Assembly (NCBI GenBank): GCA_946965045.2
Contig: OX337237.1
Location: forward strand, 620,001 to 684,000
Source of the DNA: Epithemia pelagica
Taxonomy: Eukaryota; Protista; Bacillariophyta
Length of the DNA: 64,000 nucleotides
Reading direction: 5' to 3'
The translations under genes were made by a program, and so were the position numbers. Numbering within the stretch: position 1 is the stretch's first letter; every line of letters starts with the position of its first letter. Positions 1 to 64,000 of this stretch are shown piece by piece. The notes beneath the pieces are model-generated. The model saw only the letters and a program-made list of their open reading frames with translations. It made no database searches and was not told where the DNA came from.

Positions 1-1129
1 GGTAGATTGTGCAATTTTGCGGATCTGTAAACATGATGGTGACACCGAGCACATCATGGTCACGGGCTTGCCAAATATCGTGGCAGCAAGTGACAAATGG
101 AACGTCTTGGGAACAGAGACGGTTGTATTCAGCTCTGGCCTTGCGGACGAGAGAGGCAACAACAAGGAAAAAGTTCTGATACGACGAGATCCGAATCTTC
201 GTGATCTGCCGCCGACTCATGATCTCAACACGGCTGCCCTTCAGCAAGCCGGCATTTTCCATGGCAAACTGGATCATTTTGCGAAACTGAGGTTTCTCGA
301 CTGTGATTGCTGGAAGGCAACAGTCGTTCACGAACCGGTATATCAGCGTTTGGAATTCGGATTGAGTTGCTGAATTTGTTGGGTGGTCCTTCCGGCAGTG
401 AGACATAGTAGATTGCTTATAAGGAGAAACCTTCCTCTCCTGGTCGGCATCAATGTCGAACTCTTTATGCTTCTTGTCACAGTGCTGTGAAATGTTGGAT
501 GGGCGGAGGGAACCACAAAGAACAACTGATTCTGAAAGTGTCTTCTTATCATCTCGGAAACAGATGGGGCAAATGATACATTTCCGACAGACTTCTCCAA
601 AACGCTCTTTTGAAAGTTCAGCGTGTTTGGCTGGAGGGGCATCGAGTGGGACAGGGTTTTCCCCAACCTTGACAAAGGCTTTGAGTTGGTTGATAATTTT
701 GCGCATGCCAGCAAACTCGTAATAATTATGCTCCACTCCAATGATGTTGTTCTCAAGCAATGCCCAATCGATGTGTACTGCAAAATCCCACCACTTGGAA
801 TGATTCGGAAAGGACAAGAAATAGGGATGAACAGTGTCAAGAAGAGGAACCATCTCTTTCTCGTTCTTAGCGGCAGTGTCGACAGCTCCTTCGATTTGTG
901 CAAAGTTAGCGTCGACTTTTGCTTGTTGTTTTTTCAATGCCGAGGGTTTGCGTTGTAAGGGAGATTTCTTCTTCGGATTTGTAGAGGGCGGAGGTTTCTT
1001 CTTGGATGACGGAGTCTTGTTGGATTTAGGAGTCTTTTTCTTCGGTTTGGGAGTTCGCTTTTTAGATGATGAAGAAGGTAAAGGGGCTTCATCCCCTTTT
1101 GATGGAGATTCTCCCGGATCGTCCGGCAT
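1..1129 (-). CDS. hAT-superfamily DDE transposase, N-terminal part (ORF runs off the left edge; absent from the ORF track)
   Basis: Hand translation from ATG at 1129 is open to base 1: K/P-rich N-terminus, BED-like C..C...H...H (CPICF...SNISQHCDKKH), the hAT motif FVNDCCLPAITVEKPQFRKMI, then CCHDIW (first catalytic Asp) followed by VLGVTIMFTD. Confidence 0.88.
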   Translation of the reverse strand, partial: MPDDPGESPSKGDEAPLPSSSSKKRTPKPKKKTPKSNKTPSSKKKPPPSTNPKKKSPLQRKPSALKKQQAKVDANFAQIEGAVDTAAKNEKEMVPLLDTVHPYFLSFPNHSKWWDFAVHIDWALLENNIIGVEHNYYEFAGMRKIINQLKAFVKVGENPVPLDAPPAKHAELSKERFGEVCRKCIICPICFRDDKKTLSESVVLCGSLRPSNISQHCDKKHKEFDIDADQERKVSPYKQSTMSHCRKDHPTNSATQSEFQTLIYRFVNDCCLPAITVEKPQFRKMIQFAMENAGLLKGSRVEIMSRRQITKIRISSYQNFFLVVASLVRKARAEYNRLCSQDVPFVTCCHDIWQARDHDVLGVTIMFTDPQNCTIY

Positions 1130-1682
1130 GGTGAAACAATGAACAGTATCTCAAGAATAACAAAGGTATGTATGAAACTTGTTTGGTTGCTGTGTGTGAG
1201 AGGAGGAGAGGAGGAGGCGGTGAAACGATACCATGCTGTTACCAGAGGTGCTTATCCTCATCTGTTGCACGTGTGAGATTGGATTAATGGGGGAAAAGAA
1301 TGCGTGGGAAGATCGTGGAAAGTAGAAAGGGAGTGAGATGAGGATTTACTTTCTACTGAATGGTGGATAATACTTGACAGTGGTGCTTGACTTTCGTACT
1401 TTGTGTTGCCAGCATGGGTGGTGGTGAGTTACTATGTTACTTATAGTCAGTCGTCAGCGATGGTGGTGCTTTACTTGATTACTTTATGACGTGGTGTAAA
1501 GTGGGGGGTACTTTAATTATGTACTTTGCGATAACGCAGTAGGAGAGGAGTAATGTACTTCGTGTAGTAAAGTAATGATCGAGTGAGATGGTTACTTTAC
1601 TTCGGGAAGTAGAAGTAAGGTAAAGTATAGTATAAAAGTATGGTACTTTGCAAAAAAGGGTACTTTTTACTTCACAACTCTG
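1..1682 (-). mobile_element. 5' end of a hAT DNA transposon
   Basis: Transposase ORF, a TACT/AGTA- and GGTGGTG-rich subterminal zone (about 1340-1670) and an abrupt end reading CAGAGTTGTGAAGTAA on the minus strand from 1682. The other end is outside the window, so the TSD cannot be checked. Confidence 0.7.
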
Positions 1683-1997
1683 GTTGTGTGCGTTGTTGTT
1701 GTTGCCAAAAAGATTCGCCAAACGCTGATCTCTCTTTTCCACAAGAAAGAGATTTTCATTTTCGTGTTTTTGCGTTTTTGATGAAAATTTCTGGTCAAAA
1801 TGAAAATGATCACGCCGGCCTTCTGTGTCACCCTTTTGAAATCTTGTGAGCAGACGTGCGCGCTTTGACCGTTGGTCTTCTCGTTCGTCCTCACTTTCCC
1901 CTGCCAATCCACACAATTTTTTCTCGTCTTCTTCTCTTCTCCCTCTTTCTAATGGACAATGGACATGCACCATGACCATGCATTCTCTATCATGCAT
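1683..1997 (-). pseudogene. Possible host ORF 5' part interrupted by the hAT insertion
   Basis: ATG at 1997 opens a charged reading frame (…EDEREDQRSKRARLL…NNNNAHN) that runs directly into the putative TIR. No family recognised. Confidence 0.25.
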
Positions 1998-2371
1998 ACC
2001 ACTGACATGTTTGACATGAATAGACCATAGATAGAGTTTGGCTGTGCCCTAGCCTCCTTTTTCTAGTGCTTCTTTCTCCTGTAGTTCTCGGTTTAAAAGC
2101 ACACCCTCATCCACAACACCTTGTCTATGCCGTAGGCATGTCTCTTTGCAAGCAATTGTGACCTTGAGCTAAAACTACACCCTACACCCCTATGTGGAAT
2201 GACTCTCTTCGTGCTTTTGTTATGGAGCATGCAGAGTCCCAAATGCTGCTCAGAAACACCAGCATGCTCCGGGCAAAAAAAAACAAGAGGAGCAAGTCGA
2301 CAACACAAGCAACTGAAGACTCAATCTGAGCAACAGATGATTTGCACCACTAATTCTATCTCACTGAGCTC

Positions 2372-3367
2372 TAACGCCAATCGTAAGCGAGTAGTGTATA
2401 GCTGTCTCCCATATATGGGAGACAGCTATGCACTACTCCCTTAACTTTGACTTTCATTAACTTCATCAAAAACCAAAGTCTGTATCTTGAAATTCTGAAT
2501 AACTTCATATATGATAGTCTACAGTAAATACACAGTCATTAGCGTGACATTTCGCTTTGAAAAATTGGTGATTTTCCTCTTTTTTGATCATTTACATCTT
2601 CCATCGGCTGAGCGCCAACTTTAGTACCCTTTAGATATGCGACATCTGCACCGATTGTTGCAGGACTCTCCATTCTGGAGGTCTATATGGCAAAGAAGGC
2701 CTTGACCAAAGGAAATGTCCTCCCGACCCTTCCCTGTGGAAAATGACGACCGTGAGTCGGCGCAACTGGATTCGTCGCAATGGCTCATCAATCCACATGC
2801 CGAGCAACCTGTCCAAGATATCGATCTCAGATACCAAGCGACCCGTTCAAGGTGCTACCAACCTTGCACCTGAAGCCAGTACAACAGTACCAGAGGAAGC
2901 TGATGATGAGGCGGCAGATATACACAAGGAAGAGGAGAAGGACTGTCGACGACGGCAATATGGAAGAGGATGAGAACAACACAAAAGACAGCAACGACAA
3001 TGGCAAGGACGACGAAACAACGGAAAGCTCTTGATTATCAGAACAACTGTAGATAGGAATGAACAGATATTTGTTAATGTGAAGAGTTATTTTGTTGACT
3101 TCTCGTAGCACTACATCACGGTCGCTACATCATGGTCACAACATCATGGACTAGGTGCCAACATCATGGACTAGGTGACACTTGTATGATGGGAGGGGGC
3201 CATTGTCATTCCATGTGACTTGTGTTTTAAGCTTAAAACAATCTGTGTTAAGGCCGACTTACGGGAGACTGCCTATGCGAGCAGCTGGCTGATTCCCATA
3301 AAATTTATGGGAGACAGCTATATACTATTCCGATAAGCTTAAAACCCGTTCTTTACGATTGGCGTTA
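2372..3367. mobile_element. MITE-like element with inverted ends and subterminal hairpins
   Basis: TAACGCCAATCGTAA (2372-2386) is inverted at 3353-3367. A second inverted block, TATAGCTGTCTCCCATA, is found near both ends. The outer TA may be a TSD. Internal 20-bp tandem near 3140-3180. Confidence 0.65.
2389..2438. repeat. 50-bp near-perfect palindrome
   Basis: GAGTAGTGTATAGCTGTCTCCCATA|TATGGGAGACAGCTATGCACTACTC, one mismatch. Confidence 0.9.
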
Positions 3368-3796
3368 AAACTCTATAGAATACTAAAAGAATCCTACAAT
3401 TGATTTTAGCTGCCGCCCATTGTATGGACCAAAAATGGATGTTATACGGCACAAACACATGGCACTATGGCAAAGAAGTGAGAGAACCTATCCCAAACCA
3501 TTGTCCAATTCCAATGCAGGGGTTAAGCTATGTGGAACGTACCATGCTGACAAAGATGAGATGCTCAATGCTCAGTGATGAAGCATGAGGCCGTTTTGGT
3601 GTTGTTGTTGGTTTGGTCGTTGCCCCATTTTGTTTTCTGCGTGGGTTTTGTGGCCTCCGGACCGGACCGGACATTCTTTCGAGTCTTGTTCAGCAGAACG
3701 CCTGCCAACTTCCAACTGCCATATCACGCAAGCCTTTCCAGAGGGATGTGAAATTTTTTTCTAGACAAGCTGGAGTTTTTGGTGAGCGGGACAGAC

Positions 3797-4369
3797 CAAG
3801 GTTGCTACTACGTCACGTCACGGGCCACAACCGTGACGTGACGCCGTCAAATAGTGACGGGAATATGTCCCCGTCAGGTTTTTCCCGTCACTTTCGTCAA
3901 TTTTGGGATATTGATAAGACAAAAGGGATGTATGATAGAAATATGATGTTTTGACTGTATGTATCATGATTAATGGTCTCTGATGTCTGTAAATGGTGCC
4001 TGAAGTGGACGGAAGCTCCACTTCGTCTCCTTTTCCAAGGATGAATCCCCAAAGTTTGTCCTTGTCCCGTCACAGTAGTGGTTCTGACATCCAACCACGG
4101 TAAGTCAACATCGATCATGCACACATAATAGTTATGACCATGCATGATCATCAATGGTTGATTGTTGCTCATTCCTTGGATCACTTTGGATGCCATTTTT
4201 GTGCGTTTCTCGACGTATCTGTTTGTCTACAAAAGATTTTTTTGTTTCCCGTCAATTTTTTTTCATTCCCGTCATTCGTCACAGCCTGATGGCCTGACGT
4301 GACGTCGTCAATTTTACGTCACGTCACGTGACGTGCGTCAATTGTGACGTCGTCACAGTAGCATCCTTG
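3797..4369. mobile_element. Non-autonomous TIR element (hAT-like MITE, 573 bp)
   Basis: Ends CAAGGTTGCTACT and AGTAGCATCCTTG; flanking direct repeat GACAGAC (3790-3796, 4370-4376); dense GTCAC/GTGAC/TGACG subterminal repeats at both ends. Confidence 0.85.
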
Positions 4370-5170
4370 GACAGACCATGAAAGAGTTGACAGGCAGACC
4401 ACTGGTGCCAAAAAACTGGGTGTGGTTATTCGGGAGTAGAGAGAGAGAGTTTGGAGGAGGGTGTGCCAACTCTATAGTACCCTCGGTATAGGTGACCACC
4501 TATAGTCGTATGTACGTCGTCCGCAAACTGTCCCCCCAATGGAGATTTTTTTCTCGATTCAATTCCTATTTTCCATAAAAAATCAGAAAGGACACGCCGG
4601 CATATCCTTGTCACATTTCAAATCAGTTTGAGCGGCCCAGCGTGCATGACGGTTGCCGTTGGTGGTTGGTGCACGAATTCCGCATACACTCTATAAAAAA
4701 ACAAACAAACCTCCATTACAGCGGCCATGTCCATGGCAATTCTTGCAATGGCATGATTTTTCAGCTTCCATGCTACCCAGGTACGTCAAGAAAGACAGAG
4801 CTGCGATTGGGCTAAGGACAAGCATCTCAATAGTCCCTCCCTGTTGTTTTTGTTTGCATACACCCCTTGAGCCCCATTTTCTGGACTCGTTGCGACGTCT
4901 CACTTTTCACCAGTCCAATTGCGCTTGTAGTCTTTATGATTGATTCATTTGTAGCCCTTTTACTCTGATACTAGTCTAGGTAGAATTCCTGTTCTATATT
5001 TTATCTTAGGGGTAAATATCAAGGTCAATGGTGGTGTCCTGCTCTACCAGGGATTCTCTTGTCTTTATTCTTCTCCTTCTCCTCGTCTTCACCTTGAAGA
5101 AGATACAGCAAACACTAAGAATTTGTCTCAGCGACCATTAGCCTAGAAAGAAAGTGGTGACAATCAGCCT

Positions 5171-5973
5171 CAGGGTTGGTCTTAACAAGCGTGAAATTTC
5201 ACATGTTTCACACTAAAACACCTTCGGTTTGTCACAGTTTTTAGACGTGAAATCCTAGGGTCTAAACGATGTGAAATGTTTTCACACCGACCCTCCCACC
5301 ACTCCCCGTACAGCGGTGCCACTGCCGTAGCAAAACCATTTTCATGAATCAAGATGCAGGGACAAGGGAACCTTTTTGTCCATCATTGTAGGACTAATAT
5401 CTCCTTCTTCCTGCTAGGAAAGGACAAACTAGTATGACTACTCAAGGGATTTTTCTTTGCACATAGAATTGTTAATGTAGGAGTTGCAGTATAGATCAAG
5501 TGCTGGGGAACTGCTGTGGCATGGGTGAAGTTGCCATCCTGTGCATAGGAGGGCGGAAAGACTGTCGTGGTCGTTGTTGTGGGAGGTGAAGGGTGAAGTG
5601 TGGACTTCCTAAAGGTGTCTCTCCCTCGTTCCTCTTTGTTGTTTTTTTCATCCTGTTGGTCCTTTGGTCCTCTGAGGCCCATCATTCTGGAAAGGTGCAG
5701 GAGGAGGGTCCGTCATCGTGGACGATTGTGTTTGATTGTTGTTTGGAATCGTACGAGCGTTTCGGATTTCGATGGTCGGTGTTCGGCATAGTCTAGAGAA
5801 TCCCAAACTTTCTCTCTCCTAGAACCCATAGACCTCTGTGTGAAATATTGTTCGATGTGAAAAGAGCCCTGGAGAGCAGATTTGTGAATTTCATCAAATT
5901 TCACAGCAACGTCAGGCCACGTAGGCAGAAAGTGTGAAATGTGTGAAATTTCACGCTTGTTAAGACCAGCCCT
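5171..5973. mobile_element. Non-autonomous TIR element (about 800 bp, CAGGG-type ends)
   Basis: About 43-bp imperfect TIR, AGGG(T/C)TGGTCTTAACAAGCGTGAAATTTCACA..TTTCACACT, at both ends; GTGAAA/TTTCAC subterminal repeats; no TSD found. Confidence 0.75.
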
Positions 5974-6780
5974 CATGATGTAGTTTGCCATCTACAACTT
6001 GGATTAGAGTAAGAAACCAAATCGTCCCCTACCTAGTAGACAACTCGAACCATGGATGTGACATGCCCTACAAATGAGAAAATGGGCGAAAACACTACCA
6101 ATCTATCAATCCTAAGAAGAAACAGAAGGCACAAACAACAACTGAAGGAAAGACGCGCTCTGTCTACAGTCTACAATGATTCGTCCGCGGTTCATGTGCC
6201 ATGGCCGATAGTCTTACCGGTACCGTGATAGGGCCCTTCAGATTTTGCTCTCACGGTTTTTATGTGAGCTATGAGCTATCGCTCGCGAGCGTCTGGAATT
6301 TGAATCGTGTTGATCAGAGGACGCCCGCCAACCTTCAACTGTCACTTGCACGCCGGCCATTCTACATGACGATTTGCTTTTGGGAGATTTTATGGGGGAG
6401 AAGGACAGAGTTCTGTGCGGACGACGTACGTACGGTTTGTAGGTGGTCACCGATACAGAGCCTACACACACAGTCTCGTTGTTTTGTCTGTGTGTGGTGG
6501 TGGAGTGGCCTGCCGCTGTCATCTTTTGGTTGGAGTGTCGTCGTTTGGGTTGGCAAACTGGAACACACACAGTTGTCTTGGTTCCAGAAACAACAACAAG
6601 AAAGAAAACAACCAGACATATAACAAACAAACGCACTTTTGCACACTATAGTGGTGTAGAGTCGACGTTTGGGAGTTTTTCCTTGTTTTAGAGAGAGTCT
6701 GTTCCATTCTAAAATTCAATTTACCAACAACCGAAACACACACACACGCACCAAGTACAACACAAGAAGAAATACAAACC

Positions 6781-8286
6781 ATGGTACCTCCGTCCGCCAA
6801 TATGCTTCCGGACCATACAGTCGCCAATCATCATCATCCTCCTGGTGCGGCTGCTGCTCCCCTGTCCCCTCCCCCCAATCCATTGGCTGCCGCTTCGGAA
6901 CCAGTGGATCATCCCAATCCTCATAATAATCCAATTGCGACGGCATCATCTCCTCTGTTTCATGGCGGCAAACAACTCTTGTTGGCCCCTCCTCCGTCGC
7001 ACTTGATGCTGGATGCCTCGTCTTCGTATCATAATCCTCATGCGGCGCACGACAGTGCTCCGTCCCCCTTGCCGGCCCAACATCACCACCAACACCATGC
7101 GGCACTTCACAATCACTTGTCGGAAGCCGATATTCACGAGTTGCTCGGTGGTGTCTGGGATACCGAAACCACCACCCAGCAGCAACCGCCGGTTGCTCCT
7201 CCTTCCACGGCTGCAGTTGCTCCAGCCGCAGCAGCGTCCTTGCAGCATCCTGCTGCTGCTGCTCCTACCACAACCACTACGACGGTATCCAACGACTCGA
7301 CTGTCATTCCCGAAGACTGCAAAGTCTTGGCACGATCGGAACGCAAACGATCGCGAGAAAAACAACGCCGATCCGATGTCAATCGACAATTTTCCGAATT
7401 GATTCAAGTCTTGCGGCAAGTCGAAGCCAATAGTTTGGTGCATCAACAGCATCAACAAGAACAACAAGAACAACCCGAAGATGCGAATGGCACGGCTACG
7501 AGTACGAGCAATGGTGCTGCTGCTGCACCAACAACCGCAGCCACTACCAGTTCGTCCAGTAGTTTGACGGCCACGACAAGTAGTATTGCGACACCGTCCA
7601 ATCGAGCCGATTTGATTGCGCGGACCATTCAAGTGTTGCAAAGTTTGGATCAGGAACGGACTCGGTCGCGACACGAAACCCGAACCCTTCAAACCAAGTT
7701 GAAGATGGCGCAAAAGGCTGGGGAAGAAACGGCGGCCAAGCTCAAGGAAGCCATGATGACACCTGTTTCGGCCGGATCCAATCGAATGCTCATGATGGTC
7801 CCCATGATTGTCGGCGGAAATCAAGCACCGACGACGACGGCAGCGACTGGTACGACTCCCACACCGACAACCACTGCCAGTGACACGACGACGACGAGTG
7901 GTACAGCGACAGCTTCCACGGCTGCTCCTCCCAATGCTGCCATGCCCATGATGCATCCCGGAATGATGATGCCCTTTGCGGCTCCCGAAGGAATGGCACA
8001 TCACCCCCACATGTCCACGGCCATGCCCTGGATGATGCCCCATCCGGCGGCATCGGCGGCTCCGTGGGGCATGATGCCCTTTGCGGCTCCACAAGCGACC
8101 ACCACGACCACGCCTACCAACCCTGCTACGACCGCACCGGCTCCGGTCGGGACCAGCACCACCCCGGCCACCACGACGACGACGACGACGTCGACCACAC
8201 CGTCGGCCGAAGGCAATGTCAAACCTCCGCCTCATGATGGCTCGGGTGGATCCTCCTCCTTGAGCAATTTGGCGCATTGTGCCTAA
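6781..8286 (+). CDS. bHLH transcription factor (paralogue 1)
   Basis: Basic helix RSERKRSREKQRRSDVNRQFSELIQVL, a long low-complexity loop, helix 2 NRADLIARTIQVL, then a coiled coil and an M/P-rich tail. Confidence 0.9.
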   Translation: MVPPSANMLPDHTVANHHHPPGAAAAPLSPPPNPLAAASEPVDHPNPHNNPIATASSPLFHGGKQLLLAPPPSHLMLDASSSYHNPHAAHDSAPSPLPAQHHHQHHAALHNHLSEADIHELLGGVWDTETTTQQQPPVAPPSTAAVAPAAAASLQHPAAAAPTTTTTTVSNDSTVIPEDCKVLARSERKRSREKQRRSDVNRQFSELIQVLRQVEANSLVHQQHQQEQQEQPEDANGTATSTSNGAAAAPTTAATTSSSSSLTATTSSIATPSNRADLIARTIQVLQSLDQERTRSRHETRTLQTKLKMAQKAGEETAAKLKEAMMTPVSAGSNRMLMMVPMIVGGNQAPTTTAATGTTPTPTTTASDTTTTSGTATASTAAPPNAAMPMMHPGMMMPFAAPEGMAHHPHMSTAMPWMMPHPAASAAPWGMMPFAAPQATTTTTPTNPATTAPAPVGTSTTPATTTTTTTSTTPSAEGNVKPPPHDGSGGSSSLSNLAHCA

Positions 8287-9074
8287 TCGAGGGTGTCGTT
8301 GGAAGTCGGGACGTGAATGAGGAACTTTTTTGCTACAACAGCACCACAAGAACATCAATAGGGGACAACCACGAGGAGAAAAAGAACCAATTTTATTTTT
8401 TAATATATATTGCTACATAATTTGCATTTCTATCAAGAGTCTTCCAACATATCTCTTGTCTGTTGGTAGTCCTTCCCATCCTTCCATGTGTGTTTAACAC
8501 ACAATGGATCCAAAGAGCAACAAGAGGCGAATGCGTAGTCCATCCCCAAAACCGGAAACATCCAGTATCCATCCGTATCATGTCGTCGTCCATGTCATTT
8601 GAGTTGGAATACGACAAGAACGACCGATCCGTAGATATCGAGATATGGTCCATTGTACCACATTCCAAAGACCACCAACGCTCGCGATTGCTTTGTCAAG
8701 AGGGACATAGTTCTTCCTACCAAGGATCTTCTGGTAGATTCGTTTGGGATCGTACAGGGGATTTTGCGGGTGCATCCCCAACTCAAGACGTTTTGGAACG
8801 TCCAGTAATGTGTACGACGAACAAAAGAGAAAGGCTTTTGGTGATTTTCCAAGAAGCACCACCCTGGAAAGGCAAACCAGGAAGCACCACCCTGGAAAGG
8901 CAACAACAACGTCAGAGGGCAAGAGAATCCATCACCTCAACAAAGTAACCATAATATCAATAAATGGAAATGAAGGGTCTGCGATCCAGTGGATTGACTT
9001 GTACGAGGATCGGTCGTCTTTGGAACAGCTGTCCTTGTCACACACATGACAACCTAACCTCCTGTTGAACTTTT

Positions 9075-9716
9075 GTCAAACCAAAAAACAAGCCACCCAG
9101 TAATAGAGAGAGGCGAGTCTCTTCCTGTTCCAAGGGTTTGACAACCGTGTTCACAAGACAGCCTTTTGTCCTGCCTCCCACGTAAACTGGTATGGTGGCA
9201 CTCCTGGTTTCTTGTGTCACCTGGAACCAAACACAAAGTCCACATCGACGTCGTTTCTCTCTCCATGGTGTCGGTTGTGTTTGTTCTCGGTACCGCAGTT
9301 GGACAGCGCCGGCTGTGCCGTCGACACCATGACGACGACAGTGAGACACTGGAACCACAACACAACACAAGAGCGAGAAAATAACCTAGCACCACCACTT
9401 GCACCTCGTGATCCTTATCGTTGTTGTTGTCGTAGTTTTCTTGTTGCAGCAAGGCTCTTCCCCAACATGTTCTGGTATACGTATAGTTCTTTTGGGGCTT
9501 GTACACTACTTGATTGTTGTTCCAACTGTTGTCGTCGTCCTGGTCCTTCTTCTTCCAACGGTTGCGACCAGGGATCCTTGGAGGATGGAATGATTCTCCT
9601 GTTGTTGTTGCTGCTGCGGCGGTGTTGGTGTTGGTGGTTGTCACCTGGTGTGAGGGGCAAAACTCGAGGTCTACCGAAACAAAACAAGATAGATTGCGCA
9701 CCATGAGACCGAGCCG
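9075..9716 (-). pseudogene. Degenerate copy of the Ctr gene 3' end
   Basis: The reverse complement aligns by eye with about 12875-13370 (CTCGGTCTCATGGTG.GCAATC; GAGAATCATTCCATCCTCCA; GAAGAGCCTTGCTGCAAC). The 5' part of the gene is missing. Confidence 0.75.
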
Positions 9717-9785
9717 GGTGGTTACGAGGAGGTGTTGTTGTTGTAGCATGGAAGTTCTTCCAACTCCTCTCGTGCTGCCTAAAGA

Positions 9786-11261
9786 TTAGGCACAAGGCGC
9801 CAAATTGCTCAAGGAGGAAGATCCACCCGAGCCATCATGAGGCGGAGGTTTGGCATTGCCGTCCGTCGACGTTGGTGTGCTATTGGTGTTGGTAGTGGCC
9901 GGGTTCGTGCTGACCGGTACCGGAGCCGGTGCGGCCGTCGTAGAATTGGCAGTCGTCGTGGCTTGTGCTGGAGGCGCCGCAGCGGCAAAGGGCATCATGC
10001 CCCACGGAGCCGCGGACGCTGCTAAATGCGGCATCATCCACGGCATGGCTGTGGACATGGGATGTGCCGCCGCTGCCATTCCTTCGGGAGCCGCAAAGGG
10101 CATCATCATTCCGGGATGCATCATGGGCATAGCCGCCGCATTGGGAGGAGGAGCCGTCGTGGTAGCACCAGTAGTCGTCGGGTCACTGGCAGTCGCCGCC
10201 GGTGGGGTGGCACCAGTCGTCGTCGTAGGAGCACTTGTTGTTGCTTGAGTTCCGCCACCGACAATCATGGGGACCATCATGAGCATTCGATTGGCTCCGG
10301 CCGAAACAGGTGTCATCATGGCTTCCTTCAATTTGGCCGCCGTTTCTTCGCCCGCTTTTTGCGCCAGTTTCAACTTGGTTTGAAGGGTTCGGGTTTCGTG
10401 TCGCGACCGAGTCCGTTCCTGATCCAAAGTTTGCAATACTTGAATGGTCCGGGCAATCAAATCGGCTCGATTGGACGGTGTCGCAATACTACTCGTCGTC
10501 GCGGTCAAAGCAGACGATGACGAACTGGAAGCTGCGCTTGGAGCACCACCGCTGCTCGTCGTCGTACTGGCATTCACCGCAGCGGCTCCATCCTCGGGTT
10601 GTTCTTGTTGTTGTTGTTGTTGATGGACCAAACTATTGGCTTCGACTTGCCGCAAGACTTGAATCAATTCGGAAAATTGTCGATTGACATCGGATCGGCG
10701 TTGTTTTTCTCGAGATCGTTTGCGTTCCGATCGAGCCAAGACTTTGGATTCTTCCGGAATTGCTGCAGAGTCGTTGGGTTCCGTCGTATTGGTTATGGTA
10801 GGAGCAGGAGGAGGATGCTGCAAAGACGCTGCTGCGGCTGGAGCAACCGCAGCCGTGGTGGCAGGAGCCGCCGGTGGTGGCTGCGTCGTCGTCGTCGTCG
10901 TCGTGGTGGTTTCGGTATCCCACACACCACCAAGCAATTCGTGAATATCCGCTTCCGACAAGTGATTGTGAAGTGCTGGATGTTGGTGGTGGTGTGGCGC
11001 CGGCAAGGGTGACGGAGCCGTGTCGTGCGCATGAGGATTATTACACGAAGACGAGGTATCCAGCATGAGGTGAGAGGGAGGAGGGGCCAAGAAGAGTTGT
11101 TTGCCGCCATGAAACAGAGGAGACGATGCCGTCGTGATGGGATGATGATGATTGGGATGATCCACTGGTTCCGAAGCGGCAGCCAATGGATTGGGGGCAG
11201 TAGCAGGAGGATGATTTGCGACCGTATGGTCCGGAAGCATATTGGCGGGCTGAGGTACCAT
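9786..11261 (-). CDS. bHLH transcription factor (paralogue 2, inverted)
   Basis: Same bHLH core as 6781..8286 with indels in low-complexity tracts; 5' flanks are also homologous. Confidence 0.9.
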   Translation of the reverse strand: MVPQPANMLPDHTVANHPPATAPNPLAAASEPVDHPNHHHPITTASSPLFHGGKQLFLAPPPSHLMLDTSSSCNNPHAHDTAPSPLPAPHHHQHPALHNHLSEADIHELLGGVWDTETTTTTTTTTQPPPAAPATTAAVAPAAAASLQHPPPAPTITNTTEPNDSAAIPEESKVLARSERKRSREKQRRSDVNRQFSELIQVLRQVEANSLVHQQQQQQEQPEDGAAAVNASTTTSSGGAPSAASSSSSSALTATTSSIATPSNRADLIARTIQVLQTLDQERTRSRHETRTLQTKLKLAQKAGEETAAKLKEAMMTPVSAGANRMLMMVPMIVGGGTQATTSAPTTTTGATPPAATASDPTTTGATTTAPPPNAAAMPMMHPGMMMPFAAPEGMAAAAHPMSTAMPWMMPHLAASAAPWGMMPFAAAAPPAQATTTANSTTAAPAPVPVSTNPATTNTNSTPTSTDGNAKPPPHDGSGGSSSLSNLAPCA

Positions 11262-11693
11262 GGTTTGTCCGTTTTTTGTGTTGTATTGGGGGGTTTGTTT
11301 CTTTCGTTGGTTGATATGAATTAGAATGGAACGGACTCTCTATAAACAAAGGCAAAATCGGTCACAAAGCCTCTTGTTGTTGTTGTTGTTGTTTCTGGAA
11401 CCACGACGACTTTCCAATCGATCAGCGTTTGCCCAAAATAAAAACAATCCAACCAAAGATGACACAGCGGCGTCACTTTACACAAGAATAGACAGCAAGA
11501 CCGTGTATCGACCCTCCTCCAAACAAACTCTGTCTCTTTGTCCTTGCTGTTGAATCTCGTTTGAGAAAGACAAAAGTTTCTTCGGCGAATCTCTTGTTGA
11601 CCAAAACTCTACACCAAAGGCTAAACGCTAGAAACGAGGTGTTGAGGCTGCGGCTGCGAGACGATGAGGCCAAAAGATGCTGCCGTCTGCGCC

Positions 11694-11786
11694 GTACAAT
11701 ACAAAAAATACGCATCCGTAATCCGTACGAGAAAGGTACGCGTCCATGGTACATGGTACACTACTACACCGACCAAGACCTCGTAC
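11694..11786. promoter_or_regulatory. Cluster of six GTAC motifs (CuRE-like) upstream of Ctr
   Basis: GTAC at 11694, 11725, 11736, 11749, 11756 and 11783, about 330-420 bp upstream of the Ctr ATG. Confidence 0.5.
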
Positions 11787-12112
11787 GATCCATATTTGAG
11801 ACGACTGCAATGCGACCCAGTATCTGTATGCGACCAATACACCATTTATGCGACCCAAATTTCATTGCCCGACGACAACAGACAGTCGGTCAAAGCGCTA
11901 CGGACATCAAGGACGGACACTTTCTCTCTCTCTCGAGATCTTTTGTGCGGTCGAGGACAATGGCCGTGTGTGTCTATCGGTTCTTCAGATTCGCCATTGT
12001 TCCCCCTCCTCATCCGTGCGTCCTACCTACAGCGCATTAGTATTCCTTGTTCTGCTAGCGGAAAGCAACAATAACAACAACGCCCTTCTTTGTTTGACAA
12101 ATCATCATCAGG

Positions 12113-13024
12113 ATGGAGGAAGATCATTCGCATACCATTCCTCATCATCCGGATACTGCTCATGATGCTTTGCACCACAACGATGCATCACCCTTTTGTC
12201 AAGGCATGCCCATGACCATGTATATGGAAGGATTTCAATGGGCCCTGTGGAGGAGACCATCACAACAAGGCGAGGGCCAACACAATGCCACACCGTTGGG
12301 GTATCATCATGATGATGCAACTGTCAATTCCTCGACACCACTTCCACCGTGTTTGGTCTATTTGGTTCCCACGTGGATGCTGGACACGCGTGGATCCTTT
12401 GAAGGGGCCGTCGTCTTTTCCTTTTGGTTGGCCTTTTGGTTGGAAGTACTGAGTGCTCTACGAGATCATGTGCTGCGAATGCATCATGGCCTACTCCGAA
12501 TGAAGTTACCAACGAATCAACAACATCAACCACAACCGCATCAACAACGAGAAGAACAGCATGACGAACACGAACCACTCCTCGAGTCTGTAGTTACTCC
12601 ACAGGAGTCTGAACGAACAACCACGACGCGACGTCGTCGTCGCATTGTGGATGCTGTAGAACCAACTTCTCCATCTCTTGTCAATGCTACTACTGCTAAT
12701 ACTTCTGACAATAATACTCGCAACCACAACCGCCACCTTCAGTCCAGCCATCAGTTTCGCATCCGACGCCTCCTTGTCTCGTGCACCTTAACTCTCATTT
12801 ATGGCCTCCAAGCTCTGTTGGGATACCTGTTGATGTTTATGGCCATGAGTTTTTCCCTGGAAATTTTGGGGGCGACCGTTCTCGGTCTCATGGTGGGCAA
12901 TCTCGTCCTGTTTCGGTACCACGAGTTTGCCCCTCGGACCAAACGACAACCACCACAACAACAGCAACAACCACAAGAAGAGAATCATTCCATCCTCCAT
13001 GGCAGCCCTGCTCGCAACCGCTAA
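12113..13024 (+). CDS. CTR: Ctr/COPT-family copper transporter
   Basis: His-rich N-terminus, Mets motif GMPMTMYM, TM1, MxxxM (MFMAM) in TM2 and GxxxG (GLMVG) in TM3. The true C-terminus may lie in another frame (see findings). Confidence 0.9.
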   Translation: MEEDHSHTIPHHPDTAHDALHHNDASPFCQGMPMTMYMEGFQWALWRRPSQQGEGQHNATPLGYHHDDATVNSSTPLPPCLVYLVPTWMLDTRGSFEGAVVFSFWLAFWLEVLSALRDHVLRMHHGLLRMKLPTNQQHQPQPHQQREEQHDEHEPLLESVVTPQESERTTTTRRRRRIVDAVEPTSPSLVNATTANTSDNNTRNHNRHLQSSHQFRIRRLLVSCTLTLIYGLQALLGYLLMFMAMSFSLEILGATVLGLMVGNLVLFRYHEFAPRTKRQPPQQQQQPQEENHSILHGSPARNR

Positions 13025-13560
13025 AAGAAGAAGAAGAAGAAGAAGAACAACGACGACGACGACGAGAATTCTGGCAACTTCTTTACAAGGAACTGTTGGG
13101 GGAGGAGCCGTGCTGCTGCAACCACAACCACACGAATATTGATGATGACGACGACAAGGACACCAGAGCACCACGAGTTCCAGGTGACACACACAAACGA
13201 TGATGGCAGCAGCGCCACCATTCTACAGTATACGGTGGAGGCATTCCGACAGAAACAACGAGTCTCGTTTGGGGACATGTTTGGGCGTCGCGTGTGTCAA
13301 AACCACCACCACCACGACCGATGACAAAGAGACTCCCCTTATTGGATGGACTGTGTGGTTTGGGGGACGAAACTGCAACATGGGGATACTTGTGTGTGTG
13401 TGTGTCTAGAATCTATGAGGCATTCTACTTTATAGTTGGTTGACTAGTGTATACTGAATGGTCCAAACGACACAGACCGTCCGAGAGCCGCCCTTCTGCT
13501 GCTTAGGCGTCTTGCTGTTGTTGTTGTTGTTGTGGTTCCGACTGGGTGGTAGTATTAATA

Positions 13561-13730
13561 CTTCCCGGTGTCGAGTCCTTTCAAGGAGGGACCGCCCGGC
13601 GCGGAGGGTAGAATGACGAGGAGGGCAATGGTCGAGGAGGGCGCACGCCCGACAAGACAATTGCCCGTCGAGTCATTCTCCCGACAAGCCGGGCGCGCCC
13701 GACGCGAGAGGACGGCCAGACACAGGGAAG
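13561..13730. mobile_element. Stowaway-like MITE (170 bp)
   Basis: TA|CTTCCCGGTGTC … GACACAGGGAAG|TA; a further solo TA|CTTCCCGGT end near 13859. Confidence 0.6.
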
Positions 13731-13785
13731 TAGTAAACTTACTCCCTATCAAGCTGTGTAGGTAGTGAGAATTTCCTGGAAGCCA

Positions 13786-13826
13786 TGTCACAAAGTGTCA
13801 CACAAGTGTCACACAAGTGTCACACA
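13786..13826 (+). repeat. 11-bp tandem repeat (GTGTCACACAA, about 3.7 copies)
   Basis: Read directly from the sequence. Confidence 0.85.
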
Positions 13827-13882
13827 CGAGAGGGAAACCGCGCGACTCGCACGAAACTACTTCCCGGTCGTACAAAAAATTC

Positions 13883-16685
13883 CTACTGTAGTACTCCTAT
13901 AAAAATGTGAGACGAACTACCTACACAGTCTGGTATGGAGTTAGTAGTCGAGGAGGCGGTCATGGATTGTTGTACCGCATATTCCTTTTCCCGTTGTTGG
14001 AATTCTTTGGAATTGACATGTCGTTTGGCAAAGTCATGGACCAACCGTTTCCGCAATTCGGTAAACCAGGGCCAAATCATGCCCGTTTGGCCGAGGGGAC
14101 CCATGAGGGACAAGACGGCCGGGAAAAAGGTCAAGGCGTAGAGGCAGGAAAGAGCAATGGTGCAAAACAAAAAGCTGGCAAACTTGACAAAAAAGGTATT
14201 GGGAGCAAAAAACATGGGAAAGGCGGCCAACATGGTGGAAATGGCACCCGACAAGACGGAAACACCCATGTCTTGCATCATGAGCTTGACCTTTTCCGGA
14301 CGAGTTGACCCGGCCGCATCGGTAAAGGCCTCACTGATGTGAACGCAATAGTCAATCGACATTCCAATCACCACCACATAATTGACAGCCTCAATCACCC
14401 CCAAGTCATAGCCCAGTAGTACCGTAAAGGCAAAAATGTCAATGACAATCAACAAAATGGTGCCCACGGAAAGACCGGCCATGATAATGTTGCCACCCAC
14501 CAAGGTCAAGACGACAAAGCACAAGACGAGCGATAACATGATGCTCATGAAGGTTTCCTGAATGAATGTTTCATTCAAAAAGTAAAAGGACCAGGCACCG
14601 TTGGAGGTTTGCATTGTGGCCGCCATTTCACGGGGTCCATTGGCCCGCATTTGTTCACTCCAGGCATCCCACTTGTCAAAGAGGGCAATCCCATCTTCAA
14701 AGTTTTGTCCAAAGTCCTGATCCAAAACGGCATTGGTGGACATGCCCACCAACACAACTCCATTCACGGTACGGCAGGAAAAGTCATCCGGCACCTCCAG
14801 ATTCTCGTCGTTGTTCTGCTCAAAGTTTTCATCGGCAAAAACTTGACGGGAAAATTGATCAAAGTTGGTCAATTGTGTAGTTGGATCGGTGGCATCGTCT
14901 TGCAGAAAGGCGACAAACATGTCATTAAACTTGTCGGCAGGAACGGGGAAGGGTTCACAGGAATTTCCATTTTCTTCCCACAAACTACAATTGGGTCGTT
15001 GCGAGGTGACATTGTGACAGTCCAATCCATTTCCACCAGTGCGGAGCATCCATTGTCGGACAGTAAGAAATCACGGAATCCTTGCATGGGACAAGACACG
15101 ACATGACGATAGGAAAACTCATCCAAGGGAACTTGATCCGACACAATGAGACGTGCCTTGGGCCCGTTAATCCCATCGGGACCAAAACTCTCCTCATCGT
15201 CGCCATGAAGTTTGGTCACATTACCAAAAAACATGTCGTGACAGGTTTCCAAGGACCAGACTTGGGATGCGGGCAACGAGGGATTATAAGTGGGACAGTC
15301 ATTAAAGTCGGCCGTTCCAAAGTCCTTGACATCGGTATCGTCCGTCCCGGAACGGTCAATCGGGCTATCGGGGTTAATCCCCGAGACCCAAAACACTTGA
15401 ATGGCACTGGGATTTCCGGCTCGGGCAAAGAAATCAACACTGTGTACACAAACACAGATAAAGTGAGTGAAATGCCTCGCACAAATCAAGACGACGGTCG
15501 ACCATGACAATACTGCTCGCTGGATACTTACACAATACCGGGTTGTTCCTTGTACTGATTCCCATCGGGAAGGGTACTGGGCGCATCTTCATCGGGAGTC
15601 AATTGAGAGGCAAAGTACAATGCCACTCCCAGAATGCCGGCAAACACCACCACAATGGGCACGCGGTATGTGACGGTCCAGGGCGCCCATACTTCTCCAA
15701 AAAATTGCACGAGCGGGGAAGCGTGTGTCTCTTGATGCCCTTGTGGTTCTTGTTCTTCTTGGTGAAACTGTTCCTCCGTGGCCATGCTGCGAGCCACATT
15801 GTCACCGCTCTGTACAATTGTCTCTGATGGAGTGGTTCCTTCGTTGCTCGTATTGCTCTGGTCGTCGCCCTGGGATTGTTCCTCGAGCGTCAGTTGGTCG
15901 TCCCCCTGCTGTTGTTGTTGTGGACCGTTCTGATTCTTTTCCTGGACGTCAAGTGGTCGACCGAGACAAACGGCCAACCATTGCGAGGGTCGATCCCAGG
16001 CCTTGGTACGGAACCGGGTATAATACACGGCATAGACGGCGGGGGAAAAGGTGGTGACGGCACAATAATTGACGGCCACCAAAAAGGCGGAAAAGATTCC
16101 AAAGGTGGACACGGCCGGAAAGACGGACGTGGCACTGGACAAGAAGGAAATAAAGGTGGTACACGAGGTGGTAAACATGGCGCGGGCCGCCACATTAAAG
16201 GTCTTTTGCATGCGTTGATCAAACCGCGGTTCCGTGTGATGATGTTGGAATTGATCGGTGAAGACAAAAATGTCATCGACGCCAATGCCAAGAATAATGC
16301 AAAAGGAAATCAAGTTCAATACACCCAAATAGTCCTCACCCAAGATATACCGGTACAAAATGAGGGAGGGAACAAAGGCCAACAAGATTTGCATCATTCC
16401 CACCGGACGGACAAAGAAGGAATCTTGCATGATAATCAAATAGGCCAAGACGAGGCCAATGGACAAGGGAAAGAGCGCAAAACTTTGAAAGGCCAAATAT
16501 CCCACCTCGGCATTGGCCATTTCTCGTTCATTGTCATTCCAAAAAATGTCCACTCCGGGAATATCCACTTGCTTGAGAAAGGAATGAAATTCATCCCACA
16601 ACCATTGTCCCACCTCCGCAAATTGCTCGTCAGTTTCTTGCGAAGAGGATTCAAAGCCATTGAGGGGCAATCCAAAGGGATAAGT
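13883..16685 (-). pseudogene. Patched/Dispatched-like RND (sterol-sensing) membrane protein, 5'-disrupted
   Basis: Two SSD halves (ILGIGVDDIFVF…; VIGMSIDYCVH…GVSVLSGAISTMLA). Intron 15440-15531 restores the frame (PGIV|VDFFAR). One 1-nt frameshift near 15030 (SALVE/NGLDC). The native N-terminus is replaced by retrotransposon sequence; the junction is approximate. Confidence 0.85.
15440..15531 (-). other. 92-bp spliceosomal intron
   Basis: GTAAGT…ACACAG on the minus strand; removal is phase-correct and eliminates the stop at 15528. Confidence 0.8.
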
Positions 16686-17732
16686 GGTCGTCTTGACATG
16701 TTTGTTTGCTTTGGCAAGAATGTTCTCCGGGGAGTGTTCGACGTTTTGGTACAGAGCAAATGCTGCTGGGTGTTGGTTGCTTCGAGTTGTTGATTTTCCG
16801 AAGTGTGGATCTTTCCAGTCCGGTGGTTCAGCGGTGGAGAAGGGCAGTGGGTGATCTTGATGGAAGAGCAGGCGGGTGGCAAAGTGTCCCAGAGACCCCA
16901 AGTGGTCAACCGTAAAAGGGATCAAGTAAATTCCGTTGTGAAGGAGATGGGTGGCGGTGTTGGGGTCTCTACAATATTTGGCCCTGGCCGCTTCGTTGTG
17001 CGTCCTTGATGCAAGTTTTGCGATGGCAGTGTGGTCGGACGGGTCTTGAAGGGGTGTTCGGGACTGTGGAGGTGGTATGGTTACGTCGATCGCAACGTAT
17101 TGGAATGGCTCATTGTTGTGGGGCTGGGTCAGGTGCAGCCCGACGTCTGCAGGACGGATATTGCGGTTGTGCAGAGGCACAAGGCCCGGCGGTTCGATGT
17201 GGACGTCGTGGAGGGAATCGACTGTTTTCGCTGCCGGTGCGGCTCGCCGAAGGATGTCGAAGAGGGTGTCGCGTACCGCGTTCGATAGCGCTGTTTTTGA
17301 TGCTTGGTTGCAGTGGAAGAGGTGGTCCCCTTCTTTGTCCAATTCTTTGTTGCAGCGACAACGGCCGCCGGCGTTGGAGTGGAAGAGCGGCAACCGCAGT
17401 TTCCGCCGTATTGCTGTTCTAAATATTTGGTTGTCGAGTCGAAAGCATTCGGATGTGCGTGGTAAGTGAAATGCCATGCTTGTCAGTGGTGACAAGAGTG
17501 ATGGAAGAAGAACTCGTTCTGTCGGAGTGGTGGTTTCAATGAGTTTTGGGATGACGTGTTCTTGCAGGATGTGGTTGATTTGTCTGTTGTGTGTTGTGTG
17601 GTCATACCGTTCGTGCTTGTAGAGAGTTTGGTCGGCGTACTCGTGGGTGAAGAGGGAGAGGCCTCTTCGGAAGGCTATGATGGCTGGATCCTCGCTGTGT
17701 TCCCAGTTTCGGTATTGTTGTTGGTGGTGGGT
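16686..17732 (-). mobile_element. CRE-clade non-LTR retrotransposon, 3' part (zinc knuckle plus restriction-like endonuclease)
   Basis: IRRKLRLPL…CRC…DKEGDHLFHC…RPADV…VAIDVTI…AKY…LIPFTVDHLGSLG. No stop or 3' tail; the frame continues into the Patched-like exon. Confidence 0.85.
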
Positions 17733-18488
17733 TAGTAGAACTCTCATTGAGAATTCAGAAGGGTAATAGGTAGTTGGGTAAAAGGCTCGCTGAGCCGACA
17801 ATCGATCACCAACCGATACAACAATCCTCCACGGGTCAGAGAAGAGTTGCAAGTCGAAGTCCGCCGTGGGTGGGGGCAGTCGGTCCACTGATAAGAGGTT
17901 AGTCTTAAGATGAGTGTTAAAATGGTGATATTAATGATTGTGAGATGATTACTAACTAAGGTGTTTGATGAAGGTCGAGGTCCTGGCTCTTGTATACGGC
18001 CATGGATCTGGTGTGATAGGTCCTCAAATGGTTGGAGTAGACCTGCATTGTTGTATTGAAAGTATATGCAGTTGTATATCATATACCAATGCCAACAGCT
18101 CTTGCTTTGTTGTGATATAGGTAGTTTTCTTGGCGCATTGTTGATTGCATTCTTGGAATTGTGGGAATGGAAATATGGTCTCGCGTGATCGTGATTCGTG
18201 CTTTGATTACTTAGGTCGTTGAGGTAAGTCGTGGAGGTGCTCACTCGGATCTTGATTGCGCGCGCTTGAGAATATTGGGCGCGCACGTGATGGGCCATAG
18301 TCAATATCCGAGCGGTCGCCGATAGCGCGTGCATTGCGAGCATGCCTTGGCCAAAATTAAAGGTCCGCGAGCATGCCGTCATTCTTTTCTCACTTTTACA
18401 CAAATGTCATCGGATGCCATAAAATACTAGCATCAGTCGATGTGTTGTAGATTCCACCACCACCTAGTTAAAGGTGAGAATCCTAACA
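17733..18488 (-). repeat. 3' LTR (TG…TA)
   Basis: Direct repeat of 22385-23140; the 219-aa translations in the track are identical. Confidence 0.95.
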
Positions 18489-21400
18489 CTCCCCACAATT
18501 CGTCGAGTGAGGATTGTTATTTTCCTTGTCATGCTTCTGAACGTTTCCTCCCCAGAAGAATATGATCTTGAACGTGGTCCATACTTTCGAGAATTTCCAA
18601 TGCTTACTGACAATGTATCCCGGACGCTCTCATAGGGATATCTCAGGCAATAAGTAATCAGTTCATCATTCTTCAGTTGGTAGGTCTTGTCGGTGCCCTT
18701 TGAGCTATGCTCCCCAGGTGCCTTCTTCATCCAAACATTGGGATCTGCTTTAGTTGGTGACAAATCCATATCAAGTGGGATGTCAAAGAAACAGTCACGC
18801 CGACATGCTCCTGAAGATTTTAATCCCTTTGAGGCCTTGTGCGTAATCAAGATGTGACCTGATTCCTTGAGTTCTTGTCTTGCAACTATCAAGATCTTCT
18901 CTCCAGATAAAGCTTCCAGGTCGTGTGCATTTCCAACTTTTGCTCCCCATATATCCATATCATTGAGAATCCCAAGACAGGTGGTTGTATGAAAGTTGTG
19001 AATGGAAGTAGTACACAAAAAGATTGCCTCAACCGGTTCTTTGGTAAAAGCCTCGTCTGTGATGAGAAGTGCTGGGCGACTATCATCATGTTTTACAAGA
19101 TGGATTTGAATCTTGTTCTTGTGATACTCTTCTGGTGATGCATTTATCATTTCCCTTCTTTTGAACTGAGCTTGAACGCAATCCTTGACTTTTGTGAGGG
19201 ATTGGATCTGTGAAGCCTGAAAGAGCTCAACTTCAGTAGTGTCGTGCCACTTTCTTTTACCATGTTGCTTGTCTAACAAAACAGCTAATTCTTCATTTGT
19301 CATTGAAACTTGATAACCAAACTTGTACTTGATGGAACGACAGGCTTGCTTGATTCTTGACTGCTGTTTGGCAGCTTGAACAAGGCATTTACTAGTCTTG
19401 ACAAAACGCTTGAGATGTTTCCATCCAAGTTCATTTAATAGGTCATGTTTCTTGGCATAGGCATCATTTACCATGAGTGACGGAGGCTCATAGATCATCT
19501 CCCCAGTCTCCCAATCAACAAGTATATTACAGTGACTTCTTTTGTAGTCAGGATTGTTGCTAATACTTGACGGTTCTTGATCTGCAACAACGTCCCTGAA
19601 CTGAAAAACGTCATCTTCAGTTTCCTGTGCTTGGTTGTCCTGTTTGATGTATTCCATATGTTGACGGTATGAAATTATCTTGTCAATGTCGGAAATGGAT
19701 TTGCAGAAAGTGTACTTGATACAGTCTTCTTGCTTGAGAGCATCTTGTTCTAAATCAATGACGCATCTTATAAGACACGGTTGTGGTTGCTCCCCATTAT
19801 ACGGTTGTCGTTGCTCCCCATTTTCCTCTGGATCATAAACAAGGAAAGGTTGTCCAATAGTGTCATCATGTTTGATCATTGGAATTTGCGTGGATGGATC
19901 TTCACCTTTGCTAGAAATGAGAACAATGTCAGCTTGCTTGCCGTTGGGTTCACTTGGAAGCAATTCCTCCCCTGAAGAGGTATCCACACAAAGGTTGCTG
20001 GGTGGCGTGGGTGCATCATGAAGAATGGCAGAGTAACAAAGGGTTGGAGTGTCCAGAGACAAAGTATCACCAATAGGAGGGGCAAAAACAAGCCAGTAGC
20101 CAAGTGTCGTAACAAAAGAGGGAGGGTAGGGACGGTAGGGACGGTGGGAGAGGGCATATGATTCGGTAAAGTAGGGGGCCTTGTCCCAGATAAGGAAGAA
20201 AAGAGGGTGGGTAATGCCGGGTGGGCGACCATTGAGGATCTCAAGAGGGATATGGCCCGAAACGGTCACGACGTATGTTGTCCTCTTAACGGTCTGATAA
20301 CGGTTCTCAGCCATGTTCTGATCTTGGAGGTATGGTTTGGAACAGTATTCTCCAAGCAGGGGTGTGAAGAAGGAAGGCGTATCAGGTCCATGATCGTAAG
20401 GTAAATCCAAGAGAAGGTTGAGGTTACAGACAACACGATTGGTATACTTCCCAAAAGCATCATTCGGATTACCATCATTTTCAACAGTCCTTGAAGAAGG
20501 TGCTGTATCTTGCATGGGATCAAGATACCAATGATTATAGCCAGTCAATTGATTGTCACCGGAGAAAGTAGACATGCGAGAGAGCAGATGTCGAGATATC
20601 TCAACTTTCTGTTTACAGTTGTTGTTCTCGAGGCAATCATTAGGGATGGATGTTGCCTTGGTATTGGACACCAAATTAGCAAGATCAGATGTTGGATGAT
20701 TGACATCAATATTGGTCACAACTTGTGGAACCAACCGGGTAATCAGATCAAAGAAATTATCTTGATGGTCTTGGGAATCATCTTGAATCATGTCGTCAAT
20801 CCATGCACGACCAGGGTCGGGATCAGGTTCCGGATCAATGTCAAGAGTATGCGTCTGTTCCATGCATGCAGTTGTTGATGACGCATTCAGGGTAGACTTG
20901 TTGTACGCAATGATTACTTGACGACTATTGTCGTTGAGTTTACTCCATAGATTTCTTGGAAGACTGATCTTTGGACGAAGCGAAGATGATTCCTTGGTCT
21001 TCACGTTAGTTCTCTTAATCATGCGGTGTTTTTCTTTGGGTGATAGATCTTTGATATCAAAATCTTGATCATATTGAAAGTCGCATTGCTTGGTATGCTT
21101 AAGTCGGTTAGACTTTGGTGCTCGAGTTGCTTGGTCATGATCATATGCGGCATCAAGGAGAAGACGGAAATATGATTGATAACAAAGTGTCTTTGCACCA
21201 GACAAGATGTTGACTTGTCGTAAATCAGGTACCTTTTCAACGGCTTTCATCAGGAAGGTCATCCTAGTGGAGTGGCCAGGAATGTGATCAAACATTGATC
21301 CCAGATTGTCGAGAAGATGGAATTGGTGTTGAAAGTGGAGAAGAAACTGATAGGTGGTGCCGTGCCATGAATCATCGAGACAAAGATTGGAGATGTAGTT

Positions 21401-21880
21401 GTTAAGACGTAGCACCTCTCTTTTTGCTAAACGAAATGACGAAATGCAACCTTGGTTCAGACGGAGCTTGGTGAAGTCTGCATTGATTCTCCAATGATCA
21501 TAATTGGCCTTGGTGAGGTTCAACCAGGTAGAGCGAGGTAAATCAGACTGCTGCAGGGTTGAGGTTTGTTCTCGTGACCAATGTGCTAGGATCTTCAGTT
21601 GATGCCTTGTATATGTCTTCAGGTCCATGGTCTTGTTCCCATACTTGTATTGTCCAAGGTCCTTGATATTCTTTTCTGGATTGACTGCAAGATAGTCGAT
21701 GACATTCAGAATGTGTTCGAAACCACTATGTTTTATCCATTGATGAAGGGCTTGAGCTCGTTCTTCATCACATTCAAATAGATGCTGGGTGATATGATTG
21801 AACACTTGTGTATCTGATATGTCAGGCGGTACTGAGTCGTCAGAAGGAAGAGAAGGTGTCTTGGGGTATGTTGGATCCAT
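18464..21880 (-). CDS. Gag plus degenerate, internally deleted Pol (1138 aa)
   Basis: CoDi-type gag (LDDSWHGTTYQFLLHF), chromo-like/RT-start segment (NILVDWETGE…YEP…GWK…YKFG) and eroded RT motifs (IWGAKVGNA, KGLKSSG, PTKADPNVWMK). No YVDD, RNase H or integrase core recognised. Stop lies inside the 3' LTR. Confidence 0.85.
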   Translation of the reverse strand: MDPTYPKTPSLPSDDSVPPDISDTQVFNHITQHLFECDEERAQALHQWIKHSGFEHILNVIDYLAVNPEKNIKDLGQYKYGNKTMDLKTYTRHQLKILAHWSREQTSTLQQSDLPRSTWLNLTKANYDHWRINADFTKLRLNQGCISSFRLAKREVLRLNNYISNLCLDDSWHGTTYQFLLHFQHQFHLLDNLGSMFDHIPGHSTRMTFLMKAVEKVPDLRQVNILSGAKTLCYQSYFRLLLDAAYDHDQATRAPKSNRLKHTKQCDFQYDQDFDIKDLSPKEKHRMIKRTNVKTKESSSLRPKISLPRNLWSKLNDNSRQVIIAYNKSTLNASSTTACMEQTHTLDIDPEPDPDPGRAWIDDMIQDDSQDHQDNFFDLITRLVPQVVTNIDVNHPTSDLANLVSNTKATSIPNDCLENNNCKQKVEISRHLLSRMSTFSGDNQLTGYNHWYLDPMQDTAPSSRTVENDGNPNDAFGKYTNRVVCNLNLLLDLPYDHGPDTPSFFTPLLGEYCSKPYLQDQNMAENRYQTVKRTTYVVTVSGHIPLEILNGRPPGITHPLFFLIWDKAPYFTESYALSHRPYRPYPPSFVTTLGYWLVFAPPIGDTLSLDTPTLCYSAILHDAPTPPSNLCVDTSSGEELLPSEPNGKQADIVLISSKGEDPSTQIPMIKHDDTIGQPFLVYDPEENGEQRQPYNGEQPQPCLIRCVIDLEQDALKQEDCIKYTFCKSISDIDKIISYRQHMEYIKQDNQAQETEDDVFQFRDVVADQEPSSISNNPDYKRSHCNILVDWETGEMIYEPPSLMVNDAYAKKHDLLNELGWKHLKRFVKTSKCLVQAAKQQSRIKQACRSIKYKFGYQVSMTNEELAVLLDKQHGKRKWHDTTEVELFQASQIQSLTKVKDCVQAQFKRREMINASPEEYHKNKIQIHLVKHDDSRPALLITDEAFTKEPVEAIFLCTTSIHNFHTTTCLGILNDMDIWGAKVGNAHDLEALSGEKILIVARQELKESGHILITHKASKGLKSSGACRRDCFFDIPLDMDLSPTKADPNVWMKKAPGEHSSKGTDKTYQLKNDELITYCLRYPYESVRDTLSVSIGNSRKYGPRSRSYSSGEETFRSMTRKITILTRRIVGSVRILTFN
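18489..18496 (-). other. Polypurine tract
   Basis: GTGGGGAG immediately precedes the 3' LTR TG on the minus strand. Confidence 0.8.
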
Positions 21881-22370
21881 GGTAGTATATGGTTGGTTCG
21901 TTGTTTATTTAATGTGTGGTGTGATCTGAACCCGGATGTACCACGTGTGTGCCACGTATATCAGTACCCGGATGTGTGTTGTGCTTGGAACCCGGATGTG
22001 AGGATCTCGGTTTTGTCTCTGGTTTGTTGTGGAAACGACTTAAAGTTACTTATCCTTGGTCACTTCCGGACTCGTTGCGGTGATCGAGTTGAACCGGGGA
22101 GTCAGGAATAGTGGTAGCTTCCTCGTCTTGCTCGTAGTCCTCAACAAAGTACTGGTCAGGTGAGTATTGGGAAGGTAGTTGCACGGAGTCCTGGTCCAGC
22201 TTGAGGTCCTGGAATAGGAGAGGGTTGGTGACCCTAGCCTCAGCCAGGCTGGCCCTGTTGTTGGGTTGGGTAGTTTTGTCCTCTAACTCTTGTTTGTTGG
22301 GGTAGCTCAATCTGTAATGGGCGTAGATGGGTAAGTAAGGTATCCAATGCAACTGCAGGGCAATGAGCGC

Positions 22371-22384
22371 TGAGACTGTTAATC
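22371..22384 (-). other. Primer-binding site, complementary to a putative tRNA-Asn(GUU) anticodon arm
   Basis: GATTAACAGTCTCA abuts the 5' LTR; its complement reads TGAGA-CTGTTAA-TC (stem, loop, start of stem). Confidence 0.55.
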
Positions 22385-23140
22385 TAGTAGAACTCTCATT
22401 GAGAATTCAGAAGGGTAATAGGTAGTTGGGTAAAAGGCTCGCTGAGCCGACAATCGATCACCAACCGATACAACAATCCTCCACGGGTCAGAGAAGAGTT
22501 GCAAGTCGAAGTCCGCCGTGGGTGGGGGCAGTCGGTCCACTGATAAGAGGTTAGTCTTAAGATGAGTGTTAAAATGGTGATATTAATGATTGTGAGATGA
22601 TTACTAACTAAGGTGTTTGATGAAGGTCGAGGTCCTGGCTCTTGTATACGGCCATGGATCTGGTGTGATAGGTCCTCAAATGGTTGGAGTAGACCTGCAT
22701 TGTTGTATTGAAAGTATATGCAGTTGTATATCATATACCAATGCCAACAGCTCTTGCTTTGTTGTGATATAGGTAGTTTTCTTGGCGCATTGTTGATTGC
22801 ATTCTTGGAATTGTGGGAATGGAAATATGGTCTCGCGTGATCGTGATTCGTGCTTTGATTACTTAGGTCGTTGAGGTAAGTCGTGGAGGTGCTCACTCGG
22901 ATCTTGATTGCGCGCGCTTGAGAATATTGGGCGCGCACGTGATGGGCCATAGTCAATATCCGAGCGGTCGCCGATAGCGCGTGCATTGCGAGCATGCCTT
23001 GGCCAAAATTAAAGGTCCGCGAGCATGCCGTCATTCTTTTCTCACTTTTACACAAATGTCATCGGATGCCATAAAATACTAGCATCAGTCGATGTGTTGT
23101 AGATTCCACCACCACCTAGTTAAAGGTGAGAATCCTAACA
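22385..23140 (-). repeat. 5' LTR (TG…TA)
   Basis: Direct repeat of 17733-18488. Confidence 0.95.
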
Positions 23141-24300
23141 TGGGTTGGTATGGGGGATTCTTCGGATTGGGCTAGTTTCAGGGCCCGTGCCGTTTGGGTC
23201 AAGAGACGGGGGTATGCAGCCGCTGCGGCGTTGTGGTACCCCAATCCTCCGAGTCTGTTGGGAAGGCTCGCTATGAGGGTCGATTGTTCTGTCACGTTGG
23301 TTTCGACAGTTGATGTGAGGTTGGCGATGAACTTGGCAATCAACCGGTTTGTTTTTGTCGTGACTGGACTGTTCCAGAGTGTGGATCGCTGGTTGGGGCA
23401 TGGGTGGGCCTGGACAATGTCTGCTGGGAGCAGGTGCAGAATGGCGGGGATGAAGGAATAGCGGAAGAGGGAGCTTCGGGTTTGGAGGTCGTCCATTTGG
23501 TTTAGTTTGTCAAGGTTGCTCTCCACGTTGTGGAGCCGTTGTTCGATGAATGTTTGTGCAAACGTTGGTGATCCAATGGGTTGTCCCAAGAAACGGGTAC
23601 CGGTTGTCAGTTCTGCTGCTTTTGGGTCGGTCGGGGAGAGTAGATGCAGTGCATGCTGGAGGCTCGAACGATGTTGTGGTTGCAGTCGCTCCAGGGGGGA
23701 CTCGTGGGAGGTAGAGGTCAGTATTTTTGTTTTTGTCACGTTTAATTGGATCCCCATTGGCTCACCCAGTTGTTGGAAACGTTGAATGAACCAATCGATG
23801 TCTTGGTGGGGAAGACAGATGGACGTATTGTCCATGATGGACGCCGTGTGTGCGACGCCGCCTTTTCCGTCGTCGTAGTCGTCGCCGTTGTTTTTGCGTA
23901 CCGCAGCTCTTGCGGCTTGCTCTTTGTTGATTTTATTTGTCAGTGCCAGTAATAGGAGGCACGCAAATAACGGACTGAGTGGGCATCCTTGGGGAAATCC
24001 TTCCTCCTGGAGGAAATGGTTGGGATTTTTGTCGGCGTCAAAGAACCATGATTGGCATGGTTTCCCCGTCAGCAAATCGTATAGGGGTACCAGAGGGGCT
24101 GTTGCGGGGTCGTTGAGGAGTATTTCCCGGGCGGCCGTCCTCGATGTGCTGTTGAACATATTATGCAGGTCCAGCAACAGTAGACTACGTGTTGGTAAGT
24201 TGTCCTCTTGGTCCCAATGAATGTATTGGTGTACGGCGGCTGTGGTTGTTTGAGCGACAAAATCCACACCACCGGGGGTTTGGATGCCATATTTTGTGTA
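23141..24300 (-). mobile_element. CRE-clade non-LTR retrotransposon, 5'-truncated RT part
   Basis: YGIQTPGGVD, LLLDLHNMFNS, EGFPQGCPLSPLF, IMDN (YxDD with the second Asp lost), RFLGQPIGS, LPNRLGGLG. Joins in frame to 17732 once the copia and one TSD are removed (…SPIPTH|HQQQY…). Confidence 0.9.
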
Positions 24301-24599
24301 GCCATATGATGCAGTCGTAAAATTTGAAAAGCACTTTGGTCAAGCTCTTTCATGGTTCTTCCACTTGGAGAAGGAGAGTCCCAGTCTAGAATAGGGACCA
24401 CCACATGGCTACCGTAGCCAATGCGCGACCGCGTTTGCGAGTGACGTGTTGGAAGCAAACTTTTTTCACAGCAAGAAAAGCATTCCCCATAGCGATGAAA
24501 CACATCCACGCCACGGCTGCTTCTCACTGCCAATTGGGGCTTCATTCACCAAGTCGCATCGGCAACGGATTCAATCCATCCGAGACAGATTCAAAAAAG

Positions 24600-24886
24600 T
24601 CGCTTGCTCTTCTGCCGGAGCGCGAGGATTACCTGTCGACGTGGCGATTCACGTTGCGGCGCAAGTCTGTGCCGATTGGATCTTGGAACAAGCAGCCACC
24701 ACCCACAACGACAGCGAAGACGACACCAACAAGAAGAAGGACACTTCAATTCCAACCACCGACCAGGACGACGCGAATCCTGGCGCCACGGTCGTATTTG
24801 GACTCTTGGAACACGCCCATGCCGAACAATTGGCGGCCGCTCTGACGGAGAGATTGGAAGCGCGAGAGCAACCACAAGAAGAATGA
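24600..24886 (+). pseudogene. Macro-domain gene, 3' fragment
   Basis: AGARGLPVDVAIHVAAQVCADW…VVFGLLEHAHAEQL matches the C-terminus of 50816..51883. Confidence 0.8.
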
Positions 24887-25436
24887 GTTGGACCAAGCCG
24901 CTGACTCCCTACCTAGAGGTAGCTGTGGGTGTGATCGTCCGTACCAATTCCACACACACGGGGGAGATGGTGGCGGAACAACAGAGGTTCCGAATCCACA
25001 CGCATCCGCACGACGATGACGATCTGTGTGTGCGTCCAAAACCCGTCACGACCCCCCATACACAATAAGCCATACACCAAGACACATACGCATACGTGCG
25101 CCCGAGCGCTAGCCTCCTCACTAGATCTAGAGGATGGCGGTGGAGGAGGATTGGTCTCTTGAACTCTGTGTGTGTGTTGAGTTTCTCCATCCCCTATATT
25201 CCACCAGCGTTCTAGGACTACAGCAGTCAATGCCACAACCGTGTGGGAGATCTGCCAAGTTTTCTCGTCAACGATCGGCTCACAGACTCTGTACCAAAAC
25301 CTGAGAAACAACAGTTTTGTGGATCGTGGACACACTCCCGGATCGGACTACCTATACTACCCAAAACCCAACCAACGGTTGTGCAAGAAACAACCACATT
25401 GTTTCTTCCATAGTCGCTGGATGACACAGTTTTAGG

Positions 25437-26573
25437 ATGGAGGATGTAAAAGAGCAAGCACGTTTGTCTGGACTCGTTTTGGGCAACAATCACGATGAAT
25501 CACGATGGAGTTTCAATGAAGCCGGAATTCGTGAGCGATGGTGGAACGCATCGGTTGTGGTACATGCTCCTTACAATGAAAAGGAAGAAATTATTGTCGT
25601 GTTGGGGGGCCACATATACGGGGCTTTGGATCCGGATCCTACCACAACAGTTTTGCTTCTAAAAAATAGTGATGGAAGCGAACACAAGCGAGGTCCCAAG
25701 ATGAACAAACAGCGAGTAGGACTTGCAGCGGTTGTTTGTAACGGCTGTGTCTACGCCATTGGAGGACTTCTTCAGTATTCTATTGAGCGGATTGAAGTCT
25801 CAGATTTACTGTCAAGTGCCTATTTGAACAAGACTGAGAAGAAAACACCGTGGAAAATATTGCAGTGTCGTTTGTCTACTGGTGGTTCATGCTCAGCTAC
25901 CGTGGTCCAAAACAGGTACATTGTAATTGGTGGAACAGATTGTAATGGAAATGTGGATATTCTTGACATAGCTCAAGCAAGTCAACCTTTCATTTTCCAA
26001 GGACCATCCATGAATGTTCCTCGTATCTACTTCGGAATGGCGGCCATTGGTTCACGTGTCTACGTCATTGGTGGAAAGAAGATTATTGGAGGACATGAGA
26101 TGTTAACTTCCGTCGAATACTTGGACTTGTCGGCTGATTCAGGCAACGATGGAAGTGATTTTCAAGAATCGACCCTTGCACCTTCTTTGTCATGGAAAAT
26201 GCACAATAATCTGGTTCTTTCTCTTCCTCGTTTCAGACATTCTGTTGTCCGCCTTGGAACATGCCTGCTTGTGGTCGGAGGTCGTAGTGACGATCGATTT
26301 TCTGTTGAAAATGAGGGTGACGCCAGAGTGCGTTTCGTGGAGGTTCTTGACACGAAACACAATAAAGTCTGGAGGCTTCCTGGAATGACAAAAGGACTAG
26401 GCGGGCATTTCGCAGCAGTTGCTTATTCCAATGGGATTATTGTTAACAATGAATTTGCTCTTGGAGATGAGTTGAAACCCTGCCAGACCTTTGAAAGGTT
26501 TCCATTGATGGATAAGAACTCTGCCCTGTACAAGCTTCTGCTGGATGGTCCTTCATTGAGACAATTTGATTGA
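25437..26573 (+). CDS. Kelch-repeat beta-propeller protein, copy A
   Basis: Repeated GG…Y/V..IGG…VEYLD…W…PR kelch motifs; 378 aa, open. Confidence 0.88.
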   Translation: MEDVKEQARLSGLVLGNNHDESRWSFNEAGIRERWWNASVVVHAPYNEKEEIIVVLGGHIYGALDPDPTTTVLLLKNSDGSEHKRGPKMNKQRVGLAAVVCNGCVYAIGGLLQYSIERIEVSDLLSSAYLNKTEKKTPWKILQCRLSTGGSCSATVVQNRYIVIGGTDCNGNVDILDIAQASQPFIFQGPSMNVPRIYFGMAAIGSRVYVIGGKKIIGGHEMLTSVEYLDLSADSGNDGSDFQESTLAPSLSWKMHNNLVLSLPRFRHSVVRLGTCLLVVGGRSDDRFSVENEGDARVRFVEVLDTKHNKVWRLPGMTKGLGGHFAAVAYSNGIIVNNEFALGDELKPCQTFERFPLMDKNSALYKLLLDGPSLRQFD

Positions 26574-29500
26574 CTGTCAGCATTAGATGATACTTGTGAC
26601 CCATCATAGTACTGAAAGATGACTGGAGTTGTGTTCCTCCCTCTTTTTGCCGCTGCGAGAGTTCGAAAGACCTATAATGATGCCGGCAGTCCAGAGACAT
26701 TTTTCATCCGAGTTACGATGGAAACCATCATCGTTTCGTTTGCCCTCCTTGTACAATAGGAGTAAAGAATTAGTTGTAGGAGAACTTACTCCTACTATAT
26801 AGGAGTAATAGGAGTAGGAACCTTTTGTGACTTTTGATTGACTCTCTCGACACATAGCTAGCTAGTAAATGCGCGACCGGATTGCCGAGTGACGTGTTGG
26901 AAGCAAACTTGGACTCCAACAAAAGCGTTCCATCCCTCCCTTCAGTTGAATCGACTAGAAGCTTGACGACAAATTTTGGGTCTTTGGTGAATGTTTTTTG
27001 CGTTTGAATTACCCGCCTGAGACAGGCGACCCACTGTAACCAAACATTTGTCGACACAGACCAGCCGACACAGGTTGATTGTGTCTCCAAAGTTTGAAGG
27101 ATAACAAATGCTGCATTTTCCCAGCCATCGTCTAATATGAGGTTGTGTGCAAGGAGAATTAAGGCTCACATACCCCTTCAGCATGAAACAGGGTTTGTCC
27201 TTATTCTCGTCCTTGGCGATGCACGCAAATTGTGCAACCCTTTCAAACAACCGTGTCAGGTATGTAAGCGACTCCTCCCTTGCGCTTTCGGCTTTTGCCT
27301 TCTCCCCTCGCCGGTTGTAATTAAAGAACACCCTAAAAACATAATGTTTCGTTGCTGCAGTCATTTTTTTCTTAATCGGTAACTCTTTCTGCAACCCTTT
27401 CATTTTATGAGAACAATGGACACCACCCCTGAGTCACCAGATCTTTGTCTACGACAAGATACAGTAATCGATATGTGGCCAAATGCATCAACAAGAAAAG
27501 CTGCAAAGATCCACTGCATCATCCCAAAGATTATCTGCCTCGTCTCCCAACAGAAATTGTAAATTCTCAAAAGAAACTATAACGCGCCCTTGGCTGCGCT
27601 CCTGGATTATTTTTTGGGCCCCAGCTCGCGCTGATTTACAGAAGAGGCCTTCTAGAGCAGCCTGGTTATCGACATTTACGCGAACACAAACAGATGCCGC
27701 AGGGTGCAGGTGCAAGGCCCCATGGAAAGTTTTGTGCTGATCAAATGTAACGGCAATTGAATCAGGAGGAAGGTCATCCAGTTTTCGTACCGTGAACATG
27801 CTGAAAAGAGCCACGACAACATGCTGAACTTCCGGAAATCGATTATTTTGAAGGACTGCGCGAGCCTTGTTGATGGTTTCTGGTATGTTTAGATGACCAT
27901 GGACTCGTTTGCGTTGATCGGCTATCAAAACATAATTGCCTGGATTCCCGTCCAGTTCCAGTGTGTAGAAGATATCGATTCCCTTGCCGTTGTCGCCATT
28001 CAATACAACCAACCCTTCTTTGATCCAGTTTACTGGCCTCGGGTAGTCCTTAAAGAGAATCGAAGCAGGCAAGGAATCATTAAGTGGCTCATTCATCTGA
28101 ACCACCCGCATTGGCTTGAGACGGACAGTAAAATTGGACACGTTGGTCTCTGCACCATTGAAGAGCTTCTTCAGTGTTGAAACGTTTGTAGCCGATGTGA
28201 TACAAAGCGCATTGATACGAAGCGCAACGAAACAAGCGCCAAATAGTTCCCATTGCTGCCAAGGAGCATTCGAAGGATTAAAAACGTTGTTATCCACAAA
28301 ATCCCCAAGATACTTCAAAGCGTCCATGAAAGCGTCTTCTGCTGGGGGCAACCTGTGATTGCTTTTGTCCACTTTGCTCAGATGATAGAAGAAGCAATAT
28401 GGAAGTTGAAGCCTTCTGTCGTCGCCAAGGATGCAAACAGAGCCATCACGGAGACGTCTAAAAGAGAGATGTTTGATCTTTGATTCTTCAATTCTCGCAA
28501 ATGGCGTATCCTCCTCCGTGACTGTTGCCCCGTTGACTGAGTAGGCCACCAACCAAATAAGCTCGCGTAAGGTAAAACCTGTTTTCTCTTTCCTTTTTTT
28601 TGCTTTTGGCGTTACATCGCTTCTCGGAACGGTGCTGTACACATTATCGAAGAATTCTCCGAACTTTTCTTCAAAGGTGTTTTTGTACTCTTCTTTCGCC
28701 GAATGCGGTGATTCATCTCCATTCGTCTTCTGCCATGTGAGGCATTCGTCTGCATATTCTGTGCATGGGCGTGGAACACCACCCAGAAAGAATAGATGTC
28801 TGCAAAAAATATCTTGCAGGAGAAGTTCTTTCATGCCGTCGCCTCTTCCATACACCGCCTTTCTCATTGCCTCTGTGTCGAGCAGTGGCATTCGGACCCG
28901 CTTAGTGCTTATAGCCGCTGCGTATGCATTTGACGATGCTGAGGCTGCCAATGACATCTTTGACCAGTCCGTACCCGCAAACATGGGAAGCATCACCACA
29001 CTGTTTTGTTTTGTCATTTCACTGAACATAGCATCGAGAAAATTCGCCAACGCATCTTCCCCGTCGACATGATTTGGGGGAATGCGTTGATACTCATCGA
29101 TCCCAACGAAGAGAGCACATTTGTCTTGATCATTTAATCCAAGAACCCTCTGAATTACTTTAAAAACGTCACCAAGTGTGAGTTCATCGGCATTCCTTGG
29201 CAACGATGTCCAAAAGTGTTGCCAACCATTTAACTTGCTGTTTCTTTCAAGAAAAATAGCATAGAGAAGCCGCCAAGCGAAGCCAGCATGGGCACCCATA
29301 GACCTCTCCTCAGATACCACCGAATGGCCATTTCCATAACTCAAGACAAGCGCCAACCTTTGTTTTGTAGGTGGAAAATTTACATCGCTCCAGATATTTG
29401 CATCGTCGTTGAATTTCTTCACCCACTCATCCAACAAACGGGTTTTGCCAATGCCGGACATTGCAGAACAAACAGGAAAGGGATAATCCCTTCGATCGCT

Positions 29501-29850
29501 TTTACCCTTTGTAGCGGATTCAAATAGTTTTTTTAGACAACTTTCGGTTGTTTTCATCGCTTGTTGGCGGCCTTCAAGGGTAAACTCCATACTTTCAGGA
29601 GACAGTAGATGAGCGCCAGAGGCCAACACCGCTTGGTCGTTCATACGTTCTTTCAACCATGCGAACAACGCATCCGCTGATGAAAGCTTCAAATGTTTTC
29701 CTGTTGGGATCTTTTTGAGACTAAGCTGAACAGAGTTTGAGGCAGTTGGATGGGCTGCAACCATAGGATTGGACACATTGGACGTCAATGGCGTGGAGGC
29801 GGGAAATTGTTGGGACATCATCTTCGGCGGCGAGGTGGAGGTTAAGGTCG
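26568..29850. repeat. 3.28-kb segmental duplication, copy 1 (partner 31436-34718, offset 4868)
   Basis: All ORFs in the block recur at +4868 with near-identical translations; boundaries read by eye. Confidence 0.95.
26770..27364 (-). pseudogene. CRESS-virus Rep-like (HUH-fold) ORF with altered catalytic motifs; probable +1 frameshift in a T6 run near 26995
   Basis: KHYVFRVFFN…FACIAKDE…MLKGYVSL…WLGKCSI…GDTINLCRL…TVG follows the spacing of circovirus Rep motifs I-III, but HxQ and YxxK are replaced. Confidence 0.55.
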
Positions 29851-29947
29851 TGGTGGTTCGTGGTGTCGACCCCTGCCAAGCGTGACAGGGTGACACGGCA
29901 AGCAAGAGCATCGTCCAAAACGACAAAACAAGAAACAAAGCATTCAT
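27488..29947 (-). CDS. Crinkler/RHS-like P-loop NTPase plus restriction-endonuclease-fold protein, copy 1 with signal peptide
   Basis: Walker A SGIGKT, Walker B FVGIDEYQ, GGVPR, and C-terminal WELFGA…GIDIF…DQRK. The likely start is MNALFLVLSF… at 29947; the track ORF extends upstream to 30163. Confidence 0.78.
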   Translation of the reverse strand: MNALFLVLSFWTMLLLAVSPCHAWQGSTPRTTTTLTSTSPPKMMSQQFPASTPLTSNVSNPMVAAHPTASNSVQLSLKKIPTGKHLKLSSADALFAWLKERMNDQAVLASGAHLLSPESMEFTLEGRQQAMKTTESCLKKLFESATKGKSDRRDYPFPVCSAMSGIGKTRLLDEWVKKFNDDANIWSDVNFPPTKQRLALVLSYGNGHSVVSEERSMGAHAGFAWRLLYAIFLERNSKLNGWQHFWTSLPRNADELTLGDVFKVIQRVLGLNDQDKCALFVGIDEYQRIPPNHVDGEDALANFLDAMFSEMTKQNSVVMLPMFAGTDWSKMSLAASASSNAYAAAISTKRVRMPLLDTEAMRKAVYGRGDGMKELLLQDIFCRHLFFLGGVPRPCTEYADECLTWQKTNGDESPHSAKEEYKNTFEEKFGEFFDNVYSTVPRSDVTPKAKKRKEKTGFTLRELIWLVAYSVNGATVTEEDTPFARIEESKIKHLSFRRLRDGSVCILGDDRRLQLPYCFFYHLSKVDKSNHRLPPAEDAFMDALKYLGDFVDNNVFNPSNAPWQQWELFGACFVALRINALCITSATNVSTLKKLFNGAETNVSNFTVRLKPMRVVQMNEPLNDSLPASILFKDYPRPVNWIKEGLVVLNGDNGKGIDIFYTLELDGNPGNYVLIADQRKRVHGHLNIPETINKARAVLQNNRFPEVQHVVVALFSMFTVRKLDDLPPDSIAVTFDQHKTFHGALHLHPAASVCVRVNVDNQAALEGLFCKSARAGAQKIIQERSQGRVIVSFENLQFLLGDEADNLWDDAVDLCSFSC

Positions 29948-30675
29948 GATGAATGAAATCGGTGTTTTCGTGGATAGATTCTTGACTTGTTGGTTGTTGT
30001 TCGAGAGAATCTCAAGACGTTGTCGTTGTTTGTCTCTTGGTGGTGGTGAGAAGGAGAGTGGTTCTTGTTTTGTTCTGTGGAGGGAGGTTTGTCGTTGAAG
30101 AGAGGGAGAGGAGGAGAACTCGTTGGATTCTCTTTTGGCTTGTTGGTTGCAGTGTCTCGTCATTGTTGGTCGTTGTCTTAGAGTGGTTCTTTTGCTCTCA
30201 AGGAAGGTTGTTGTTCTTGTTGTTCTTGTAGTTGTTGCAAGAGAGTCTCTGGAAACTCGCTCGCTCGCCTTGTCTTGTTTGGAGTGCCCAAAGGGATGAC
30301 AACCACAACTATACTATCCTAAATCGTGGCTATGCACACTGAACCGTATTGAGTACGAGTTAACAATGCGAATACGACATTTTTTCGACAATCACGACAT
30401 TCTCACGACAGTCATCAGGACATTCAAGGCCACAAAGTCGTCTTACTCCCATTGTCGGACGACATCGTCACGACAACCACGACGACAGGTAGATGAACGC
30501 TATCAGATATCGTTCCATTCTATCCACCGAAAGCAATCCCCGCAACAGCATCACCATGGCCAAGGGACGATTCAACAAAGGTAATGAATGCTTCCGATGA
30601 TCACTGGCTTCTAACAGACAAAGAGTTGACCATGCTAGTAAACTATTTGGTTTTCCTACTTGTCATTTTTGTCTC

Positions 30676-31435
30676 CTAAAACCTATCATCTTCCACATTG
30701 TCGGGATCCTCGAAGCAAGGCTCTATCGGGTCTCCACTGTCAATGATTTTTTCTTCCTGCTCAATTGCGTCGTCAGGTAAGTCTCCATCTTCAATGAAAT
30801 CATAAGCCTTTTTCCCGGTTTGATCAAAACTTGGGAATTTCAAATGCAGCATTTTAGATAGTTTGTCTCGGTTCCAATTGTTGGAATGCCACTTTCTGTG
30901 AGCCACAACTGTATGTGCGACGTCAAGCTCGAAATCCTGGATTTCCCAAGTGTCGTGTCCGTCACCGTGCATACCCTTGAGTGGTACGATCCATTAGGAT
31001 GCTTGGGATTGGGTCGGAGCTTTGCTGGCTCGCTTTCTGGCTGAAACTCGAGCATTTATGGCATCATACCGAGCTTTACGTTTCGATCCTTCCGGCGCGG
31101 AATAGTAAAGTTCGCTGTATATCCGCTCTGCTTGGTTTGTCAAAACCAAGTCATTGTCCCACATCTCGTCGAACGTTGTGATACTCTCCTGCTGGGTGGC
31201 GATCACCTCAAAATTCCCAGATCGGGAGAGGTTGTAGCTCCCTAGCACAGTGTATGTGTCAGTAATGACTGATTTTACATCAAGGGATGCTTTGCTGCTA
31301 CTATTGGCACCAAAAGTAGACATGGCGACCAACCGAATTTCGACATTCTCCAAGAGAGCCCTCTTGTTTCCAATCTCAGTGACCCACTTCGCAAGAGCTT
31401 TTCTGGTGTCCGTGGAACGATGCAGGAGAACTCGA
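30676..31435 (-). pseudogene. PLD-superfamily (HKD) nuclease-like relic
   Basis: SLDVKSVITDTYTVLGSYNLS fits HxKxxxxDxxxxxGSxN with His changed to Asp; in-frame stop near 30994; 5' end cut by the duplication junction. Confidence 0.6.
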
Positions 31436-34400
31436 GATTGACTGTCAGCATTAGATGATACTTGTGACCCATCATAGTACTGAAAGATGACTGGAGTTGT
31501 GTTCCTCCCTCTTTTTGCCGCTGCGAGAGTTCGAAAGACCTATAATGATGCCGGCAGTCCAGAGACATTTTTCATCCGAGTTACGATGGAAACCATCATC
31601 GTTTCGTTTGCCCTCCTTGTACAATAGGAGTAAAGAATTAGTTGTAGGAGTACTTACTCCTACTATATAGGAGTAATAGGAGTAGGAACCTTTTGTGACT
31701 TTTGATTGACTCTCTCGACACATAGCTAGCTAGTAAATGCGCGACCGGATTGCCGAGTGACGTGTTGGAAGCAAACTTGGACTCCAACAAAAGCGTTCCA
31801 TCCCTCCCTTCAGTTGAATCGACTAGAAGCTTGACGACAAATTTTGGGTCTTTGGTGAATGTTTTTTGCGTTTGAATTACCCGCCTGAGACAGGCGACCC
31901 ACTGTAACCAAACATTTGTCGACACAGACCAGCCGACACAGGTTGATTGTGTCTCCAAAGTTTGAAGGATAACAAATGCTGCATTTTCCCAGCCATCGTC
32001 TAATATGAGGTTGTGTGCAAGGAGAATTAAGGCTCACATACCCCTTCAGCATGAAACAGGGTTTGTCCTTATTCTCGTCCTTGGCGATGCACGCAAATTG
32101 TGCAACCCTTTCAAACAACCGTGTCAGGTATGTAAGCGACTCCTCCCTTGCGCTTTCGGCTTTTGCCTTCTCCCCTCGCCGGTTGTAATTAAAGAACACC
32201 CTAAAAACATAATGTTTCGTTGCTGCAGTCATTTTTTTCTTAATCGGTAACTCTTTCTGCAACCCTTTCATTTTATGAGAACAATGGACACCACCCCTGA
32301 GTCACCAGATCTTTGTCTACGACAAGATACAGTAATCGATATGTGGCCAAATGCATCAACAAGAAAAGCTGCAAAGATCCACTGCATCATCCCAAAGATT
32401 ATCTGCCTCGTCTCCCAACAGAAATTGTAAATTCTCAAAAGAAACTATAACGCGCCCTTGGCTGCGCTCCTGGATTATTTTTTGGGCCCCAGCTCGCGCT
32501 GATTTACAGAAGAGGCCTTCTAGAGCAGCCTGGTTATCGACATTTACGCGAACACAAACAGATGCCGCAGGGTGCAGGTGCAAGGCCCCATGGAAAGTTT
32601 TGTGCTGATCAAATGTAACGGCAATTGAATCAGGAGGAAGGTCATCCAGTTTTCGTACCGTGAACATGCTGAAAAGAGCCACGACAACATGCTGAACTTC
32701 CGGAAATCGATTATTTTGAAGGACTGCGCGAGCCTTGTTGATGGTTTCTGGTATGTTTAGATGACCATGGACTCGTTTGCGTTGATCGGCTATCAAAACA
32801 TAATTGCCTGGATTCCCGTCCAGTTCCAGTGTGTAGAAGATATCGATTCCCTTGCCGTTGTCGCCATTCAATACAACCAACCCTTCTTTGATCCAGTTTA
32901 CTGGCCTCGGGTAGTCCTTAAAGAGAATCGAAGCAGGCAAGGAATCATTAAGTGGCTCATTCATCTGAACCACCCGCATTGGCTTGAGACGGACAGTAAA
33001 ATTGGACACGTTGGTCTCTGCACCATTGAAGAGCTTCTTCAGTGTTGAAACGTTTGTAGCCGATGTGATACAAAGCGCATTGATACGAAGCGCAACGAAA
33101 CAAGCGCCAAATAGTTCCCATTGCTGCCAAGGAGCATTCGAAGGATTAAAAACGTTGTTATCCACAAAATCCCCAAGATACTTCAAAGCGTCCATGAAAG
33201 CGTCTTCTGCTGGGGGCAACCTGTGATTGCTTTTGTCCACTTTGCTCAGATGATAGAAGAAGCAATATGGAAGTTGAAGCCTTCTGTCGTCGCCAAGGAT
33301 GCAAACAGAGCCATCACGGAGACGTCTAAAAGAGAGATGTTTGATCTTTGATTCTTCAATTCTCGCAAATGGCGTATCCTCCTCCGTGACTGTTGCCCCG
33401 TTGACTGAGTAGGCCACCAACCAAATAAGCTCGCGTAAGGTAAAACCTGTTTTCTCTTTCCTTTTTTTTGCTTTTGGCGTTACATCGCTTCTCGGAACGG
33501 TGCTGTACACATTATCGAAGAATTCTCCGAACTTTTCTTCAAAGGTGTTTTTGTACTCTTCTTTCGCCGAATGCGGTGATTCATCTCCATTCGTCTTCTG
33601 CCATGTGAGGCATTCGTCTGCATATTCTGTGCATGGGCGTGGAACACCACCCAGAAAGAATAGATGTCTGCAAAAAATATCTTGCAGGAGAAGTTCTTTC
33701 ATGCCGTCGCCTCTTCCATACACCGCCTTTCTCATTGCCTCTGTGTCGAGCAGTGGCATTCGGACCCGCTTAGTGCTTATAGCCGCTGCGTATGCATTTG
33801 ACGATGCTGAGGCTGCCAATGACATCTTTGACCAGTCCGTACCCGCAAACATGGGAAGCATCACCACACTGTTTTGTTTTGTCATTTCACTGAACATAGC
33901 ATCGAGAAAATTCGCCAACGCATCTTCCCCGTCGACATGATTTGGGGGAATGCGTTGATACTCATCGATCCCAACGAAGAGAGCACATTTGTCTTGATCA
34001 TTTAATCCAAGAACCCTCTGAATTACTTTAAAAACGTCACCAAGTGTGAGTTCATCGGCATTCCTTGGCAACGATGTCCAAAAGTGTTGCCAACCATTTA
34101 ACTTGCTGTTTCTTTCAAGAAAAATAGCATAGAGAAGCCGCCAAGCGAAGCCAGCATGGGCACCCATAGACCTCTCCTCAGATACCACCGAATGGCCATT
34201 TCCATAACTCAAGACAAGCGCCAACCTTTGTTTTGTAGGTGGAAAATTTACATCGCTCCAGATATTTGCATCGTCGTTGAATTTCTTCACCCACTCATCC
34301 AACAAACGGGTTTTGCCAATGCCGGACATTGCAGAACAAACAGGAAAGGGATAATCCCTTCGATCGCTTTTACCCTTTGTAGCGGATTCAAATAGTTTTT

Positions 34401-34718
34401 TTAGACAACTTTCGGTTGTTTTCATCGCTTGTTGGCGGCCTTCAAGGGTAAACTCCATACTTTCAGGAGACAGTAGATGAGCGCCAGAGGCCAACACCGC
34501 TTGGTCGTTCATACGTTCTTTCAACCATGCGAACAACGCATCCGCTGATGAAAGCTTCAAATGTTTTCCTGTTGGGATCTTTTTGAGACTAAGCTGAACA
34601 GAGTTTGAGGCAGTTGGATGGGCTGCAACCATAGGATTGGACACATTGGACGTCAATGGCGTGGAGGCGGGAAATTGTTGGGACATCATCTTCGGCGGCG
34701 AGGTGGAGGTTAAGGTCG
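31436..34718. repeat. 3.28-kb segmental duplication, copy 2
   Basis: Direct repeat of 26568-29850. Confidence 0.95.
31638..32232 (-). pseudogene. CRESS Rep-like ORF, copy 2
   Basis: Duplicate of 26770..27364, including the T6 run. Confidence 0.55.
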
Positions 34719-34794
34719 AGACAGAAACAGGAGGAGGAGGCAAAGACTTCTGCCGCTTCGAAGGCGATTCAGATTCATTCTGAACAAAGCTCAT
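32356..34794 (-). CDS. Crinkler/RHS-like NTPase plus REase protein, copy 2 (no signal peptide)
   Basis: Identical to copy 1 from TLTSTSPP onward; unique N-terminus MSFVQNESESPSKRQKSLPPPP. Confidence 0.8.
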   Translation of the reverse strand: MSFVQNESESPSKRQKSLPPPPVSVSTLTSTSPPKMMSQQFPASTPLTSNVSNPMVAAHPTASNSVQLSLKKIPTGKHLKLSSADALFAWLKERMNDQAVLASGAHLLSPESMEFTLEGRQQAMKTTESCLKKLFESATKGKSDRRDYPFPVCSAMSGIGKTRLLDEWVKKFNDDANIWSDVNFPPTKQRLALVLSYGNGHSVVSEERSMGAHAGFAWRLLYAIFLERNSKLNGWQHFWTSLPRNADELTLGDVFKVIQRVLGLNDQDKCALFVGIDEYQRIPPNHVDGEDALANFLDAMFSEMTKQNSVVMLPMFAGTDWSKMSLAASASSNAYAAAISTKRVRMPLLDTEAMRKAVYGRGDGMKELLLQDIFCRHLFFLGGVPRPCTEYADECLTWQKTNGDESPHSAKEEYKNTFEEKFGEFFDNVYSTVPRSDVTPKAKKRKEKTGFTLRELIWLVAYSVNGATVTEEDTPFARIEESKIKHLSFRRLRDGSVCILGDDRRLQLPYCFFYHLSKVDKSNHRLPPAEDAFMDALKYLGDFVDNNVFNPSNAPWQQWELFGACFVALRINALCITSATNVSTLKKLFNGAETNVSNFTVRLKPMRVVQMNEPLNDSLPASILFKDYPRPVNWIKEGLVVLNGDNGKGIDIFYTLELDGNPGNYVLIADQRKRVHGHLNIPETINKARAVLQNNRFPEVQHVVVALFSMFTVRKLDDLPPDSIAVTFDQHKTFHGALHLHPAASVCVRVNVDNQAALEGLFCKSARAGAQKIIQERSQGRVIVSFENLQFLLGDEADNLWDDAVDLCSFSC

Positions 34795-35413
34795 TTTCGC
34801 AAATCAGCAGCAATAGATTGTGTCTCAGTAACAGCAGAGTTTGTTTGTTTTTCCCTTTCTGAGCAGAGTTTGTTTTCTTTTGGGTGCCTCCACTGACTGT
34901 TTTGCGTGTGAGAAATGCAATAATTGTGCGCCCCTGGTAACGAGAAGCGTGGATTTGTACTGTACTGTACATAGTAGTCTATATTGCGTTTCGTTTGGCG
35001 AGCGCATGACAGTCAGGACCGATATTAGAGCAGGCCGAGCCTGTGTATTCAACCCCTCACATTTTTCCGAAAGAGTCCCTCGGAAACTCCAAACCGGTTG
35101 ATACTGTCACCCAACAAATAGCGCAATCTGCAGTTCGATAATCCGGAAAATCACGTTTAATCTGTCTACTTGTACTCAACAAGCAGGCTCGCGCTCTTGG
35201 TCTGTCACTCATCCGCAGAAGATCCCTCTTGGAGTCGCCCAATGACTCCAAAACGGGGTCCTACCGCTCTGTGTGTCAACCGTCGTCGTCGGGCAAACAT
35301 GGCATCCGGTTTCGACTTTGCTTCGAGACTCATAAAAATCAAACCGAAACAACCGAAACAACCAAAACAACCCTTTCTATCAACACAACCAAACATACAA
35401 GAAACCTCTCGTC

Positions 35414-35623
35414 ATGCCCATTGAAACCAAGGAAACAACGAATGCCACTACGACCAGCAAGACGTTCACCGAGCCGCTCGAAAAGGTGTCGACCCACTTT
35501 TTGGTCGTGGATCGCAACTTGCGTCCCGAAGGAGTTCATTTTGCCGCCGAAGGTGGCTACTACATTCCACCCACAAACTGGAACAAGAGTGCCGCCGTTC
35601 GACCGACCGCCACGGCCAAATAG
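35414..35623 (+). CDS. 69-aa microprotein, copy 1 (unknown family)
   Basis: Paralogue of 36582..36794 with many synonymous differences; conserved CTCATAAAAATC upstream. Confidence 0.75.
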   Translation: MPIETKETTNATTTSKTFTEPLEKVSTHFLVVDRNLRPEGVHFAAEGGYYIPPTNWNKSAAVRPTATAK

Positions 35624-36581
35624 AAAGAAAACAAGTACTACATGGCAGATACATATATTGACCAAGAAACATATGATTCAGACTCAAGACGCACTTGAAA
35701 CCACGAATGTCCTTCTCAAACAAAAAGATTGATCCGTTCCACAGGGATTCCTTGTATATTTATCTGCCTATCGTTCCCTGTACCATAAAACGCAACAGTC
35801 CATGTAACTTCTTGTATTAGAAATACCATTTTAAAACTGAGTATATGGTCGATCCACTCCACGACACTACTAGTGATTTCAGTGTCATCTTCACGGGGCG
35901 GTTCAGCAATGAGGAAGGACGTTTGTCCAGCTCTCTCCGTGGGGAATCATGATTTCAAGAGCTCGAACCTTTTGAGCGGGGGAAAACTCGCTCCAAGACC
36001 ACATCTAGCTACTCCGAGTAAAGATGCGCGATCGCATTTCCGTCTTGGAAGCAAACTTGGACTCCCCAAGAACAGCATTCCATCCACAGAGGAGTAAGTA
36101 ATGTATCTCGTCTCTATTAGAGATGGAACAGCCCAGATTATCTTCACGGATCCAATGGACGATCGTACCGGCAATCCACTGCTTTGGTCTCTTATGAGGA
36201 TGGGTGTGTTGGTTGTTGGTTCGTCGGGTGGAAAGCGATTCGTTGACGCGAAGAAGAGATGTTCGGTACGGACATGCCTTTTCGGATTCTCATTCCCAAT
36301 GAATGATTACCGCTGGAAATGTATCCATCTGTTCTATTCTTTCCTGCACAGCACACTGACAACTGAGCGCTCGGATCCTAACGTTCCAATCCCCCAAGAG
36401 GAATGAGAACCATCACACCGGGGGAGACGCGAACCTTCGTCCATGTGTGTCAACCATTTTCGTCGGGCAAACATGGCGCATCCGGTTCAACTCATAAAAA
36501 TCAAACAAACACCCCCCAAAACACTAGAACCCAGCACAACCAAACACAGACAAGAAACTGTTCGAATCCTCCACTGTCGTC

Positions 36582-36794
36582 ATGCCGGTCGAAACCAAGA
36601 ACGAAACGAAACCAAACACTACTACCAAGATGTCCACCGAGTCCGAGAACAAGGTATCCACGCACTTTTTGGTCATTAATCGAAACTTGCGTCCCGAAGG
36701 AATTCATTTCGCCGCCGAAGGAGGTGGCTACTACGTCCCACCCACCAACTGGAACCAGAATGCCGCCGTTCGACCGACGGCCACGGCCAAATAA
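36582..36794 (+). CDS. 70-aa microprotein, copy 2
   Basis: KVSTHFLV.(D/N)RNLRPEG.HFAAEGG…YY.PPTNWN…AAVRPTATAK is shared; one in-frame 3-nt indel; TAG versus TAA stop. Confidence 0.75.
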   Translation: MPVETKNETKPNTTTKMSTESENKVSTHFLVINRNLRPEGIHFAAEGGGYYVPPTNWNQNAAVRPTATAK

Positions 36795-37634
36795 AAAGAA
36801 AAAACTACCAGTCTACTTACTACATGCCAGCAGAGACACATGTACTGACCAAGAAACCCATGATTCATACTCCTCAAGCCAGACGCACATGGAACCAAGA
36901 CGCACGAATCTTCTTTTGAAACATCAAGATACACGAGCCACGGGGATACCCTCTGTATACCTATCGGCATATTGTATATCGGCATATCCTTCCTCCTGTT
37001 ATCACAAAAAAACACAGTCCCTGTAACTACTAGAGTACTACCATTCCAAACTATCTCCACTCCACGACACTACTACTACTAGGTAGTGATTCCTCCTTCT
37101 CGCGTATCGATCCGCGTGAGTGCCATCCCTCTGCCTCACGATGGTATACGGTTCCGCAATGGGGACAAAGCACTTTGGTCCAGTCTATACCGCGGTAGGT
37201 AGGCGGCTTTAGTGCCCGGAAACTATAAGCGCGCCCAGGGGCTTTCGGAAAGCGCTCCCACACAAAACTCGACAGACCAAAAAACCCGCGCGAGTGACAT
37301 CCTCTCCCCGCGGATCAAATCCTCCACATTGATACACAACAAAACACAACTCATTGGATTGTGTGGTCTTGCTTCTCGAAGTCTTTCCCCCTATATTCAT
37401 CCTCTTTCTTCTCCACAACACTGCAGAACGGACGAGAACCAAGGCGAGAGAGAAAGAGAGAAAGAAAGAGAGAGAGAGAGTTTCATTCTGCCTGGAGAGT
37501 TTTGTGGTGGAGGAATACCCGGTTCCGTTCGTGTCCCTGTGGAACCCACACTCTTTCTGTGGCGCTTCGTTTGTTGGAACGTCGAGTGTCTTGCTGTTGT
37601 GGAATCCGGATCGTTGGAACCAACCACCGAGAAG

Positions 37635-39248
37635 ATGGAATGCATTGATTTGTGTGAGAGTAGTAGTAGTGACGAGGGCGACCATCCTAGTTCGAACAAG
37701 AACAAGAACGATACCCACAAGCCCTTGTCGTCATCCACGGGTGTCCGGCACGCCGTTCGTCCGCATGCAGCAGCCGCACCCATTATTGATCTCTGTCAAG
37801 ATGATGATGACGACGACGAGAATGATACCACTACTACGAGTGACGAGGAAGGAGAGGACAAGAAGCAAGATGACGACGACTGTTGTATTGTAGGAGGAGG
37901 GAAACCTTCCTCCGAGAAACACTTGCAACGACAACGTCGTCGTCGTCGGAACCGACGAAAACAAGAGCGACTGAAACACAACCAGGCGGTGGAGAATGCC
38001 ATTGTCATTCACCCAGTGGACGACGAGGAAGGAACCTCGTGGACGACCAACCCATCCACCAAGGCAACGACTGTGCAAGACCCCGACACGTTGTATCGGC
38101 AAGCCTTGGGACCGATTCGCATGGCCTTTTGTCACGAATTTGTGTCGCCTCGTCACTACTTTCCCGTTTCGTCGGCAGCATCGGCTTCGTCCAATCGTCG
38201 TCGTTTGCGGTTGCAACGCGAATTGATTGAATATCAATTGAATTTGCCCATTAGCGCCACGAGTAGTATTTTTTGTCGCGTCTTGGAATCGCGGTCCGAT
38301 GCCATTCGCGTGCTCATGACCGGGCCGACCGACACACCCTATGCCCATGGCTGTTTTTGCTTTGATGTGCAACCCACGGCCGACTACCCGGCCGTCCCGC
38401 CCCGTGTCCAATTCTTGACGACGGGTCAGGGTCAAGTTCGCTTTCATCCCAACTTGTACAATTCGGGCAAGGTGTGTTTGAGTTTGTTGGGCACCTGGTC
38501 GGGACCGGGATGGCGACCGCACCAATCCACCCTCCTCCAAGTCTTGGTGAGCATTCAAGGCTTGATTTTGGGCGCCACGGAACCCTACTTTTGCGAACCG
38601 GGATGGGAAGGCCATCGAGGGACACTGCACGGACAGCAAGCCTCGCAGCGGTACAATTGCCAAATTCGCAAATATACGCTGCAACATGCCATACTACAGC
38701 CATTGCAATGCTTGCGATATCATCAACAACCACCAGCACCACCCGAACAAGCACAACAACAAGTCACTTTCACGCGCACGGCCACACCAGCCCCAACCAC
38801 CACAGCAACAACAGTGGCGGCGACCGCGACGGCGTCTCCCCCCAGTTCAACTACTACTACGACGACTCGAACCACACGACGAATGGCTCGGTCCCAACGA
38901 AAACCGCCACCGAAACGAGTGAAACGAGTGGCCCGCAGGTCCACGTTTATCCCTCCACCACCAACCACAACTACAGGTACTACTACTACGACGACGACTC
39001 CAACCAACAATCCGGACCTGTTTGCCGAATTTCGACAGGTCCTGTATTTGCATTTTTGTCAGGTTCGATCCTCGGTGCATCAACAAGTACAATCCTGGAT
39101 GGAACAAGATGCCAGTATCATTCCCTTGGCCCAACACGTCTTGCACGTGTTGGATCAAGTCGTGGACGGCCCGGTCCCCCGCATGACGACGACAACGACG
39201 ACGAATACCACGGCGGCGGCGGCGGTGGTGAGTGGTTCCCACCACTAG
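37635..39248 (+). CDS. BIRC6/UBE2Z-type ubiquitin-conjugating (E2) domain protein with an acidic, SIM-like N-terminus
   Basis: TGPTDTPYAHGCF.FD…YP..PP.V.F.TTG.G.VRFHPNLYNSGKVCLSLLGTW (catalytic Cys present). Likely start MECIDL at 37635. Confidence 0.9.
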   Translation: MECIDLCESSSSDEGDHPSSNKNKNDTHKPLSSSTGVRHAVRPHAAAAPIIDLCQDDDDDDENDTTTTSDEEGEDKKQDDDDCCIVGGGKPSSEKHLQRQRRRRRNRRKQERLKHNQAVENAIVIHPVDDEEGTSWTTNPSTKATTVQDPDTLYRQALGPIRMAFCHEFVSPRHYFPVSSAASASSNRRRLRLQRELIEYQLNLPISATSSIFCRVLESRSDAIRVLMTGPTDTPYAHGCFCFDVQPTADYPAVPPRVQFLTTGQGQVRFHPNLYNSGKVCLSLLGTWSGPGWRPHQSTLLQVLVSIQGLILGATEPYFCEPGWEGHRGTLHGQQASQRYNCQIRKYTLQHAILQPLQCLRYHQQPPAPPEQAQQQVTFTRTATPAPTTTATTVAATATASPPSSTTTTTTRTTRRMARSQRKPPPKRVKRVARRSTFIPPPPTTTTGTTTTTTTPTNNPDLFAEFRQVLYLHFCQVRSSVHQQVQSWMEQDASIIPLAQHVLHVLDQVVDGPVPRMTTTTTTNTTAAAAVVSGSHH

Positions 39249-39921
39249 TAGCAGCGCTTTCTCTTTCTCGGACACTGGCAGCCGCGATTCCTGTTCCTTG
39301 GTGGGTTGTTCTCGACCAAAAACCAGCCTCCTATATATTCCACGCTGTGGAGAGTATATAGCTGTTTGGGGGTCGTCGTTGAAGCCACACTCTTTGTTGA
39401 GATTGGGTGAGGATGACAGTTTAGGAATACGGACGATACTATTATAGAATCCTTTATTATAGAGAGCAGGCTGGTTGGATTCCCAGTCTGCCAACTCCTG
39501 TTACCAAAAAATGTGTGGCAACGCACACACACAATAGGAGGAGCGCCTCCAATCCATGTCACTCGTGTCTGGTGAACGAATTGTGGACGTGTTGTATAGA
39601 CCACAATGACAAACGAATGAATCACGCTCCTATTCTTCTACACGTACACACACACACACCGCCATGACACCACAGGAATCACACGAAACACAAACCAACA
39701 CACCACCAAAAGACGTTATGCCCCGTCCAGAGGGAAACACACACGAAACGACGATGATAGATAGATTGTGTATACGTGTTGCTTCCTGTTTAATGATTTT
39801 GGAATGTTGGTTGGATGTGTTGCTCCTTTTTTATCAAACGAGTTTGGTTCCTTCCACGTCATACTCTTGGTACACACGACCTTGTCCGACGGTAAACTCG
39901 TTTTATTCATGATGGTGCGTG

Positions 39922-40587
39922 TTACAACAATCCAAAGGTGAACGTTTCCTTGAGTGGCAATCCCGTGGCGGCTTCAATGGCGGGACTGCACAACAAAAAG
40001 AGCAATCCATAGAGCAAGACGGGTCCGAGCGGTCGAGTAAAGGCCACAATATAGGAAAATTGCATGGTCAAGTTATCGGCGGTATCGGCTCCTCCGGCCC
40101 CCGTCGGTTTGAGAAAGAGCAATCCGGGATTGCGTTGGACCATGGCCTTGGCATCCTCGGGTCCAAAGGTTTCGCCCAAAATGGCCAAGGAGGGTGCAAA
40201 ATTGTTGCGATTGGCGGCCATGACAATGGGCATGTTTTGGACCATATCCAAGGCCTGCGTCGAACCATAGACCTGGGCCATTTCTCGAAAGGTGGCTTGC
40301 AACTCGGCCGTGTCTCGATCGGCAAAGGATTTCCCCATGGCACTGGATTTGGCCACTGCGTACTGGGTGCCATCGAAATCGCGACTCGGCATACCGGCAC
40401 CGGCAAACCAGGATCGTTGGCGTTCCCCACTGCGTTTGGGATATTTGCGTTGATACAATTCCACCGCCTCGTCGACCACAGCTGGGTCAATCTTATTCTT
40501 ATTGCTGACGGCCTTGCCACCCATGGAGAAAAAGGCTTTGGCAACCGCCAAACAAGAAAGGAACGAGAGAAGGGAAACAAGCTTCAT
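39922..40587 (-). CDS. Predicted plastid-targeted membrane protein, unknown function
   Basis: Signal peptide ending AKA|FF (ASAFAP-like), helical repeats (…AMVQRNPGLL) and a C-terminal hydrophobic segment. Confidence 0.75.
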   Translation of the reverse strand: MKLVSLLSFLSCLAVAKAFFSMGGKAVSNKNKIDPAVVDEAVELYQRKYPKRSGERQRSWFAGAGMPSRDFDGTQYAVAKSSAMGKSFADRDTAELQATFREMAQVYGSTQALDMVQNMPIVMAANRNNFAPSLAILGETFGPEDAKAMVQRNPGLLFLKPTGAGGADTADNLTMQFSYIVAFTRPLGPVLLYGLLFLLCSPAIEAATGLPLKETFTFGLL

Positions 40588-41235
40588 GGTGTAGAATCAA
40601 TATAATATTTTCGATGATCACAAGAGGAAAGGAGCCGTGGCGTTGTTGGCGTGGATCTGTGTCGTCATTCGTTTCATGGAACGCTTTCCTTGGAGTTTGG
40701 AGTCGTCCAAGTTTGCTTCCAACACGTCACTCGCCAATGCGGTCGCGCATTTACTAGCTATGTGTCGAGAGAGGGCTCTACCTCTACCATCTACCACGCT
40801 CAAAAGGTTCCCATTCTATTCTTCACTTTGCCTCCATCCAGGTCCAGGACAACAAGACTTTTGAAACATGCTTTGCCACAACCCTTTTGATACTACCGAA
40901 TATGGGCCAAAACTGCAACAAGAATGACCCAATGGGGAAGCAACAAACCACGGGACCAAACAATCGAAGAGATGGGGACGGAAACAGAGTGGACCGAATG
41001 TAGGTCCTTCTCGCTCGACTGCAAATTTCTCGAGTAATACTAACTTTGTGCGTGTTTCAAACGAAACGATTATGGTTTCCATCGTCTCTCGGATGAAAAA
41101 TGTCTCGAGAGTGCTGGAATTATTGGGTCGTTCGAACTCTCGCAGCGGCAAAAAGAGGGAGGAATACAACTCCATTCAATAATTTCAGTACTATATAATG
41201 GGCCATTCTACACAAACATGACCTGATGCTGACAG

Positions 41236-42366
41236 TCAATCAAATTGTCTCAATGAAGGACCATCCAACAAACGCTTGTACACGGCAGAGTTCTTATCCA
41301 TCAAAGGAAGCCTTTTAAAGGTCTGCCAGGGTGTCAACTCATCTCCAAGAACAACCGTTTCATTGTAAACAATCCCATTGGAATCAGCAACTGCTATGAG
41401 ATGCTCGCCTAGTCCTTTTGTCATTCCAGGAAGCCTCCAGACTTTATCGCGCTTCGTGTCAAGAACCTCCACGGAACGCACTCTGGCGTCACCTTCATTT
41501 TCAACAGAAAATCGATCGTCACTACGACCTCCGACCACAACCAGGCAAGATCCAACGCGGACAACAGAATGTCTGAAACGAGGAACAGAAAGGACCATAT
41601 TATTGTGCATTTTCCATGACAAAGAAGGTGCAAAGGTTGATTCTTCAAAATCACGTTCATCGTTACCGGAATCAGTCAACAAGTCCAAATATTCGACAGA
41701 ATCAAGCTCCTCTGGTCCAATAATCTTCTTTCCACCAATGACGTAGACACGTGAACCAATGGCCGCCATTCCAAACTTTTCACGAGGAACATTCATAGAT
41801 GGTCCTTGGAAAATGAAAGGTTGACTTGCTTGAGCTGTGTCAAGAATATCCACATTTCCATTACAATTTGTTCTACCAACTACAATGTACCTTTTTTGGA
41901 CAACAGCAGCTGAGCATGAGCCACCAGTAGACAAACGGCACTGCAATGTTTTCCATTGTGTTTTCTTCTCAGTCTTGTGCAAATAAGCACTTGACAGTAA
42001 ATCTGAGACTTCAATCCGCTCAATAGAATCCCGACTCCATCCTCCAATGGCGTAGACACAGCCGTTACAAACAACCGCTGCAAGTGCTGCTCGCCCTTCA
42101 TTCATCTTGGGACCTCGCTTGTGTTCGCTTCCATCACTATTTAGAAGCAAAACTGCTTGAGTAAGATCCGGATCCAAACCCACGTATATGTGGCCCCCCA
42201 ATACGACCATAATTTCTTTCTTTTTATTGTAAGGGGCATTTACCACAACCAATGCGTTCCACCATCGCTGACGCATTCCGGCTTTATTGAAACTCCATCG
42301 TGATTCATCTTGATTGTTCCCTAAAACGAGTCCAGACAACCGTGCTTGCTCTTGTACATCCTCCAT
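41236..42366 (-). CDS. Kelch-repeat protein, copy B
   Basis: Paralogue of copy A; start MEDVQEQ at 42366; open. Confidence 0.88.
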   Translation of the reverse strand: MEDVQEQARLSGLVLGNNQDESRWSFNKAGMRQRWWNALVVVNAPYNKKKEIMVVLGGHIYVGLDPDLTQAVLLLNSDGSEHKRGPKMNEGRAALAAVVCNGCVYAIGGWSRDSIERIEVSDLLSSAYLHKTEKKTQWKTLQCRLSTGGSCSAAVVQKRYIVVGRTNCNGNVDILDTAQASQPFIFQGPSMNVPREKFGMAAIGSRVYVIGGKKIIGPEELDSVEYLDLLTDSGNDERDFEESTFAPSLSWKMHNNMVLSVPRFRHSVVRVGSCLVVVGGRSDDRFSVENEGDARVRSVEVLDTKRDKVWRLPGMTKGLGEHLIAVADSNGIVYNETVVLGDELTPWQTFKRLPLMDKNSAVYKRLLDGPSLRQFD

Positions 42367-42759
42367 CCTAAAACTGAGTCCTCCAACGACTATGGAGGAA
42401 ACAATGGTTGTTTCTTGCACACGCGTTGCTTTGGTTTTGGAGTGTATACCACGATCCGAAAGTCTGTCCACGATTCACAAAACCGTTGTTTCTCAGGTTT
42501 TGGTGTATAGAGTCTGTGAAACTTCAGAAACTAGGGCAGATCTCACGCAGCCCTATAGTTGTATCGCGCTTTGTTGCCACCGAAAACCCTAGACGGAGTA
42601 TGGGATAGTTTTGGTTTGCCTGTCAGACCCAAAGTATCTACTCCACCAAAACGACTCCGAATTTCCTCTCTTCCAGCACACTCTTTGTTTTGTCACAATG
42701 GTCGATTCAAAACCGCGTGTTTTTGAGTGCTATCTCTCTTGGTTCAGTGTTCACACAAG

Positions 42760-55942: not shown

Positions 55943-56344
55943 GGTGGTTGACGCCATGAAGAACTTTGCCTCCATCCAGGAACAAGACGGCCTTCTTGTA
56001 CGAGGCCCTGAGGGCCAAAACTCCATGGGGAAGGAACAATCAACGGACCAATGGGGAAGGAACAATCAACGGAACCAAACAATCGAAGACATGGACCGAA
56101 AAAAAGTGGACCAAATGTAGGCCCTTGTCGCTCGACTGCAGATTTCTCGAGTAATACTTTTCTGTGTGCGTGTTTCGTACAAAACGATGATGGTTTCGAT
56201 CGTAACTCGGATGAAAAATGTCTCTAGACTGCTGGCATCATTGGGTCTTTCGAACGCTCGCAGCGGCAAAAAGAGGGAGGAGTACAACTACATTCATGAA
56301 TTTCAGTACTATAATGGGTCACAAGTATCATCGAATGCTGACAG

Positions 56345-57475
56345 TCAACCGAATTCTGGCAATGAAGGACCGTCCAACAAACGCTTGTACACAGCAGAGT
56401 TCTTATCCATCAACGGAAGCCTTTCAAAGGTCTGCCAGGGTCTCAACTCATTTCCAAGAGCAAGCAGTTCATTGTATACAATCCCATTCGAATCAGCAAC
56501 TGCTGTGAAATGCTCGCCTATTCCTTTTGTCATTCCAGGAAGCCTCCAGACTTTATTGCGTTTCGTGTCAAAAACCTCCACGGAACGCACTCTGGCGTCA
56601 CCTTCATTTTCAACAGAAAATCGATCGTCACTACAACCTCCGACCACAAGCAGGCAAGATCCAACGCGGACAACAGAATGTCTGAAACGAGGAATGGCAA
56701 GAACCAGATCCTTGTGCATTTTCCATGACAACGTAGATGCAAAGGTCGATTCTTGAAAATCACGTCCATCTTTGCCTGAATTAGTCAACAAGTCCAAGTA
56801 TTCAACAGAAGCAAGCTCCTCCTGTCCAATAATCTTCTTTCCACCAATGACGTAGACACGTGAACCAACGGTCGCCATTCCGAACTGGTCACGAGGAACA
56901 TTCATGGATGGTCCTTGGAAAATGAAAGGTTGAGTTGCTTGAGCTATGTCAAGAATATCCACATTTCCATTACGATCTATTCCATCAATTACAATGTACC
57001 TGTTTTGGACAGCCACAGCTGAGCACGAGCCATCAGTAGACAAACGACACTGCAATGTTTTCCATGGTGTTTTCTTCTCAGTCTTGTGCAAATAAGCACT
57101 TGACAGTAAATCTGAGACTTCAATCCGCTCAATAGAATCCTGAAGGATTCCTCCGATGGCGTAGACACCGCCGTTACAAACAACCGCTGCAAGTCCTGCT
57201 CGCTCTTCATTCATCTTGGGACCTTGCTTGTGTTCGCTTCCATCACCATTTAGAAGCCAAACTGTGTTGGTAGGATCCGGATCCAAAATCGCGTTTATGA
57301 AGCCCCCCAATACGACCATAATTTCTTTCTTTTTATTGTAAGGAGCATGTACCACAACCGATGCGTTCCACCATCGCTGACGCATTCCGATTTCATTGAC
57401 ACTCCATCGTGATTCATCTTGATTGTTCCCTAAAACGAGTCCAGACAACCGTGCTTGCTCTTGAACATCCTCCAT
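56345..57475 (-). CDS. Kelch-repeat protein, copy D
   Basis: Paralogue of A-C; 376 aa, open. Confidence 0.88.
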   Translation of the reverse strand: MEDVQEQARLSGLVLGNNQDESRWSVNEIGMRQRWWNASVVVHAPYNKKKEIMVVLGGFINAILDPDPTNTVWLLNGDGSEHKQGPKMNEERAGLAAVVCNGGVYAIGGILQDSIERIEVSDLLSSAYLHKTEKKTPWKTLQCRLSTDGSCSAVAVQNRYIVIDGIDRNGNVDILDIAQATQPFIFQGPSMNVPRDQFGMATVGSRVYVIGGKKIIGQEELASVEYLDLLTNSGKDGRDFQESTFASTLSWKMHKDLVLAIPRFRHSVVRVGSCLLVVGGCSDDRFSVENEGDARVRSVEVFDTKRNKVWRLPGMTKGIGEHFTAVADSNGIVYNELLALGNELRPWQTFERLPLMDKNSAVYKRLLDGPSLPEFG

Positions 57476-57869
57476 CCTAGAACTGTGTCATCCAACGACT
57501 ATGGAGGAAACAAAGATTGTTTCTTGCACACCTGTTGCTTGGGTTTTTGGAGTGTATAGTCTGCCAGTTCCACGATCCGAGGTCCGTTGTTTCTCAGGTT
57601 TTGGTGAAGAGTCTGTGAGTTCGATCAAAAACTAGGGCAGATCTCACACACGTTTGTGGTAGTCCTATAGTTGTATCGCGCTTTGTTGGATACTCGGCCA
57701 CCAAAGGCCCTAGACGGAGTCTGGGTTTTTGGTTTGCCTGTCAGACCCAAAGTATCACTCCACCAAAACAACTGCGAATTTCCTCTGTTCCAGCACACTT
57801 TTTGTTTTGTCACAAAGGGCGATTCAAAACCGCGTGTTTTTGAGTGCTAACTCTCTTGAGGGAAGGATT

Positions 57870-58790
57870 CTATCACCTTTTGCGTTCACACACGGAAAAA
57901 GTTCGAACACTGCCAGGATCTCCCTCTTCTTGTGGGTCTTGCAATGCCCACTGTTTTGCCATGAGCGGTTTTCACCGTTCACAACCCTGGGAGACATGCC
58001 GTCGTGTTGTCCTTGCTGTTTGCTCTTTTGAGTCGTTGCCCTATACTGTTGTAGAGTCTGATTCTGGATTCGTTCTTTTCAAAAAATGTCAGAGGGAGGA
58101 CGATGGGTCCAAGACTGCTTCTTGTGCTTGTGTTTGGGCTTGGACGACCAAATCCTCTTGTTGTGGCGGAACCGTAGTAGTCGATCGAATGTGGACCGTC
58201 GAATCGACCAAAAAGAAACAGAACAAATAGTACGTTTTCCCGATGTGGTTCGATTTGCCAAGTTGATCGGTTGGTTCTTGAACAATGGAACGAAAGCCCA
58301 ATTTACCTCCCTGAACATTGGTACATTCCAAACAACAACAAGCCGCTGCCATAATTCGTTCTCCCAATCTCCCTTCCACATGCCATACACCACCGTCATA
58401 ATAGGACGACAGGGAAGGAGTATCTTCGTCTGTAGTCTTTTGGTCGTGTTCGGGTTCGAGTTCCATGGATGCAATCGAAATGTGGGAATTGTGGGAGGCC
58501 GAAAATTGGTCGCGTCTTGATACCATTGCACGTAGTACTCGACAGGGTCGTCTTTATTGTTGCTGCTTCGGTTTCGTTTTTTTTGCGACTCTGCTGCTGT
58601 TCGTAGTGGTCTCGTTTCAGGGGTTCGTCCCTTTCACCAACGGTGACGCTCCCGAGCCGAGGGGGGCGTACGATAGAGTACCGTCCAGCATGGTGTCGTC
58701 CAGAATCTCAATGTTGCTGGCCGCCAGTTTCCCCTTCGACCATGTTTGGGGGCATTGGTATGGACGACCAAGACAACAGCTACCTACTCG
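57870..58790 (-). pseudogene. DUF4246 relic (cassette D)
   Basis: VWHVEGRLGERIMAAACCCLE, QGGKLGFRS and STTTVPPQQ; preceded by only the last ~60 bp of the Macro gene (about 58810-58868). Confidence 0.75.
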
Positions 58791-59455
58791 AGGTAGGTAG
58801 TAGAAGCGACATGGTCTCACTCATTCTCCTTCTTGTGGTGGTTGTCGCGCTTACAATCTCCCCACCAGGGCCCCTAGGTAGTCGCACAGCACACGTGTGA
58901 TTCACACCACCAGGTGTAAAGGAGAATTGATTTCAGATTCCTTGCAGGGTTCTTCTTTTACTAGAGGGTTGCTGTTACTAGGATTCCAGTGTTTTTTGTG
59001 CCATGTTCACTCTCTCTCTCCCGTCTCCATTCGGTACGGTGGATCGTAGGTACTATAGGTAAGAGTCTGCCAGGATGTCAGTTTCGTGGTTGGCAAACGT
59101 TTGGCTCGAACCACCCATCCGCGAAACAGATCACACAAGGAACAGCAGCTCCATGGCTCCCACCATCCTGCAATAAGAACAGAGGGAAACTCATGGATGC
59201 ATGGAATGATACACCTCCATCAGAGACTGTTCGACTTGTGTTTGTTTCGGTAAAATCATGTCCTCCAGCTGTCTACCTAGAACAACGAAACGAGCCATGC
59301 CATGTCCCACCCAGGAGCAATGCCCAGACACACCCAAAGGGAGAACCTGATTCAAATCCAAGGCATGGTCCGTAAACAGGTTGTTCTTGTGTCATGAGCC
59401 CTCTGCCGGACAAACGCTGCGGAATGGGGATCCTGTTGCCGAACAAACTGTTAAC

Positions 59456-60832
59456 TCATGGTGCCTTGTTGTCCAACGGTTTGGTGCTCATCTTCTTGTC
59501 CATTCGTCGGTTCCAAGGACTCCAACCATGAGCATGTTGTTGTGGTTGCGGGTGGTGGGGACGTGTTGGTTGTTGTGTGGGCTGTGGCAAGGTCAAGTGG
59601 GGGCGTGCCGGTTTGACTTGGGCAATGGCCGTGGCCTTGGCTTGGACGAGCCGGGCCTTGTCCACGTGTCCCAAGTGTTGATAGGATTCCGCCAAGCGTT
59701 CGCACCATTCCGCCACGACGCGCGATTCGGGAGCGACGGCCAATTCACGGGTAATGGCCTTTTGATAATACACGACCGCCTTGCGATGATTGCCCTGTTG
59801 GGCCAAGACAGTCCCAATCGTCCCATCCAACAAGACTTGCAACAAGGTATAATCGGAGAGGGTATCGCCACTGTAGGGGAAGGATGTCGTCCAGTGACTG
59901 GGATACGGTGAAGAATGTTTCGTGGTTGTTGTGGTGACCGCCTCCTCCTGGGAGACGGCATCGGTCGTGGTCAAAACCACGCCTCCACACGACGAGGCGG
60001 AGGATGCCGTCGAGGTGGTGGTGGTATGCGAATGCATGGTGGAACCGTACGACGACGACCAGGAATGACAAAATTCTTCGAGTTCCAGTCGTTGTCGTTC
60101 GGCCGTTTGCAAAATATCGCGCGCCTTGGCCAAGTATTCGCCCTGGGTGTGCAAAATGGCCAGATTGAGGTAAGTGCGGGCCATGCTGGCCGACGCCGGG
60201 GCCCAGTGTTGTTTAATGTGTTGGGCGCGGGTATGCAATGCCACGGCCCGCTTCACGTGTCCCAATTGTTGCCAGACAATGGCCAAATTGGTACAGGTCG
60301 TGGCCACTTCCATGGATTCCTCCGTTTCGAGTCCGAGACGGGCACATTCGCCTTGTCGCAAGACCAAGGCGGCTTCCAAAAAGTATCGGGCTTGGTGCGG
60401 TTTTCCACATTGCGACAAGATACAACCCAAATTGGACAAGGTCCGAGCCACCGATGAGGCCGGCAATCGACTGGCATCGTACGTGGAAACGGTTGTCAAT
60501 TGTGATTCTTCTTTATGAGGGCTGGTGGATTCCTTCTCGAGTACTTCTGATGATGATGACGATGATTGTCGTTGTTGATCGAGCAATCGTTGTTTCATGG
60601 CCAAGGCTTGTTGCGCACAGCTATGGGCTTGTTGATACTCGCCGAGACGATAGTGAAATTCACAGAGTCGATCCAAACACAAGGCCGCCTTGACGCAATC
60701 GGATTTCAAGTAGAGTTGGCGAGCCTTTTGATGCAAGGCAATGGCTCGATCAAAATCTTGGTAATTTCGGACCGCTTGCATTCCTTCTTCCATACACTTG
60801 ACGCCCTGTGCACGCGTCGACAAATTGCCCAT
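59456..60832 (-). CDS. TPR-repeat protein
   Basis: Repeats such as VARTLSNLGCIL…A…LEAAL, VATTCTNLAIVW…AVALHTRA and AEWCERLAESY; MG start; TATAAA-like GTATAAAG about 45 nt upstream. Confidence 0.85.
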   Translation of the reverse strand: MGNLSTRAQGVKCMEEGMQAVRNYQDFDRAIALHQKARQLYLKSDCVKAALCLDRLCEFHYRLGEYQQAHSCAQQALAMKQRLLDQQRQSSSSSSEVLEKESTSPHKEESQLTTVSTYDASRLPASSVARTLSNLGCILSQCGKPHQARYFLEAALVLRQGECARLGLETEESMEVATTCTNLAIVWQQLGHVKRAVALHTRAQHIKQHWAPASASMARTYLNLAILHTQGEYLAKARDILQTAERQRLELEEFCHSWSSSYGSTMHSHTTTTSTASSASSCGGVVLTTTDAVSQEEAVTTTTTKHSSPYPSHWTTSFPYSGDTLSDYTLLQVLLDGTIGTVLAQQGNHRKAVVYYQKAITRELAVAPESRVVAEWCERLAESYQHLGHVDKARLVQAKATAIAQVKPARPHLTLPQPTQQPTRPHHPQPQQHAHGWSPWNRRMDKKMSTKPLDNKAP

Positions 60833-61813
60833 GGTAATACAGTTTGTGCAAGAACCCTTTCCAATAGCTGGACTTTATACACTTGGATCTTTTGAATGTA
60901 GTAGAAGTAGGATCTCTCCAGAGTCAATCCACAATAATGTCACTTGTTCAATGGATCAACGACACAACACATGAACTTGGTTGGCTCTTCTATTCCAGAT
61001 GAAATGGTATATTATAGTTTCCGAGGATGGATCAAGGATGGTCCGATGGATTTGTGCGTTGGACCGTAGAGGTTCTCGAAATCCTTGAGTTGTCGTCAAG
61101 TCGTGGAGAACAACCAAAACCAACCAGGATATCGGCAGTTGTTTGTACGTCTCGAACGAAGAAGAAGAGGAGTGTTCTTTGCTAATGACACTCTCCTCTT
61201 CCCCCACAGCAAAAGTGTGTGATGATTCTCTCCAACACGAACAACAACAACAACAGCCACCCAACTACATACAGCAGAGATGGCTTGTCATTCCCTCGGT
61301 CTCTTCTTTCTCTCGCTCGTCCCTTTGTCCGATGAATGAATGCGATGAGTCGTACGGAGGACGTTCGGTTCTGTGTCAGATGTCAGCTGCTATGCCATGC
61401 GTATTGTGCCTATTGATTATTGGGATACTAAGGTTAGGAGTAGAAGGGAAAAAAGCGAGCACACAGCACACAGCACATCACACAATTACAAATTTCACCC
61501 ATGCACGTGGACCTTGTCCGACTTTGAGACAACGCCTGAGCGTCTTGATCATGAGCAATTTCTAACTAGCAGTAGAAATCATCATTTTTGAACTGCTAGG
61601 AGTAGATAGTCTGTCACGGACGAATCGGTTCCACCCCCTCTAGCTAGCAAAGGTAGCGGGCGGTTTCATCTAGGTAGAGAGGAGTGTTGGTCCATTCGGC
61701 AAAGATCATGCGATGGTCCACAGTCCCACACGTCCAAACACTCAACATCCTATCCATGATAGGATGGTTTGCTCCTCGGTTGCTGTTCATTGTCGGTGTT
61801 GTTGGTGTTGTTG

Positions 61814-62314
61814 TTAGGGCAAGGATTGATACTGGTGATTGGCCCGTCGATGTTCCAATTCGGACACGGCCAGGCCAATGGTGACCAATCCGGTCAGGGC
61901 CCAGGAGGCACACATGGCCATGGCAAAGGCTTGATAGGACGGACTGCCATAGGAAATGTCGTGCGCTTGCAAGAAGAGTCGTTGGAAAATACCACGGACT
62001 CCAAAATACACATACATGCCACTTCCCACCAACCCAAAGTACGGCCACAGAGTTTGGTGTCGACTCGGCAGCAACAACAACAAGAGACCGGCGACCCCCA
62101 AGGTCCACACGACGAGAAGCGTATCCGTCACTGCTTCGCCTTGTAAATCGGCCCACAAGGTGGGATTCACCGAATCGGCCGGTTCCGACAAGCCGAATTG
62201 CATCGCCACGTTGGGTGCCACAAAGACGAGAACTTGTCCCATCCAACACACAATCAAACACCAGAGAATCAAGAGCATGGCCCATATACGTTCGAATTGG
62301 GAATAGGCAGTCAT
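61814..62314 (-). CDS. Four-TM membrane protein of unknown function
   Basis: Four hydrophobic segments; first ATG at 62314; motif WADLQGEAVTD…WPYFGLVGSGMYVYF. Confidence 0.7.
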   Translation of the reverse strand: MTAYSQFERIWAMLLILWCLIVCWMGQVLVFVAPNVAMQFGLSEPADSVNPTLWADLQGEAVTDTLLVVWTLGVAGLLLLLLPSRHQTLWPYFGLVGSGMYVYFGVRGIFQRLFLQAHDISYGSPSYQAFAMAMCASWALTGLVTIGLAVSELEHRRANHQYQSLP

Positions 62315-63312
62315 GATGGAGGACGAGGACGAGGAGTACGACGACGAAGATGACTTTGATAAAGAGGATACTGCTGTCTGCGTGTTTCTTTTGGACAAGG
62401 TGATTTCTTAACGTTGCGAACGGTAAGGATCCTTTTTGAATCTCAATTTACATGGATTCATTGACAACGATGGAAGGAGTGTCCCCAGCTTCGCATTGCT
62501 CTCCCAAAACGCGAACCATGCTGCAATTGGATTTTCGTGGATCTTACGAATCGGTTCGGTTCTCCCCTTCAAACCTAGGCTTTGCGACCTTCCATCCAAG
62601 ACCATGGTTCGAAAAAGAAGAAAGCATATTGGAGAGCCGTTTGCTGGTTGTCTCCATGATTTCATAGAGTTTGTGGCCTGGTCGTAAATGGGGATGGGGG
62701 ATGGGATTGGGATGGGGGCCCATGTTTCTCGCTTGTCTCGCAAGTCCCGCAAACGGTTCGTTCTTGAATTCCCTACTTAATGGAGTCTGTCTGTAGTACG
62801 GATTTCGGAGAGCTGACCATTCGCCAATTGGGACGCGAGGCCTATGTCGTGCACGTGTTCTTCATTCTTCATTTAAGACCTATGCAAGCCGGGGGAGAGA
62901 ATGCCATGTTCCATGAATCTCCACAATTTCACCAAACAGCGATGGGGGAGCGACACGGACAGCCAGAAATCAAGAGAGTTCACGACGAGAGGGCAAAATA
63001 TCCCCTCTATTTTGAATCGTATCCATTCAATTATTGCAAAGCAACGGTCGGTCACCACCCGCAGCAGCAACAGCAGCCAGTGGCACGAGGAATGGCTAAG
63101 GGACGAACAATAACCGCAGCAACAACAACCAGAACCAGAACAGCAACAAGAGTAGCGATTCCGTGGTGTTTACTTGTGTGTTGAAAAACGAGAAAGACTT
63201 GACGACTATTTCACAGCAAGTAGTTTATATCATTCATAAAAGCTCCAATTAAAGACAACAACAACAAAACACACAACAACAACAGACCGGTCACAACAAG
63301 CCATTCAGTGTC

Positions 63313-64000
63313 ATGGGAAATGCGCCATCGATCGATTTGTCGCAGGGACTTCCCAATACGGAAAAATTGACGGAGCGGGGATGTTCGACGGAACAAAAGA
63401 TTGAATATGCCGTTTCGGGGATGCGAGGCTTTCGACAAAATATGGAAGACCAACACTTGTTTTGCAACAGTTTACCCGTGGAAGGACAACCCCTCGATTG
63501 TTTGAGTGACCATTCCCTCTTTGCCGTCTTTGATGGTCACGGTGGCCAATATGCGGCCAAGTATTGCAGTTGTCACTTTTTGCGGGTCTTGTCGCAACGG
63601 CCGGAAATGACGCAATACGTGCAATTGCCCAAAATTGGGGCCAAGAGTCGCTGCGATACCAATGGCATTTCCCTCATCAAGTTTGCCCTCAACAATAGCT
63701 TTTTGCAACTAGATCAAGAATTGACCAAGGAACAAATTAGTATCAACGACAAGGCTCGATCCGAACGAGAACAAAAGGCCCAAGCCAAGGCCGATGCAAC
63801 GGGTATACCGCAACCGGTCTTGCTCGCCGAACGATCGGGATCGACCTCGGTCATTGTCTTGATTACACCATCGCATATTATTTGTGCCAATGCGGGAGAT
63901 TCACGAGCCATTTTACGACGAAGCGGCAAAGTGTTGCCCCTCAGTTTTGATCACAAACCTTCCGACATTCCCGAACGCATGCGGATTGTCAAGGCGGGTG
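63313..64000 (+). CDS. PP2C: Protein phosphatase 2C (partial, runs off the right edge; absent from the ORF track)
   Basis: MRGFRQNMEDQH, FAVFDGHGG, SGSTS…CANAGDSRA, LSFDHKP…ER.RI. Confidence 0.95.
   Translation, partial: MGNAPSIDLSQGLPNTEKLTERGCSTEQKIEYAVSGMRGFRQNMEDQHLFCNSLPVEGQPLDCLSDHSLFAVFDGHGGQYAAKYCSCHFLRVLSQRPEMTQYVQLPKIGAKSRCDTNGISLIKFALNNSFLQLDQELTKEQISINDKARSEREQKAQAKADATGIPQPVLLAERSGSTSVIVLITPSHIICANAGDSRAILRRSGKVLPLSFDHKPSDIPERMRIVKAG

Follow-up and report, generated by a model that had tools for sequence, protein, structure and literature searches.

Kelch, Macro and DUF4246 sequences in a probable segmental-duplication array of Epithemia pelagica

Described systems and the present locus

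Plant resistance-gene clusters are birth-and-death tandem arrays that are shaped by unequal crossing-over and gene conversion. The window analysed here, a whole stretch of 64,000 nucleotides of Epithemia pelagica DNA (GCA_946965045.2 OX337237.1:620001-684000), resembles these clusters in its local paralogues, chimeric crossover products, haplotype copy-number difference and pseudogenes beside intact copies, and also in patchy sequence exchange and the concentration of variable residues in predicted binding loops. It differs from them in that NB-ARC, NACHT, LRR and TIR domains are absent and the amplified gene encodes a stand-alone Kelch propeller. Lineage-specific expansions of Kelch genes include the Kelch-repeat F-box families of plants, and KLHL proteins and Keap1 are substrate adaptors. 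The Kelch proteins of the window share the six-blade propeller with both groups and belong to a large, rapidly evolving and tandemly arrayed family, but include neither an F-box nor a BTB/BACK domain.

The C-terminal module of Crinkler (CRN/CR) effectors has been described as NTPase + HTH + REase (Zhang et al. 2016, as summarised in PMC5289972). One gene type of the window would have the same domain order, with Walker A/B, a predicted AAA+/winged-helix fold and a C-terminal D...D-x-x-K beta-strand motif in a putative REase part, and its homologues include those of the oomycete Aphanomyces and of Rozella and Lithocolla. Unlike the Crinkler effectors, it belongs to the chromosome of a free-living alga, an N-terminal Crinkler header was not identified in it, and its REase assignment is made without a profile or structure match. 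A further gene product of 495 aa has three ordered blocks that may resemble those of the HET domain and a predicted beta-alpha-beta arrangement (low confidence); it differs from HET/TIR-like effector domains in giving no Pfam HET or TIR match (E<=10) and no PDB profile match. In the genome of the diatom Seminavis robusta, tandem duplicates make up large families (PMC7335047). Kelch genes are not mentioned in that paper, in comparison with which the haplotype-level crossover product and the hitch-hiking of Macro and DUF4246 are particular to the present locus.

Cassette copies and their decay

It had been proposed from the sequence alone that the order Macro, DUF4246 relic, Kelch recurs at three sites on the minus strand, with an inverted partial copy lacking DUF4246 at 24600-26770. 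The three sites were recovered by self-blastn, repeat search and Pfam as direct copies A-C, which share 84-88% mutual identity (self-blastn and repeat search), and the inverted copy D was found to consist of 24613-24957 and 25233-26742 (self-blastn), the DUF4246 piece being absent after the Macro relic. All copy edges lie within about 100 bp of those proposed, and the similarity is far beyond chance. Copies A and B are spaced by 7010-7060 bp, as for a tandem unit (repeat search). The cassettes and their genes are as follows.

24581-24883, plus strand: Macro relic of cassette D, last ~100 codons (tblastn, 69% identical to Macro B aa 256-355; in blastn, 24613-24957 aligns with A and B)
25437-26573, plus strand: Kelch D, intact, 378 aa, six-blade propeller (Pfam Kelch families; no stops from MEDV)
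40904-44949, minus strand: cassette A, with Kelch A, DUF4246 relic and Macro A
41236-42366, minus strand: Kelch A, intact (Pfam, read-through)
~43046-43579, minus strand: DUF4246 relic of cassette A (39.5 bits)
43776-44820, minus strand: Macro A, frameshifted by 1 bp within a G7 run near 44389-44402
45213-47172, plus strand: DUF4246 pseudogene between cassettes A and B, DUF4246_N and DUF4246 on separate frames (Pfam)
47915-52004, minus strand: cassette B, with Kelch B pseudogene, DUF4246 relic and Macro B
48246-49379, minus strand: Kelch B pseudogene, nonsense codons at 49281-49283 and 48561-48563
~49806-50653, minus strand: DUF4246 relic of cassette B (31 bits)
50816-51883, minus strand: Macro B, intact, 355 aa (Pfam)
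55990-58871, minus strand: cassette C, with Kelch C and DUF4246 relic, Macro gone except for its extreme 3' end
56345-57475, minus strand: Kelch C, intact (Pfam, read-through)
~57885-58591, minus strand: DUF4246 relic of cassette C (62.9 bits)

Kelch_1 matches of 35-66 bits (maximum 65.9; Pfam cut-off 20.1) were obtained in copies A, C and D, and the protein, which has ~376 aa with an N-terminal extension of only ~40 aa, matched KLHL2, KLHL3 and Keap1 in the PDB. Kelch D is 87-88% identical to Kelch A, B and C at the nucleotide level. The family comprises >330 clusters and is organised in tandem arrays; one locus (L006) holds 8 genes in 21 kb, and another, on the window's own contig (L005), includes DUF4246 fragments and five Kelch genes without Macro.

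Although omega of the Kelch copies is about 1 (maximum-likelihood estimate 1.06 overall; 0.6-0.95 against the second version of the locus described below), six Kelch ORFs remain intact, a result equalled in 0 of 5000 neutral simulations, and indels are rarer than expected in the coding sequences. The frames are clearly kept open, unlike the prediction of purely neutral duplication. Hot-spot codons, which sit directly after GG doublets in predicted binding loops, have omega values of 1.4-4.2 versus 0.5-0.77 for the remaining codons. This combination of omega near 1, open frames and variable loops is compatible with diversifying selection, short of proof, and we infer that the Kelch genes would encode functional, fast-evolving ligand-binding proteins under mixed purifying and diversifying selection. 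Synonymous divergence between A and B is 0.29 for Macro and 0.08 for Kelch; since the former is much the greater, the history is more complex than a single duplication, and the lower Kelch value is assumed to be due to gene conversion.

The DUF4246 relics noticed earlier in the three direct copies gave Pfam scores of 31-63 bits (PF14033, cut-off 26.7 bits) and span only profile positions ~236-304. The plus-strand pseudogene at 45213-47172, which had been overlooked, reaches 181 bits. It is 90-92% identical at the nucleotide level to the intact 646-aa DUF4246 of another locus (L007), as compared with which it has deletions of 13 bp and 1 bp, an insertion of 2 bp and stops in the reading frame. 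A full-length intact DUF4246 (about 600 aa) was not found in the window. Intact cassette genes are Kelch A, C and D and, for Macro, clearly only B; the decayed sequences are Kelch B, the DUF4246 pseudogene and the relics of DUF4246 (three), Macro (two) and TPR (one).

Resident genes, second version of the locus and neighbours

The Macro domain (PF01661, cut-off 22) scores 33 bits in B and 34.5 bits in the 3' piece of A, and weak PDB matches (E about 1e-3) were to MacroD/YmdB-type enzymes. The frameshift in the G7 homopolymer is the sole lesion of Macro A and may be an assembly error; two Macro copies may work. Homologues of Macro gave 236 matches, with ~43-47% identity in Phaeodactylum, Fistulifera, Fragilaria, Epithemia, Mayamaea and Attheya, and as judged by these the distribution across diatoms is of housekeeping type. 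The E2 gene predicted between the copies was confirmed, and a PP2C gene begins near the window end.

37212-39248, plus strand: E2 ubiquitin-conjugating enzyme gene, resident, housekeeping-type (UQ_con 2.5e-21)
63313-64000, plus strand: PP2C phosphatase gene, 5' part, continuing past the window end (tblastn)

The E2 core scores 76.2 bits (PF00179, cut-off 27), and its translation shows the HPN...C motif. PP2C of the window is 100% identical to that of L007 and 90% identical to the PP2C next to Macro and E2 in Epithemia (tblastn). In Epithemia clementina (L013), Macro, E2 (core 60% identical) and PP2C (90% identical) lie within 7 kb, and Kelch and DUF4246 are absent. In Phaeodactylum (L011) and a further diatom (L004), Macro is located among housekeeping or transposase genes, and in all three loci it has no Kelch, DUF4246, 495-aa or TPR gene nearby. 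As judged from gene order, Macro-E2-PP2C is an older, ancestral microsynteny common to the Epithemia relative. Given that Macro and E2 are neighbours elsewhere without Kelch or DUF4246, they would be residents and not recruited effectors. Both are under purifying selection (omega 0.24-0.49), with values against the second locus version of 0.39-0.49 for Macro and 0.24 for E2 (second haplotype).

This second version (L003) and L007 are on contig ctg1308l of assembly ERZ21939226; the window is probably ctg1316l of the same assembly. L003 and the window are 95-97% identical and collinear between window positions 61405 and 35101; window ~43495-50604 is missing from L003, which has a single cassette at the place of two in the window. 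Its one Macro is chimeric: the first 900 or so alignment columns, at the 5' end, resemble B and the rest resembles A. Thus, A is orthologous to the L003 Kelch and B to the Macro 5' end, as from a crossover in a two-copy ancestor; by its alignment, the chimeric cassette is a signature of unequal crossing-over. In L007, DUF4246, a Macro relic and Kelch recur together. The birth-and-death dynamics suggested earlier agree with the copy-number difference between the two versions, the chimeric cassette, the pseudogenes and the relics, and the locus unites the local paralogues, pseudogenes and copy-number polymorphism from unequal crossing-over by which a birth-and-death array is recognised.

The remaining features include genes located between the cassettes.

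26568-34718, minus strand: X-Y-X tandem duplication with a 4868-bp period, X being 26568-29850 and 31436-34718
27488-30163, minus strand: NTPase-REase copy 1, 891-aa ORF, homologous body 27488-29863 (tblastn aa 22-812, 99.5%)
32356-34794, minus strand: NTPase-REase copy 2, 812 aa, with P-loop AAA+/STAND-like NTPase, winged helix and C-terminal REase-like domain
39922-40587, minus strand: 221-aa gene, signal-peptide-like N-terminus (96% aa identity and omega 0.37 versus L003; no Pfam match)
52994-54481, minus strand: 495-aa near-orphan gene, 'HET-like' by motif only (blocks FISHRW, FFDNSCLPQ and WCLYEF)
55547-55936, minus strand: TPR relic, aa 208-334 of the TPR gene (tblastn, 76% identity; blastn, 85.8% to 59832-60212)
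59456-60832, minus strand: stand-alone TPR gene of TPR_10/TPR_12 type, 458 aa (TPR_10 1.7e-17, TPR_12 1.4e-16)

The two X copies are 99.97% identical over 3283 bp (self-blastn), and each includes a cassette tail, a 153-aa ORF and the NTPase-REase body. The near-identity of the two NTPase-REase genes, with its 4868-bp period, had been overlooked. In copy 1, unrelated sequence replaces the 5' end; the N-terminus of the 891-aa duplicate includes a stretch that by eye is hydrophobic.

That both genes encode NTPases, as had been suggested, is borne out by Walker A G160 and K161 and Walker B D277 and E278, which are invariant in 26 sequences, and by the predicted AAA+/winged-helix fold. A putative REase part is suggested by the conserved D651...D670-Q-x-K673: D651, D670, Q671 and K673 vary little or not at all and fall on successive predicted strands. 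The C-terminal segment is predicted to be alpha-beta-beta-beta-alpha-beta and gave no Pfam or PDB sequence match. The AF2 model (pLDDT 81.6, residues 1-70 predicted disordered) matched ORC/Cdc6, CED-4 and TnsC in Foldseek (E 5.6e-6 to about 1.5e-4), and Pfam matches to AAA_16 and AAA_22 were weak. As indicated by the motifs and the predicted fold, the protein is a Crinkler-type C-terminal module in which the REase part is putative.

The 495-aa protein had been described as HET-like. Its three ordered blocks FISHRW, [FW]xDxxCxPQ and RxWCxxE may resemble HET blocks, but a HET or TIR family match was not obtained: Pfam HET (PF06985) was not detected in this protein at E<=10 or in 9 homologues at E<=0.1, TIR/TIR_2 gave no Pfam match, and the PDB profile search was empty at E<=10. 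Only 10 matches were found among 1.84 billion representatives. The blocks FISHRW, FYDYSCLPQ and WCxFE are kept in an alignment of the homologues (A2) and in a bacterial relative, an ORF (hhalign 99.5%) that adjoins a TIR-NACHT (STAND) protein, and a eukaryotic relative carries TPR_10/12 in fusion. The AF2 model (pLDDT 43.6) is too poor for fold comparison, with a low-confidence beta-alpha-beta and no Foldseek match at E<=0.001. Omega versus L003 is 0.36 for this gene and 0.19 for the TPR gene; the TPR content seen earlier is confirmed by this gene and its relic. The 153-aa ORFs had been called Rep-like and gave no match in Pfam (E<=1), PDB (E<=10), phage tblastn or IMG/VR; neither Rep families nor PLDc were matched among 150 leftover ORFs (Pfam). 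The PLD relic was likewise not recovered, six HxKxxxxD regex matches being in unrelated contexts. We infer that the 495-aa, TPR and NTPase-REase genes are functional passengers or neighbours, possibly conflict-related, outside any integrated Macro-Kelch system.

Origin of the array

The Macro-DUF4246-Kelch repetition is real and is best read as a young and unstable segmental-duplication array around an old housekeeping neighbourhood. The array is probably lineage-specific, with unequal (non-allelic homologous) recombination and gene conversion both preserving and remodelling it. The amplifying unit of about 7 kb would comprise DUF4246 on one strand, followed on the opposite strand by Macro, a piece of DUF4246 and Kelch, and would belong to a genome-wide family of tandem Kelch arrays with or without DUF4246. 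The array would have spread through the older Macro, E2, PP2C neighbourhood, and hence the resident Macro would have been copied along with Kelch, the copies then decaying in complementary ways.

The sequence-only reading had seen in the locus an amplifying immune island in which diversifying sensors are combined with NAD/ADP-ribose and nuclease effectors under birth and death. In such an island, Kelch and TPR sensors would be joined to ADP-ribose (Macro), HET/TIR-like and nuclease (NTPase-REase) effectors, and pathogen pressure would drive the turnover. Duplication and birth-and-death hold, but a co-adapted immune system does not follow: the gene order recurs because one unit was copied and is therefore not independent evidence for functional linkage, and Macro, Kelch and DUF4246 are unlinked in Phaeodactylum, the L004 diatom and Epithemia clementina. 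Unlinked genes in relatives and an explanation by segmental duplication had been named beforehand as outcomes against the island, and both largely apply. Copy-number variation, pseudogene turnover, the Kelch hot spots after GG doublets in maintained frames, the Crinkler-type NTPase-REase, the bacterial and TPR-fused relatives of the 495-aa protein, and purifying selection on the 495-aa and TPR genes speak for such an island, and it may be more than chance that conflict-type neighbours cluster with Kelch genes that evolve so fast. However, Macro and E2 are conserved enzymes and ancestral neighbours of PP2C, the DUF4246 pieces are only relics, Kelch arrays occur genome-wide without these partners, the NTPase-REase homologue of a relative (L001) lies amid housekeeping genes (actin, FGGY, peptidase), and neither NLR, TIR, Rep or PLD domains nor any PADLOC match was detected in the window. 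A diatom innate-immune or conflict island is therefore improbable and unproven, and any hint of a role in recognition or conflict comes only from the fast Kelch genes and a handful of unusual neighbours. It is likewise improbable that the stand-alone Kelch genes form a diatom-lineage recognition repertoire with diversifying loops shuffled by gene conversion and unequal crossing-over, of which this locus would be one node, with such receptors next to executioners of conflict type, namely the HET-like motif protein and its TPR partner as well as a Crinkler-type NTPase-REase; if true, diatoms would for the first time be seen to have a non-NLR system of innate immunity or allorecognition.

It is very unlikely that the ~4-kb cassette forms, or is carried by, a transposable element inserted repeatedly here. 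Copies are dispersed with differing spacers and one is inverted, and two retroelement remnants, the RVT_1-like ORF nearby and the Copia pol in which L005 ends, would suit an element, but a transposase or integrase is absent inside the cassette, the repeat search reported no terminal inverted or long terminal repeats at its ends, close copies are all local, the A-B spacing is that of a tandem unit, and the L003 Macro is a homologous-recombination product. An assembly artefact, such as haplotypes stitched in tandem, is hardly credible: the window and L003 share one assembly, and the X-Y-X duplications at 17733/22385 (100%) and 26568/31436 (99.97%) could be errors, but the cassette copies are 12-16% apart, L003 has a counterpart of each at 94-96% identity, and orthologues pair cleanly in the tree. 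Since these counterparts are closer than the copies are to each other, the copies predate the haplotype split and were assembled independently in two contigs.

The X-Y-X duplication at 17733/22385 was found by self-blastn in addition to that of the NTPase-REase genes, and the RVT_1-like ORF (Pfam) is located near the array at 23116-24267.

Cassette copies and their state

The recurring Macro-DUF4246-Kelch block was recovered by self-blastn and a repeat search, and the two agree to ~100 bp with the positions assigned in the sequence-only reading of this DNA. The direct copies A, B and C share 84–88% mutual identity (self-blastn), and D is inverted and partial.

Cassette copies in the window (self-blastn and repeat search).
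40904-44949, minus strand: cassette A, direct copy
47915-52004, minus strand: cassette B, direct copy
55990-58871, minus strand: cassette C, direct copy
24613-24957 plus 25233-26742: cassette D, inverted, partial copy

By Pfam, Kelch was matched in A, C and D and Macro in B as well as the 3' piece of A; C-terminal DUF4246 fragments were matched in A, B and C. As had been noticed, D is devoid of DUF4246, retaining just the last 100 Macro codons, and Macro is nearly gone from C, where the extreme 3' end alone is left. The Kelch start MEDV(Q/K)EQ is common to all four copies and the product is ~376 aa; the gene is an open reading frame in A, C and D and carries nonsense substitutions at 49281-49283 and 48561-48563 in B. 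Macro B is intact (355 aa). Macro A carries a single inserted base within seven consecutive G (44389-44402), which may be a true frameshift or a homopolymer assembly error, long-read error being a realistic alternative. Its classification as a pseudogene was set aside, given that this single-base change is the sole disabling lesion. The dN/dS of Macro A against Macro B is 0.39; hence Macro A was constrained for most of its history.

A DUF4246 gene missed by the earlier reading lies between A and B (45213-47172, plus strand). Against an intact 646-aa copy in the second version of the locus described below (L007), it shows deletions of 13 bp and 1 bp, an insertion of 2 bp and in-frame stops, and is a pseudogene. 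Decay is complementary among the cassette copies, with the Kelch genes themselves kept open.

Copy-number polymorphism and the Kelch family

A second version of the locus was found on ctg1308l of assembly ERZ21939226. It runs collinear with window positions 61405 to 35101, mostly at 95–97% identity, and represents an alternative haplotype, a homeologue or a very closely related strain. The TPR gene, cassette C and the 495-aa gene are all there; a single further cassette takes the place of the window's B, DUF4246 pseudogene and A, so that ~7.1 kb of the window (~43495-50604) is absent. The DUF4246 relic and Kelch gene of this single cassette are orthologous to those of A (94.6%). At sites that differ between A and B, its Macro gene is B-like over the first ~900 alignment columns and A-like thereafter. 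Descent from a single-copy ancestor, which would predict equal distance to A and B throughout, was rejected given this mosaic, which shows that unequal crossing-over took place within the Macro genes of an ancestor with two copies. In the Kelch tree, for which alone Kelch B was entered with its two stops read through as X, A and C are each joined by an orthologue from ctg1308l, and B stands without one. Thus, from the mosaic and the pairing in the tree, copy number at this locus is polymorphic via non-allelic homologous recombination. The birth-and-death evolution that had been proposed is supported by the crossover mosaic and by the difference in copy number, and the locus is a clear illustration of how unequal crossing-over acts between two versions of one diatom chromosome.

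A separate block at 35101-37500 is ~99.4% identical between the two haplotypes, as compared with 95–97% in its flanks, and starts exactly at 35101, where synteny with the ctg1308l locus L003 ends. It includes two paralogous, Thr/Pro-rich ORFs (35229-35732 and 36403-37026; 46% amino acid identity) whose conservation in the two haplotypes is 99–100%. Such a pattern is suggestive of a recent conversion, of a recombination breakpoint or of a young repeat.

Past the TPR gene, ctg1308l carries in order PP2C, an intact DUF4246 gene, a Macro relic (aa 63-132), a Kelch gene and a TPR relic. This is the layout of unit A in the window, with DUF4246 on one strand and Macro, the DUF4246 fragment and Kelch on the other. 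In L005 (ctg1316l 28144-49283, taken as the window's own contig), five Kelch genes alternate with DUF4246 fragments in an array of ~76% nucleotide identity that has no Macro, and L006 (ctg1334l 428702-449886, same assembly) holds eight in 21 kb; both are dense tandem arrays of stand-alone Kelch genes of ~380 aa. The Kelch family comprises >330 clusters at 90% identity. Nearly all are found on long ENA contigs, and many share a contig with other members. Because of these two arrays and the spread of the family, the cassette is regarded as a local branch of a genome-wide family of Kelch tandem arrays, with or without DUF4246; Macro is confined to this branch. Literature searches found no paper on DUF4246 and nothing relevant on Kelch with diatoms.

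Divergence from the ctg1308l orthologues was measured by NG86, with an intergenic divergence between the two versions of 3–5%.

dN/dS against ctg1308l orthologues.
TPR gene: 0.19
E2: 0.24
495-aa gene: 0.36
221-aa gene: 0.37
Macro: 0.49
Kelch A: 0.60
Kelch C: 0.95

Between Kelch paralogues dN/dS is 0.7–1.1, and maximum likelihood gave an omega of 1.06 for the six intact copies (GY+F3X4). Despite an omega of ~1, the Kelch genes are not drifting freely. Gap openings per 200 columns number 0–1 in the Kelch coding sequence versus 3–6 in adjacent relic and intergenic parts at similar substitution levels, and when neutral substitution was simulated along the inferred tree, all six copies stayed stop-free in 0 of 5000 runs.

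Amino acid variation in Kelch is clustered in short stretches, several of which immediately follow the GG doublets of the blades; we take these stretches to be the B-C loops of the ligand-binding face, as in Keap1-type propellers. In a split test, codons that differ in one Kelch pair were measured in a different pair. Omega was 1.4–4.2 in these hot-spot codons versus 0.5–0.77 in the remainder, with similar synonymous divergence, from small counts and pairs that share some branches. Variants are shared patchily between paralogues, which indicates gene conversion; the split-test pattern is hence suggestive of diversifying selection at the hot spots, short of proof. Synonymous divergence between A and B is 0.08 for Kelch and 0.29 for Macro, which also points to the Kelch parts having been homogenised. 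The stand-alone Kelch genes, as a very large family that evolves fast, is arranged in arrays and has variable hot spots in predicted binding loops, are a lead to a possible recognition repertoire.

Linkage across genomes and the defence-island reading

The best named relatives of Macro B are from Phaeodactylum, Fistulifera, Fragilaria, Epithemia, Mayamaea and Attheya (~43–47% identity), in keeping with the eukaryotic, diatom origin of the window. The Phaeodactylum orthologue of Macro has an SNF2 helicase, a Sec7 GEF and Tic22 as neighbours, that of a second diatom (L004) is found among transposase genes, and that of Epithemia clementina (L013, JBGMNV010000087.1) adjoins E2 and PP2C. No relative of the Kelch, DUF4246, TPR or 495-aa genes was detected by tblastn in these 21-kb Macro loci; linkage of Macro to those genes, expected to be conserved in a defence island, is thus gone in all three.

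The E2 proposed between the copies was confirmed (UQ_con, 2.5e-21).

Macro, E2 and PP2C in the window.
37212-39248: E2
50816-51883, minus strand: Macro B
63313-64000: PP2C

The E. clementina E2 is an orthologue of the window E2 (60% identical core) and its PP2C is 90% identical to that of the window. The three genes lie within 7 kb in E. clementina as compared with ~27 kb in the window, with changed orientations. Macro-E2-PP2C is therefore an older, conserved microsynteny that the array has broken up: in this lineage the three were pushed apart by Kelch/DUF4246 copies along with other genes. From their co-occurrence in two genomes, we infer that Macro and E2 are probably residents of the site and not recruited effectors.

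The sequence-only reading had seen here an immune island that pairs sensors with ADP-ribose and nuclease effectors. Since one unit was copied, the repeated Macro-DUF4246-Kelch order lends no independent weight to a functional association. With recurrence due to copying and Macro and E2 as apparent old residents, the main argument for a co-adapted system is removed. A coherent defence island seems unlikely, as it finds no support in neighbourhood conservation or recognised immune domains; the observations behind the earlier interpretation largely hold, and the interpretation itself holds in part, for birth-and-death. The best explanation of the locus is a segmental-duplication array, polymorphic between haplotypes and part of the genome-wide Kelch/DUF4246 family, that has engulfed an ancestral Macro-E2-PP2C neighbourhood. 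To our knowledge, diatom immunity and self/non-self recognition are essentially uncharted; any candidate locus is therefore worth a careful look. Most interest remains in the Kelch family as a possible recognition repertoire, in a HET-like motif domain shared with bacterial STAND neighbourhoods and in a Crinkler-type NTPase-REase gene of a free-living alga.

Genes between the cassettes and elsewhere in the window

Genes and relics between the cassettes.
32356-34794: NTPase-REase gene, 812 aa, plus its duplicate nearby
52994-54481: 495-aa gene
55547-55936: TPR relic
59456-60832: TPR_10/12 gene

The TPR pieces are as had been described. The supposed HET-like gene, which encodes the 495-aa protein, retains its motif blocks and matches no Pfam HET or TIR model. 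The protein is a near-orphan, with 10 matches among 1.84 billion representatives. Its family shares the blocks FISHRW...DPDP, [FW]xDxxCxPQ and RxWCxxE, whose resemblance to three HET blocks we presume and treat as a lead. One of its relatives is a fusion with TPR_10/12 repeats, and a bacterial one (hhalign probability 99.5%, E 1.6e-22) has the same blocks (FISHRW / DYSCLPQ / RGWCFTE) and lies 1.2 kb downstream of a 1522-aa TIR-NACHT STAND protein.

Bacterial locus L015, JGI metagenome contig Ga0116226_10006413.
1467-6035: TIR-NACHT STAND protein
7294-8433: relative of the 495-aa domain

The family appears to be undescribed in Pfam. The TPR fusion and the TIR-NACHT neighbour may lend the gene a conflict-system flavour, and a near-orphan domain that is shared with bacteria, with one relative beside a TIR-NACHT protein, is a lead. 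The HET-like relatives P0156 and P0160 are on short transcripts without neighbours. A structure model from 11 sequences was discarded (pLDDT 43.6, meaningless Foldseek matches), a PDB profile search with the family alignment gave nothing useful, and a literature search for HET with diatoms found nothing relevant.

Two copies of an ~800-aa gene do lie between the cassettes, as the proposed NTPase-REase genes. The 812-aa protein has 34 homologues, including Aphanomyces, Rozella and Lithocolla proteins. Walker A (G160 K161) and Walker B (D277 E278) are invariant in the alignment, and D651, D670, Q671 and K673 are invariant or near-invariant. In a confident model (pLDDT 81.6), the first two thirds of the protein match AAA+ plus winged-helix structures (ORC/Cdc6, CED-4 and TnsC). 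The conserved acidic residues and lysine map to successive strands of a segment at the C-terminus with the order alpha-beta-beta-beta-alpha-beta. The C-terminus has no Pfam match, and the nuclease (REase) assignment is a prediction from alignment and model. NTPase, HTH and REase form the arrangement described for most Crinkler C-termini in the passage of PMC5289972 that cites Zhang et al. 2016, and the 812-aa gene has the same arrangement. A profile search of PDB with the family alignment gave nothing useful, an exact-product look-up of the 812-aa protein returned no record, and the IMG/VR scan showed no relatives. In a relative (L001) the homologue lies among actin, FGGY kinase and peptidase genes.

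The two copies are within an X-Y-X duplication (99.97% identical, 4868-bp period by self-blastn). In the downstream one, the 21 codons that open the original gene are gone and the frame continues into sequence unrelated to it. The presence in a free-living alga of a Crinkler-type NTPase-REase gene that was duplicated very recently is a lead. By eye, the N-terminal extension of the 891-aa duplicate (29864-30163) has a hydrophobic signal-peptide-like stretch MNALFLVLSFWTMLLLAVSPCHA, then W; if used, it could direct secretory or plastid targeting, unlike the parent copy.

Two further components were not substantiated. The Rep-like ORFs, of 153 aa (26942-27403 and 31810-32271), had no match in Pfam, PDB, phage (tblastn) or IMG/VR. 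No PLD relic emerged when the other 150 stop-to-stop ORFs (75 aa or longer) were scanned with Pfam, which gave only DUF4246, Macro and a few marginal zinc-ribbon-type matches, and an HxKxxxxD search found chance contexts only. PADLOC returned a marginal TPR match only, and Rfam and tRNA scans of the window found nothing. No part of the window resembled human sequence or a human, animal or crop pathogen.

Direct repeats of 756 bp at 17733-18488 and 22385-23140, 100% identical and 4652 bp apart, flank a 1138-aa ORF (18464-21880) with no Pfam or PDB match. This ORF and a weak RVT_1-like ORF (23116-24267) each end 25 bp inside a repeat copy, and a Patched/sterol-sensing-domain gene (13883-17888, minus strand) starts inside the left repeat. 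The structure could have arisen by very recent duplication, or could be a non-autonomous LTR-like element or an artefact of assembly. An inverted duplication (6676-8288 / 9784-11357; 82% identical) includes ORFs of 501 and 491 aa without Pfam matches, the former also without a PDB match. Upstream of the studied region lies an ordinary-looking Ctr-family copper transporter gene (12113-13024; PF04145, 3.8e-18).

Follow-up and report, generated by a model that had tools for sequence, protein, structure and literature searches.

A chimeric ATPase/nuclease-like gene in the diatom Epithemia pelagica, probably formed by tandem duplication with a templated insertion

Background

Within the window, by which we mean the whole stretch of 64,000 nt analysed from contig OX337237.1 of Epithemia pelagica, two minus-strand genes carry the same ATPase/nuclease-like body behind different N-termini. 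The question raised by this locus is how one of the two copies came to have another start, and whether this start could send the protein to another destination. The genes and their N-terminal headers are the following (here and below, positions are those of the window):

27488-29947, minus strand: copy 1, chimeric gene, 819 aa from the methionine of MNALF
32356-34794, minus strand: copy 2, ancestral-type gene, 812 aa, starting with MSFVQ
29849-29947, minus strand: header 1, 33 codons, signal-peptide-like, donor-derived
34717-34794, minus strand: header 2, 26 codons, with a conserved KRQK patch
34588-34794, minus strand: disordered N-terminal tail of copy 2 (residues 1-69, pLDDT < 50)

The shared bodies, 786 residues long, are identical. 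Header 2 is, as judged by comparison of sequences, the ancestral start, because it is carried by all close orthologues. The junction, at residue 26 of copy 2, falls inside the disordered tail, so that the folded body would have been left untouched. We consider it probable that tandem duplication, accompanied by a templated insertion, shaped the locus and thereby produced the chimeric gene.

Results

The direct repeat and its flanks

The original prediction placed a sharp break of identity between the two copies at 29850/34718, and offset comparison shows this position to be exact: at an offset of 4868 nt, 26568-29850 corresponds to 31436-34718, a direct repeat of 3283 bp with one mismatch (26783/31651). 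A perfect repeat of 3.3 kb cannot have originated by chance. Each repeat copy holds an intact minus-strand gene, the two genes being unlike only at the 5' end. Past the stop codon of copy 1 the repeat extends for about 920 bp more, comprising a 153-aa ORF (ORF X), the 3' flank of a Kelch-repeat gene and the final 6 nt of that gene:

26568-29850: left repeat copy, with the original left-hand (Kelch gene) context kept
31436-34718: right repeat copy, with the original 5' context kept (header 2 and its upstream region)
25437-26573, plus strand: Kelch-repeat gene; the left end of the repeat takes in its final 6 nt and its 3' flank
31436-31632: Kelch tail, truncated second copy
26942-27403, minus strand: ORF X, 153 aa, 85 nt downstream of copy 1
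31810-32271: twin of ORF X

Homology to the other Kelch paralogues is continuous across 26568 (25233-26742), and the right-hand context is matched by a scaffold of a related Nitzschia over 35105-32067. The left context is thus found with the left copy of a direct repeat and the right context with the right one, as expected for a tandem duplication. ORF X, for which a Pfam search gave no match, is also found downstream of a third paralogue of the gene. hAT and GCR1_C elements are present in the neighbourhood.

The spacer and its donor loci

Between the repeat copies lies a spacer with the following parts:

29851-31435, minus strand: spacer U, 1585 bp, copied from the interior of a dispersed donor locus and inserted here
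30676-30972, minus strand: 98-aa ORF within U, with near-identical relatives on other contigs
30994-31435, minus strand: 3' part of a PLD-like ORF within U (PLDc_2, E = 8e-4, below the Pfam cut-off)
29846-29850: junction 1, 5 nt common to the donor and the ancestral gene, joined in frame
31436-31440: junction 2, where repeat end and donor have a 4-nt microhomology in near register

A donor gene for 29851-30360 was sought following the original prediction, and was found: the donor loci, traced through relatives of the 98-aa ORF on other contigs, account for all of 29851-31435. Using blastn over 31440-29846, identity was 97.8% for L008, 95.5% for L007 and L006, and 94.2% for L011; the match runs from end to end of the spacer (94-98%) and the donor loci continue beyond both ends. 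Besides the PLD-like ORF tail, complete in the donor loci (292-294 aa), and the 98-aa ORF, the spacer takes in an A/C-rich tract lying upstream of a donor ATPase gene, together with the opening 33 codons of that gene. The frame set by MNALF is that of the donor ORF, of 866 and 865 aa in L007 and L011, respectively, which bears out the earlier suggestion that the upstream region and N-terminal coding start of another gene had been captured. The donor ATPase family is distantly related to the genes under study, in the ATPase domain only (hhalign probability 90.5%). As no donor found exceeds 97.8% identity, the true template may have been lost or not sampled.

A filler traceable to another locus, with microhomology at both joins, is what a templated insertion leaves behind. 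From these scars, the rearrangement may be reconstructed as follows. The ancestral order would have been the Kelch gene, a 3.3-kb segment (ORF X and the ATPase/nuclease-like gene) and the start with header 2, promoter included. The 3.3-kb segment would then have been duplicated head to tail, and the new joint between the copies filled by the 1585-bp piece copied from the dispersed locus, both filler ends being joined at microhomologies of 4-5 bp through replication template switching or end joining. The filler stops 33 codons into the second ATPase gene with the join in frame, and for this reason copy 1 would have lost its promoter and basic N-terminus, receiving instead the upstream tract of the donor and a start that is hydrophobic and signal-peptide-like.

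The second haplotype

The header-1 junction recurs in the sister haplotig, ctg1308l (99.3% identity), which departs from the window at 9 positions in the 868 bp adjoining the junction. This haplotig lacks 30719-31650, beside a transposon insertion and an inversion, and junction 2 is present only in the haplotig of the window. All four genes are intact across the two haplotigs (819, 812, 819 and 812 aa), the 33 codons of header 1 are identical in both, and over 555 nt upstream from the junction the haplotypes differ by a single change, which removes or creates an upstream ATG. The duplication and insertion event is older than the split of the two haplotypes.

Coding sites vary at 7 positions. 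Four of these separate the haplotypes, three are singletons and no site separates the copies, and this pattern indicates, at the level of sequence, concerted evolution of the copies; most likely, gene conversion has kept the bodies alike since the haplotypes split. Conversion from copy 2 would preserve copy 1 even if it were useless.

The frame of copy 1 is open up to an ATG at 30163, which the original prediction did not mention. This ATG lies in frame, 216 nt upstream of the MNALF start, and gives the longest ORF of copy 1 in this haplotype (27488-30163, minus strand, 891 aa); it is private to the window haplotype, being ACG in the sister haplotig and in 4 of 4 donor loci. A start at 30163 could add 72 residues to copy 1 and bury the hydrophobic segment, in this haplotype. 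In the sister haplotig and all donors the first in-frame ATG is that of MNALF, which has A at -3; no ATG occurs in the tract of about 430 nt before it. In the donors the frame upstream of MNALF stays open for about 120 more codons, but because stop codons are rare in such A/C-rich sequence, an open frame by itself is no proof of translation.

The encoded protein

The two domains of the body were located in both copies:

33475-34572, minus strand: P-loop ATPase domain of copy 2 (residues about 75-440)
28607-29704: P-loop ATPase domain of copy 1
32605-33132, minus strand: restriction-endonuclease-like domain of copy 2 (residues about 555-730)
27737-28264: restriction-endonuclease-like domain of copy 1

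Conserved residues of the ATPase are G158xGK161, D277-E278 and AGT317-319, the Walker motifs GxGK(T) (158-161) and DE (277-278) being kept in at least 26 of the 27-28 sequences with a residue at those columns. The AlphaFold model (pLDDT 82.5) retrieved ORC, Cdc6, CED-4, NRC, Avs, TnsC and MuB with Foldseek, at E-values of 1e-5 to 5e-4, while Pfam AAA_16 and AAA_22 scored below their cut-offs. The NTPase assignment of the original prediction holds: with both Walker motifs and the core fold of the AAA+/STAND class, the protein is, on sequence and model, a P-loop ATPase of ORC/Cdc6/STAND type.

A helical region separates the NTPase from the C-terminal alpha-beta domain. Here E560, D651, D670, Q671 and K673 are conserved in 28-30 of 30 sequences; E560 belongs to a helix, D651 opens a strand, and the following strand closes with D670-Q-R-K673. 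The order of secondary structures and the conserved acidic and lysine residues fit the restriction-endonuclease fold, with a motif spacing that is atypical for PD-(D/E)xK, whose core is alpha-beta-beta-beta-alpha-beta. Foldseek gave weak matches to MspJI, EcoO109I, BspD6I, PspGI, BbvCI, McrC and AddB, the best at E of about 0.02 and none at E <= 0.001. From the model, a nuclease is plausible, and the domain may cut DNA.

Concerning the family, orthologues in Nitzschia inconspicua bear the UniRef label "Crinkler (CRN) family protein", and Aphanomyces, Rozella and Lithocolla have relatives that are 30-33% identical. The homology search returned no named Phytophthora CRN, and a Pfam scan of 31 family members, like that of P0008, P0015 and P0020, found no Crinkler header domain; in place of the N-terminal ubiquitin-like LxLFLAK header, residues 1-69 are predicted to be disordered. 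The terms "toxin" and "CRN header exchange", used in the original prediction, are consequently kept here as analogies only.

Discussion

Alternative explanations

An assembly artefact, in which haplotypes or paralogues were collapsed or joined into a chimera, is extremely improbable. Over-polishing would yield near-perfect identity of the copies, and junction 2 is seen in one contig only; however, junction 1 is no mis-assembly, because the sister haplotig, independently assembled, carries it with SNPs of its own and in a different surrounding structure. The in-frame join and the microhomology at both ends also speak against an artefact, and the contigs, at 640-753 kb, are far longer than the 4.9-kb period. 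Taking the rearrangement as real, it is possible, if somewhat unlikely, that the chimeric copy is a functionless by-product, intact only as gene conversion from copy 2 overwrites its body. The identical bodies in the window haplotype and the excess of haplotype-specific over copy-specific substitutions (4 against 0) agree with this, as does the related Nitzschia scaffold, where a single header-2 gene stands without a partner. Conversion of the body, though, has to be set against a chimeric gene and header intact in both haplotypes, despite the transposon insertion and inversion around one of them, and against the fact that the lone change upstream of the junction is the gain or loss of an ATG.

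Even a functional copy 1 might differ from copy 2 in its promoter alone, if both genes gave the same protein, for example from a shared internal methionine (776 aa), and header 1 were an untranslated leader. Public (ENA) gene calls start both copies at this methionine, and the donor genes are likewise called from an internal one; no transcript or protein bearing header 1 was found among the collections searched, and the protein collection has the exact protein of neither copy 1 nor copy 2. These calls come from an ORF-type caller and are not transcript-based, the ATG of MNALF has a better base at -3 than the internal methionine of the donor, besides being the first in frame after its ATG-free tract, and header 2 is conserved as a protein across orthologues, so that N-termini upstream of the internal methionine are translated in this family. 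A purely regulatory change is thus rather unlikely, and translation would begin at MNALF. Header 1 has the look of a signal peptide (mean hydropathy 2.36 over the 12 residues 5-16), and copy 1 might then enter the ER and the secretory route, in a putative retargeting. The further step proposed in the original prediction, that header 1 and the S/T-rich ancestral tail make up a bipartite plastid presequence, is quite improbable. Cleavage after residue 23 would leave C and A at -3/-1 and W at +1, one of the four residues (F/W/Y/L) that ASAFind accepts; residues 24-80 of copy 1 include 20 S/T out of 57, no acidic and 4 basic residues, and in the donor-family members P0085 and P0096 of other diatoms a hydrophobic start is followed by F. 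On the other hand, the transit score, computed by hand with the published matrix, is 1.62, below the ASAFind cut-off of 2, which would class header 1 as "plastid, low confidence" at best; moreover, a KKRK loop is still exposed on the body, and comparison with relatives suggests a nuclear or cytosolic protein acting on DNA. Compared with known presequences (ASAFAP motif; PMC4329603), the hydrophobic start, small residues at -3/-1, aromatic +1 and hydroxyl-rich, acid-free, net-positive stretch are alike, whereas W instead of F at +1 and the low score are not. Were the hydrophobic start used, a single rearrangement would have given an ER entry signal to a ready-made, disordered, transit-peptide-like tail.

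Comparison with known systems

As a duplication with a templated insertion, the locus is a sound example of a known process, the birth of a chimeric gene, and an unusually legible one: parent, donor, both scars, polarity and a second haplotype are found in one assembly. In Drosophila and plants, studies of new genes have described how tandem duplication can give a gene a foreign 5' end and so create a chimera. Here too, a duplicate has gained a foreign promoter and first codons in frame, with the parent intact alongside, but the 5' end came as a 1.6-kb filler at the duplication joint, from a dispersed ATPase family. Complex duplication-insertion rearrangements are attributed to replication template switching in the FoSTeS/MMBIR models, and the diatom locus shares with them the direct duplication, the segment templated from elsewhere and the 4-5 bp of microhomology at each join; its mechanism is read from scars, however, and three-fragment end joining would leave the same marks.

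The third paralogue has a different 5' block, common to another donor-family locus, and the three paralogues on one 753-kb contig have three different starts. It is tempting to generalize that diatom Crinkler-like ATPase/nuclease genes repeatedly swap their N-terminal "address" for 5' modules of the second ATPase family, and that one swap produced a secreted or organelle-directed DNA-cutting protein employed in conflicts with parasites or competitors, but we regard this as decidedly unlikely. If such shuffling were true, it would represent a header-and-toxin system parallel to that of oomycete CRNs, built without the CRN header.

CRN effectors of oomycetes have C-termini with NTPase, HTH and REase domains (Zhang et al. 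2016, as reported in PMC5289972). The diatom order of P-loop NTPase, helical linker and putative restriction-endonuclease-like domain (a weak match, E of about 0.02) would resemble theirs; the variable N-termini on a constant body and the relatives in Aphanomyces, Rozella and Lithocolla also recall CRNs. The diatom family differs in having a disordered tail where the LxLFLAK ubiquitin-like header would be (31 members scanned), and in its host, a free-living diatom. Moreover, CRN exchange takes place at a conserved HVLVxxP hotspot, whereas here a segmental duplication and insertion was joined at arbitrary points of microhomology. Another parallel comes from free-living animals, where AACRNL, a Crinkler-like gene whose header is degenerate, amplifies together with transposons (PMC12957317). 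It is an ADP-ribosyltransferase, unlike the ATPase and nuclease-like diatom protein, and no sign of self-promoted amplification was found for the diatom gene. Both nevertheless combine a CRN-type body without a working CRN header, a free-living eukaryote and multiplication in a transposon-rich neighbourhood, and the locus adds a diatom case to the question of what Crinkler-type ATPase/nucleases do in free-living eukaryotes.

Two copies of the gene in a direct repeat

The window contains a direct repeat with an offset of 4868 nt, in which positions 26568-29850 correspond to 31436-34718 over 3283 bp with a single mismatch (26783/31651). Each repeat copy carries one minus-strand ATPase gene, modelled here as an unspliced ORF with no exons joined, and the 786 residues shared by the two proteins are all identical. 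This confirms the duplicated gene with exchanged N-terminal ends of the original prediction, whose quoted form of copy 1 is the 819-aa one obtained from the Met at 29947.

Features of the repeat and its left flank
27488-30163, minus strand: copy 1, ORF of 891 aa (819 aa from the Met at 29947)
32356-34794, minus strand: copy 2, ORF of 812 aa
25437-26573, plus strand: Kelch-repeat gene whose tail enters the repeat (the window has four such paralogues)

The repeat runs about 920 bp beyond the stop codon, over a 153-aa ORF (ORF X), the last 6 nt of the Kelch gene and its 3' flank. The four Kelch-repeat paralogues, taken with their 3' flanks (25233-26742, 41058-42519, 48068-49583 and 56179-57659), share 85-88% nucleotide identity. 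ORF X follows each copy of the ATPase gene at a distance of 85 nt (26942-27403, 31810-32271, and 8431-8892 in L005, the locus of a third paralogue) and may be a conserved partner gene; a Pfam search with it gave no match. Other repeats in this part of the window are two small plus-strand genes in tandem (35229-35732 and 36403-37026; 70-89% nucleotide identity, no Pfam match) and a dispersed repeat of about 85 nt (24402-24486, 26851-26931, 31719-31799, 36017-36085 and 40676-40773; 76-88% identity).

Ancestral header and polarity of the duplication

The two proteins differ in their N-terminal headers. The header of copy 2, of 26 codons with a KRQK patch, has its counterpart in every close relative (P0001-P0004, P0007, P0014, P0047 and both Nitzschia inconspicua proteins), and a related Nitzschia metagenome scaffold has a single copy of the gene, with this type of header. 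On that scaffold, positions 5198-8256 of the fetched locus (L013) match 35105-32067 with 96% identity and stand alone between Snf7 and Sec7 genes; these flanks being unrelated, the 3-kb gene unit occupies differing genomic contexts. Kelch homology crosses the left end of copy 1 without a break, and copy 2 has a truncated Kelch tail only. The old left context is thus kept in the left copy and the old right context in the right copy, the arrangement that marks a tandem duplication; the 1585-bp spacer between the repeat copies (U, 29851-31435) lies at the new joint.

Donor of the spacer

U has no further match elsewhere in the window. A 98-aa ORF within it has near-identical relatives on other contigs, and these led to four donor loci, of which all of U (31440-29846) is a copy of an internal stretch.

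Identity of the donor loci to U
L008: 97.8%
L007 and L006: 95.5%
L011: 94.2%

The donor loci extend past the U-like stretch on both sides, with a PLD-like ORF of 292-294 aa upstream and a long ATPase gene downstream. The MNALF start of copy 1, whose header has 33 donor-derived codons, is in frame with this ATPase gene (866 aa in L007, 865 aa in L011); the other two donor copies, L006 and L008, are interrupted, and their pieces were translated separately and left unjoined; neither is a known toxin or virus-like gene. The original prediction that copy 1 had captured the 5' end of another gene is borne out, with a named donor, and the donor search, proposed for 29851-30360, yielded loci covering the whole of U. 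AAA_22/ORC-like ATPases, a large group in diatoms, make up the donor family, which is related to the family of copies 1 and 2 (hereafter the Crinkler-like family) at profile level and over the ATPase domain only (hhalign 90.5% probability, E = 1.3e-6). The 819-aa ORFs found beside the 98-aa ORF were considered as header-1 forms of the same gene; by BLASTP they belong to a different family, sharing this ATPase-domain kinship alone. A 730-aa gene of the sister haplotig was also considered as the source of the PLD-like pieces of U, to which it shows no similarity.

Junction 1 (29846-29850) is an in-frame join at 5 nt that the donor has in common with the ancestral gene; junction 2 (31436-31440) has 4 shared nt near register. 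A kilobase-scale filler with microhomology joins would be produced by replication template switching or by end joining of three fragments, and the scars, from which the mechanism is read, point to one of these two.

The sister haplotig

Exact-protein look-ups recovered, for the contig of the window (ctg1316l of ENA assembly ERZ21939226, 753 kb), the sister contig ctg1308l (640 kb), with 99.1-99.7% identity in aligned blocks around both genes; for the block upstream of copy 2 the value is 97.5%. Both genes and the header-1 junction are present in it: h2 positions 9101-12865 correspond to 30718-26943 with 99.3% identity, and the 868 bp beside the junction show 9 differences. Since the sister contig carries the junction with differences of its own, the junction is not an assembly artefact, the possibility on which the original prediction would have fallen. 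None of the four genes is broken: each haplotype encodes one protein of 819 aa and one of 812 aa.

In ctg1308l the copies are mutually inverted and about 16 kb apart, a 2978-bp element flanks them on both sides in inverted orientation, and there are further insertions; 30719-31650 is absent. This arrangement is best read as secondary. The 2978-bp repeats, 99.8% identical (6123-9100 of L002, the sister haplotig locus, and 24375-27352 in merged sister-haplotig coordinates), bracket the inversion of copy 1. The element, a transposon and perhaps Crypton-like, encodes a 730-aa protein with a GCR1_C domain, and its 11 near-identical members are spread over at least 8 contigs. L002 also has an insertion of about 11 kb (12866-22331), at the position matching 26943-26945, with two ORFs, one of 1256 aa for a hAT-type transposase and one of 624 aa that matches HhH-GPD weakly. 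On the window side, a 1138-aa ORF (18464-21880, minus strand) without Pfam match is flanked by perfect direct repeats at 17733 and 22385, each at least 300 nt long; the block 17738-23140 is missing in the sister haplotig, and 17733-23140 looks like a haplotype-specific LTR-type insertion.

The duplication and insertion are common to both haplotypes, and U differs from every donor found by at least 2.2%. The bodies of the two copies differ at no site in the window haplotype and at 3 in the sister haplotype. Across the four genes seven coding sites vary. Four of them distinguish the two haplotypes and three are singletons; no site distinguishes copy 1 from copy 2. Gene conversion between the copies leaves this pattern, so that an intact copy 1 argues only weakly for selection.

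A third paralogue

On the same contig a third paralogue (P0049, locus L005) is followed by ORF X and a Kelch gene, as in copies 1 and 2. Its 5' block is different: 2.1 kb and about 30 codons of the ORF are 97.3% identical to the 5' region of a donor-family gene (P0076, locus L012).

The shared 2.1-kb 5' block (97.3% identity)
L005 4000-6092: Crinkler-like gene
L012 1992-4092: donor-family gene

The block ends at the same nucleotide (+/-2) in both loci, so that it could be a segment in its own right, perhaps a mobile one; a 237-bp piece of it is also found in U (30346-30582). At minimum, the 5' end has been replaced more than once in the Crinkler-like family, and the incoming sequence is in each case associated with one second family, that of the donor. 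Copy 1 is a well-documented chimeric gene and a fresh instance of known processes.

Header 1 as a possible address label

The original prediction proposed that a putative toxin had been retargeted to the secretory pathway or plastid, a hypothesis for which the in-silico support is mixed. Several features speak for an address label. In the sister haplotig and in all four donors the open frame has no ATG before that of MNALF; this ATG has A at -3 and follows about 430 nt of A/C-rich sequence devoid of ATG. Mean hydropathy reaches 2.36 over residues 5-16 of header 1, versus a maximum of 0.57 within residues 1-60 of copy 2. Around a putative cleavage site header 1 has C/A at -3/-1 and W at +1, and the next 57 residues, mostly old shared tail, include 20 S/T, no acidic and 4 basic residues. 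A few donor-family members of other diatoms have hydrophobic start segments followed by F. The exposed KKRK loop retained in the protein body counts against retargeting. Over 555 nt 5' of the junction the haplotypes differ only by T/C at 30162, which decides whether an in-frame ATG lies 216 nt ahead of MNALF; this ATG is private to the window haplotype and could bury the hydrophobic segment. Header 1 was found in no transcript or protein of the collections searched; a word search (query residues 1-104, candidates of 264-840 aa) returned nothing, and a back-translated scan of JGI metagenomes gave 600 pattern matches, none confirmed. By our estimate, the chance that the hydrophobic start is translated and carries the protein into the ER would fall slightly short of even. 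A plastid destination appears improbable: with the published ASAFind matrix the candidate presequence has a transit score of 1.62, below the cut-off of 2, which corresponds at best to "plastid, low confidence".

Domains of the protein and relation to Crinklers

Pfam searches, full length and split by domain, gave AAA_16 and AAA_22 below threshold only and no match for the C-terminal domain, and PDB sequence searches (single protein and profile) gave no significant match. In an alignment of 31 relatives, Walker A (G158xGK161), Walker B (D277-E278) and an AGT motif are conserved. The AlphaFold model (pLDDT 82.5, pTM 0.83) has disorder at residues 1-69 and then an ATPase domain, for which Foldseek finds ORC/Cdc6, CED-4, NRC, Avs, TnsC and MuB (E 1e-5 to 5e-4). 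In the C-terminal domain, modelled alone (pLDDT 88), the succession of helices and strands would fit a PD-(D/E)xK core, and E560, D651, D670, Q671 and K673 are conserved. Its top structural matches are mostly restriction endonucleases (MspJI, EcoO109I, BspD6I, PspGI, BbvCI, McrC, AddB); because these reach E ~0.02 only, the model makes a nuclease plausible, and we call the domain a putative one.

An exact look-up in the protein collection found neither copy's protein. The closest named proteins are from N. inconspicua (roughly 92-93% identity), which places the organism among Nitzschia-type diatoms, and the Nitzschia orthologues carry the UniRef label "Crinkler family". In the order of its parts, with the nuclease domain putative, the protein agrees with the NTPase + HTH + REase C-termini, the largest class among Crinkler effectors (PMC5289972). 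However, the ubiquitin-like Crinkler header is absent from every family member scanned here, and the protein is filed as Crinkler-like in body and not as a CRN effector.
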